A stretch of 64,000 nt of DNA from Macrostomum lignano (GCA_002269645.1 NIVC01002076.1:1-64000); one strand, 5' to 3'. Counted from the first letter of the stretch, positions 1 to 64,000 are shown. Notes: generated from the sequence alone by a model not told the origin. Numbers and translations: made by a program.

Positions 1-1500
1 TTTTCCCCCTACTACCCCGCATTCCCCCTCCAGCTTCCATCTTCTATCCTCTAGCCAACCCTTCAGCCCTATCCTTCCCTCTAACCCTACCCCACCCCCT
101 TTCCCTCCAGCCTACCCTCCTTCTCTGCAGCACCACCCTCCTACCCTCTAGCCCACCCTCCTTCTCTCTAGCCCACCCTCCTTCCCTCTAGCCCACCCTC
201 CCTTCCCTCTAGCCCTACCCTCCTTTCCCTCTAGCCCTACCCTCCTTTTCCTCCAGCCCCACTCTCCTTCCCTCCAGCCCCACTCTCCTTCCCTCCAGCC
301 CCACCCTCCTTCCCTCCAGCCCGACTCTCCTTCCCTCAAGCCCTGCCCTCTTCCCCTACTGCCCCACGCTCCCCTCCAGCTTCCATCCTCTTCTACCCTC
401 TAGCCCCACCCTCTTACCCTTCAGCCCCATCCTTCCCTCTAACCCTACCCCCTTTCCCTCCAGCCCTACCCTCCTTCCCTCCAGCCCTACCCTCCTTCCC
501 TCCAGCCCACTCTCCTTCCCTCCATCCCACCCTCCTTCCCTCTAGCCTGCCCTCCTCCTCGACTTTCCACCCTCCCTTCCAGCTTCACCCTCTCCTCCCT
601 CCAGGACCCACCCTCCCTCCTTCTAGCCCTACCCTCCTTCCCTCCAGCCCCACTCGCCTTCCCTCTAGCCCACCCTCCTTCCCTCTAGCCCTACCCTCCT
701 TCCCTCCAGCCCCACTCTCCTTCCCTCCAGCCCCACCCTCCTTCCCTCCAGCCCGACACTCCTTCCCTCCAGCCCCACTCTCCTTCCCTCAAGCCCCGCC
801 CTCTTCCTTTACTGCCCCACGCTCCCTCCAGCTTCCATCCTCTTCCCCTCTAGCCCCACCCTCTTACCCTTCCACCCCATCCTTCCCTCTAACCCTACCC
901 CTTTCCCTCCAGCCCCACTCGCCTTAGCTCCAGCCCCACCCTCCTCTCTAGCCCTACCCTCCTTTCCCTCAGCCACACCCTCCTTCCCTCCAGCCCTGCT
1001 CTCCTTTCCTCTAGCCCACTCTCCTTCCCTCCAGCCCCACTCTCCTTCCCTCCAGCCCCACCCTCCTTCCCTCCAGCCACACCCTCCTTCCCTCCAGCCC
1101 TGCTCTCCTTTCCTCTAGCCCCACTCTCCTTCCTCCAGCCCCACTCTCTTCCCTCCAGCCCCACCCTCCTTCCCTCCAGCCCTACCCTCCTTCTCTGCAG
1201 CACCACCCTCCTTCCCTCCAGCCCGACTCTCCTTCCCTCAAGCCCCGCCCTCTTCCCCTACTGCCCCACGCTCCCCTCTCAGCTTCCATCCTCTTCTACC
1301 CTCTAGCCCCACCCTCTTACCCTTTAGCCCCATCCTTCCTTCCAGCACCACCGCCTTCTTTCCCCAACCCCAACCTCTCCTCCCTCGAGTGCTCAGCCTC
1401 TCCTCCCCTCAAGTGCTCAGCCTCTCCTCCCCTCGAGTGCTCAGCCTCTCCTCCCCTCAAGTGCTCAGCCTCTCTCCCCTCCAGCCTCACCCTCTCCTCC
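1..1500 (+). repeat. Pyrimidine-rich degenerate tandem repeat (~21-bp core CCCTCCTTCCCTCCAGCCCCA)
   Basis: Almost pure C/T on the + strand with recurring CCAGCC/CTAGCC; includes a short CTCGAGTGCTCAGCCTCTCCTCCC subarray at ~1380-1480. Confidence 0.9.
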
Positions 1501-1729
1501 CCCAGCATGAACATCTTCGCCCCTACTGGCCCACCCTTCGCCCTGCAGTCCCCACCCTATTCTCCTTTTCAGCCTCACCCTTTTTTCGTAGCTTTGTTAA
1601 TTAAATTTAATTATCCGTTTTAGAAGTAAAAACGAATATTTCTCCTTCCTCTCTTCAGAATCTCCTCGATGGGGAGAAAAAAGATAAGGCCAAGGCAAAA
1701 CCTAACAATAGCAAACCAAGCAATGGAGA

Positions 1730-2290
1730 CAATGCTACGGAGGGCCTGCCAACAGGATGAGTACGGCTTTCTACTTCCTACCGAACAAACAGCCGCCAAT
1801 CGGAGAAGCGGCTGTCACTCCTGGGTTACGCCGACGACCTGCGCGCCCGCCTCTACGGCTGAGGGAGCCCCAGCGCATGCTAGACAGCCTGGTGGCAGCT
1901 GCGGCATCGGTCGGGCATCAACACCGAGAAGACGAGTGATGACTGTACCCGCGAGCTGCCTATCAAAATCACCTGCTGGGACGCCCGACGTTGTGCAGCA
2001 GCTCTACCTCGTTGCACCCTCGCTGCGACTACCAGCGAGACCTTCCGCAGGCGAAGACTTCAGCTGGTGGCCACACCATCCGCGTGGAGGCCTACTGTTC
2101 TCAACCATTGAACCAGTGCAGGACGTCCTGCTGCTCACGATGCAGGGCCTGGCGCCGGGATTACGGCGGGCGGGTCGCTACGCGGATTGCCTGCTGGATG
2201 ACGCTGGGTGATCGGCCAGGCGCACGCTGTTGTCGCTTTCAGAGAGTTAGCACTGAAAGAACTGATCTGACACTGCTCCCATTGTGAACT
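1730..2290 (+). mobile_element. Decayed non-LTR retrotransposon (RTE-like LINE) reverse transcriptase fragment
   Basis: Across frameshifts it reads EKRLSLLGYADDL (YADD at 1827-1838)...RMLDSLVAAAASVG...RRRRLQLVGHTIRVE...DVLLLTMQG...RYADCLLDDAG, i.e. RT catalytic and C-terminal motifs. The clade call is from motif recall only. Confidence 0.8.
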
Positions 2291-3204
2291 GTTACTCTTA
2301 ACTCAACCTTGCCTTGTTGTTTTCTCTTCAGAATAATTTGCCCAGCTGCAAACTGTGATGGTGCATATCTCGTACTCGCGATTAAAAAAATCTTATACTT
2401 CTTACTGTTTCACTGATTTAATTCCGAACCAACCAGGAAAACAAATTTATTTTTAATTCCGTGCATTTTTCTTGTGCTTTACTTTTACTGATCGTGTTAG
2501 TGCTATTTATTGTGTGTAATATTATCGAAAAATTCAATTTCCGATGTCATTATTTAGGAACTTCCGCTGTGCTGTATTAAAACTATATAGTACTTCCGCA
2601 TGCACTGACGTAGCATTGCGCCAATAATTTTACATTGCGTGACGCAGGCGCCTAAACCAATCTTTTGTTGAATGCTACTAGCATAATAATCCTTTGAAAT
2701 ACATTGTATTGCTATACTGCATTGCTTTTGATGATCTAAACGAGACTAGCTAGACTCCTCACTGATCCATACGAGTATGCTCCTCAGTCCTCAAGCGAAC
2801 TACGAGTATATGGAAACGAGAGCAGATTGAGCTAGCAGCAAACTTAGTATTTGATCTTCGGATCACGGATAGAATCAAGAAAATGTAGATCTGGCACTTA
2901 CACAAAAGTCCTTGATTTAATGGAATACAGCAATTTTCAATCTGTCACTTTTTCAACTTCAACTTTTTTAAATTTGGATTGGCGCAAGTCTCCTTTACAT
3001 CGTCAAAAGCAATACTGGTTCCAATCAAGAGAATGATTTGTTGATAACTGTATTTCACTCTTTGAGCTGAACGCTGTGTTTGACCATTATTTTGTTGGTG
3101 TACAGCGTGCAACAGATCGCATGAATTGGTAAATTTCCTTTCATGCGCTCCTTTCATCCTATAATTCTGGTAGGGGGCGCTGCTGTTGCAAAGAGCGGCG
3201 GTGG

Positions 3205-4770
3205 ATAGCGGAGCTGTTGCAGGAGCTGCGGCAGATAGCGGAGCTGTTGCAGGAGCTGCGGCAGATAGCGGAGCTGTTGCAGGAGCTGCGGCAGATAGCG
3301 GAGCTGTTGCAGGAGCTGCGGCAGATAGCGGAGCTGTTGCAGGAGCTGCGGCAGATAGCGGAGCTGTTGCAGGAGCTGCGGCAGATAGCGGAGCTGTTGC
3401 AGGAGCTGCGGCAGATAGCGGAGCTGTTGCAGGAGCTGCGGCAGATAGCGGAGCTGTTGCAGGAGCTGCGGCAGATAGCGGAGCTGTTGCAGGAGCTGCG
3501 GCAGATAGCGGAGCTGTTACAGGAGCTGCGGCAGATAGCGGAGCTGTTACAGGAGCTGCGGCAGATAGCGGAGCTGTTGCAGGAGCTGCGGCAGATAGCG
3601 GAGCTGTTGCAGGAGCTGCGGCAGATAGCGGAGCTGTTGCAGGAGCTGCGGCAGATAGCGGAGCTGTTACAGGAGCTGCGGCAGATAGCGGAGCTGTTAC
3701 AGGAGCTGCGGCAGATAGCGGAGCTGTTACAGGAGCTGCGGCAGATAGCGGAGCTGTTGCAGGAGCTGCGGCAGATAGCGGAGCTGTTACAGGAGCTGCG
3801 GCAGATAGCGGAGCTGTTACAGGAGCTGCGGCAGATAGCGGAGCTGTTGCAGGAGCTGCGGCAGATAGCGGAGCTGTTGCAGGAGCTGCGGCAGATAGCG
3901 GAGCTGTTACAGGAGCTGCGGCAGATAGCGGAGCTGTTACAGGAGCTGCGGCAGATAGCGGAGCTGTTACAGGAGCTGCGGCAGATAGCGGAGCTGTTAC
4001 AGGAGCTGCGGCAGATAGCGGAGCTGTTACAGGAGCTGCGGCAGATAGCGGAGCTGTTACAGGAGCTGCGGCAGATAGCGGAGCTGTTGCAGGAGCTGCG
4101 GCAGATAGCGGAGCTGTTGCAGGAGCTGCGGCAGATAGCGGAGCTGTTGCAGGAGCTGCGGCAGATAGCGGAGCTGTTACAGGAGCTGCGGCAGATAGCG
4201 GAGCTGTTACAGGAGCTGCGGCAGATAGCGGAGCTGTTACAGGAGCTGCGGCAGATAGCGGAGCTGTTGCAGGAGCTGCGGCAGATAGCGGAGCTGTTGC
4301 AGGAGCTGCGGCAGATAGCGGAGCTGTTGCAGGAGCTGCGGCAGATAGCGGAGCTGTTGCAGGAGCTGCGGCAGATAGCGGAGCTGTTGCAGGAGCTGCG
4401 GCAGATAGCGGAGCTGTTACAGGAGCTGCGGCAGATAGCGGAGCTGTTGCAGGAGCTGCGGCAGATAGCGGAGCTGTTGCAGGAGCTGCGGCAGATAGCG
4501 GAGCTGTTGCAGGAGCTGCGGCAGATAGCGGAGCTGTTGCAGGAGCTGCGGCAGATAGCGGAGCTGTTGCAGGAGCTGCGGCAGATAGCGGAGCTGTTGC
4601 AGGAGCTGCGGCAGATAGCGGAGCTGTTGCAGGAGCTGCGGCAGATAGCGGAGCTGTTACAGGAGCTGCGGCAGATAGCGGAGCTGTTACAGGAGCTGCG
4701 GCAGATAGCGGAGCTGTTACAGGAGCTGCGGCAGATAGCGGAGCTGTTACAGGAGCGGCGGCAGATAGCA
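3205..4770 (+). repeat. 30-bp minisatellite GATAGCGGAGCTGTT(G/A)CAGGAGCTGCGGCA, ~52 units
   Basis: Exact 30-bp period; about 21 units carry the A variant. Confidence 0.98.
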
Positions 4771-5889
4771 GATTTACTCGTATCCCAAAAATATTCGCCT
4801 TTAAAATTGCATACAGTGTTTGAAAAAATCAATTGTGGAGTTTTAGATGCTTGAATCAATTTTGCTTAAGCCAGTGGCGTTTGCCGTACATGCCGTTCAA
4901 TCTTTTTGTACATAAGGCCAAGCATAATTCTCAAATGGTAGATTTATCGCTTGGTTTCAAGTGCGTTAAGTCCTGTCACGAGTGCGCATAGCCTCCTCGC
5001 CTGTGTGGAGTTTTATTAGCCATTGATGAGGCTCCATGACCAGTAGCGCACTTGATCCAGTAATCTTTACGCACGAATTAAGGAATCTTAAAAACGAATA
5101 ACCAATTAAGAAATTTATTTGCGAAGCTGTTTTCTGATTTAGACAAGCGTATAGACATTTAGAGGAATTGGAACTTACCATACTGCTAAGGAAAGGGAAA
5201 ACAGCTTGTCTGCATGGAGTTCTCACAGGAAGCTGGAGTTTTACCATAAGACTATAAGAGATATACATGTAAAGAGACGAAGAGTGGGGACTAAAATTTT
5301 GAGTTGGTCCAGGAAGAAGAGGTGACGAGAAGGACGACAAGAGCTGAAAATGTCTCTAACCACTACAGATCGACTAAGGCTTTAGACTGGCATGGAGTGA
5401 CGGCGCTGGTTGATGAGCACTGGCTGTCTCCGGCGATTTTTTGACGAAGATCACAGGCAAACAATTCAAATAGACTTTTGGATTACCGGAGATTGATGGA
5501 GCTGGCTAAGAAGAAGCTGTACTGGTGGAGTTGACAAGAATATTTGCGCTCAGTAACTCGAGAAGACCAGCTGAATTGAAGGGACAAAGCGAGAAGATCG
5601 TTCTTTATTTGGGCCTCTTTTGGAAGCTTGCTTCTGCGCACATACAGCCATGACCTGACCTGAAGGACCTGACAAGATGTAAGAAAGGTCTACTAGCTAC
5701 ATTTAGATGCCGGCGTCAAATTTCTCTACATAACAGCACCAACGGAACCTTGTTCCAGATAATGACCTGTGCCCCAACATTCTCAATGAGTGCCAGTCCA
5801 ATCGCGTCTCCACCGAAGGAATTGCCAATCTGAGATAACGCTACACTCCCGTAGCTATCGTATCACGCGATATATCCTCAATGACCACT

Positions 5890-6260
5890 GCTGGAACCCT
5901 GGGTGAGCTCCACTGCTACCTGCACTGACGGTTCAAAGCAGTCAATCAACACCGGCTTTGATGTTGGGATCTTTCTGAACGGGAGGGTTTCGCAACCAAC
6001 GCTCAGTACACTGAGGTCAACTCCAGTGTTTTCCAAAATGAATTAGTTCTCGCCATCAGCTCCTGCACTGCAGAGCTTCTCGCCACTGGCGTAACCGGTA
6101 AGAGCATAACCGAAACCGGCCTTGTAGACTTGGCATGGCATCTGTGGCTGCAGCGTCAATTCTAAAACATTCCTTGACATGTTGGGTTCCACCAACGAAT
6201 TTACTCTTCACTGGGTTCCGGGGCATGTGCAGGAGCGGTGGAAGATAGCAGAGCTGTTGC
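5890..6260 (+). mobile_element. Degenerate retrotransposon RNase H fragment (non-LTR type)
   Basis: TDGSK (5924-5938), SVFQNE-L-LAI and LHWVPGHV (WVPGHV at 6212-6229) motifs in the correct order, broken by frameshifts. Confidence 0.75.
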
Positions 6261-6574
6261 AAGGAGCTGCAGCGGTGGTAGATAGTGGAGCATGGCCGGC
6301 AGGGCGGGAGCGAAGAGTAGAAGTGGCAGGCTGCAGAAGCTTTTTGTTGTTTTGCATGGCTGCTAAACATGTAAATGCTGAAGTTAATTATGATAAATTG
6401 AGTACATGTGCGTGTGAGATGTGCTTTTTATTAGCCATAAACGGTATGCAGTATGTACAGTACAGCTACATTAGCATACATATATATTGTAGTTCAATAA
6501 CATTTTGACTCAAACGAGTCCGGCGTTCGAGTCACGACGATGTGCCATTTTTTTAATTTATTTAGTCTCCAGAC

Positions 6575-6760
6575 CACAAGTCCTCAAGGATACGGTACAA
6601 GATCAAGGAAGCTGGCTGCTGCCTCTGGATGTCTGGATGTCCACTCGACCCAGTTCCATATATTCTATATCGGATTGAGGTCTGGTGACTGTGCTGGCCA
6701 GTCCATGGTGCGAATGTTGTTCTCAGCTATGCTCGGCTATGCGCACTCGTGACAGGACTT
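6575..6760 (-). mobile_element. Tc1/mariner transposase C-terminal fragment, inactivated
   Basis: Minus strand reads AENNIRTMDWPAQSPDLNPI*NIWNWVE, the Tc1 WPxxSPDLNPIENxW motif with the catalytic Glu replaced by TAG; downstream ...LYRILEDLWSG. Confidence 0.85.
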
Positions 6761-6957
6761 AACGCACTTGAAACCAAGCGATAAATCTACCATTTGAGAA
6801 TTATGCTTGGCCTTATGTACAAAAAGATTGAACGGCATGTACGGCAAACGCCACTGGCTTAAGCAAAATTGATTCAAGCATCTAAAACTCCACAATTGAT
6901 TTTTTCAAACACTGTATGCAATTTTAAAGGCGAATATTTTTGGGATACGAGTAAATC

Positions 6958-9787
6958 TGCTATCTGCCGCAGCTCCTGTAACAGCTCCGCTATCTGCCGC
7001 AGCTCCTGCAACAGCTCCGCTATCTGCCGCAGCTCCTGCAACAGCTCCGCTATCTGCCGCAGCTCCTGCAACAGCTCCGCTATCTGCCGCAGCTCCTGCA
7101 ACAGCTCCGCTATCTGCCGCAGCTCCTGCAACAGCTCCGCTATCTGCCGCAGCTCCTGCAACAGCTCCGCTATCTGCCGCAGCTCCTGCAACAGCTCCGC
7201 TATCTGCCGCAGCTCCTGCAACAGCTCCGCTATCTGCCGCAGCTCCTGCAACAGCTCCGCTATCTGCCGCAGCTCCTGCAACAGCTCCGCTATCTGCCGC
7301 AGCTCCTGCAACAGCTCCGCTATCTGCCGCAGCTCCTGCAACAGCTCCGCTATCTGCCGCAGCTCCTGCAACAGCTCCGCTATCTGCCGCAGCTCCTGCA
7401 ACAGCTCCGCTATCTGCCGCAGCTCCTGCAACAGCTCCGCTATCTGCCGCAGCTCCTGCAACAGCTCCGCTATCTGCCGCAGCTCCTGCAACAGCTCCGC
7501 TATCTGCCGCAGCTCCTGCAACAGCTCCGCTATCTGCCGCAGCTCCTGCAACAGCTCCGCTATCTGCCGCAGCTCCTGCAACAGCTCCGCTATCTGCCGC
7601 AGCTCCTGCAACAGCTCCGCTATCTGCCGCAGCTCCTGCAACAGCTCCGCTATCTGCCGCAGCTCCTGCAACAGCTCCGCTATCTGCCGCAGCTCCTGCA
7701 ACAGCTCCGCTATCTGCCGCAGCTCCTGCAACAGCTCCGCTATCTGCCGCAGCTCCTGCAACAGCTCCGCTATCTGCCGCAGCTCCTGCAACAGCTCCGC
7801 TATCTGCCGCAGCTCCTGCAACAGCTCCGCTATCTGCCGCAGCTCCTGCAACAGCTCCGCTATCTGCCGCAGCTCCTGCAACAGCTCCGCTATCTGCCGC
7901 AGCTCCTGCAACAGCTCCGCTATCTGCCGCAGCTCCTGCAACAGCTCCGCTATCTGCCGCAGCTCCTGCAACAGCTCCGCTATCTGCCGCAGCTCCTGCA
8001 ACAGCTCCGCTATCTGCCGCAGCTCCTGCAACAGCTCCGCTATCTGCCGCAGCTCCTGCAACAGCTCCGCTATCTGCCGCAGCTCCTGCAACAGCTCCGC
8101 TATCTGCCGCAGCTCCTGCAACAGCTCCGCTATCTGCCGCAGCTCCTGCAACAGCTCCGCTATCTGCCGCAGCTCCTGCAACAGCTCCGCTATCTGCCGC
8201 AGCTCCTGCAACAGCTCCGCTATCTGCCGCAGCTCCTGCAACAGCTCCGCTATCTGCCGCAGCTCCTGCAACAGCTCCGCTATCTGCCGCAGCTCCTGCA
8301 ACAGCTCCGCTATCTGCCGCAGCTCCTGTAACAGCTCCGCTATCTGCCGCAGCTCCTGCAACAGCTCCGCTATCTGCCGCAGCTCCTGCAACAGCTCCGC
8401 TATCTGCCGCAGCTCCTGCAACAGCTCCGCTATCTGCCGCAGCTCCTGCAACAGCTCCGCTATCTGCCGCAGCTCCTGCAACAGCTCCGCTATCTGCCGC
8501 AGCTCCTGCAACAGCTCCGCTATCTGCCGCAGCTCCTGCAACAGCTCCGCTATCTGCCGCAGCTCCTGCAACAGCTCCGCTATCTGCCGCAGCTCCTGCA
8601 ACAGCTCCGCTATCTGCCGCAGCTCCTGCAACAGCTCCGCTATCTGCCGCAGCTCCTGCAACAGCTCCGCTATCTGCCGCAGCTCCTGCAACAGCTCCGC
8701 TATCTGCCGCAGCTCCTGCAACAGCTCCGCTATCTGCCGCAGCTCCTGCAACAGCTCCGCTATCTGCCGCAGCTCCTGCAACAGCTCCGCTATCTGCCGC
8801 AGCTCCTGCAACAGCTCCGCTATCTGCCGCAGCTCCTGCAACAGCTCCGCTATCTGCCGCAGCTCCTGCAACAGCTCCGCTATCTGCCGCAGCTCCTGCA
8901 ACAGCTCCGCTATCTGCCGCAGCTCCTGCAACAGCTCCGCTATCTGCCGCAGCTCCTGCAACAGCTCCGCTATCTGCCGCAGCTCCTGCAACAGCTCCGC
9001 TATCTGCCGCAGCTCCTGCAACAGCTCCGCTATCTGCCGCAGCTCCTGCAACAGCTCCGCTATCTGCCGCAGCTCCTGCAACAGCTCCGCTATCTGCCGC
9101 AGCTCCTGCAACAGCTCCGCTATCTGCCGCAGCTCCTGCAACAGCTCCGCTATCTGCCGCAGCTCCTGCAACAGCTCCGCTATCTGCCGCAGCTCCTGCA
9201 ACAGCTCCGCTATCTGCCGCAGCTCCTGCAACAGCTCCGCTATCTGCCGCAGCTCCTGCAACAGCTCCGCTATCTGCCGCAGCTCCTGCAACAGCTCCGC
9301 TATCTGCCGCAGCTCCTGCAACAGCTCCGCTATCTGCCGCAGCTCCTGCAACAGCTCCGCTATCTGCCGCAGCTCCTGCAACAGCTCCGCTATCTGCCGC
9401 AGCTCCTGCAACAGCTCCGCTATCTGCCGCAGCTCCTGCAACAGCTCCGCTATCTGCCGCAGCTCCTGCAACAGCTCCGCTATCTGCCGCAGCTCCTGCA
9501 ACAGCTCCGCTATCTGCCGCAGCTCCTGCAACAGCTCCGCTATCTGCCGCAGCTCCTGCAACAGCTCCGCTATCTGCCGCAGCTCCTGCAACAGCTCCGC
9601 TATCTGCCGCAGCTCCTGCAACAGCTCCGCTATCTGCCGCAGCTCCTGCAACAGCTCCGCTATCTGCCGCAGCTCCTGCAACAGCTCCGCTATCTGCCGC
9701 AGCTCCTGCAACAGCTCCGCTATCTGCCGCAGCTCCTGCAACAGCTCCGCTATCTGCCGCAGCTCCTGCAACAGCTCCGCTATCCAC
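6958..9787 (-). repeat. 30-bp minisatellite, ~94 units (arm B)
   Basis: Same unit reversed; only 2 units (near 6979 and 8329) carry the variant base. Confidence 0.98.
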
Positions 9788-10689
9788 CGCCGCTCTTTGC
9801 AACAGCAGCGCCCCCTACCAGAATTATAGGATGAAAGGAGCGCATGAAAGGAAATTTACCAATTCATGCGATCTGTTGCACGCTGTACACCAACAAAATA
9901 ATGGTCAAACACAGCGTTCAGCTCAAAGAGTGAAATACAGTTATCAACAAATCATTCTCTTGGATTGGAACCAGTATTGCTTTTGACGATGTAAAGGAGA
10001 CTTGCGCCAATCCAAATTTAAAAAAGTTGAAGTTGAAAAAGTGACAGATTGAAAATTGCTGTATTCCATTAAATCAAGGACTTTTGTGTAAGTGCCAGAT
10101 CTACATTTTCTTGATTCTATCCGTGATCCGAAGATCAAATACTAAGTTTGCTGCTAGCTCAATCTGCTCTCGTTTCCATATACTCGTAGTTCGCTTGAGG
10201 ACTGAGGAGCATACTCGTATGGATCAGTGAGGAGTCTAGCTAGTCTCGTTTAGATCATCAAAAGCAATGCAGTATAGCAATACAATGTATTTCAAAGGAT
10301 TATTATGCTAGTAGCATTCAACAAAAGATTGGTTTAGGCGCCTGCGTCACGCAATGTAAAATTATTGGCGCAATGCTACGTCAGTGCATGCGGAAGTACT
10401 ATATAGTTTTAATACAGCACAGCGGAAGTTCCTAAATAATGACATCGGAAATTGAATTTTTCGATAATATTACACACAATAAATAGCACTAACACCGATC
10501 AGTAAAAGTAAAGCACAAGAAAAATGCACGGAATTAAAAATAAATTTGTTTTCCTGGTTGGTTCGGAATTAAATCAGTGAAACAGTAAGAAGTATAAGAT
10601 TTTTTAATCGCGAGTACGAGATATGCACCATCACAGTTTGCAGCTGGGCAAATTATTCTGAAGAGAAAACAACAAGGCAAGGTTGAGTT

Positions 10690-11270
10690 AAGAGTAACAG
10701 TTCACAATGGGAGGCAGTGTCAGATCAGTTCTTTCAGTGCTAACTCTCTGAAAGCGACAACAGCGTGCGCCTGGCCGATCACCCAGCGTCATCCAGCAGG
10801 CAATCCGCGTAGCGACCCGCCCGGCCGTAATCCCGGCGCCAGGGGCCCTGCATCGTGAGCAGCAGGACGTCCTGCACTGGTTCAATGGTTGAGAACAGTA
10901 GGCCTCCACGCGGATGGTGTGGCCCACCAGCTGAAGTCTTCGCCTGCGGAAGGTCTCGCTGGGTAGTCGCAGCGAGGGTGCAACGAGGTAGAGCTGCTGC
11001 ACAACCGTCGGGCGTCCCAGCAGGTGATTTTGATAGGCAGCTCCGCGGGTACAGTCATCACCTCGTCTTCTCGGTGTTGATGCCCGACCGATGCCGCAGC
11101 TGCCACCAGGCTGTCTAGCATGCGCTGGGGCTCCCTCAGCCGTAGAGGCGGGCAGCGCCAGGTCGTCGGCGTAACCCAGGAGTGACAGCCGCTTCTCCGA
11201 TTGGCGGCTGTTTGTTCGGTAGGAAGTAGAAAGCCGTACTCATCCTGTTGGCAGGGCCCTCCGTAGCATT
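10690..11270 (-). mobile_element. Same LINE RT fragment in arm B
   Basis: YADD codons at 11162-11173 on the minus strand; frameshifted. Confidence 0.8.
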
Positions 11271-11499
11271 GTCTCCATTGCTTGGTTTGCTATTGTTAGG
11301 TTTTGCCTTGGCCTTATCTTTTTCTCCCCATCGAGGAGATTCTGAAGAGAGGAAGGAGAAATATTCGTTTTTACTTCTAAAACGGATAATTAAATTTAAT
11401 TAACAAAGCTACGAAAAAAGGGTGAGGCTGAAAAGGAGAATAGGGTGGGGACTGCAGGGGCGAAGGGTGGGCCAGTAGGGGCGAAGATGTTCATGCTGG

Positions 11500-13520
11500 G
11501 GGAGGAGAGGGTGAGGCTGGAGGGGAGGAGAGGCTGAGCACTTGAGGGGAGGAGAGGCTGAGCACTCGAGGGGAGGAGAGGCTGAGCACTTGAGGGGAGG
11601 AGAGGCTGAGCACTCGAGGGGAGGAGAGGTTGGGGTTGGGGAAAGAAGGCGGTGGTGCTGGAAGGAAGGATGGGGCTAAAGGGTAAGAGGGTGGGGCTAG
11701 AGGGTAGAAGAGGATGGAAGCTGGAGGGGAGCGTGGGGCAGTAGGGGAAGAGGGCGGGGCTTGAGGGAAGGAGAGTCGGGCTGGAGGGAAGGAGGGTGGT
11801 GCTGCAGAGAAGGAGGGTAGGGCTGGAGGGAAGGAGGGTGGGGCTGGAGGGAAGGAGAGTGGGGCTGGAGGGAAGGAGAGTGGGGCTAGAGGAAAGGAGA
11901 GCAGGGCTGGAGGGAAGGAGGGTGTGGCTGGAGGGAAGGAGGGTGGGGCTGGAGGGAAGGAGAGTGGGGCTGGAGGGAAGGAGAGTGGGGCTAGAGGAAA
12001 GGAGAGCAGGGCTGGAGGGAAGGAGGGTGTGGCTGGAGGGAAGGAGGGTAGGGCTAGAGGGAGGGAGGGTGGGGCTGGAGCTAAGGCGAGTGGGGCTGGA
12101 GGGAAAGGGGTAGGGTTAGAGGGAAGGATGGGGTGGAAGGGTAAGAGGGTGGGGCTAGAGGGTGGAAGAGGATGGAAGCTGGAGGGGAGCGTGGGGCAGT
12201 AAAGGAAGAGGGCGGGGCTTGAGGGAAGGAGAGTGGGGCTGGAGGGAAGGAGTGTCGGGCTGGAGGGAAGGAGGGTGGGGCTGGAGGGAAGGAGAGTGGG
12301 GCTGGAGGGAAGGAGGGTAGGGCTAGAGGGAAGGAGGGTGGGCTAGAGGGAAGGCGAGTGGGGCTGGAGGGAAGGAGGGTAGGGCTAGAAGGAGGGAGGG
12401 TGGGTCCTGGAGGGAGGAGAGGGTGGAAGCTGGAAGGGAGGGTGGAAAGTCGAGGAGGAGGGCAGGGCTAGAGGGAAGGAGGGTGGGGATGGAGGGAAGG
12501 AGAGTGGGGCTGGAGGGAAGGAGGGTAGGGCTGGAGGGAAGGAGGGTAGGGCTGGAGGGAAAGGGGGTAGGGTTAGAGGGAAGGATGGGGCTGAAGGGTA
12601 AGAGGGTGGGGCTAGAGGGTAGAAGAGGATGGAAGCTGGAGGGGAGCGTGGGGCAGTAGGGGAAGAGGGCAGGGCTTGAGGGAAGGAGAGTCGGGCTGGA
12701 GGGAAGGAGGGTGGGGCTGGAGGGAAGGAGAGTGGGGCTGGAGGGAAGGAGAGTGGGGCTGGAGGAAAGGAGGGTAGGGCTAGAGGGAAGGAGGGTAGGG
12801 CTAGAGGGAAGGAGGGTGGGCTAGAGGGAAGGAGGGTGGGCTAGAGAGAAGGAGGGTGGGGCTAGAGGGTAGGAGGGTGGTGCTGCAGAGAAGGAGGGTA
12901 GGGCTGGAGGGAAAGGGGGTAGGGTTAGAGGGAAGGATAGGGCTGAAGGGTTGGGCTAGAGGATAGAAGATGGAAGCTGGAGGGGAATGCGGGGTAGTAG
13001 GGGAAAAAGGTAGGGCTAGAAGGAAAGCAGGGTAGCAGGGAGGGAGGATAGGGCTGGAGGGAAGGAGGGTAGTGTTGCAGGGAGGGAGGGTAGGGCTGGA
13101 GAGAAGGAGGGTGGTGGTGCAGGGAAGGAGGGTAGGGCTTGAAAGGGAGGAGGGTGAGGCTAGAAAGAAGGATAAGACTGGAAGGTAGGATGAGACTAGA
13201 GTGGAGGAGGATAGGGCTGGAAAGAAAAAAAGATGGGGCTAGAGGTTCAAAGAGGTTTAGGTGGGGCTGGAGGAAGAGGTGAGGCTAGGAGGGTTAGGCT
13301 GGAGAGGAGAAGAGAGTAAGGGCTAGAAATGAGGAAAGTAAGAACTAGAAAAGAGAAGGTAGGTAGTGAAGAGGAGAGAATAAGGATTCAAGGGGAAGAC
13401 ATGATGGGGCTAAAATAAAGAAAGGAGTAATATTGGAAGGAAGAGGAGGTAAATTTTTCAAAAAGAAAATAGGTCTAGAAAGAAGAACAGGATATAGATA
13501 GAGGTTAGAGAGGAAGAAAA
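11500..13520 (-). repeat. Purine-rich copy of the same tract in arm B, decaying into A-rich sequence
   Basis: GGCTGGAGGGAAGGAGGGTG units that become progressively A-rich beyond ~13100. Confidence 0.9.
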
Positions 13521-15157
13521 GGTCATGACTACTAGATAGATATCATGACTTACTTTATAATGGTAGTAAATAACTAGTTGCCAGTCTATGGTTTATGGCT
13601 TTAAGTTTATAATCTAATTTCTAAAATATTTTTTAATTTTGTGGAGAAATCTTATTTATCAAAATATTTAAAAAATGTGCATAATATTTCAATATAGAAT
13701 GTGCTCTATATTATCTTGTTTTATATTTCCATTTTTGATGCTTATAAAACAGATTTATAATATTTGTTAGAAAAAATTAATATAAATATTATAATACTTC
13801 CATTCCTATAGCCTTAGTAAATTGTATAAAATATAAGCTAATTAAATTAAATCAAAGAAGGACCAAATTAACTTTACATCCAAGAAAGAAAAAAGATGCT
13901 TATTAATACTATTATTAAGTCAAAAGAACATTTTAATAATATAACATAAAGGTAAAGGCTAGGCCTTATAACACAAAAGAAAAGAAAATATTTTAGATTT
14001 AGGGCTACTAGTCAATAGAAGAAAATAATCAGTGAAACAGTAGGCTTTGTATTACTAAATGCAAAATTACTAGGCCTAGCTGCCTAGGTAGTTTTAAATT
14101 TAATCTATTGCCATTGACATTGGTAGAACAGTAGGTCCTAAATAAATCTGTAACAAAATGGCAATAGTAGTAAAATTTAATATTTAGGTCGAACAGCATA
14201 GCATAGGCCTAGCCGATTAGACCAAGAATAAGATAGCTAGGTAAGATGCGCAACTTCCTAGACTAGAACTAGCTACATTGGTCACTAGCCCTTTAAATTT
14301 TTGCTAATCCTGACGCAGGCTAATTATTTTAATAGCTAGCTAGAATGGAATTTGAATTATACAGTTTACCAACATCACCCGTGACAACTTCTACACGCGA
14401 GTACACGGAAGCCTTAAAATGCATAAAAATATGGGTACAAATACCTATCGACGGGTATTATCTGCCTTTAAGGAAAATGCTCTCAAGGAAAAGGCTAAAA
14501 AAAAAGGTTAAGGCTCTTGTGAAGAGGTATTTTTGAGCCTTACGTTGTGTCACGGGTGATACATCTTACTAATACATTTTCGTACACAAAACATGTATTG
14601 ACCGCTTCTGAAGCCGAAAAAAACGTGTCCTATTCTGCTACGTGTTTGTGACACTGATGGAACTATAATTATAGATCAACCTACCTCGCGGAGCCTAGTA
14701 GTAGATATATAGCCACAAGCATAATTGAGTTTGTAGACCTAAGTGTAAGTGATCAAGTTTTTTGTGTTTAGTGTGGTAGTAGTATCAATTCATCTTGGCA
14801 ATTCCAAAGGTACAGAATTTTGCTGAATTGTTGAATGAACGTAGGGGCCTAACAATTGCAAGTTGTGTATAGGCCTATGCCCAAAGTTTAGATATTCAAG
14901 AAGGCCTACAGTACAGCTTTTCGGACTTTTCAGCCTTCGAGTCTTTTAGACCCACTGCGTGGCCGTGTGGACTAGCTAGTAGTCATCTGACTTCTTAGGT
15001 AGGCCTAAACTAAGCTGCCTAGTAGGTGAGGTTTAATTACATATAGATACTAGATAGGCCAATCATTAGAAACTAGATAGTAAACCTTGTAAGTTTCCTA
15101 GGCCTACTAAAGCATTGGAACAAGTCAAATCGTTTTTGTAAAGGCTAGGGCCTAAGC

Positions 15158-18100
15158 ATGTCAAATGTTGTCAAACAACTTGCTGGAGGTGGTGGTGGTC
15201 AAAGTTTAATGGACCGTGTAACAGCAGCCAAGCATTCAATATCTGGAGCTGGTTTGGCAAAAGTGATTTGCAAAGCAACAACTGAAGAGCAAATGGCTCC
15301 AAAGAAAAAACATTTATATTGTAAGTATTCTATAGGGGCCTATTTGCATTTTTAAATAAAATTTCTAAGTTGATATTTTTTTGCAATTGAATTATATAGG
15401 CTTTACCTAACCTAGGCCCTATATTAGCCTAATTATAAATAAAAATGATTGATTAATGATAATAGAGATATTATGTCTAGGCTTCCTTAGGTGTAATATA
15501 ATAAAAATGTTCTTAAATTAAATTCTATTTATCAATTTTAAACTTGCCATTTATTTAAAAATTTTTAAATGATTTTATAATAGGGGGCCTATTATATTAT
15601 AATAAGATTAGGGCCTACCAATAATAACCAATCAATAAATTTTTTTTCTTTCCTCTTCTTTCCTCTCTCCTCTTTTGTTTTTCTCTTCCAATAAATAAAA
15701 TTTTATTAGACTTAAAAAAAGTTTAAACTTAAAAAATTAAAAGCTATTGAAACTTATACATGGGCAATTGTTAGCCAACTTAGCTAATCTGGCCATTGTA
15801 AATTGTGGTAAACTAGGGGTAAGTCACAAAAATGAGTTGACCAAAAATGAAAAAAGACAAAAACCAAGAAAAAGACATGAAAAAAGAAAAAAAAGCAATT
15901 CAAAAAAAGTAAAAATGGTGAAACAAAAGAAAAAAGTTATAAAAGGAGTAAATTAAGTTGCAAAAAAGGTTAGGTAAGTTGCAAAGAGAGCAAACTAAGT
16001 TGCAAAAAATATTAGATAAGTCATAAAGGAATAAACTAAGTTGCATTCCATAGTTAGGCACTTCAGTGAGAAAATTAAATTTCAGAAATTGTTATAGGCT
16101 GCTATTTCACTAGATAGATCTTACTTTCCCATTTCCAAAATGGCCAAACTTTAGTGATTTGGTTGAGTAATAAGGAAACTACAGCTATTTTAGTAACCCC
16201 GATTTGTGCCTTTAGCCAATGGAATTTTTACATTACGGTTTGTGATCATTTTTGGCCAAAAAGTTGGCTTTTTGTCTTTGAACACTTGTAATTAATTTTC
16301 TAGCCAACCAAAATGACTGTGCTTGGTGTCATTTTGTTCAGTTTTTTAGTGTTAATTGTATGAATTATATATTTTAATATTATTTTATATGCCCAAGTTG
16401 CTAAGCTAATTGAAACAGGATGGGTGTATGAAATTTTGACTATTTTAACCAGATACGCAATGATTGCAATTTTAAAAATACAATAGCATCTGTTCTGCTT
16501 GCTTAATTTATACAAGGCTAGTGTCATTTTGTTCAGGTTTTTACCTACTATAATACTATTCTACTTCTTGCCCTAAATTTTTAATGCATGACAGACACCC
16601 CAACTGCAATGTAATGTGCTGTACAGGCTTTGCGCATGGGTTTATTAAAAAACGGTTTTGCCTATCGTGTTCAGCATAGCAGAATTAGTTAAATGACACA
16701 GAGAACTAGTTTGCCGGAAGGCAGAGTCTCACAAAAAACACGAAATACACGTTTCAATGGGTATTTTACATGTAAACGTATCAAAAAAAGAAACCTCCAC
16801 AAAATTTTTGCGCCTATAGCTATTGGCAAGCGGTTTTTTTACTGTGCTTGTATTATCAATAGGTAATGAAAAATATAAAGAGAAACAATGCAGGAAAAGG
16901 ATTTCATGGAAAATTTTGGATTTGAAATTTTGCATAAAGCCATATGGGCATTAAAAGAAAAAAAAATTTTTTTTTAACACCAGAAAAATGTTTCTAAATT
17001 ATCCCTTTACACTATAAAACCTTTGTTTCCATTATAAGAAACACATTGCAGCTAAGAAAAAGCATTTTCTGAACCACTGTTTTTTTATTCATTTTGGCTT
17101 CAATTTTATATTCCTCCTAAAAAATGGTCAACTTTAAAAATAGACAGTGCAGAAAGTATAACAAAGCTAGACTTGCAGTTGGTGTCATTTGAAAGAGCTC
17201 CTTTTTACCTTTTAAATGCATATTTTACTTTCATCCTGGCTTCTATAGTTTCTTTAAAATCGCCCTTGAAAAATTGAACTTTTTTCTTACTTTTTTGCCA
17301 TTGGCACGCACTTCTTATAACTCACTGAAGTCCCTACCATAGTCCAAAAGGTGGCCTTTACGCCGGAATTTTCCGGCATATTTTTGCTTTCGCTGACAAT
17401 ATTGGCATATACTTGGCATATAGAATTTTAAGGCTCAACATGGAGTGTACACAGTCGATGTACAAAAAATTGCCAAGTTCAAGGCTAATGTAATTGTGTA
17501 GTTATATGTCAACCAACTTTGAAAGCTCTTTAAAAATAATCAGAAACTAAAATAAAAAATAATAATGCAATCACAAGAAAATAAAAATTAAAACAAATAA
17601 TATTAGTTTTTAGCAAAAAAACAGCTGTTTTAAAGTCTAGTAGAAGTTTAAAATTCTTAAAAATATATATTAGTTAAAAATGGCCCATAAAGAATTTTAG
17701 TCTTGGTGTAAATTTTTTTTTTATTTTACGTCAGCGTAAAATTGAAAAAACAAATTTCATTCCGGCGTACGCCTGCCATGATCCAGACTATGGGTTGCAT
17801 TTTTGGTCAAAACTAAGTCACATGGCCAGTGTAATTCTAGAGGTTGCACATATATATTGAAACCTATTCTTATATAAATTGAAAGTCATGTTTATTGCTT
17901 AAAAAACTTTTTAAAGGTTAGGATAAGGGTAAACAAAAATGTATATGAATATTAAGACCTTTGAAACTTCTTTTTCTCTTATCATATTATCATTTTCTTC
18001 TTTAATATTTTGTTTCTCTTTTCTTTTTTCTATTTTCTCTATTCTCTTAGTTCTTTTTTTTTCTTTATCATTTTTCCTATTTACTATTTTTCTTTCTTCT

Positions 18101-21100
18101 TTGCTTCTCTTTTCTCTATTCTCCTTCTCTTCTATTTCTCATCTCTTTTCTCATTTTTCTTATCTTTTTATATCTTGCTCTTTTATTTTATCTTTCCTCT
18201 CTAATCTTTTATCTCCTTTCTCTTCATCTTCTTTCTTTTATATTCTCCTATATTATCTTTTCTTTCTTTTCTTTTTACTTTCTCTTTTCTTCTTCTCTTC
18301 TTTCTTCTCTCTCCTCTCTCCTCTTTCTTCTTTTGTAGTCTTTGTCTTCTCTGTTTGTTAATCTCTAATCTTATATTCCCTCTCAATTAGGGTTAGAAAG
18401 TTTGGTAACATTTTTGTTGAAGATAATATTAAGAAAAAAGGATTTAGGAAAGAAAAGAGAAAAAATAAGAGTTAAAAAAGAGGAAGTGGGGAAAGAAGAA
18501 AGATAAAGTTTCAAAATAACTAAGGGTGAGTGCTAAATAGAGAGTCTTTGCTAGCCAGAGTTTGCCAACCCTTATTTTAGAGTTTATAAAATCAATGAGA
18601 AACTATTGGTATAGGCTGCTTATGTCAAAAATCTTGTCTATGTTTGAAGCTTGAGGGCTTAAGTAACCCAATATTAGAAAAAGCAGGAAAAAATTTACAT
18701 GCTCACAATTTCTATCCTAATTGAGTTGTAGAAGTGATACTTTCTTTTTTAAGACAGAGAATTAGTCAATGAAAAAAAGTTTGAAATAAATTGCTTCTTC
18801 TAAAGCAAACTTTTAGCAGCCAAAAGTTAGCCCATTGTCACTATTTTCACTAAGGTCATCTCAGCAATTCCCTCTGAGCTGAGGACATAGCTCCCTCCCC
18901 ATGAGCCTTGTCATCTCAGCAATTACTCCATTAGCCTTGTCATCTCAGCAATTACTCCATGAGCCTTGTCATCTCAGCAATTACTCCACGAGCCTTGTCA
19001 TCTCAGCAATTACTCCATTAGCCTTGTCATCTCAGCAATTACTCCACGAGCCTTGTCATCTCAGCAATTACTCAATTAGCCTTGTCATCTCAGCAATTAC
19101 TCCACGAGCCTTGTCATCTCAGCAATTACTCCATTAGCCTTGTCATCTCAGCAATTACTCCATTAGCCTTGGCATCTCAGCAACTCCCCCATAAGCTTTG
19201 GGATCTCAGCAATTCCCCCCATGAGCCTTGGGATCTCAGCAACTCCCCCCATGAGCCTTGGGATCTCAGCAACTCCCCCATGAGCCTTGGGATCTCAGCA
19301 ATTCCCCCCATTAGCCTTGGGATCTCAGCAACTCCCCCCATGAGCCTTGGCATCTCAGCAACTCCCCCCATGAGCCTTGGGATCTCAGCAACTCCCCCTT
19401 GAGCCTTGGGATCTCAGCAATCCCACAGTATTCAAACCCTATAAACACTAATTCACGCACTCATTGCTCCCACCCCGGCAGACCTAGTGGAATGCACCAA
19501 CGAGAGCAACATCAGCATTCCCGAGCTGGCTAACGAGCTACTAGAACGGCTGAAGAATCAAAACTGGGTTGTCGTGTTCAAAACTCTAATTAGCATTCAC
19601 CACCTGATGAACTATGGCAATGAGAGATTCACGCAGTATTTAGCCTCAAATAACTGCAGCTTTGCTTTGCTAAACTTCTCCGATAAGTCTAGCGTTCAGG
19701 GCGCCGATATGTCGCGATTTATTTGTCGGTATAGCGCCTACGTGCAGGAGAAAGCCATCGCTTATAGGAGCCTGGCATTCGACTTCTGCAAGGTGAGACA
19801 ATCTTGTTATTAACAATCGATGTGATTGTAATTTTTATTGAAATATGGGATTTAGGCATGAAAATATGCTGTTGTAATCGTTGCACAGATGGGAGTGCAC
19901 TGGTCGTAGATTGGGATAGCGCTTTCTAAAGATGGGCGTTGGAATGTGTTGTAGAGGAGAGAATGTGTTGTACATGGGAATGTTTTGTACAGCTGGGAAT
20001 GTATTGTATAGATGGGAATGTGTTGTACTGGTAAGAATGTATTGTGGGTTGTATATGTGGAAATGTGCTGTACAGTCAAGAATGTATTGTTTAGGTGGGA
20101 ATGTGTTGTACATTCAATTTGGAATGTGCTATAGAGTCGGTAATGTGCTACGAGCACAAGAATGCTTTTTCAACATGTTAATGTTTTATTATTTCCCCAT
20201 TAAACTCACAGATAAAGCGCGGTTCTGAAGACGCCGTCCTGCGCACAATGTCCGCCGAGAAGCTGCTAAAGTCGCTGCCAGTGCTCATTGCTCAATTTGA
20301 CTCTTTGCTCAGCTTTGACGCCCGCGGCAACGAGCTTAGCAACGCGGTGATTAGCGCGGCATTCGCTCTGATGTACAGGGACGCCACCCGGCTGTTTGTG
20401 GCCTTTAACGACGGGATTATTAACCTGCTGTCCAAGTTCTTCGAGGCCATGAGCAAGAAGCAGTGCAAAGAGTCGCTGGAGATTTATAGGAAATTTGTCA
20501 CGCGAAGCGAACGGCTTAATGAGTTCTCTAAGGTAAGATGGATTACCTATAATGTTGTATTGTAATTTGTGTGTTAATGAGTTTAACGTAGTGGAATGCG
20601 CTGTGATTAGCTATAAATGTGTTGGAATGCACTGTGATTTGCTATAAATGTGTTGGAATGCACTGTGATTGGCTATAAATGTGTTGGAATGCACTTGATT
20701 AGCTATAAATGTGTTGGAATGCGCTATGATTTGCTATAAATGTGTTGGAATGCACTGTGATTTGCTATAAATGTGTTGGAGTGCACTGTGATTAGCTATA
20801 AATGTGTTGGAATGCACTGTGATTAGCTATAAATGTATTGGAATTTGGAATGCACTGTGATTAGCTATAAATGTGTTGGAATGCACTGTGATTGAAGCTG
20901 TAAGTGTGCAGTGACAAGTTTTTGAAAAAGAAAGCTTGTTAGTGGGGGTAAATATGCTTAGAGGGTGTCTAGTTGTACTGCATTACGCTAGGGTCATTTA
21001 TCTGGCGTAATAATTTATATGTAGTATTAGTAGAGCTACATCAATGTAGAGACAAGGACTGCGTTGTGGACCTAATATTTTGTGTATTATGGTAAATAAA

Positions 21101-24100
21101 TATTGGAGGCGAGCCGGCAGCTGGGCGCCTTTTCCTCCCTCCCGTATTTTGGGTGTGGCATTTTAGCAAATTAGCTAATAGAATTTCTCTATTAACTTAA
21201 TGCGGCTTATCTCTGCTTGCGTGCCTGATTTACTTAAATTATCAGTGTATGTGTTTTATCTGGCACCCACATGTGCGCTCAGCAACAGCTAAACCCACCC
21301 CGAACTCGCGCTTTCAACGTGGGGAAAAAGTCAAGAAATGTTTTTTTTCATTGGGAATTCTACTGGCGCCCCTGGTGCTGGCGCCCCTGATGCTGGCGCC
21401 CCTGGTGCTGGCGCCCCTGGTGCTGGCGCCCCTGGTGCTGGCGCCCCTGGTGCTGGCGCCCCTGGTGCTGGCGCTCCTAGTGCAGAAGCCCCCCTAGGGC
21501 TAAAACCCCCGATTCTTGGTGCTAAACCCCTGGTTCAGAAGCCCCTAGGGCTAAAACCCCCGATTCTTGGTGCTAAACCCCTGGTTCAGAAGCCCCTAGG
21601 GCTAAAACCCCCGATTCTTGGTGCTAAACCCCTGGTGCAGAAGCCCCTAGGGCTAAAACCCCCGATTCTTGGTGCTAAACCCCTGGTGCAGAAGCCCCTA
21701 GGGCTAAAACCCCCGATTCTTGGTGCTAAACCCCTGGTTCAGAAGCCCCTAGGGCTAAAACCCCCGATTCTTGGTGCTAAACCCCTGGTGCAGAAGCCCC
21801 TAGGGCTAAAACCCCCGATTCTTGGTGCTTAACCCCTGGTGCAGAGCCCCTAGGGCTAAAACCCCCGGACCTGGGTGCTAAACCCCTGGTGCTAAAGCCC
21901 CTATTCGCGGCTTGGCGAGTGTCCCTGGTACCCCTAAGATTTTGCATGCTCTTAGTTCCTTCACACGTTAGCGAATCACAAATGACTGAAATTCTGTGCA
22001 GTCTGTATTAGGGGCTGTCAGCAGTTTACGGGCTATATTTTTTGCGTGCTAATGCTGAATCATTATAACACTAAAAGCACTTAGAGTTCGTACTTCCGCG
22101 TTTCTGTCAGCTAGAATCAAAAACTATTTTCAAAGAGAACAAGCTTACGTAACGATAAACAAGTATTTAGAGACTTGATTTCACAATGAAATGCAAAAAA
22201 GTATACATTATCGAGCCAATTGCAAATGGGAGCGAACTTCTCTGGTTAGCAAAGTCTTCAAGGTGGACAGCTCAAACTAACTTGCAATTGCAATGTGCCA
22301 GAAGTCTTATCTGCTTTGAACTCACTATCATTCTCCGCTTCTGGAGTCTAAAAAGGCACTGTTAAGTGTAAGCGGTGGTCTGAGAATCTTGCCTCTTGAG
22401 AAAAACAAACTTATGCTGCAAAATAGTAAGTTTGACCTTTTTAAAAAACTTGTGAAGCTGCGCACTTAGAAGTACGATGCAGCCTTTTTCGACTAGTGTT
22501 TATTTGAATTGCGACTTGGATTGGAAAGATTTAGATTGAGCAGTGGATTGGAGATTTGGATTGAGCAGTGGATTGAAGATTTGGATTGAGCAGTGGATTG
22601 GAGATTTGGATTGAGCAGTGGATTGGAGATTTAGATTGAGCAGTGGATTGGAGAGATTTAGATTAAGCAGTGGATTGGAGAGATTTAGATTAAGCAGTGG
22701 ATTGGAGAGATTTAGATTAAGCAGTGGATTGGAGAGATTTAGATTAAGCAGTGGATTGGAGATTTGGATTGAGCAGTGGATTGGAGAGATTTAGATTAAG
22801 CAGTGGATTGGAGATTTGGATTGAGCAGTGGATTGGAGAGATTTAGATTAAGCAGTGGATTGGAGATTTGGATTGAGCAATGGATTGGAGAGATTTAGAT
22901 TAAGCAGTGGATTGGAGAGATTTAGATTAAGCAGTGGATTGGAGAGATTTAGATTAAGCAGTGGATTGGAGATTTGGATTGAGCAGTGGATTGGAGAGAT
23001 TTAGATTAAGCAGTGGATTGGAGATTTGGATTGAGCAGTGGATTGGAGAGATTTAGATTAAGCAGTGGATTGGAGATTTGGATTGAGCAATGGATTGGAG
23101 AGATTTAGATTAAGCAGTGGATTGGAGAGATTTAGATTAAGCAGTGGATTGGAGATTTGGATTGAGCAGTGGATTGGAGAGATTTAGATTAAGCAGTGGA
23201 TTGGAGAGATTTAGATTAAGCAGTGGATTGGAGATTTGGATTGAGTAGTGAATTGGAGATTTGGATTGAGCAGTGGATTGGAGATTTGCATTGAGCAGTG
23301 GATTGGAGATTTAGATTGAGCAGTGGATTGGAGATTTGCATTGAGCAGTGAATTGGAGATTTGGATTGAGCAGTGGATTGGAGAGATTTGGATTGAGCAG
23401 TGGATTGGAGATTTGGATTGAGCAGTGGATTGGAGATTTGCATTGAGCAGTGAATTGGAGAGATTTAGATTGAGCAGTGGATTGGAGATTTAGATTGAGC
23501 AGTGGATTGGAGATTTAGATTGAGCAGTGGATTGGAGATTTGGATTGAGCAGTGGATTGGAGATTTGGATTGAGCAGTGGATTGGAGATTTGGATTGAGC
23601 AGTGGATTGGAGAGATTTGGATTGAGCAGTGGATTGGAGATTTGGATTGAGCAGTGGATTGGAGATTTGGATTGAGCAGTGGATTGGAGATTTGGATTGA
23701 GCAGTGGATTGGAGAGATTTGGATTGAGCAGTGGATTGGAGATTTGGATTGAGCAGTGAATTGGAGATTTGGATTGAGCAGTGGATTGGAGATTTGGATT
23801 GAGCAGTGGATTGAAGATTTGGATTGAGCAGTGGATTGGAGATTTAGATTGAGCAGTGGATTGGAGAGATTTAGATTAAGCAGTGGATTGGAGAGATTTA
23901 GATTAAGCAGTGGATTGGAGATTTGGATTGAGCAGTGGATTGGAGAGATTTAGATTAAGCAGTGGATTGGAGATTTGGATTGAGCAGTGGATTGGAGAGA
24001 TTTAGATTAAGCAGTGGATTGGAGATTTGGATTGAGCAGTGGATTGGAGAGATTTAGATTAAGCAGTGGATTGGAGATTTGGATTGAGCAGTGAATTGGA

Positions 24101-27100
24101 GATTTGGATTGAGCAGTGGATTGAGATTTGGATTGAGCAGTGGATTGGAGATTTAGATTGAGCAGTGGATTGGAGAGATTTAGATTAAGCAGTGGATTGG
24201 AGAGATTTAGATTAAGCAGTGGATTGGAGATTTGGATTGAGCAGTGGATTGGAGAGATTTAGATTAAGCAGTGGATTGGAGATTTGGATTGAGCAGTGGA
24301 TTGGAGAGATTTAGATTAAGCAGTGGATTGGAGAGATTTAGATTAAGCAGTGGATTGGAGATTTAGATTAAGCAGTGGATTGGAGATTTAGATTGAGCAG
24401 TGGATTGGAGATTTGGATTGAGCAGTGGATTGGAGATTTAGATTGAGCAGTGGATTGGAGATTTAGATTGAGCAGTGGATTGGAGATTTGATTGAGCAGT
24501 GAATTGGAGATTTGGATTGAGCAGTGGATTGGAGATTTGGATTGAGCAGTGGATTGGAGATTTGGATTGAGCAGTGGATTGGAGATTTGCATTGAGCAGT
24601 GAATTGGAGATTTGGATTGAGCAGTGGATTGGAGATTTGGATTGAGCAGTGGATTGGAGATTTGGATTGAGCAGTGGATTGGAGATTTAGATTGAGCAGT
24701 GGATTGGAGAGATTTAGATTAAGCAGTGGATTGGAGAGATTTAGATTAAGCAGTGGATTGGAGATTTAGATTGAGCAGTGGATTGGAGAGATTTAGATTA
24801 AGCAGTGGATTGGAGAGATTTAGATTAAGCAGTGGATTGGAGATTTGGATTGAGCAGTGGATTGGAGAGATTTCGATTAAGCAGTGGATTGGAGAGATTT
24901 AGATTAAGCAGTGGATTGGAGATTTAGATTGAGCAGTGGATTGGAGATTTAGATTGAGCAGTGGATTGGAGATTTAGATTAAGCAGTGGATTGGAGATTT
25001 GGATTGAGCAGTGGATTGGAGATTTGGATTGAGCAGTGGATTGGAGATTTAGATTGAGCAGTGGATTGGAGATTTAGATTGAGCAGTGGATTGGAGATTT
25101 GCATTGAGCAGTGATTGGAGATTTGGATTGAGCAGTGGATTGGAGATTTAGATTGAGCAGTGGATTGGAGATTTAGATTGAGCAGTGGATTGGAGATTTA
25201 GATTAAGCAGTGGATTGGAGATTTGGATTGAGCAGTGGATTGGAGATTTAGATTGAGCAGTGGATTGGAGATTTGGATTGAGCAGTGGATTGGAGACTTG
25301 GATTGAGCAGTGGATTGGAGATTTGCATTGAGCAGTGAATTGGAGATTTGGATTGAGCAGTGGATTGGAGATTTAGATTAAGCAGTGGATTGGAGATTTG
25401 GATTGAGCAGTGGATTGGAGATTTGGATTGAGCAGTGGATTGGAGATTTAGATTGAGCAGTGGATTGGAGATTTAGATTGAGCAGTGGATTGGAGATTTG
25501 CATTGAGCAGTGAATTGGAGATTTGGATTGAGCAGAGGTTTGGAGATTTAGATTGAGCAGTGGATTGGAGATTTAGATTGAGCAGTGGATTGGAGATTTA
25601 GATTAAGCAGTGGATTGGAGATTTGGATTGAGCAGTGGATTGGAGATTTAGATTGAGCAGTGGATTGGAGATTTGGATTGAGCAGTGGATTGGAGATTTG
25701 GATTGAGCAGTGGATTGGAGATTTGCATTGAGCAGTGAATTGGAGATTTGGATTGAGCAGTGGATTGGAGATTTAGATTGAGCAGTGGATTGAGAGATTT
25801 AGATTAAGCAGTGGATTGGAGAGATTTAGATTAAGCAGTGGATTGGAGATTTGGATTGAGCAGTGGATTGGAGAGATTTAGATTAAGCAGTGGATTGGAG
25901 AGATTTAGATTAAGCAGTGAATTGGAGATTTGGATTGAGCAGTGGATTGGAGAGATTTAGATTAAGCAGTGGATTGGAGATTTAGATTGAGCAGTGGATT
26001 GGAGATTTAGATTAAGCAGTGGATTGGAGATTTGGATTGAGCAGTGGATTGGAGATTTAGATTGAGCAGTGGATTGGAGATTTAGATTGAGCAGTGGATT
26101 GGAGATTTGGATTGAGCAGTGGATTGGAGATTTGGATTGAGCAGTGGATTGGAGATTTGGATTGAGCAGTGGATTGGAGAGATTTGGATTGAGCAGTGGA
26201 TTGGAGATTTGGATTGAGCAGTGGATTGGAGATTTGGATTGAGCAGTGGATTGGAGATTTGGATTGAGCAGTGGATTGGAGAGATTTGGATTGAGCAGTG
26301 GATTGGAGATTTGGATTGAGCAGTGATTGGAGATTTGGATTGAGCAGTGGATTGGAGATTTGGATTGAGCAGTGGATTGAAGATTTGGATTGAGCAGTGG
26401 ATTGGAGATTTAGATTGAGCAGTGGATTGGAGAGATTTAGATTAAGCAGTGGATTGGAGAGATTTAGATTAAGCAGTGGATTGGAGATTTGGATTGAGCA
26501 GTGGATTGGAGAGATTTAGATTAAGCAGTGGATTGGAGATTTGGATTGAGCAGTGGATTGGAGAGATTTAGATTAAGCAGTGGATTGGAGATTTGGATTG
26601 AGCAGTGGATTGGAGAGATTTAGATTAAGCAGTGGATTGGAGATTTGGATTGAGCAGTGAATTGGAGATTTGGATTGAGCAGTGGATTGGAGATTTGGAT
26701 TGAGCAGTGGATTGAAGATTTGGATTGAGCAGTGGATTGGAGATTTAGATTGAGCAGTGGATTGGAGAGATTTAGATTAAGCAGTGGATTGGAGAGATTT
26801 AGATTAAGCAGTGGATTGGAGATTTGGATTGAGCAGTGGATTGGAGAGATTTAGATTAAGCAGTGGATTGGAGATTTGGATTGAGCAGTGGATTGGAGAG
26901 ATTTAGATTAAGCAGTGGATTGGAGATTTAGATTGAGCAGTGGATTGGAGATTTAGATTAAGCAGTGGATTGGAGATTTGGATTGAGCAGTGGATTGGAG
27001 ATTTGGATTGAGCAGTGGATTGGAGATTTAGATTGAGCAGTGGATTGGAGATTTAGATTGAGCAGTGGATTGGAGATTTGATTGAGCAGTGATTGGAGAT

Positions 27101-30100
27101 TTGGATTGAGCAGTGGATTGGAGATTTGGATTGAGCAGTGGATTGGAGATTTGGATTGAGCAGTGGATTGGAGATTTGATTGAGCAGTGGATTGGAGATT
27201 TGGATTGAGCAGTGGATTGGAGATTTAGATTGAGCAGTGGATTGGAGATTTGGATTGAGCAGTGGATTGGAGATTTAGATTGAGCAGTGGATTGGAGATT
27301 TAGATTAAGCAGTGGATTGGAGAGATTTAGATTAAGCAGTGGATTGGAGATTTAGATTGAGCAGTGGATTGAGAGATTTAGATTAAGCAGTGGATTGGAG
27401 AGATTTAGATTAAGCAGTGGATTGGAGATTTAGATTGAGCAGTGGATTGGAGATTTAGATTGAGCAGTGGATTGGAGAGATTTAGATTAAGCAGTGGATT
27501 GGAGATTTAGATTGAGCAGTGGATTGGAGATTTAGATTGAGCAGTGGATTGGAGATTTAGATTGAGCAGTGGATTGGAGATTTGGATTGAGCAGTGGATT
27601 GGAGATTTAGATTGAGCAGTGGATTGGAGATTTAGATTGAGCAGTGGATTGGAGATTTAGATTGAGCAGTGGATTGGAGATTTGATTGAGCAGTGGATTG
27701 GAGATTTGGATTGAGCAGTGGATTGGAGATTTAGATTGAGCAGTGGATTGGAGATTTAGATTGAGCAGTGGATTGGAGATTTAGATTGAGCAGTGGATTG
27801 GAGATTTGGATTGAGCAGTGGATTGGAGATTTAGATTGAGCAGTGGATTGGAGATTTGATTGAGCAGTGGATTGGAGATTTGGATTGAGCAGTGGATTGG
27901 AGATTTGATTGAGCAGTGGATTGGAGATTTGGATTGAGCAGTGGATTGGAGATTTAGATTGAGCAGTGGATTGGAGATTTGGATTGAGCAGTGGATTGGA
28001 GATTTAGATTGAGCAGTGGATTGGAGATTTAGATTGAGCAGTGGATTGGAGATTTAGATTGAGCAGTGGATTGGAGATTTGATTGAGCAGTGGATTGGAG
28101 ATTTAGATTGAGCAGTGGATTGGAGATTTAGATTGAGCAGTGGATTGGAGATTTAGATTGAGCAGTGGATTGGAGATTTAGATTGAGCAGTGGATTGGAG
28201 ATTTGGATTGAGCAGTGGATTGGAGATTTAGATTGAGCAGTGGATTGGAGATTTGATTGAGCAGTGGATTGGAGATTTGGATTGAGCAGTGGATTGGAGA
28301 TTTAGATTGAGCAGTGGATTGGAGATTTAGATTGAGCAGTGGATTGGAGATTTAGATTGAGCAGTGGATTGGAGATTTAGATTGAGCAGTGGATTGGAGA
28401 GATTTAGATTAAGCAGTGGATTGGAGATTTAGATTGAGCAGTGGATTGGAGATTTGGATTGAGCAGTGGATTGGAGAGATTTAGATTAAGCAGTGGATTG
28501 GAGATTTAGATTGAGCAGTGGATTGGAGATTTAGATTAAGCAGTGGATTGGAGATTTGGATTGAGCAGTGGATTGGAGATTTAGATTGAGCAGTGGATTG
28601 GAGATTTAGATTGAGCAGTGGATTGGAGATTTGATTGAGCAGTGGATTGGAGATTTGGATTGAGCAGTGGATTGGAGATTTAGATTGAGCAGTGGATTGG
28701 AGATTTAGATTGAGCAGTGGATTGGAGATTTAGATTGAGCAGTGGATTGGAGATTTAGATTGAGCAGTGGATTGAGAGATTTGGATTGAGCAGTGGATTG
28801 GAGATTTGGATTGAGCAGTGGATTGGAGATTTGATTGAGCAGTGGATTGGAGATTTGGATTGAGCAGTGGATTGGAGATTTGCATTGAGCAGTGGATTGG
28901 AGATTTGGATTGAGCAGTGGATTGGAGATTTGATTGAGCAGTGGATTGGAGATTTGATTGAGCAGTGGATTGGAGAGATTTGGATTGAGCAGTGGATTGG
29001 AGATTTGCATTGAGCAGTGGATTGGAGATTTGATTGAGCAGTGGATTGGAGATTTGGATTGAGCAGTGGATTGGAGATTTGATTGAGCAGTGGATTGGAG
29101 ATTTAGATTGAGCAGTGGATTGGAGATTTAGATTAAGCAGTGGATTGGAGATTTGGATTGAGCAGTGGATTGGAGAGATTTAGATTAAGCAGTGGATTGG
29201 AGATTTGGATTGAGCAGTGGATTGGAGAGATTTAGATTAAGCAGTGGATTGGAGATTTGGATTGAGCAGTGGATTGGAGAGATTTAGATTAAGCAGTGGA
29301 TTGGAGAGATTTAGATTAAGCAGTGGATTGGAGATTTAGATTGAGCAGTGGATTGGAGAGATTTAGATTAAGCAGTGGATTGGAGATTTAGATTAAGCAG
29401 TGGATTGGAGATTTAGATTAAGCAGTGGATTGGAGATTTGGATTGAGCAGTGGATTGGAGATTTAGATTGAGCAGTGGATTGGAGATTTAGATTGAGCAG
29501 TGGATTGGAGATTTGCATTGAGCAGTGAATTGGAGATTTGGATTGAGCAGTGGATTGGAGATTTAGATTAAGCAGTGGATTGGAGATTTGGATTGAGCAG
29601 TGGATTGGAGATTTAGATTGAGCAGTGGATTGGAGATTTAGATTGAGCAGTGGATTGGAGATTTGATTGAGCAGTGGATTGGAGATTTGGATTGAGCAGT
29701 GGATTGGAGATTTAGATTGAGCAGTGGATTGGAGATTTAGATTGAGCAGTGGATTGGAGATTTAGATTAAGCAGTGGATTGGAGATTTGGATTGAGCAGT
29801 GGATTGGAGATTTAGATTGAGCAGTGGATTGGAGATTTGGATTGAGCAGTGGATTGGAGAGATTTAGATTAAGCAGTGGATTGGAGATTTGGATTGAGCA
29901 GTGGATTGGAGAGATTTAGATTAAGCAGTGGATTGGAGAGATTTAGATTAAGCAGTGAATTGGAGATTTGGATTGAGCAGTGGATTGGAGAGATTTAGAT
30001 TAAGCAGTGGATTGGAGATTTAGATTGAGCAGTGGATTGGAGAGATTTGGATTGAGCAGTGGATTGGAGATTTGGATTGAGCAGTGGATTGGAGATTTAG

Positions 30101-33100
30101 ATTGAGCAGTGGATTGGAGATTTAGATTGAGCAGTGGATTGGAGATTTGATTGAGCAGTGATTGGAGATTTGGATTGAGCAGTGGATTGGAGATTTAGAT
30201 TGAGCAGTGGATTGGAGAGATTTAGATTAAGCAGTGGATTGGAGAGATTTAGATTAAGCAGTGGATTGGAGATTTGGATTGAGCAGTGAATTGGAGAGAC
30301 TTGGATTGAGCAGTGGATTGGAGAGACTTGGATTGAGCAGTGGATTGGAGATTTGCATTGAGCAGTGGATTGGAGATTTGGATTGAGCAGTGGATTGGAG
30401 ATTTGCATTGAGCAGTGGATTGGAGATTTGGATTGAGCAGTGGATTGGAGAGATTTGGATTGAGCAGTGGATTGGAGATTTGGATTGAGCAGTGGATTGC
30501 AGAGACTTGGATTGAGCAGTGGATTGGAGATTTGCATTGAGCAGTGAATTGGAGATTTGCATTGAGCAGTGAATTGGAGATTTGGATTGAGCAGTGGATT
30601 GGAGATTTAGATTGAGCAGTGGATTGGAGAGATTTAGATTAAGCAGTGGATTGGAGAGATTTAGATTAAGCAGTGGATTGGAGATTTGGATTGAGCAGTG
30701 GATTGGAGAGATTTAGATTAAGCAGTGGATTGGAGATTTGGATTGAGCAGTGGATTGGAGAGATTTAGATTAAGCAGTGGATTGGAGATTTGGATTGAGC
30801 AGTGGATTGGAGAGATTTAGATTAAGCAGTGGATTGGAGAGATTTAGATTAAGCAGTGGATTGGAGATTTGGATTGAGCAGTGGATTGGAGAGATTTAGA
30901 TTAAGCAGTGGATTGGAGAGATTTAGATTAAGCAGTGGATTGGAGATTTGGATTGAGTAGTGAATTGGAGATTTGGATTGAGCAGTGGATTGGAGATTTG
31001 CATTGAGCAGTGGATTGGAGATTTAGATTGAGCAGTGGATTGGAGATTTGCATTGAGCAGTGAATTGGAGATTTGGATTGAGCAGTGGATTGGAGAGATT
31101 TGGATTGAGCAGTGGATTGGAGATTTGGATTGAGCAGTGGATTGGAGATTTGCATTGAGCAGTGAATTGGAGAGATTTAGATTGAGCAGTGGATTGGAGA
31201 TTTGGATTGAGCAGTGGATTGGAGATTTGGATTGAGCAGTGGATTGGAGATTTGGATTGAGCAGTGGATTGGAGAGATTTGGATTGAGCAGTGGATTGGA
31301 GATTTGGATTGAGCAGTGGATTGGAGATTTGGATTGAGCAGTGGATTGGAGATTTGGATTGAGCAGTGGATTGGAGAGATTTGGATTGAGCAGTGGATTG
31401 GAGATTTGGATTGAGCAGTGAATTGGAGATTTGGATTGAGCAGTGGATTGGAGATTTGGATTGAGCAGTGGATTGAAGATTTGGATTGAGCAGTGGATTG
31501 GAGATTTAGATTGAGCAGTGGATTGGAGAGATTTAGATTAAGCAGTGGATTGGAGAGATTTAGATTAAGCAGTGGATTGGAGATTTGGATTGAGCAGTGG
31601 ATTGGAGAGATTTAGATTAAGCAGTGGATTGGAGAGATTTAGATTAAGCAGTGGATTGGAGATTTGGATTGAGCAGTGGATTGGAGAGATTTAGATTAAG
31701 CAGTGGATTGGAGAGATTTAGATTAAGCAGTGGATTGGAGATTTAGATTAAGCAGTGGATTGGAGATTTGGATTGAGCAGTGAATTGGAGATTTGGATTG
31801 AGCAGTGGATTGGAGATTTAGATTGAGCAGTGGATTGGAGATTTAGATTGAGCAGTGGATTGGAGATTTGCATTGAGCAGTGAATTGGAGATTTGGATTG
31901 AGCAGTGGATTGGAGATTTGGATTGAGCAGTGGATTGAAGATTTGGATTGAGCAGTGGATTGGAGATTTGCATTGAGCAGTGAATTGGAGATTTGGATTG
32001 AGCAGTGGATTGGAGATTTGGATTGAGCAGTGGATTGGAGATTTGAATTGAGCAGTGGATTGGAGATTTAGATTGAGCAGTGGATTGGAGAGATTTAGAT
32101 TAAGCAGTGGATTGGAGAGATTTAGATTAAGCAGTGGATTGGAGATTTAGATTGAGCAGTGGATTGGAAAGATTTAGATTAAGCAGTGGATTGGAGAGAT
32201 TTAGATTAAGCAGTGGATTGGAGATTTGGATTGAGCAGTGGATTGGAGAGATTTAGATTAAGCAGTGGATTGGAGAGATTTAGATTAAGCAGTGGATTGG
32301 AGATTTAGATTGAGCAGTGGATTGGAGATTTAGATTGAGCAGTGGATTGGAGATTTAGATTAAGCAGTGGATTGGAGATTTAGATTGAGCAGTGGATTGG
32401 AGATTTAGATTGAGCAGTGGATTGGAGATTTAGATTGAGCAGTGGATTGGAGATTTGCATTGAGCAGTGGATTGGAGATTTGGATTGAGCAGTGGATTGG
32501 AGATTTAGATTGAGCAGTGGATTGGAGATTTAGATTGAGCAGTGGATTGGAGATTTAGATTGAGCAGTGGATTGGAGATTTAGATTGAGCAGTGGATTGG
32601 AGATTTGCATTGAGCAGTGAATTGGAGATTTGGATTGAGCAGTGGATTGGAGATTTAGATTGAGCAGTGGATTGGAGATTTAGATTGAGCAGTGGATTGG
32701 AGATTTAGATTAAGCAGTGGATTGGAGATTTGGATTGAGCAGTGGATTGGAGATTTAGATTGAGCAGTGGATTGGAGATTTGGATTGAGCAGTGGATTGG
32801 AGACTTGGATTGAGCAGTGGATTGGAGATTTGCATTGAGCAGTGAATTGGAGATTTGGATTGAGCAGTGGATTGGAGATTTAGATTGAGCAGTGGATTGG
32901 AGAGATTTAGATTAAGCAGTGGATTGGAGAGATTTAGATTAAGCAGTGGATTGGAGATTTGGATTGAGCAGTGGATTGGAGAGATTTAGATTAAGCAGTG
33001 GATTGGAGAGATTTAGATTAAGCAGTGGATTGGAGATTTGGATTGAGCAATGGATTGGAGAGATTTAGATTAAGCAGTGGATTGGAGAGATTTAGATTAA

Positions 33101-36100
33101 GCAGTGGATTGGAGATTTGGATTGAGCAGTGGATTGGAGAGATTTAGATTAAGCAGTGGATTGGAGAGATTTAGATTAAGCAGTGGATTGGAGATTTGGA
33201 TTGAGTAGTGGATTGGAGATTTGCATTGAGCAGTGAATTGGAGATTTGGATTGAGCAGTGGATTGGAGATTTAGATTGAGCAGTGGATTGGAGAGATTTA
33301 GATTAAGCAGTGGATTGGAGAGATTTAGATTGAGCAGTGGATTGGAGATTTGCATTGAGCAGTGGATTGGAGATTTGGATTGAGCAGTGGATTGGAGATT
33401 TGCATTGAGCAGTGGATTGGAGATTTGGATTGAGCAGTGGATTGGAGAGATTTGGATTGAGCAGTGGATTGGAGAGACTTGGATTGAGCAGTGGATTGGA
33501 GATTTGCATTGAGCAGTGAATTGGAGATTTGCATTGAGCAGTGGATTGGAGATTTGGATTGAGCAGTGGATTGGAGAGATTTGGATTGAGCAGTGGATTG
33601 GAGATTTGGATTGAGCAGTGGATTGGAGAGACTTGGATTGAGCAGTGGATTGGAGATTTAGATTGAGCAGTGGATTGGAGATTTGGATTGAGCAGTGAAT
33701 TGGAGAGACTTGGATTGAGCAGTGGATTGGAGATTTGCATTGAGCAGTGGATTGGAGATTTGCATTGAGCAGTGAATTGGAGAGACTTGGATTGAGCAGT
33801 GGATTGGAGATTTGCATTGAGCAGTGAATTGGAGAGACTTGGATTGAGCAGTGGATTGGAGATTTGCATTGAGCAGTGGATTGGAGATTTGAATTGAGCA
33901 GTGGATTGGAGAGACTTGGATTGAGCAGTGGATTGGAGATTTGCATTGAGCAGTGGATTGGAGAGATTTGGATTGAGCAGTGGATTGGAGATTTGCATTG
34001 AGCAGTGGATTGGAGAGATTTGGATTGAGCAGTGGATTGGAGAGATTTGGATTGAGCAGTGGATTGGAGATTTGCATTGAGCAGTTGATTGGAGAGACTT
34101 GGATTGAGCAGTGGATTGGAGAGACTTGGATTGAGCAGTGGATTGGAGAGATTTGGATTGAGCAGTGGATTGGAGATTTGCATTGAGCAGTGAATTGGAG
34201 AGACTTGCATTGAGCAGTGGATTGGAGATTTGAATTGAGCAATGGATTGGAGAGACTTGGATTGAGCAGTGGATTGGAGAGACTTGGATTGATCAGTGGA
34301 TTGGAGATTTGCATTGAGCAGTGGATTGGAGATTTGCATTGAGCAGTGAATTGGAGAGACTTGGATTGAGCAGTGGATTGGAGATTTGCATTGAGCAGTG
34401 GATTGGAGAGACTTGGATTGAGCAGTGGATTGGAGAGATTTGCATTGAGCAGTGGATTTGAGATTTAGATTGAGCAGTGGATTGGAGATTTGGATTGAGC
34501 AGTGGATTGGAGAGACTTGGATTGAGCAGTGGATTGGAGATTTGCATTGAGCAGTGGATTAGAGATTTGCATTGAGCAGTGGATTGGAGAGACTTGGATT
34601 GAGCAGTGGATTGGAGATTTGCATTGAGCAGTGGATTGGAGATTTGCATTGAGCAGTGGATTGGAGAGACTTGGATTGAGCAGTCCCACTTGAATCATCA
34701 ATGCCGCTTGCATGAGCCTGACTGGCCCACCCCGTCAACCTTCACCCAGGTCGCTGAATACATCGGCATTGAACGACCCGACGTTACTCGTTTAGAGAAG
34801 CACCCAGCCTCCTTCCTGGAGGCCATGGAGTCGCACCTGGCTCACCTGGAAGGCCGCTCCAGGCCGGCGGTCAGCAGTCAGCAGCAGAAGGTCTCGGCGG
34901 CTTCGGGCATGCCTCGGTCTGCAAGCTCTAGCGGCGGTCTGGGCGCCCCGTCGTCATCTGCTGCCGCGCCTAAGCTTAGCCAGGTGCTACTAGAAGAGCA
35001 GCAGCAGCTGGATAGACTCAAGGCTGAGCAGATGCAGCGCCAGACGGCAGCCAATGCAGCTGCTAAGCCTGCTCAGGCGCCGGCTTCAGTAGACGATTTC
35101 TTCCTAATTGGCAGCGGTGCATCAACAGCAGGTTGTTATTCTTTCTGTACTGATTCTACTACTGTCCAGTTGCTTATCAGTAGTAAAATGAGAATAGTGA
35201 GTACTATTTTCTCCCATCCCGTGACCAATTTAGCACCGGCGCCTGTCGATGTGCAGCAGCGACATCCGGCCGCGCCAGCGTCTCCGTTTGTGGCCAATTT
35301 TCCAGCTTTAAATAATGCAGTTCCTCAGAACAGCAACGGTAGGTTTGTTTTTTTTTGCAGCTCTTTTGTATTGTCTGCTCAACCCCTGCAACCGGTTTTG
35401 ATGCCTTACTGTGTTTAAATCCCCATTTCCCATCCCCTAACTCACTGTCAATCCCCATTTCCCATCCTTTGACTCATTGATTGGCAATCCCCATTTCCCA
35501 TCCTGTGACTCACTGTCAATCCCTGACTCACTTTCAATCCCCATTTCCCATCCCCTGACTCCCCTGGCGCTAAGTCTCGCCCCCATTCCCAATTCCCCAT
35601 TCAAGGCTTCGATCCGTTCGGCTCGGTGCTGCAGCCGGTCAGCGCCAGCAGCGGCGCTACTGCAGATGGCGCCAATAATAACAAATCGGCGCCTGTCAAT
35701 TTAAACAAAACCGGCTCCGGCAGCGGCAGCGGCATAACTGGGGACTTGGACTCGAGCCTGGCCACTCTGGTTGGCAATCTCAACATGAGGCAGGGCGGCC
35801 AGTACTCACAGGGCGGCAAGCAGCAGGCCGTCAACTGGGCCGTCGGCTCTTCGTCGTCGACCAATTCGTCGTCAGTTGCCTCGTCGTCTGTCGCGTTCGG
35901 GCGTACCGCGGCGGCTGGAGGCGTCGGCGGCGGGGTGAAGATCTCCGCTGGACCGACCGTCAATTGGGGACAGGTATGTGGAGGTTGGCGCACTTGGCTG
36001 TCTAAACCAGGTCGCAGACTTAAAATACTTGGGAAAGCTTTGTCCGTGTCTCTTTTAACCTTAGCATTAAAATAGAAAATTGTGTTTTAGGTTTTGTTTC

Positions 36101-36751
36101 CAGTCCAGGTGCCTATAAAAGCTGTTTAGTTTTCCTCGGTATTTTAAAATGTCATCAGTAGTCCCTGGTATTAGAAGCTTCGTTTTATTTCCTCTAGTTA
36201 TTAGATTAGTCCATGTCGATATACATGTAAGCTTTGTTTCCCGTCCAGTAATTATTTCAGTAGTCCCTGGCGTTATAGTTTCTCGTCCACTAGTCCCTGG
36301 CGTTAAAGTTTCTCGTCCAATAGTTATTTAAGTCGTCCCTGGCGTTGTAGGTTCTCGTCCACTAGTTATTTCAGTCGTCCCTGGCGTTATAGTTTCTCGT
36401 CCACTAGTTATTTCAGTAGTCCCTGGCGTTATGAGCTCTGATCTCATGCTTGCACCCATGTCTCCACAGCAGCCCCAGTATCCGGCTGTTTCGTCCGCCT
36501 ACGGCGCGCAGTCGATGGGATTTCTGCACACCCAGTCGCAGCCGGCTTTCCGTATGTCGCCGCAGCAAATGCAGCAGCAGCAGCAGCAGCAGCAGGCTGG
36601 GTGGCATCAGCAGGCTGCTAATCAGCAGGTGAGGGATAAATAGCCTCAACTGTATTTGCGATACCAGTGCATTATTTACGAGTATATTTAAGTACATTTG
36701 TTATCGAAACAATTTCAGCCGAACCCCAACGACCCGTTCGGAGCTTTGTAA
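15158..36751 (+). CDS. PICALM: Phosphatidylinositol-binding clathrin assembly protein (CALM/AP180 family, ANTH domain), 8 exons, ~613 aa
   Basis: Exons 15158-15320, 19482-19792, 20212-20532, 34750-35131, 35234-35338, 35606-35973, 36470-36628, 36719-36751; all GT-AG and phase-consistent. Motifs: [66 protein letters not shown] motifs, C-terminal NDPFGAL*. Confidence 0.93.
18855..19424 (+). repeat. ~30-bp minisatellite (GAGCCTTGTCATCTCAGCAATTACTCCAT) in PICALM intron 1
   Basis: ~19 units ending ~57 bp before exon 2. Confidence 0.9.
19915..20150 (+). repeat. Degenerate GGAATGTGTTGTAC repeat in PICALM intron 2
   Basis: Recurrent GAATGT(G/A)TTGT motif. Confidence 0.7.
20590..20895 (+). repeat. 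31-bp minisatellite (GGAATGCACTGTGATTAGCTATAAATGTGTT) in PICALM intron 3
   Basis: ~9-10 units. Confidence 0.9.
21364..21900 (+). repeat. 15-bp repeat (GGCGCCCCTGGTGCT) followed by a 51-bp repeat, PICALM intron 3
   Basis: 15-bp units at 21364-21480; 51-bp units GGGCTAAAACCCCCGATTCTTGGTGCTAAACCCCTGGTGCAGAAGCCCCTA to ~21900. Confidence 0.9.
22518..34684 (+). repeat. 12.2-kb 25/27-bp satellite (GATTGGA[GA]GATTT(G/A)GATT(G/A)AGCAGTG) in PICALM intron 3
   Basis: Continuous array ending 65 bp before the exon 4 acceptor. Confidence 0.98.
35418..35600 (+). repeat. ~32-bp repeat (CCCCATTTCCCATCCCCTGACTCACTGTCAAT) in PICALM intron 5
   Basis: Several degenerate units running up to the acceptor. Confidence 0.8.
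36150..36430 (+). repeat. ~42-bp repeat (GTCCCTGGCGTTATAGTTTCTCGTCCACTAGTTATTTCAGTA) in PICALM intron 6
   Basis: About 5 units, the outer ones degenerate. Confidence 0.8.
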
Positions 36752-36863
36752 ACTCGCCGTTTGATCGGTTGGTGGTTGATAGCGGCTGCTAAAAGCACAC
36801 TTAAAGATTTTTCTGTATGTAACATTTTGGTTTGTCACTTTCCGTTAGAGCTCTTGTCGGCTA

Positions 36864-37060
36864 GTTAGCATCTAGAACACAATGATGCGGTCCAGTTAGC
36901 ATCTAGAACACAATGATGCGGTCCAGTTAGCATCTAGAACACAATGATGCGGTCCAGCTAGCATCTAGAACACAATGATGCGGTCCAGCTAGCATCTAGA
37001 ACACAATGATGCGGTCCAGTTAGCATCTAGGACTAGAACACAATGATGCGGTCCAGTTAG
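36864..37060 (+). repeat. 31-bp repeat (GTTAGCATCTAGAACACAATGATGCGGTCCA) downstream of the PICALM stop codon
   Basis: ~6 units. Confidence 0.9.
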
Positions 37061-37954
37061 TGTCTGTAATTCTGTACCACTTAAAAATGATTGGCCTAGC
37101 AATAAAGGTGGAATGGGTGAACATTTTGGCTCAGTAATGTCTTAGTCGGTGGCTTGGTCTCGCGCGTATCGAAAATTATTCTATCTTTATCTTCCATGTC
37201 TATTTCTGTTATACTCGAAGACTTTTAAATATTAATTATACCTCTGATTTCTTGATTACTTCCAAATTTTTATAAAATTTGCTACTGCTAAAAGTACTTT
37301 TAGTTTGTTTGGCTTGCAACCTATTTATAAACAATTATTTGGATTTATTTTACGGTAACAAAGAAACATATTAGTTCTTCAGTAGTAAACCACTTATAAA
37401 CTGAATTTGATAATTCAATACTTTTTTATTGCAATGTGATACAAAGCTCTTGAAATTTGTTAATGACTTCACCTCAATTTTAATAGCAACGCTTTGTGAT
37501 TGTTTCATCTTGGCAATTTAGCTTGTGTTTCAGTTTAGGCTTACGTGGTCTCTCGAGCGTCTCACTCTACTTAAAGTAGAGAGCTGGGTGATTTATCCAT
37601 TTTCTAAGAACATTTTTGCTGTTTATGCCTACCGTTTTTTTTGAAACTTGTATGTACTGTATATGTATGATAATTTTTACACGAGTCCTTTATATTGAAA
37701 TCTTATTTATCTATCTATCCAATCCGAGTTTTCTGATTCCTTTAAGTCAGGCCTGACTCTGCTGTCACCGGCCTGGGTATATTTCATTCTAGGTACATTT
37801 ATAGGTACAATAGGTACAATAAGGTACAATAACGCGTCCTTTTTTCTGTAGCATTTGCGTGTGTTCCTGGCTCACAGCAGCGTTGTAATTTGATACTCTG
37901 CAATAGGCAACCCCTATGCCCCGGTTAGCCTCACGATCCCGGTCAACCGGGTCC

Positions 37955-38365
37955 ACCAGTTAGCCTCCTCAACCCCTGCTCAAGAGCCAGTCTCTACCCT
38001 GTCCACCAGTTAGCCTCCTCCCCTGTTCACTGGTTAGCCTCTCCCCTGTTCACTGGTTAGCCTCTCCCCTGTTCACTGGTTAGCCTCTCCCCTGTTCACC
38101 GGTTAGCCTCTCCCCTGTTCACCGGTTAGTCTCTCCCCTGTTCACTGGTTAGCCTCTCCCCTGTTCACTGGTTAGCCTCTCCCCTGTTCACCGGTTAGCC
38201 TCTCCCCTGTTAACCGGTTAGCCTCTCCCCTGTCCACCGGTTAGCCTCTCCCTTGTCCACCGGTTATCCTCTCCCCTGTGCACCGGTTAGCTTCAATTCC
38301 CCTGTGAACCGGTTAGTCTCAATTCCCCTGTTCACTGGTTAGCCTCAATTCCCCTGTTCACCTGT
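37955..38365 (+). repeat. 23-bp repeat (CCGGTTAGCCTCTCCCCTGTTCA) upstream of CDK1
   Basis: ~16 units. Confidence 0.9.
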
Positions 38366-38982
38366 AAATTATTAAGTCTGAAGACGCCGCTTCGCCAGAA
38401 AGGTCAAACGATAAGCGTGTTACAATTTTCAATAATTATAAATAATCATATCCTTTACTTCGGCGCAATTCGGACATTTTTTGATCATATGCGTGCGCAT
38501 CGATCTTATTAGCGTTATTATTTATTGTACTTACTTACAAAAAGACAATTTCTTATTTGCTAATATTAATTATATTTAAGTCGGTGTAACAAGCGCTCAG
38601 TAATAATATTCTAATTCCCTGAGGCAATATTTACCTGTCTTCATATTACGCACGCGCATACATATTTTAGTCATTTATAATAATTATAAAATAATTGTAA
38701 TGAATTTCCTGGCAATTTTTTTTTATTACTTGCCGTTGTCGTAATTTTTCCCTTTCTTTCCTTACTGTTTTGATTGGGACGGATCGTTGTAGCTTTAGTC
38801 ATTAGCAATGCGTCTAATGTTCCAGCTTCTTCACGATAATTATTGTTCTACAACTCGCATTACTTTCAGCAAGCTGACCAAAAATTCCAACGAGCTACTT
38901 TAAGTAACAAGTGCAGCAAACTCGAATAGCAGCATATTTTCTAACTAAATAAATCTATAATCAACCATAAAAGCAAGAAGCA

Positions 38983-41900
38983 ATGTCTGCGGCGCAATCT
39001 TCTTCATCCAAGCTGGAGAAATGGGCTATCGAGGACTTCAGCAAGATTGAAAAGATTGGCGAAGGTAACGGGCGCTAGGTATAGAGCGGATTTGGGGCTG
39101 GGGAGAGAGCAGATAGGGACGATATGGAGAGAGCGGATAGAGGTGATAGATAGGAAGAAAGCGGATAGAGGCGATAGGGAGAGAGCGGATAGAGGTGATA
39201 GATAGGAAGAAAGCGGATAGAGGCGATAGGGAGAGAGCGGATAGAGGCAATAGATAGGAATAGAGCGGATAAAGCGATAGATAGGGAGAGAGCGGATAGA
39301 GGCGATAGGGAGAGAGCGGATAGAAGCGATGGATAGGGAGAGAGCGGATAGAGGCGATAGATAGGAATAGAGCGGATAGAGGCGATAGGGAGAGAGCGGA
39401 TAGAAGCGATGGATAGGGAGAGAGCGGATAGGCGATAGGGAGAGAGTGGATAGAGGCGGTATGGAGAGAGCGGATGAGGCAATAGATATGGAGAGAGCGG
39501 ATAGAGCGATAGATAGGAAGAGAGCGGATAGAGGCGATAGATCGGGAGAGAGCGGATAGAGGCGATAGATCGGGAGAGAGCGGATAGGGGCGATAGATCG
39601 GGAGAGAGCGGATAGAGGCGGTAGGGAGAGAGTGGATAGAGGCGCCAGGAGAGAGCGGATAGGCGCGCCAGGGAGAGAGCGGATAGGGGTGCCAGGGAGA
39701 GAGCGGATAGGGGTGCCAGGGAGAGAGCGGATAGGCGCGCCAGGGAGAGAGCGGATAGGGGTGCCAGGGAGAGAGCGGATAGGCGCGCCAGGGAGAGAGC
39801 GGATAGGGGTGCCAGGGAGAGAGCGGATAGGCGCGCCAGGGAGAGAGCGGATAGGGGTGCCAGGGAGAGAGCGGATAGGCGCGCCAGGGAGAGAGCGGAT
39901 AGGGGTGCCAGGGAGAGAGCGGATAGGCGCGCCAGGGAGAGAGCGGATAGGGGTGCCAGGGAGAGAGCGGATAGGCGCGCCAGGGAGAGAGCATATCATT
40001 CCAAAGAGAGGGCGACTGCTGGACTCCGATACACTGCTACTATTTGAGAACTAACCCCTGGATTTGCCCGAACCGCAGGCACCTACGGTGTAGTGTACAA
40101 GGCGCGCAACAACCGCAGCCAGAAGATCATGGCTTTGAAAAAGATCCGTCTGGAATGCCAAGAAGAAGGCATGCCGTCAACAGCTGTACGCGAGGTGTCC
40201 CTGCTCAAGGAGCTGCAGCATCCCAACATTGTCTGTCTTGAGAGCGTGCTGATGCAGGAGGGCAAGCTGTATCTGGTGTTCGAGTACCTCACCATGGACC
40301 TGAAGAAGTACTTGGACAACCAGCGCGGCAGGTCTCTTATTCCTGAGAAGACTCGCAGCTTCATGTATCAGTTGTTGCAGGTGCGTCCTCTTCTTTTGCC
40401 TTTCCCTGTCTCTGTGCCTTCCCTTCATGTCTACATTTCCCTCCCTTCATGTCTACATTTCCTTCCCTTCATCTCTACCCTTCCCTCCCTTCATCTCTAC
40501 CTTTTTCTCCCTTCATCTCTATCTTTTCCTCCCTTCATCTCTACCTTTCCTTCATTTATCTCTACCTTTTCCTCCCTTTATCTCTACCTTTTTCTCCCTT
40601 AATTTCCACCTTTCCTCCCTTCATTTCTACTTTTCCCTCCCTTCATCTCTACTTTTCCTTCCCTTCATCTTAACCTTTTCTCCCTTTATCTCTCGAAATT
40701 TTCCTCTTTTTTCTCTACATTTCCCACTCAATCTCTACCTTTTCCTCCCTTCATCTCTACCTTTCCCTCCCTTCATCTCTACCTTTCCCTTCTTTCATCT
40801 CTACCTTCTCCTCTCTTTATTTCTATCTTTTTCCTTGTATCTCTGTCCTTCCCTTCATCTCCTTCCCTTCATCTCTGTCTATCCCTCTCTTCCTTTCTCT
40901 GCCTTTCCCAACCTTATATCTCCCGGGAAAGCGTACAAACTTCTCACTCTGCGCGTGTTCCCAACTCCCTTGGCAACCCAGGGCCTGCTGTTCTGCCACA
41001 CCCGGCGTGTTGTCCATCGCGACCTGAAGCCGCAGAACATTCTGCTAGACGAGCGGGGCGTCATTAAACTGGCGGATTTCGGACTGGCTCGCGCCTTTGG
41101 CGTGCCTGTTCGCGTTCTGACACACGAGGTTTGTGCTTGCGGGATCTTTTTAGCGCATTGGTCCAGGTTCTCTTGGTATCTTTGAGTCTTCTTTCTCGGA
41201 CCTATTTATTGACCCACGCCCTGAATCACTGACCCATTTATTGACCCACGCCCTGAATCACTGACCCATTTACTGACCCACGCCCTGAATCACTGACCCA
41301 TTTACTGACCCACGCCCTGAATCACTGACCCATTTATTGACCCACGCCCTGAATCACTGACCCATTTATTGACCCACGCCCTGAATCACTGACCCATTTA
41401 TTGACCCACGCCCTGAATCACTGACCCATTTACTGACCCACGCCCTGATTCACTAACCCATTTTTTGACCCACGCCCTGAATCACTGACCAATTTATTGA
41501 TCCACGGCCTGAATCACTGACCCATTTACTGACCCACGCCCTGAATCACTGACCCATTTATTGACCCACGCCCTGAATCACTGACCAATTTATTGATCCA
41601 CGGCCTGAATCACTGACCCATTTATTGATCCACGGCCTGAATCACTGACCCATTTATTGACCCACGCCCTGAATCACTGACCCATTTATTGACCCACGCC
41701 CTGAATCACTGACCAATTTATTGATCCACGGCCTGAATCACTGACCCATTTATTGATCCACGGCCTGAATCACTGACCCATTTACTGACCCACGCCCTGA
41801 ATCACTGACCCATTTATTGACCCACGCCCTGAATCACTTACCCATTTATTGATCCACGGCCTGAATCACTGACCCATTTATTGACCCACGCACTAATTGC

Positions 41901-42861
41901 ACTCATATTCGAACTCCAGGTAGTCACTCTGTGGTACCGGGCTCCCGAGATTCTTCTGGGCAGCCCCCGCTACTCCTGCCCGGTGGACATGTGGAGCATG
42001 GGCTGCATATTCGCCGAGATCGCCATGCTCAAGCCGCTATTCCACGGCGACTCGGAGATCGATCAGCTGTTCCGCATCTTCCGCATCCTCGGCACGCCAA
42101 CTGAGGACACGTGGCCTGGCGTGACCTCCATGCCGGAGTACAAGCAGATGTTCCCAACCTGGCAGGGCCTCCGGTTGTCTAGCGCTGTTGAGAACCGGCT
42201 CAATGATGAAGGCATGGATCTGCTGCAGGTGCGTTTGGGGCGCGACTCCCGTGTCAGACTGTAGCACTCCCGTGTCAGACTGTAGCACTCCAGTGTCAGA
42301 CTGTAGCACTCCCGTGTCAGACTGTAGCACTCCAGTGTCAGACTGTAGCACTCCAGTGTCAGACAGTAGCACTCCAGTGTCAGACAGTAGCACTCCAGTG
42401 GCAGACTGTAGCACTCCCCGTGTCAGACTGTAGCACTCCAGTGGCAGACTGTAGCACTCCCTGTGTCAGACTGTAGCACTCCAGTGTCAGACTGTAGCAC
42501 TCCAGTGGCAGACTGTAGCACTCCCCGTGTCAGACTGTAGCACTCCAGTGTCAGACTGTAGCACTCCAGTGTCAGACTGCATCACTCCAGTGTCAGACTG
42601 TAGCACTCCAGTGTCAGACTGTATTACTCCAGTGGCAGACTGTAGCACTCCAGTGGCAGACTGAACCGTCTATAACGAACATCTCCAACCCCGCAGAAGC
42701 TGCTGATCTACGAGCCATCAGACCGGTGCAACGCCCGCGAGGCGCTGGAGCACGCCTACTTCTCCGGCATGGACAAGTCCGCTATGCCGGCCCGCACGCC
42801 CGAGAAAGTTTGGCGGCCTCAGCGCGCCCCTCTCAACGTAGTGGAGAACATGGCGGTCTAG
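38983..42861 (+). CDS. CDK1: Cyclin-dependent kinase 1 (cdc2), 5 exons, ~334 aa
   Basis: Exons 38983-39064, 40079-40380, 40982-41128, 41920-42228, 42697-42861; phase-consistent. Motifs: [15 protein letters not shown] (T14/Y15 equivalents), [55 protein letters not shown]. Confidence 0.93.
39078..39992 (+). repeat. Purine-rich ~24-27-bp repeat (GGGAGAGAGCGGATAGAGGCGATA) in CDK1 intron 1
   Basis: Unit shifts to a GCCAGGGAGAGAGCGGATAGG type after ~39640. Confidence 0.9.
40395..40910 (+). repeat. Pyrimidine-rich ~21-bp repeat (CCCTCCCTTCATCTCTACCTT) in CDK1 intron 2
   Basis: Degenerate array filling the intron. Confidence 0.85.
41205..41890 (+). repeat. 32-bp minisatellite (GACCCACGCCCTGAATCACTGACCCATTTATT) in CDK1 intron 3
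   Basis: ~21 units. Confidence 0.92.
42245..42660 (+). repeat. 21-bp minisatellite (GTGTCAGACTGTAGCACTCCA) in CDK1 intron 4
   Basis: ~19 units. Confidence 0.92.
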
Positions 42862-43434
42862 ATGGGGGCCGTTTCAATTTAATAGTGTCAACAGTGCTTA
42901 GGCGCAATGGATATTGCCAGTTAATTCTTTGCATACGTATTAATCCAATTAAATTAATACCTTCCTACCTGCTAATCCAAAATATGCCTAAATAATAAGT
43001 TTATTTTCTCTTCAACAACTTTTTACAAACTTCTCTCTCTCTCTGTGTGTCTGGATAGTGCATTTTTGGCACCGGTAATAAAGTTTAGCAGTTGCCCTAC
43101 TATCAGTAGCTAATGAAGTCTATTGCATTTTGTTTGCTATTTACCAATATATTTTTGTGCGCGTATTATTAGTTGGTTAAGTATTTTTTATTTCCTTTTT
43201 TAACATGCAGCGGCTGCAATTGGGTCAAGTTTATTTTAACGTCACCAACCCGTCTTACTGTTCCGTTAATTAGTTTAATATTTGCTGCTCAAATCTTTTC
43301 GGTCATTATTGATTTCTCGCTTTGCGCTAATTTTCCTCGTTTTACTTCAGGATTGAATTCGAAAAGTAGCTCTGTTAATTAAATTTTGACTGGGTTGGAA
43401 TTTCATTTCTTCTGAAAATTGAGGAGCTGCATCT

Positions 43435-44240
43435 AGTCTAGACAGCAATAGTTAGATCTGAGCATTTTGTGTTAAATCTAGACAGAAACTGGTTAGATCT
43501 AGGCATGTTCAGAGTAGATCTAGACATGAAATGGTCAGATCTAGGCATGTTCAGGTCAGATCTAGACATGAAATGGTCAGATCTAGACATGAAATGGTCA
43601 GATCTAGACATGTTCAGGTCAGATCTAGACATGAAATGGTCAGATCTAGGCATGTTCAGGTCAGATCTAGACATGAAATGGTCAGATCTAGACATGAAAT
43701 GGTCAGATCTAGACATGTTCAGGTTAGATCTAGACATGAAATGGTCAGATCTAGGCATGTTTATAGTAGATCTTAACATAAAATGATCAGATCTAGGCAT
43801 GTGTGGGTTAGATCTAGACATGAAATGGTCAGATCTAGGCAAGTTCGGGTTCGATCTAGACATAAAAATGGTCAGATCTAGGCATGTTTATAGTAGATCT
43901 TAACATAAAATGATCAGATCTAGGCATGTTCGGGTTCGATCTAGACATGAAATGGTCAGATCTAGGCATGTTCGGGTTAGATCTAGACATGAAATGGTCA
44001 GATCTAGGCATGTTCGGGTTAGATCTAGACATGAAATGGTCAGATCTAGGCATGTTCGGGTTAGATCTAGACATGAAATGGTCAGATCTAGGCATGTTTA
44101 TAGTAGATCTTAACATAAAATGATCAGATCTAGGCATGTTCGGGTTAGATCTAGACATGAAATGGTCAGATCTAGGCAAGTTCGGGTTCGATCTAGGCAT
44201 GAAATGGTCAAATCTAGGCATGTTCGGGTTAGATATGGAC
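43435..44240 (+). repeat. 21/42-bp repeat (AGATCTAGACATGAAATGGTC / AGATCTAGGCATGTTCAGGTC) between CDK1 and MPPE1
   Basis: Alternating dimeric units, with a longer block repeated three times. Confidence 0.9.
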
Positions 44241-44422
44241 AGAAAAGGGGTCAAAATTTCAGTAATAAATTAACAGTCGAGGACCACAACGAGAAGCAAG
44301 TTAAATATTTTTAAAGTACATTCTCCAGTTACAGCAGCGCCTCAGCTCCCTGCACTGCATCCGCAATCGGCCGGTTTTGCTGTTGCTGACTGAGGCGTTG
44401 GGTCCAGCCATCCGACCCCAGC

Positions 44423-47145
44423 ATCCCCGTCACTGACAGAGACCGAGGGTCAGACCGAGCCGCACACACCGCCCCTAAATCAGGGACGGTGCCCGATTCC
44501 TGCGCTGCTGTGGCCGCCGACGCCGTCTCGTCAACGTCGACCACGTCGTCGACGTCGACAATTGCGTCGCCGTCGCGGCCGCCGCGCCGTTGTCGGCGGC
44601 GCTTCCTGACGCTGCTGGCGCTGCTAGGCGGCTTGGTTGCGTTCTGCGAATACCTGATCTACTATGCCGTCCTGCTCGCCTGCACCTGGCCGGCGCTGCC
44701 GGGCGAGTCGCCGCTGGCGCCAACCAGCCGGTCGGATGGCGTCCGGGTGATGCTGCTGGCCGACACTCACCTGCTGGGCTGGCGGCAGGGCCACTGGTTC
44801 GATAAGCTGCGCAGGGAGTGGCAGATGGAGCGCGCATTCCAGACGAGCCTGTTTCTGCACCGGCCCCAGGTGAGGGCTGGCGGGTTGCTGCTTCTAGAGG
44901 GTGCTGCTTTGGGATTTGGGATATTGGAGTTTTTGGGGATTTGGGATATTGGAGTTTTTGGGGGATTTGGGATATTGGAGTTTTTGGGGGATTTGGGATA
45001 TTGGAGTTTTTGGGGATTTGGGATATTGGAGTTTTTGGGGGATTTGGGATATTGGAGTTTTTTGGGGACTTGGGATATTGGAGTTTTTTGGGGATTTGGG
45101 ATATTGGAGTTTTTTTGGGGATTTGGGATATTGGAGTTTTTTTGGCGGATTTGGGATATTGGAGCTTTTTGGGGATTTCGGATATTGGAGTTTTTTTGGC
45201 GGATTTGGGATATTGGAGTTTTTTGGGGATTTGGTATATTGGAGCTTTTTGGGGATTTCGGATATTGGAGTTTTTTTGGCGGATTTGGGATATTGGAGTT
45301 TTTTGGGGATTTGGTATATTGGAGCTTTTTGGGGATTTGGGATATTGGAGTTTTTTGGGGACTTGGGATATTGGAGCTTTTTGGAAATTTGGGCTATCTG
45401 TGTGCTTTTTGGGATTTAAGTACTGGTGCTTTTTATGGATTTGGGATATTGGTGCTTCTGGGGGATTTTGGATTTTTCAGCTTCGTTCGAATTTGGGATA
45501 TTGGAGCTTTGTTGGGATATTCGGCACTTTATAGTACTTAAAATTTTCATGTACCAACATCGATTTATGTAATAATTCAAGCAATGGCCCCTCCTGGCAG
45601 GTTGTTATTATCCTCGGCGACCTGTTCGACGAAGGCAAATGGGCCGACGACTTCGAGTTCCGGCACCACTTGGCCCGCTTCCGCCGGATATTCCGCGTCC
45701 CGGACGGCACCCGCCTGCTAGTGGTGGCCGGCAACCACGACATCGGCTTTCACTACGATGTCACGCAGCACAAGGTGGACCGCTTCGAGGCCGCCTTCCA
45801 CCTGCCCGCTGTGCAGCTGGTGTCGGTAGGCTGACTTGGATACTCAGCCGGAACCTCGCCTTTTGATTATCACTTACCTCGCCCCAGCCCAATCCCGAAT
45901 TGCAAGAATCGCCCTAATCTCGAATTCCAAGCATCGCCCCAATTCTGTGAATTGCAAGAATCGCCCAAATCCCGAAATTCCAACAATCGCCCTACTCTCG
46001 AATTCCAATAATCGCCCTAATTATAAATTCCAAGAATCGCCCCAATTCTGTGAATTGCAAGAATCGCCCTAATTATAAATTCCAAGAATCGCCCCAATTC
46101 TGTGAATTGCAAGAATCGCCCTAATTATAAATTCCAAGAATCGCCCTAATTATAAATTCCAAGAATCGCCCCGATTCTGTGCATTCCAAGAATCGCCCCG
46201 ATTCTGTGCATTCCAAGAATCGCCCCAATTCTGTGAATTGCAAGAATCGCCCCAATTATGAATTCCAAGAATCGCCCCAATTCTGTGAATTGCAAGAATC
46301 GCCCTAATTATGAATTCCAAGAATCGCCCCAATTCTGTGAATTCCAACAATCGCGCCGACCCCGCTACCCGCAGATTGGCGGCGTGAATTTCGTGCTGGC
46401 CAATAGCGTCGCATTCGAAGGCGACGGCTGCTTCCTCTGCCGACGCGCCCGAGTCGAGCTGGCCGCCGTGGCCAACCGGCTGCGCTGCGCATTCGGCATC
46501 CGCCTCGGCGACGCCTGCAGCGAGGAAGCCCTCGGAGGCGGCGGTCAGCTGCCCCCGGCCACCGCCCCGATCCTGCTGACGCACTACCCGCTGGCCAGGC
46601 TCGATGAGAGCGCCTGCGACACCGTCGCTTCGCCTGCCGAAGGAGCCGCCGCCGCCCCAGGCGACAGTCGCGACAACGTCGAGATCATCGACGGCGAAGA
46701 CTCGGCACCGGCTGCTGCTCGCCAGACGCGGCTCCGGCCTCGCTGGGACTGCCTGTCCGCAGAGGCGTCGGACACACTGGCCGAGGCTGTCCGACCGCGA
46801 CTGGCCTTTGTCGGACACACGCACTGGTCCTGCCGGCGCCGCCTCAGCCTGGCCGGCGGCTCGCGCAATCTCACCGAGTACACTTTGCCCAGCTTCTCCT
46901 GGCGCAACATCAACTCGCCCAGCTTCCTACTGCTCACCGTGTCCGGTGGCGCCCACTCCGTTGCCAAGTGCCGGATGCCGCGCGAGTCCACGGTGATCGG
47001 CCTGTACACCTACGGCGTGCCCGCCGTGCTGCTGTGGTTCCTGTGGCCCTGCCTGCTCAGTCTGGCCGCTTCTGTGTGCTGGCACTGCGCCAGTTTCTTC
47101 ACAGCGCAGGCGCCCTGGCGTCAGGCGGACGATAAGCACCTGTGA
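44423..47145 (+). CDS. MPPE1: Metallophosphoesterase 1 / PGAP5 (GPI-anchor remodelling), 3 coding exons; start codon uncertain
   Basis: Exons ~44423-44869, 45601-45825, 46375-47145. N-terminal TM AFCEYLIYY; motifs LADTHLLG, DKLRREWQMERAF, LGDLFDEG, GNHDIGFHY, NSVAFEGDGC, THYPL, GHTH, PSFSWRN; C-terminal TM segment. No in-frame ATG found before the first TM. Confidence 0.9.
44900..45530 (+). repeat. ~26-bp repeat (GGGATTTGGGATATTGGAGTTTTTT) in MPPE1 intron 1
   Basis: Array decaying toward the 3' end. Confidence 0.9.
45890..46350 (+). repeat. 27/54-bp repeat (GAATTCCAAGAATCGCCCCAATTCTGT) in MPPE1 intron 2
   Basis: Array ending ~25 bp before the acceptor. Confidence 0.9.
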
Positions 47146-47284
47146 GACCGTCGATCAATGATCCGCCGCCGCCCTTCTCCAGCCCGCATTCCTGACAGTT
47201 CATTCTGCTGTGACTCGGATCTCGAATACTTTATAGATGTACAAATTTATCCTCTTGTGTCTAGTTTTTGCTTTAACAGATTTA

Positions 47285-47705
47285 GGAATCCCAGATACCA
47301 AAGCTGAGAATCCCAGATCCCCAAGTCTGAGAATCCCAGATCCCAAAGCTGAGAATCCCAGATCCTAGCGCTGAGAATCCCAGATCCCCAAGTCTGAGAA
47401 TCCCAGATCCCCAAGTCTGAGAATCCCAGATCCCAAAGCTGAGAATCCCAGATCCCAAAGCTGAGAATCCCAGATCCTAGCGCTGAGAATCCCAGATCCT
47501 AGCGCTGAGAATCCCAGATCCCCAAGTCTGAGAATCCCGGATCCCAAAGCTGAGAATCCCAGATCCTAACGCTGAGAATCCCAGATCCCCAAAGCTGAGA
47601 ATCCCAGATCCCAAATCTGAGAATCCCGAATCCCAAATCCGAGAACCTCATATCCCAAATCTGAGAACCCCAGATCCCAAATCTAGGAATCCCAGATCCC
47701 AGACC
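47285..47705 (+). repeat. ~22-bp repeat (CTGAGAATCCCAGATCCCAAAG) downstream of MPPE1
   Basis: Tandem array. Confidence 0.9.
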
Positions 47706-48354
47706 TAAAAATAAGTATCTTAGATCCCAGATCTAAATTCCAATCCCAAAGCCTATGCTATGCTAAACATTTTGCTAGAAAATAAACAATGATCGCAGGC
47801 ACTCAGAAAAAAATTAAAAAACACTATTTTGAGCAACATTTATCGAGTCCTCTTGTCCCTCTGACCCGCGTCTTTCTACTGGCGGAGTTCTGCTGAGAAA
47901 AGAAAAAAATTAAACAAGTTCTCCGCAGTTTGGCCGCGTCATGCTACTATGAGTAGGTTTTATTAATTGAAAGTATATAGCTTGTGTACTTCATTGATTG
48001 CACATCGATTTTGTGTATTCGTGCCTTTGCGCTAAATGGCTATTGGGGTGGATAATTTGTTATATCTATTTAGAAGCAGAATTGCATTATTGCTATTTTT
48101 GTTTCCTGCAAATCACTGCTTTTTAATAAATCCTTGTTAATCCACTCTTAGTTCGAAACAGCAGCTGTCGAAAAACTTATACTGCTATAATATTAAATAT
48201 AACTACTTAGAACTGTTGAATTTCTTGCCTGATTAACTGATTGTCTTGTGTCTTGTTTTAAGTGTAATAAATCTGAATGAGTCCTTATATCTAAGGTTTT
48301 TTCAAAGATATTAATTTTTTAGTCCACGTCGATAATCTGTCTGACTATTCTCAA

Positions 48355-49240
48355 GGATCGATTGGAAATCTCATGAGAATCCTTCAAGGCTCGATCGGAA
48401 ATCTCATGAGAATCCACAAGGCTCGATCGGAAATCTCATGAGAATCCTCAAGGCTCGATTGGAAATCTCATGAGAATCCTCAAGGCTCGATTGGAAATCT
48501 CATGAGAATCCTAAGGCTCGATCGGAAATCTTATGAATCCTCAAGGCTCGATCGGAAATCTTATGAATCCTCAAGGCTCGATTGGAAATCTCATGAGAAT
48601 CCTAAGGCTCGATCGGAAATCTTATGAATCCTCAAGGCTCGATCGGAAATCTCATGAGAATCCTAAAGGCTCGATTGGAAATCTCATGAGAATCCTAAGG
48701 CTCGATCGGAAATCTTATGAATCCTCAAGGCTCGATCGGAAATCTCATGAGAATCCTAAAGGCTCGATTGGAAATCTCATGAGAATCCTCAAGGCTCGAT
48801 CGGAAATCTCATGAGAATCCTTCAAAGCTTATTTGAAATCTCATGAGAATCTTCATAGCTCGATCGGAAATCTCATGAGAATCCTTTAAAGCTTTATTTG
48901 AAATCTCATGAGAATCTTCATAGCTCGATCGGAAATCTCATGAGAATCCTTTAAAGCTTTATTGGAAATCTCATGAGAATCTTCATAGCTCGATCGGAAA
49001 TCTCATGAGAATCCTCAAGGCTCAATCAGAAATCTCTTGAGAATCCTCGAGGCTTCGTTGGGAAGCTTATGACAATCCTTTAAAGCTCAATTGGAAATCT
49101 CAAGAATCCTTAAAGCTTGATTGGAAATTTCATGAGAATCCTTAAGACTCGATCGGAATTTTCATTAGAATCCTCAAGGCTCGGTTGGAAATCTCATTAT
49201 AATCCTCAAGGCTCGGTTAGAAATCTCATGAGAATCCTTT
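48355..49240 (+). repeat. ~32-bp repeat (GGAAATCTCATGAGAATCCTCAAGGCTCGATC)
   Basis: Intergenic tandem array of about 27 units. Confidence 0.9.
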
Positions 49241-50614
49241 TAAAAAACTTCGAGAATCTCGGGTGTGCACTGCAATGAGAATGGGTGATTCACGTGTGGC
49301 TCTTAGGACTGCTCATTAATACGCTCAGTTGGATTTGGATATTTGTGCTTATAGCCATTGTAAAAGAAGCGTCTTGGGGTTCAATGGGTTTTGTTAATTA
49401 ATTAATATTCGCTTCAGCATTTTCTGTAATTTTATTTTAGCTATATTACTTGTATATTAGAAGGGTAGGTGTACCTGTATCCAGTAGACAGGTCATTGGG
49501 TGCGCCCAGTCCACCTGTTGTTCACCGCTCTCGCATCCTATAGTTACGGTGCATGGACAGCCAAAGTAGGGCTTACGCTGCACTCATAAATCATGCAGAT
49601 TTCAGTGGAGGCTGCTTTTCGTCGGAGAGTGCATTGGCGAGATGGAGAGCGGCGGCATCTTCCCGCAGATAGCGCTGACGGCAATTCAGCTCATTCGGCT
49701 GACTCCTGAGCACTGACAAGCGCGCCAATACTGTGCGCAGGCAGGCTCTCGTACACACGCTCACGAAGGGTGCACAGCGCCCCTGGCTTTCTAATCGTCC
49801 GGCCAAGGACGACGGGAAACCTCGTTTCTTAGAAATTTTTAAAGGCAGGCTTTCCCGAAAAAAAATACACTACAGAGATAGAAAGTTTTCATTTTTTCAG
49901 CACAAAAATTGTTTTTGCTTTTGATTGGAGGCAGATCCAGTGTTCAACTTTTGAGATGTTGTGCCTTTCTTATTGCTCTATCGATATTCATGAAGCTTTT
50001 TGTTCAAAGAATTAGGATTCTTAATTAATTTTTATTCTACGTACATTTTCTGTACCTAACAATCATAAAAATGCACGGCACAGCTCCAATCTTTGGTTTT
50101 ATGAATCTACGAGTATTTTATCGTCTCTGTTACAAATATTTGTTACACAGTCAGCTAAGAATGATAAAATAGTCTCATAAAATCAAAGAGCTCACGTGCC
50201 ATTTTAATGGTTTTTAGGCACAAGATACGTGCAAATGTACCTCGTACGTACAATACTTGTACAGTATGTACGAAGTAGAAGAAAAATATTCTGCCGTGAG
50301 CATTCGACAGCCTTCAGTCGTCGATGGCCACGATCGAGCTGTCTCCCATAGCCCTCTGTCAGCTAGACAGGACAGCTGCTGTCTCGAATTACAGGCACAC
50401 TACCGCATTATTTTTTGTCCACTGTCGGATTGAAGCTGAGTCGTAAAATAAAAAACACAGAAAATCTTTCAGCTCTGCTTCACTTTACGGCGCATGCCAT
50501 CACACGGATTTATTTTTTTTTGCGCGGCGACTTTAGACACTCAAGACAGCGGAGGGGCGAATTTAATTAAGCTTTAAGTTTTCCATTTTGAGAATCACTT
50601 TATCTTCGATACTC

Positions 50615-50830
50615 CGGGAACTCGAACTCGTCAGTGAACTCAGCAGGGAACTCGTCAAGGAATTCATCAGGAAGCTAGTCAGAGAACTTGTCAGGGAACT
50701 CGGCAGGGAACTCGTCAGAGAACTTGTCAGGAAACTCGTCAGAGAACTCGTCAGAGAACTCGTCAGAGAACTCGTCAGAGAACTTGTCAGGGAACTCGTC
50801 AGGGAACTCTTTTATCGAGGACTTGTCAGT
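50615..50830 (+). repeat. 12-bp repeat (GAACTCGTCAGA) just downstream of the GPCR stop codon
   Basis: Tandem array. Confidence 0.85.
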
Positions 50831-50839
50831 AAAATCTGG

Positions 50840-51847
50840 TCAGTTGCCGGGCACAGTGGAGTCGGCCTCCACGGTGGCAGACTGCGGAGCCACGCGCCTG
50901 TTGCTGCCAGCGCAGCAGCAGCGGCTGCAGGGCAGGTCGCGCATGATGAGGCGACGCACGCTCGACGAAGTGAGCGCGTAGATGTAGAGCGAGAAGCAGT
51001 TGTTGGTGTAGGACAGCAGGATGAGGCCGCTGTAGGCCGTGTCCAGCGCCGGGGTCCAGTTTCCCGGGTCCAGGGCCCGGTAGACCAGCATGAAACGGCT
51101 GGGCAGCATAGAGACGAAGAAGTACACGGAGATCCCGAACAGCATGCGGAAGGCCTTGGCCTCCTTGGTCGCGTTGCTCGACGAGGGGGCGCTGCCGGAG
51201 GCGCAGGCGTAGCGGCAGAGCAGCGAGCCGTTGACGGCCAGCAGGTAGAGGCTGGGCAGGAGGATCCGCAGCGCCAGGTCGCAGGCGATGAAGGCGTCGA
51301 AGTTGAACTCGGGAGCCGAGATGCACACCGCCCTGCGGTAGATGGGCACCCAGATCAAGCGCATGATGTACAGCAGGCAGTGATTCTTGACGGCGGACCC
51401 GGCCACCAGGCCGCAGACGACGCCGACCATCAGGCGGACGCCGAAGCGTCTCGTCGGCAACACGACGGCCAGCAGGCGCTCGGTGGCGATAAGGCAGACT
51501 ATCCAGCCGCTGACGTCGGTGGACAAGTAGACACCGAAGATGTGCATCCGGCACAGCGGGTCCGACACGGAGCGCAGGTCCCAGCCAGTGGACAGCAGCG
51601 ACAGGTAGCGGGTCAGCGAGATGAGCATCACGGCCAGGTCGGCCACGGCCAGCAGGCGGAAGGTCGCCCGGGTCGACTCGCCGAGGAAGCAGCGACGCCG
51701 GAACAGCCAGAGGATGCCGGCGTTGCCGACGATGCCGAGCGCCATGGCGAGGCAGCCGAACGCCAGCAGCAGGCTGCGCGTGACGGCGAAGGCGTTGTTG
51801 CCGGAGGGCGAGACGCCGTCGGCATTGGAGGAGCCGTTGTCGCTCAT
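50840..51847 (-). CDS. Class A (rhodopsin-like) GPCR, probably a peptide receptor, intronless, ~335 aa
   Basis: ATG at 51847 (MSDNGSS); seven hydrophobic segments; GIVGN (TM1), LAVADL (TM2), Cys before TM3, ERL in place of DRY, NNCFSLYIY (TM7); N-terminal NGS sequon. Confidence 0.88.
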   Translation of the reverse strand: MSDNGSSNADGVSPSGNNAFAVTRSLLLAFGCLAMALGIVGNAGILWLFRRRCFLGESTRATFRLLAVADLAVMLISLTRYLSLLSTGWDLRSVSDPLCRMHIFGVYLSTDVSGWIVCLIATERLLAVVLPTRRFGVRLMVGVVCGLVAGSAVKNHCLLYIMRLIWVPIYRRAVCISAPEFNFDAFIACDLALRILLPSLYLLAVNGSLLCRYACASGSAPSSSNATKEAKAFRMLFGISVYFFVSMLPSRFMLVYRALDPGNWTPALDTAYSGLILLSYTNNCFSLYIYALTSSSVRRLIMRDLPCSRCCCAGSNRRVAPQSATVEADSTVPGN

Positions 51848-51869
51848 CGGAGAGCTGGCGAGCCTCAAT

Positions 51870-51946
51870 TGCAGACAAGCGGATCGGTCTCAAGTGCAGA
51901 CAAGCGGATCGGTCTCAAGTGCAGACAAGCGGATCGGTCTCAAGTC
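51870..51946 (+). repeat. 25-bp triplicate (GCAGACAAGCGGATCGGTCTCAAGT) immediately upstream of the GPCR start
   Basis: Three exact units. Confidence 0.9.
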
Positions 51947-52689
51947 GAAATCCCAGCCGAGCATGAGTTGAGCATGTATTTATGCGCTCACCCTGAGCTG
52001 CTCCTCCATTGGCTGGCTGAATTTGATTGGCAAGCAGTCAGCCTTAACTTGATAACTTAGTTTTCTTGCTGAGCACGATGTCTGAAATCGTGTGAGTTCG
52101 GCTGCAGGGTTCGGGCTTATGAATAAACTTGGCTGTTCGGAGCTTCTCTCGAACTGGGGTCTTGAAGCTACATTTAAACTTTTTTGCTGGTTCTTGAGAG
52201 ATCAAGAAAGTACGTCAAGAACTTTTGAATTTTTCAAAACTCCCAACAGGGCAATGTAAGTTTACATCCGCGTCAACCAAACAGACTGCAGCCAAACAGA
52301 GTCACCGTGCGACGTCTCGCCTTGGAAACAGAAGTATCATATTTGGCTAAGAATATACTCACCCAAGCCTTCCATGCTAGTCAGAGAAGTGACTGCTTTT
52401 GTGACCGCTTCTTTCATGGAATTCTCATCAGTTCCACGGTTTTTTGTGCCGCTGCTCTCGCGCTCGCAATGGTTTGACTTTGCCTCAAAATCAAAGGGCT
52501 TTTTGGCCGGGAAACTTTACAATAATCGATTCGGATGAAAAGACTAAAACTGAAGCTTTTCTGATCGATGTCACGAGTTCTCTTTGATGCTTGAGAATAT
52601 TGATCCTTAATTGACTATTACTCGAATTCCCAGTTAAGTATGAGCACCCGTCCCTCAGTATGGATAGATATCTCTATAGTGAGCCCCAA

Positions 52690-53880
52690 TGTAACAGGTG
52701 AGCACCGGTGTAACAGGTGAGCACCGGTGTAACAGTTAAACACCGGTGTAACAGGTGAGCACCGGTGTAACAGGTGAGCACCGGTGTAACAGTTGAACAC
52801 CGGTGTAACAGGTGAGCACCGGTGTAACAGGTAAGCACCGGTGTAACAGGGTGAGCACCGGTGTAACAGGTGAGCACCGATGTAACAGCTGAGCACCAGT
52901 GCAACAGGTAAGCACCGGTGTAACAGGGTGAGCACCGGTGTAACAGGTGAGCACCGATGTAACAGCTGAGCACCAGTGCAACAGGTAAGCACCGGTGTAA
53001 CAGGGTGAGCACCGGTGTAACAGGTGAGCCGCGGTGTAACAAGTGAGCACCGGTGTAACAGGTGAGCCCCCGGTGTAACAGATGAGCCGCGGTGTAACAG
53101 GTGAGCCGCGGTGTAACAAGTGAGCACCGGTGTAACAGGTGAGCACCGGTGTAACAGGTGAGCACCGGTGTAACAGGTGAGCACCGGTCTAACAGGTAAG
53201 CCCCGGTGTAACAGGTGACCACCGAGGTGTAACAGATGAGCACCGGTGTAACAGGTGAGCACCGGTCTAACAGGTAAGCCCCGGTGTAACAGGTGACCAC
53301 CGAGGTGTAACAGACGAGCACCGGTGTAACAGGTGAGCACCGGTCTAACAGGTAAGCCCCGGTGTAACAGGTGACCACCGAGGTGTAACAGATGAGCACC
53401 GGTGTAACAGGTGAGCACCGGTCTAACAGGTAAGCCCCGGTGTAACAGGTGACCACCGAGGTGTAACAGATGAGCACCGGTGTAACAGGTGAGCAACGCG
53501 GTGTAACAGGTGAGCACCGGTGTAACAGGTGAGCACCGGTCTAACAGTAAGCCCCGGTGTAACAGGTGACCACCGAGGTGTAACAGATGAGCACCGGTGT
53601 AACAGGTGAGCACCGCGGTGTAACAGATGAGCACCGGTGTAACAGGTGAGCACCGCGGTGTAACAGGTGAGCACCGGTGTAACAGGTGAGCACCGGTGTA
53701 ACAGGTGAGCACCGGTGTAACAGGTGAGCACCGGTGTAACAGGTGAGCACCGGTCTAACAGGTAAGCCCCGGTGTAACAGGTGACCACCGAGGTGTAACA
53801 GATGAGCACCGGTGTAACAGGTGAGCACCGCGGTGTAACAGGGTGAGCACCGGTGAAACAGGTGAGCACCGGTGTAACAC
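52690..53880 (+). repeat. 19-bp minisatellite (GGTGTAACAGGTGAGCACC)
   Basis: About 60 units with higher-order blocks. Confidence 0.93.
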
Positions 53881-54539
53881 CCATCTCTCAATGTTGATAT
53901 AAATATGTCCTATTTCACAGCCTCAAAAAAAGAATCACGGATGAAACATTTCTAAAAAGAAATTGCACACGAAAGCTCTTCAGAAAATTCAAAAGCATTG
54001 CTTCAATTTCTTATCGGACAGGAGCACCAAAACATGATTCATTTATAGCCCTGTGCGACTCAAACAGGTGAGTGGGACATACATGTACTTTTATGCTCAT
54101 CCCTCTTATAGGTAAGTCTCTGATTTCCATGCAGCGCACAGAATCAAGTCAGCATCATCATCTGCCTCGGCTGTCTTAATAAAGCACCTCGCGCAGCTTT
54201 GAACGCCGCACTTGTACTCACTTCAGTGGATGCTGAGCATGAGCAGGAATAACCAGAGTTGTTTCCCCAATTTACTGGGAACTCTAGCAACCTGCAGCTC
54301 AGAATAAGATCTACGCCCGAGATTGTACGTACGTGTAAAAAAATAAACTTATTGCACTTATAAACATTGGATCAGAAAACAGTTTTTAACCAGAATGAAT
54401 ACAACATCAACAGCTCCAAGAAAACCTTTGCTATGTGCATTAGCAGACGCAAAAAAACAAAAAGCAAAGCGCGTGACGCGCCTCAGGGTCTGGACGAGAC
54501 GGCAAAATAAATTCCAAACCTATGGGAGAGGGGGGAAGA

Positions 54540-54844
54540 GAGAGCAGACGGCAACCAAGCCCAGCCCAGCCAATCAGCGCGCCGCGCAGGGTAGAACTGA
54601 TACCCCAGGGGAGAGGGGGAGAAAGGGACAGTAAGGACTGGCCAATCGCTTGCAGAAAAGCTGGAGGTGGGTGGGGGGAGTCAGGCTGCAAAACTGAGAG
54701 AGCAGACGGCAAACAAGCCCAGCCAATCAGCGCGCCGCGCAGGGTAGAACTGATACCCCAGGGGAGAGGGGGAGAAAGGGACAGTAAGGACTGGCCAATC
54801 GGCTTGCAGAAAAGCTGGAGATGGGTGGGGGGAGTCAGGCTGCA
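54540..54844 (+). repeat. Direct duplication of ~155 bp, each copy with two CCAAT boxes
   Basis: Copies at ~54540-54690 and ~54698-54844. Confidence 0.85.
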
Positions 54845-55254
54845 TAACAAGAGGACAAAGAGTTCAAGGCGTATCAAGTAATTAAATTTAATTGATTGGG
54901 GACCCTGTGTGGACCAGACCTGCTGTTCCTGCGTACGTGCCATATCCGCATGGCATGCTTAGGAGTCGCCGGAGTTGTCCATGAATGCCTTTTTCCTTGC
55001 CTCCTAATTGCAGGCTGCGTGTCGACTGTTGCCTTGATCTGCGGCAATGCCTGCAGCCCCACCACAGCAAACTGACACTGACTCTGCAGATTCTGGCTGA
55101 CGACGATCAAAAAGGCTCGAAAAAATACTCGTCCAGCCAGGACCTGAGGCGCGTCCGGTGTTGCTGTTTGCTTTCGGCCTTTTTGCACTCGAAACCTGTC
55201 GGTCACGCCCTTTGCCGGCATAAAAGCCCGCCTGCTCAGCAACCGTCTTTAAAG

Positions 55255-55942
55255 GGGAGCACGAGAAATGCCCGCAGACGAATTGCCCGCCGAGATTTGC
55301 CCGCAGGAGATTTGCCTGTGGAGATTTGCCCGCCGAGCTTTTCCCGCGGAGATGTGCCCGCAGTGCATTTTGCCCGTGAGCGAATTGCCCGTGGAGATTT
55401 GCCCGCCGAGAATTGCCCGCCGAGATTTGCCCGCAGTGCAATTTGCCCGCGAGTGAGTTGCCCGCCGAGTTTTTCCCGCCGAGGTTTGCCCGCAATGCCT
55501 TTTTCCTGCAGCGAATTTAGCGACGCGGCAGATTTTGTCTGCATTGCCTTCCCAATGCTTTGTACGTGTTAATCTCAATAAAGAGATTTACACGATCAAA
55601 ACGTTTTGATAGTAACTGCATATCAAAAGCATATTTTTTTTGGGGGGGGGGGCAATGCAGACAGAATCTAGCTGCCAAATGCGCTGCAGGAAAAAAGCAT
55701 TGCGGGCAAACCTCGGCGGGAAAAAAACTCGGCGGGCAACTCGCTCGCGGGCAAATTGCACTGCGGGCAAATCTCGGCGGGCAATTCTCGGCGGGCAAAT
55801 CTCCACGGGCAATTCGCTCACGGGCAAAATGCACTGCGGGCAAATCTCCGCGGGAAAAGCTCGGCGGGCAAATCTCCACAGGCAAATCTCCTGCGGGCAA
55901 ATCTCGGCGGGCAATTCGTCTGCGGGCATTTCTCGTGCTCCC
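55255..55942. mobile_element. Foldback-type MITE: ~290-bp inverted arms built of 15-bp subrepeats, ~100-bp spacer
   Basis: Termini GGGAGCACGAGAAATGCCCGCAG ... CTGCGGGCATTTCTCGTGCTCCC; arms 55255-55548 and 55651-55942; subrepeat GAGATTTGCCCGC; no clear TSD. Confidence 0.75.
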
Positions 55943-57906
55943 ACTGCAAACAGTTGGTTAACCTAATGGGAAAAAACTCCCGTTCGCGTTGATAAATGCC
56001 TTTCAATAAAGATCCCTTTTATTTTTTATCCACTCAGCTTCATCTGGGATGCTGCAATCCAACGCTCTGCACCAAAAAGCCCATAAAGCTCCTAAGAAGG
56101 AAGGAGGGAGTCTCGAATTCTAAGGGATGCCGTCCAATATCTGCTGTGTGGGCCTTTGATCCTCTCTGATTTCAATGTGGACAAACGGATTCTTTGCACG
56201 TGATTGGAAATTTTCCTTAAAAAAATTCTTCTTGTTATGGATGAATTGTTTTTCAGATTCGATGTCAGCCATGCATGCAGTTTGCAGAGGGCCTTTTAGC
56301 ACTGCCGCTGATCAAGGCAGCACTGGTACCGCAGCCAGCAGAGAGGAGGCAAAGCAGTCTATATCCATTCCTCTGACCCCGGAGCGCGCACTGCACGGAT
56401 GCTGCAGACGCAGCACTCACTCGGGGTGTACAGCGGCTCTTAACTTTCCCCAAGTCTGTCGAGTGGCATGCCTACACGAGACCGGGAACCCATGCATCCC
56501 CGCTGAGCTGCTGAGCTACCGGCTCCATCCAAATTGAAGGTTTGAATCAGTCGATCGAGTTGTGAGCTTCGACCGGTCTCCATATGTATTAGTAAGGAGT
56601 ATTTTGAAATCCTAAAAATAATTATTAATTGTTATTCGTAGCCTTGACAGCCATATATAGTTCATTATCTTCCCAAATACAACGGGAAAACATACTTTAA
56701 GGTTTTTTAACTTGCGCTTCAACGCACGATTTGCTACAGGCTCTGCAGTTTTCTCATGCAAAATCCATGCATGGAAATTAGGTAAGGAGGCCTGTTCTGA
56801 AAAAACTCTAATTTGCTAATTGCATGAATAATTGCTATAATAGTATAGCTGCTGCATGACGCTCACGACCAAGCTCGTGACTTGTATTTACTCAAGCTTT
56901 AGTTTGTGATGTTAAGCTAATACATTTAGTATGAGTTTTCTCTTTTTTCAATGTACACAGTTGCAATATACAAAATCAAGTTATGATTACGTAGACGAAT
57001 TTAGAATTCAGATAAAGTGCATATCGTCTAGCCGAATATATTAAGAAAATATGTATACTTCGTTAAAATGCTTTGAAGGAAATTAACAGGCAACTTGTTA
57101 ATAAGCATGTACGATTGTTAGGTTTTGGATTGATTGGAAATGTAGTACATGCAATTTTTTGCCCCGACTCACAACAGGCCCATTATCATGGCATTTGCAA
57201 CATACAGTCACAGTTTTGCAATTGTAGATGTAAATTGTCAGTGTAGCTTACAAATTTAGAGTAATTTCGAAGCTAAAAACTGTTTTATATCAATTCTACT
57301 TGCGGCCATGATCGAAAGGCCAATTATTGCAAGCGTGGTATATCGGTGTATAATTGGTTGTTGTTAAATGTGGGTGGAGAGCTAGGCGATCTCCTCAGGA
57401 GAGCTCAGGGAAGGGCTCTACCGCGGTTGGTGATTCCCCCCAGGAAATATAGCCCGGCGCGGGTGACCAGGATTGGAGCTAGGAGTATTTTTTGCCCTAG
57501 CGACTGCAGGGCTCAACAAATTGAGGAGGACACCGAGGACCCAAACAGCGGAATCAGTTAGACGAGCGAGTTCTAAGACTGCCCCAGGCCACCACCCAAA
57601 CGGCATAACCCTAAGATTGGAACGGCTCATGACCGAAAGATAAAACCAAATAAAACGGGGATACAAAAAACTAATAGAGAAGGATCACCTGAACCGTTTT
57701 ACGGCTCAACCACAGGGCTGCTGGCATCAACTGCATGGGCTCTACCGTAAACTTTTGTGAATGGTCGTCTTTCCTGCTCGGCGGGTACAACCGCGAGGCT
57801 CAAAGTCCTTGATCTACCGTCCAGCATCACATTCACTCCAGGTACGCCCCCCCAGAACCAAGGTAGGGCAGAAAAGAGAGAATGAATCCGAAAATCAACA
57901 TTGTGT

Positions 57907-57953
57907 GAGTAACGACGCGTTTCGCACTCCTAGGTGCATCTTCAGGTTTATTC
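57907..57953 (-). ncRNA. Second copy of the hammerhead motif on the minus strand
   Basis: Exact reverse complement of 58224-58270. Confidence 0.7.
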
Positions 57954-58223
57954 AACAACGAAATTAAACAGGTTTTGCGAATAAATATGTATGTGGAGTT
58001 GGTTATAGGTAAACAAGAAAAATTATTGAACAATCTTTCCGCCCATTGTTAAATTATTGAACAATCTTTCCGGGTGTACATTCTTTCCGCCCCCGGACTT
58101 CACTCTGCCGTACGGACTAACTCATGTGTTCTCCAATATCGATTTGTTCAATAATTTTTCTTGTTTACCTATAACCAACTCCACATACATATTTATTCGC
58201 AAAACCTGTTTAATTTCGTTGTT

Positions 58224-58270
58224 GAATAAACCTGAAGATGCACCTAGGAGTGCGAAACGCGTCGTTACTC
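58224..58270 (+). ncRNA. Minimal type I hammerhead ribozyme motif (PLE type)
   Basis: CTGAAGA-T-GCAC[CTAGGA]GTGC-GAAA-CGCG-TC; palindromic ACGCGT stem III; predicted GUC cleavage after 58263; imperfect stem I (GAATAAAC/GTTACTC). Confidence 0.7.
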
Positions 58271-59929
58271 ACACAATGTTGATTTTCGGATTCATTTTCC
58301 TTTTACTAGCCAAGCGAGCTACACTACCCGAAAAGAGAGAAGTTATTTTTGGAGTGGACATCACCTCCGTCGAGATTTAAAAATTGAGCCACCCGATTGG
58401 GCAGGTCAATTGGACTGCGCGAGACAACCCCAGAACGCCGCCCAGTAATGTGCCAGAGACTGTATCGGTGTATTAAAGTGTACCACTTGAAAATTGTGTT
58501 AAAATAGTATAAAAACTGTAAAATTCAGAAGTAGTATCACGCTTTCAAAATGCATTTTTCCAGAATTACGAATTTGTAAAAAATGTAAAAATTAATCATA
58601 AGACGCAATTACTGGAAATGTAATGAATAAAAATTATATTACAATCAATAAAGAGTATATTGTGTTATTATACTATTGTTTATTGAATATTATGCCCTGC
58701 TCGTCGAAATTTTTCTCAAAGTCAAATCCTTTTTCCTCGGTTGACCAATTCGCTTGTGGTCTTCTGCCATCAGTGTCACAAACACGTAGCAGAATAGGAC
58801 ACGTTTTTTTCGGCTTCAGAAGCGGTCAATACATGTTTTGTGTACGAAAATGTATTAGTAAGATGTATCACCCGTGACACAACGTAAGGCTCAAAAATAC
58901 CTCTTCACAAGAGCCTTAACCTTTTTTTTTAGCCTTTTCCTTGAGAGCATTTTCCTTAAAGGCAGATAATACCCGTCGATAGGTATTTGTACCCATATTT
59001 TTATGCATTTTAAGGCTTCCGTGTACTCGCGTGTAGAAGTTGTCACGGGTGATGTTGGTAAACTGTATAATTCAAATTCCATTCTAGCTAGCTATTAAAA
59101 TAATTAGCCTGCGTCAGGATTAGCAAAAATTTAAAGGGCTAGTGACCAATGTAGCTAGTTCTAGTCTAGGAAGTTGCGCATCTTACCTAGCTATCTTATT
59201 CTTGGTCTAATCGGCTAGGCCTATGCTATGCTGTTCGACCTAAATATTAAATTTTACTACTATTGCCATTTTGTTACAGATTTATTTAGGACCTACTGTT
59301 CTACCAATGTCAATGGCAATAGATTAAATTTAAAACTACCTAGGCAGCTAGGCCTAGTAATTTTGCATTTAGTAATACAAAGCCTACTGTTTCACTGATT
59401 ATTTTCTTCTATTGACTAGTAGCCCTAAATCTAAAATATTTTCTTTTCTTTTGTGTTATAAGGCCTAGCCTTTACCTTTATGTTATATTATTAAAATGTT
59501 CTTTTGACTTAATAATAGTATTAATAAGCATCTTTTTTCTTTCTTGGATGTAAAGTTAATTTGGTCCTTCTTTGATTTAATTTAATTAGCTTATATTTTA
59601 TACAATTTACTAAGGCTATAGGAATGGAAGTATTATAATATTTATATTAATTTTTTCTAACAAATATTATAAATCTGTTTTATAAGCATCAAAAATGGAA
59701 ATATAAAACAAGATAATATAGAGCACATTCTATATTGAAATATTATGCACATTTTTTAAATATTTTGATAAATAAGATTTCTCCACAAAATTAAAAAATA
59801 TTTTAGAAATTAGATTATAAACTTAAAGCCATAAACCATAGACTGGCAACTAGTTATTTACTACCATTATAAAGTAAGTCATGATATCTATCTAGTAGTC
59901 ATGACCTTTTCTTCCTCTCTAACCTCTAT

Positions 59930-61930
59930 CTATATCCTGTTCTTCTTTCTAGACCTATTTTCTTTTTGAAAAATTTACCTCCTCTTCCTTCCAATATTAC
60001 TCCTTTCTTTATTTTAGCCCCATCATGTCTTCCCCTTGAATCCTTATTCTCTCCTCTTCACTACCTACCTTCTCTTTTCTAGTTCTTACTTTCCTCATTT
60101 CTAGCCCTTACTCTCTTCTCCTCTCCAGCCTAACCCTCCTAGCCTCACCTCTTCCTCCAGCCCCACCTAAACCTCTTTGAACCTCTAGCCCCATCTTTTT
60201 TTCTTTCCAGCCCTATCCTCCTCCACTCTAGTCTCATCCTACCTTCCAGTCTTATCCTTCTTTCTAGCCTCACCCTCCTCCCTTTCAAGCCCTACCCTCC
60301 TTCCCTGCACCACCACCCTCCTTCTCTCCAGCCCTACCCTCCCTCCCTGCAACACTACCCTCCTTCCCTCCAGCCCTATCCTCCCTCCCTGCTACCCTGC
60401 TTTCCTTCTAGCCCTACCTTTTTCCCCTACTACCCCGCATTCCCCTCCAGCTTCCATCTTCTATCCTCTAGCCCAACCCTTCAGCCCTATCCTTCCCTCT
60501 AACCCTACCCCCTTTCCCTCCAGCCCTACCCTCCTTCTCTGCAGCACCACCCTCCTACCCTCTAGCCCCACCCTCCTTCTCTCTAGCCCACCCTCCTTCC
60601 CTCTAGCCCACCCTCCTTCCCTCTAGCCCTACCCTCCTTCCCTCTAGCCCTACCCTCCTTTCCTCCAGCCCCACTCTCCTTCCCTCCAGCCCCACTCTCC
60701 TTCCCTCCAGCCCCACCCTCCTTCCCTCCAGCCCGACTCTCCTTCCCTCAAGCCCTGCCCTCTTCCCCTACTGCCCCACGCTCCCCTCCAGCTTCCATCC
60801 TCTTCTACCCTCTAGCCCCACCCTCTTACCCTTCAGCCCCATCCTTCCCTCTAACCCTACCCCCTTTCCCTCCAGCCCTACCCTCCTTCCCTCCAGCCCT
60901 ACCCTCCTTCCCTCCAGCCCCACTCTCCTTCCCTCCATCCCCACCCTCCTTCCCTCTAGCCCTGCCCTCCTCCTCGACTTTCCACCCTCCCTTCCAGCTT
61001 CCACCCTCTCCTCCCTCCAGGACCCACCCTCCCTCCTTCTAGCCCTACCCTCCTTCCCTCCAGCCCCACTCGCCTTCCCTCTAGCCCACCCTCCTTCCCT
61101 CTAGCCCTACCCTCCTTCCCTCCAGCCCCACTCTCCTTCCCTCCAGCCCCACCCTCCTTCCCTCCAGCCCGACACTCCTTCCCTCCAGCCCCACTCTCCT
61201 TCCCTCAAGCCCCGCCCTCTTCCTTTACTGCCCCACGCTCCCCTCCAGCTTCCATCCTCTTCCACCCTCTAGCCCCACCCTCTTACCCTTCCACCCCATC
61301 CTTCCCTCTAACCCTACCCCCTTTCCCTCCAGCCCCACTCGCCTTAGCTCCAGCCCCACCCTCCCTCCCTCTAGCCCTACCCTCCTTCCCTCCAGCCACA
61401 CCCTCCTTCCCTCCAGCCCTGCTCTCCTTTCCTCTAGCCCCACTCTCCTTCCCTCCAGCCCCACTCTCCTTCCCTCCAGCCCCACCCTCCTTCCCTCCAG
61501 CCACACCCTCCTTCCCTCCAGCCCTGCTCTCCTTTCCTCTAGCCCCACTCTCCTTCCCTCCAGCCCCACTCTCCTTCCCTCCAGCCCCACCCTCCTTCCC
61601 TCCAGCCCTACCCTCCTTCTCTGCAGCACCACCCTCCTTCCCTCCAGCCCGACTCTCCTTCCCTCAAGCCCCGCCCTCTTCCCCTACTGCCCCACGCTCC
61701 CCTCCAGCTTCCATCCTCTTCTACCCTCTAGCCCCACCCTCTTACCCTTTAGCCCCATCCTTCCTTCCAGCACCACCGCCTTCTTTCCCCAACCCCAACC
61801 TCTCCTCCCCTCGAGTGCTCAGCCTCTCCTCCCCTCAAGTGCTCAGCCTCTCCTCCCCTCGAGTGCTCAGCCTCTCCTCCCCTCAAGTGCTCAGCCTCTC
61901 CTCCCCTCCAGCCTCACCCTCTCCTCCCCC
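59930..61930 (+). repeat. Pyrimidine-rich tract copy in arm C
   Basis: Reverse complement of 11500-13520. Confidence 0.9.
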
Positions 61931-62157
61931 AGCATGAACATCTTCGCCCCTACTGGCCCACCCTTCGCCCCTGCAGTCCCCACCCTATTCTCCTTTTCAG
62001 CCTCACCCTTTTTTCGTAGCTTTGTTAATTAAATTTAATTATCCGTTTTAGAAGTAAAAACGAATATTTCTCCTTCCTCTCTTCAGAATCTCCTCGATGG
62101 GGAGAAAAAGATAAGGCCAAGGCAAAACCTAACAATAGCAAACCAAGCAATGGAGAC

Positions 62158-62740
62158 AATGCTACGGAGGGCCCTGCCAACAGGATGAGTACGGCTTTCT
62201 ACTTCCTACCGAACAAACAGCCGCCAATCGGAGAAGCGGCTGTCACTCCTGGGTTACGCCGACGACCTGGCGCTGCCCGCCTCTACGGCTGAGGGAGCCC
62301 CAGCGCATGCTAGACAGCCTGGTGGCAGCTGCGGCATCGGTCGGGCATCAACACCGAGAAGACGAGGTGATGACTGTACCCGCGGAGCTGCCTATCAAAA
62401 TCACCTGCTGGGACGCCCGACGGTTGTGCAGCAGCTCTACCTCGTTGCACCCTCGCTGCGACTACCCAGCGAGACCTTCCGCAGGCGAAGACTTCAGCTG
62501 GTGGGCCACACCATCCGCGTGGAGGCCTACTGTTCTCAACCATTGAACCAGTGCAGGACGTCCTGCTGCTCACGATGCAGGGCCCCTGGCGCCGGGATTA
62601 CGGCCGGGCGGGTCGCTACGCGGATTGCCTGCTGGATGACGCTGGGTGATCGGCCAGGCGCACGCTGTTGTCGCTTTCAGAGAGTTAGCACTGAAAGAAC
62701 TGATCTGACACTGCCTCCCATTGTGAACTGTTACTCTTAA
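62158..62740 (+). mobile_element. Same LINE RT fragment in arm C
   Basis: TACGCCGACGAC (YADD) at 62255-62266; frameshifted. Confidence 0.8.
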
Positions 62741-63644
62741 CTCAACCTTGCCTTGTTGTTTTCTCTTCAGAATAATTTGCCCAGCTGCAAACTGTGATGG
62801 TGCATATCTCGTACTCGCGATTAAAAAATCTTATACTTCTTACTGTTTCACTGATTTAATTCCGAACCAACCAGGAAAACAAATTTATTTTTAATTCCGT
62901 GCATTTTTCTTGTGCTTTACTTTTACTGATCGGTGTTAGTGCTATTTATTGTGTGTAATATTATCGAAAAATTCAATTTCCGATGTCATTATTTAGGAAC
63001 TTCCGCTGTGCTGTATTAAAACTATATAGTACTTCCGCATGCACTGACGTAGCATTGCGCCAATAATTTTACATTGCGTGACGCAGGCGCCTAAACCAAT
63101 CTTTTGTTGAATGCTACTAGCATAATAATCCTTTGAAATACATTGTATTGCTATACTGCATTGCTTTTGATGATCTAAACGAGACTAGCTAGACTCCTCA
63201 CTGATCCATACGAGTATGCTCCTCAGTCCTCAAGCGAACTACGAGTATATGGAAACGAGAGCAGATTGAGCTAGCAGCAAACTTAGTATTTGATCTTCGG
63301 ATCACGGATAGAATCAAGAAAATGTAGATCTGGCACTTACACAAAAGTCCTTGATTTAATGGAATACAGCAATTTTCAATCTGTCACTTTTTCAACTTCA
63401 ACTTTTTTAAATTTGGATTGGCGCAAGTCTCCTTTACATCGTCAAAAGCAATACTGGTTCCAATCCAAGAGAATGATTTGTTGATAACTGTATTTCACTC
63501 TTTGAGCTGAACGCTGTGTTTGACCATTATTTTGTTGGTGTACAGCGTGCAACAGATCGCATGAATTGGTAAATTTCCTTTCATGCGCTCCTTTCATCCT
63601 ATAATTCTGGTAGGGGGCGCTGCTGTTGCAAAGAGCGGCGGTGG

Positions 63645-64000
63645 ATAGCGGAGCTGTTGCAGGAGCTGCGGCAGATAGCGGAGCTGTTGCAGGAGCTGCG
63701 GCAGATAGCGGAGCTGTTGCAGGAGCTGCGGCAGATAGCGGAGCTGTTGCAGGAGCTGCGGCAGATAGCGGAGCTGTTGCAGGAGCTGCGGCAGATAGCG
63801 GAGCTGTTGCAGGAGCTGCGGCAGATAGCGGAGCTGTTGCAGGAGCTGCGGCAGATAGCGGAGCTGTTGCAGGAGCTGCGGCAGATAGCGGAGCTGTTGC
63901 AGGAGCTGCGGCAGATAGCGGAGCTGTTGCAGGAGCTGCGGCAGATAGCGGAGCTGTTACAGGAGCTGCGGCAGATAGCGGAGCTGTTACAGGAGCTGCG
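63645..64000 (+). repeat. 30-bp minisatellite start (arm C, truncated)
   Basis: 10 G-variant units then 2 A-variant units, the same order as in arm A. Confidence 0.97.

Follow-up and report, generated by a model that had tools for sequence, protein, structure and literature searches.

Contigs built from long reads, as by Canu, that end in unresolved repeats can look circular or self-overlapping, and foldback-type transposons are known to generate inversions. Both kinds of behaviour are relevant to a locus of Macrostomum lignano, a neopolyploid flatworm, that an earlier note had described as a 60.4-kb unit carrying four genes. At the human FLNA-EMD locus (HsInv0389), a segment flanked by inverted repeats of 11.3 kb that are more than 99% identical inverts by non-allelic homologous recombination (bioRxiv 10.1101/2020.04.20.051185). 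The arms of the foldback transposon Galileo measure at most about 1.25 kb (PMC3573991).

The stretch of DNA analysed here (the window, 64,000 nucleotides) is bases 1-64000 of GenBank record NIVC01002076.1, a Canu/PacBio contig of the Mlig_3_7 assembly whose full length is 71,846 bp; window position 1 is thus the contig end. Record and window coordinates coincide, the record stretch corresponding to window 34750-57145 matching it at 100%. Mlig_3_7 was built with Canu 1.4 from PacBio reads and then treated with Pilon (PMC5730564); the reads behind it are of the PacBio CLR type.

Self-comparison divides the window into five parts. Arm A (1..4993, plus strand) is truncated by the contig start, which falls 1,652 bp from the arm's outer end. 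A non-palindromic spacer of transposon debris (4994..6734; 1,741 bp) separates it from arm B (6735..14660, minus strand), a complete inverted copy of 7,926 bp. The unique block follows (14661..58766; 44,106 bp), consisting of ancestral chromosomal DNA, and then arm C (58767..64000, plus strand), which is cut by the window end. The earlier note's picture of a 44.1-kb unique block lying between inverted arms B and C, with A facing B across a 1.74-kb spacer, is therefore accurate, and its offset of 60,440 bp between A and C is reproduced when recomputed from array to array (63622 - 3182 = 60,440). When reversed and complemented, B 9428-14660 matches C 58767-64000 at 99.94% identity along 5,234 nt, the exceptions being 2 mismatches and one 1-nt indel in a G run; the two arms are long inverted repeats of very high identity. 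A 1-3560 aligns in direct orientation with C 60419-64000, and A and C are identical at every informative position seen; A 3027-4993 matches B, array units excepted, and the innermost 224 bp of A and B are identical. Repeats so long and so identical cannot have arisen by chance. The outer ends of B and C fall on the same nucleotide, so that one arm terminus (CCATCAGTG...) joins two unrelated flanks, the right end of the block reading ...GTGGTCTTCTG.

Tandem-repeat analysis shows what the arms are made of. Arm A holds, on the plus strand, a 21-bp array (90-1346), 24-bp repeats (1374-1502) and a 30-bp array (3182-4769; 52.9 units); arm B holds the corresponding elements on the minus strand, as a 30-bp array (6959-9806; 94.9 units), 24-bp repeats (11499-11629) and a 21-bp array (11660-13172). 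Outside the 30-bp array A and B are identical; within it they differ in length, 53 units against 95, and in variant content. The array of A begins with one degenerate unit; 10 TTGC and 2 TTAC units come next, after which the pattern is mixed, TTAC occurring in 22 of the 53 units overall. The array of C begins in the same way across the 12.6 units visible; the array of B is nearly all TTGC and lacks this order. Both of the mismatches between B and C are exactly the two TTAC units of C. Unit counts thus agree with the variant order that had been claimed to unite A and C and to set B apart.

The differences between A and C are of another kind: 41 indel events and 1 substitution, with 44 of the 48 indel bases in homopolymer runs. 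All lie within 1-3026, at densities of about 20, 15, 7 and 1 per kb from the contig start inwards, which amounts to about 1.4% indel errors in the first 3 kb of the record. Confinement of homopolymer indels to this end, and their thinning inward, mark an unpolished consensus, not divergence. That A is a diverged biological paralogue is ruled out by the ratio of 41 indels to 1 substitution. The overlap of arms is located at a contig end with a degraded consensus, as it would be in an artefact of contig ends and overlapping repeats.

Four genes occupy the block, each present once in the window, and the Pfam domains and annotated proteins agree with the content first proposed for it (CDK1, PICALM, MPPE1 and a GPCR). 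The PICALM/AP180-like gene (15158..36751, plus strand) yields an 8-exon, 612-aa model in which all introns are GT-AG, with Pfam matches to ANTH (2.9e-44) and ENTH (6.5e-8). It is not annotated in NIVC01002076.1, and the 612-aa model has no entry in the protein collection; a search of representative proteins with its exon 3 returned only a 90-aa fragment, at 97% (P0247). Its intron 3 contains a satellite of 25-bp units (22517..34684, plus strand; 12.2 kb, about 477 copies) that is G-rich on the plus strand. CDK1 (38983..42861, plus strand; 5 exons, 334 aa, Pfam Pkinase) gives a spliced model identical to the annotated PAA61055.1 (P0242), and its homologs, among spiralians and hemichordates, reach 69% at best. 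Each CDK1 intron is occupied by a different minisatellite. The MPPE1/PGAP5 metallophosphoesterase (44750..47145, plus strand; Pfam Metallophos) is annotated at 371 aa as PAA61056.1 (P0241). The last gene encodes a rhodopsin-family GPCR on the minus strand (50840..51847; single exon, 335 aa, Pfam 7tm_1, E = 1.4e-13); it is without annotation in the GenBank record, an exact look-up of its product found no record and a word-indexed search found no homologs at E <= 1e-5. Smaller fold-backs with tandem-repeat arms are found within the block too.

Counted by its CDK1 and MPPE1 loci, the block is present on three contigs of Mlig_3_7, of 71.8, 215.6 and 294.6 kb, and is internal in both of the long ones. 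It is colinear with stretches of NIVC01001410.1 and NIVC01001615.1 at 86-96% identity (95-96% at the nucleotide level for the GPCR gene in both). The pairwise divergence of the three copies is 4.3-6.3%, and the CDK1 proteins of the three loci differ by 2-4 of 334 residues; on the 215-kb contig PICALM is annotated, as an ENTH/ANTH protein of 612 aa. Since M. lignano has three known subgenomes, S, L1 and L2 (PMC10733133), to which the three loci correspond, no extra CDK1 copies are evident, and the amplification of CDK1 that had been suggested is not borne out by this count, in which collapsed copies would be invisible. Homology to the 215-kb contig (NIVC01001615.1) stops exactly at 58766/58767, the right junction of the block with C, beyond which the two are unrelated; sequence similar to window 1-15200 is absent from the stretches of the two other contigs that were compared. 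A giant transposon with terminal inverted repeats, comprising B, the block and C, was considered and rejected, the block being ancestral DNA in all three subgenome copies.

For functions of mobile elements or replicons, all ORFs of 60 aa or more lying outside tandem repeats were compared with Pfam. The only matches in the window are ANTH/ENTH, Pkinase, Metallophos, 7tm_1 and a weak fragment of DDE_3 (E = 1.4e-4, below the curated cutoff). The latter is a truncated, Tc1/mariner-like piece of the spacer (WPAQSPDLNPI) on the minus strand, which ends exactly at the boundary of the spacer with B; apart from it Pfam found no transposase in the window, nor, among these ORFs, any recombinase, replication or partition gene. 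An RNase-H-like stretch (HWVPGH) and a reverse-transcriptase-like one (YADD) in the arm and spacer gained no Pfam confirmation even at E = 10. Scans of the window found no Rfam RNAs or tRNAs, and two ORFs that were looked up, one across the junction (58623-58877) and one in the arm (62426-62740), had no protein on record.

The earlier note took A and C to be the same locus one 60.4-kb period apart. The two do represent one arm type, with like orientation and a distance of 60,440 bp between them, and B is the odd one out; it does not follow that more than one turn of a gene-bearing repeat lies in the window. The overlap of A with C (1-3560 against 60419-64000) lies wholly inside the arm, which also exists as B, the A/C differences are consensus noise, and the number of block or spacer bases seen twice in the window is zero. 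On a second turn the block would not begin again until about 75,101, and the record stops at 71,846, so that periodicity could not be seen even in the complete record. The window contains neither a head-to-tail second copy that includes the genes, for which the whole contig is too short, nor re-entry of the long single-copy region after a second inverted repeat. Of the three origins that had been offered, amplicon, circle and assembler overlap, the last is closest to the evidence and the first two are unsupported. The parallels drawn with plastid genomes and the yeast 2-micron plasmid hold for the geometry and go no further, because the genes here are spliced nuclear genes and no recombinase or replication gene was found. 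Taken by itself, the sequence would fit either two physical copies of a fold-back or one locus reached twice, in a tandem unit or a circle, and cannot separate them.

The reading we prefer, to which we give a probability of about 0.6, is that a young fold-back repeat flanks the chromosomal block of one subgenome and broke the assembly, the look of a circle or amplicon being only apparent. Three subgenome copies of the PICALM-CDK1-MPPE1-GPCR block are expected, and the contig would carry one of them, enclosed by a low-copy repeat of 6.7-7.9 kb that is young and rich in minisatellites. This repeat would form a fold-back pair, in which the 1.7-kb spacer separates an 'a' arm, whose mixed array has 53 units, from an inverted 'b' arm, whose array has 95. 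To the left of the block would lie one such pair (A-spacer-B), and to the right of the block the 'a' arm (C) of a second, like-oriented pair, whose spacer and 'b' arm may be expected after C on the grounds of lengths only. Reads would have failed to bridge a fold-back of roughly 16 kb, and it is presumably because of this that the contig stops inside the fold-back on both sides, 14,660 bp to the left and 13,080 bp to the right of the block. The apparent period of 60,440 bp would then be no more than the distance between two like-oriented arms, and the locus probably chromosomal and of normal copy number.

Of the other readings, the one in which the 60.4-kb unit (arm, spacer, inverted arm, block) stands at least twice in tandem on the chromosome and was collapsed into a self-overlapping contig is one that we think unlikely. 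It accounts for the shared orientation, sequence and array variant order of A and C at 60,440 bp, for arms adjoining both block ends and for homology to the 215-kb contig ending exactly at the junction, and it implies a head-to-tail overlap of 71,846 - 60,440 = about 11.4 kb; yet the window has no duplicated unique sequence, the contig ends before the block could recur (75,101 > 71,846) and the genes are at only three loci, as three subgenomes predict. Moreover, with just two copies half of the reads at the block edges would run into non-arm flanks, whereas the consensus of B and C is clean. To close the same unit into an extrachromosomal circle of 60.4 kb, with a plastid-like LSC/IR/SSC/IR layout and terminal redundancy, isomerising or amplifying via its inverted repeats, is arithmetically possible (44,106 + 7,926 + 1,741 + about 6,666 = about 60,439), and contig head and tail would overlap. 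What it contains, though, are spliced nuclear genes, four in number and of an ordinary kind, in colinearity with two paralogous blocks on chromosomes, its 'IR' copies are unequal (53 against 95 array units), neither recombinase, replication or partition genes (Pfam, ORFs of at least 60 aa) nor a tRNA or Rfam RNA turned up, and closure was never observed; we regard such a circle as extremely improbable.

A mis-join by Canu through repeats would make one block/arm junction, or A-spacer-B, chimeric, so that not all three arms would belong beside the block. The background risk is real: the genome is tandem-repeat-rich and more than half repetitive, and its assembly redundant (PMC5730564), about 36% of Mlig_3_7 by length has been reported as chimeric scaffolds and the assembly is reported to hold wrongly expanded or collapsed variants (PMC10733133), and the first 3 kb of this contig are a low-coverage consensus. 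Both block/arm junctions are nevertheless sharp and share an identical arm terminus, and the right one coincides with the exact end of homology to the 215-kb contig, unlike a random join; nor is A-spacer-B a technical fold-back, a read chimera of that sort being ruled out by the unequal arms (a difference of 42 array units) and the asymmetric 1.7-kb spacer. We judge a mis-join to be distinctly unlikely. A bolder proposal, slightly more doubtful still, is that two direct fold-back elements of about 16 kb and the 44-kb block of four housekeeping genes make up a composite cassette in one subgenome, which could flip when its inverted arms recombine, be excised as a 60.4-kb circle or duplicated when its direct arms do, and might even have moved as a foldback-mediated macro-transposon; if true, one CDK1 homeolog could in this way change in copy number as a neopolyploid rediploidises.

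Under the preferred reading of a fold-back repeat flanking a chromosomal block, and provided that the repeats are physically real, gene conversion would be expected to maintain the identity of the arms, the 44-kb block could flip when B and C, which are inverted, recombine, and a 60.4-kb unit could be lost or duplicated when A and C, which are direct, do so. Nearly identical inverted and direct repeats of 6.7-7.9 kb are a plausible hotspot of inversion, deletion and duplication that sets one subgenome copy apart, and might be of use in studies of subgenome divergence in M. lignano; they do not constitute a new class of system. They also carry a caution, in that a self-overlapping contig with inverted repeats, in the assembly of a repeat-rich polyploid, does not equal a replicon or amplicon without evidence from reads.

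The locus shares with plastid genomes and the yeast 2-micron plasmid the order inverted repeat, short single-copy region, inverted repeat, long single-copy region, a layout that inverted-repeat recombination could in principle isomerise; it differs in its nuclear, intron-containing genes, unequal arms, chromosomal paralogues of the block and the failure to find a recombinase. Like foldback transposons (Drosophila FB; Galileo, PMC3573991; Tetris, PMC4079207), it has inverted arms made largely of tandem sub-repeats, a copy number unequal between arms (53 against 95), a central non-repeated loop of 1,741 bp and one arm terminus joined to different flanks. Its arms of 6.7-7.9 kb are unlike those of Galileo, however, and its loop is transposon debris only. 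Compared with FLNA-EMD, the block is known in one orientation and a third, direct arm is also present; as there, inverted repeats (at least 5.2 kb, probably 6.7-7.9 kb; 99.94%) surround a segment, here of 44 kb, with few genes, and a flip would disrupt no gene. At about 16 kb the fold-back is unusually long for a repeat-terminated long-read contig, and its arms differ essentially only in the arrays. As in such contigs, the window begins where the contig does, consensus quality rises along the first 3 kb, both contig ends would fall 13-15 kb inside one and the same repeat, and the overlap of head with tail consists of repeat only.

The window opens at a contig end. CDK1 (PAA61055.1) and MPPE1 (PAA61056.1) are annotated on NIVC01002076.1 (71,846 bp), record positions 34,750-57,145 match the same window coordinates at 100%, and the spliced CDK1 model (5 exons, 334 aa) is identical to the annotated protein; the window is thus contig bases 1-64,000 and its position 1 the contig end. 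Comparison of the window with itself bore out the geometry described earlier: a 1,741-bp spacer (4994-6734) separates arm A (1-4993) from the oppositely oriented arm B (6735-14660), the two being identical over their innermost 224 bp, and a unique block of 44,106 bp (14661-58766) lies between B and C. The inverted match of B 9428-14660 to C 58767-64000 runs for 5,234 nt and is broken by two mismatches and a one-base indel in a G run. An arm comprises an AT-rich outer 1.5 kb, 21- and 24-bp arrays, a GC-rich core of 1.7 kb and a 30-bp array.

Writing out the 30-bp arrays unit by unit showed that the earlier note had read their order, shared by A and C, and the 60,440-bp offset between those two arrays correctly. 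The array of A (53 units, 22 of them TTAC) begins with one degenerate unit, ten TTGC and two TTAC units before passing into a mixed pattern; that of C starts alike over the 12.6 units that the window takes in; that of B has 95 units, nearly all TTGC. The two TTAC units of C account for every mismatch between B and C. In direct orientation A 1-3560 aligns with C 60419-64000. The match of arrays shows that C is an arm of A's type (a) and that the assembly truly has the order (a-spacer-b)-block-(a...), b being the type of B. These a arms may be two chromosomal places or one place reached twice; the sequence fits both.

Arm A lacks its outermost 1,652 bp because the contig stops there, not because of a biological boundary. 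It differs from C by 41 indel events and 1 substitution, with 44 of 48 indel bases in homopolymer runs; all differences lie within A 1-3026, their density falling inward from ~20 through 15 and 7 to 1 per kb, and from 3027 inward A equals the other arms, array units excepted. The assembly, Mlig_3_7 (GCA_002269645.1), was built from PacBio reads with Canu 1.4 and polished with Pilon (PMC5730564). An indel-to-substitution ratio of 41 to 1 is the mark of long-read consensus at low coverage and not of divergence in evolution; outside its array A therefore carries no independent information. Relative to the two other arm copies, bases 1-3026 of NIVC01002076.1 contain ~1.4% homopolymer indel errors, owing to which ORFs there (e.g. 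1669-2211) are unreliable.

The four-gene block is also found internally in NIVC01001410.1 (294,633 bp) and NIVC01001615.1 (215,619 bp), sampled here as L001 and L003, which are colinear with the window over ~36.2-58.4 kb and ~36.2-58.77 kb, respectively, at 86-96% identity. Block copies diverge pairwise by 4.3-6.3% in substitutions; between their CDK1 proteins there are 2-4 differences in 334 residues, and the window and L003 encode the same MPPE1. Three diverged, intact copies are as predicted from the S/L1/L2 subgenomes published for the DV1 line (PMC10733133), and the assembly thus gives no sign of extra CDK1 copies; the amplification of this gene raised in the earlier note is without support. 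L003 is homologous to the window through base 58,766 and unrelated to arm C from the next base, its sequence beyond that point resembling nothing else in the window; window 1-15,200 has no similar sequence in L001 or L003. At both junctions the arm has its outer terminus (CCATCAGTG...) at an identical nucleotide, while the adjoining flanks are not related to each other. Together these comparisons argue for a true structural boundary at the arm's edge, specific to the window copy (at the right junction, against L003) and marking an insertion or the breakpoint of a rearrangement; they also argue that the block belongs to the ancestral chromosome and is not carried by a mobile or autonomous element.

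The block carries spliced animal genes with introns filled mostly by minisatellites. A PICALM/AP180-like gene (Pfam ANTH, 2.9e-44) yields an 8-exon, 612-aa model in which every intron is GT-AG; its intron 3 holds a 12.2-kb satellite (22517-34684; ~477 copies of the 25-bp unit TGGATTGGAGATTTGGATTGAGCAG; GC skew ~+0.8), which may be why the gene, despite its intact model, is absent from the contig annotation. All four CDK1 introns (39070-42663) are nearly wholly minisatellite, each different (24-, 22-, 32- and 21-bp units), and the arrays recur in L001 and L003 with other copy numbers. MPPE1/PGAP5 has its best protein match in BOX15_Mlig000731g1 (M. lignano, 98%); its annotated start, MLLADTHLLG (44750), may lie too far downstream, since the frame stays open upstream (44600-44750), where it encodes what looks like a conserved N-terminal segment of PGAP5, LVAFCEYLIYYAVLLACTWP. 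An intact single-exon GPCR of the rhodopsin family (50840-51847, minus strand; Pfam 7tm_1, 1.4e-13) has no GenBank annotation, is 95-96% identical in nucleotides across all three subgenome copies, and gave no match at E <= 1e-5 in a word-indexed protein search. The right-hand, gene-free part of the block has at 54563-54848 ~1.9 tandem copies of a 153-bp unit (TRF, 97% matches), with 86 nt identical in both copies and CCAAT-box-like AGCCAATCAGCGCG motifs.

The spacer is asymmetric transposon debris. At 6560-6734 (minus strand) it encodes a Tc1/mariner-like transposase C-terminus (WPAQSPDLNPI; Pfam DDE_3, E = 1.4e-4, below the curated cutoff) that is cut exactly at the spacer/B boundary, which suggests that the inverted duplication behind the palindrome may have created its novel joint at this boundary. 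Likenesses to reverse transcriptase and RNase H noted by eye were not confirmed by Pfam, and scans of the window detected no tRNA or Rfam RNA. The block has two fold-backs of its own, both much smaller than A-spacer-B: one at 55255-55942 (220-nt arms of 14-bp sub-repeats, 99% complementary, 248-nt loop), the other at 57870-58307 (164-nt arms, 98% complementary, 110-nt loop).

We favour, at a probability of roughly 0.6, a chromosomal subgenome copy of the normal kind, with copies of a young fold-back repeat to the left and right of its block; Canu would have failed to cross the repeat, leaving a short contig whose ends look alike. The contig reaches 14,660 bp to the left of the block and 13,080 bp to the right, the reach expected when an assembler leaves unique DNA for a repeat and is carried on by its longest anchored reads. 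The first proposal is thus only partly supported: it is right on the relationship of A to C, but more than one turn of a 60.4-kb repeat within the window is unsupported, the overlap being arm sequence only. A collapsed tandem repeat of the whole unit would fit the two a arms as one place reached twice, but we think it improbable: the only sequence duplicated in direct orientation is the arm, which is also present inverted as B, no block or spacer base recurs within the 64-kb window, and the assembly holds no sign of extra CDK1 copies. A periodic structure would restart the block at 14,661 + 60,440 = 75,101, and the record ends at 71,846, so the whole deposited contig is equally unable to demonstrate a second turn.

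A mis-joined contig seems less probable still, and an extrachromosomal circle very improbable, since Pfam scans of ORFs of at least 60 aa found no recombinase or replication gene and the block appears to be ancestral chromosomal DNA; the same want of such genes leaves a plastid-like or 2-micron-like mechanism without support. Among the three options offered earlier, assembler overlap is closest to the evidence, amplicon and circle being unsupported. The structure is an ordinary outcome of long, nearly identical repeats in the assembly of a difficult polyploid genome.

With its long inverted arms of tandem sub-repeats around a loop, and the unequal sub-repeat copy numbers of those arms, A-spacer-B is like elements of the foldback type (for example FB, Galileo and Tetris), although the arms here are five to six times Galileo's maximum length (PMC3573991). 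If the flanking repeats are physically as assembled, three events are predicted from established recombination behaviour: gene conversion between arms would account for their near-identity, recombination between A and C would delete or duplicate, and recombination between B and C would invert the block; for such an inversion the closest analogue is the human FLNA-EMD segment, with its 11.3-kb inverted repeats of >99% identity (bioRxiv 10.1101/2020.04.20.051185).
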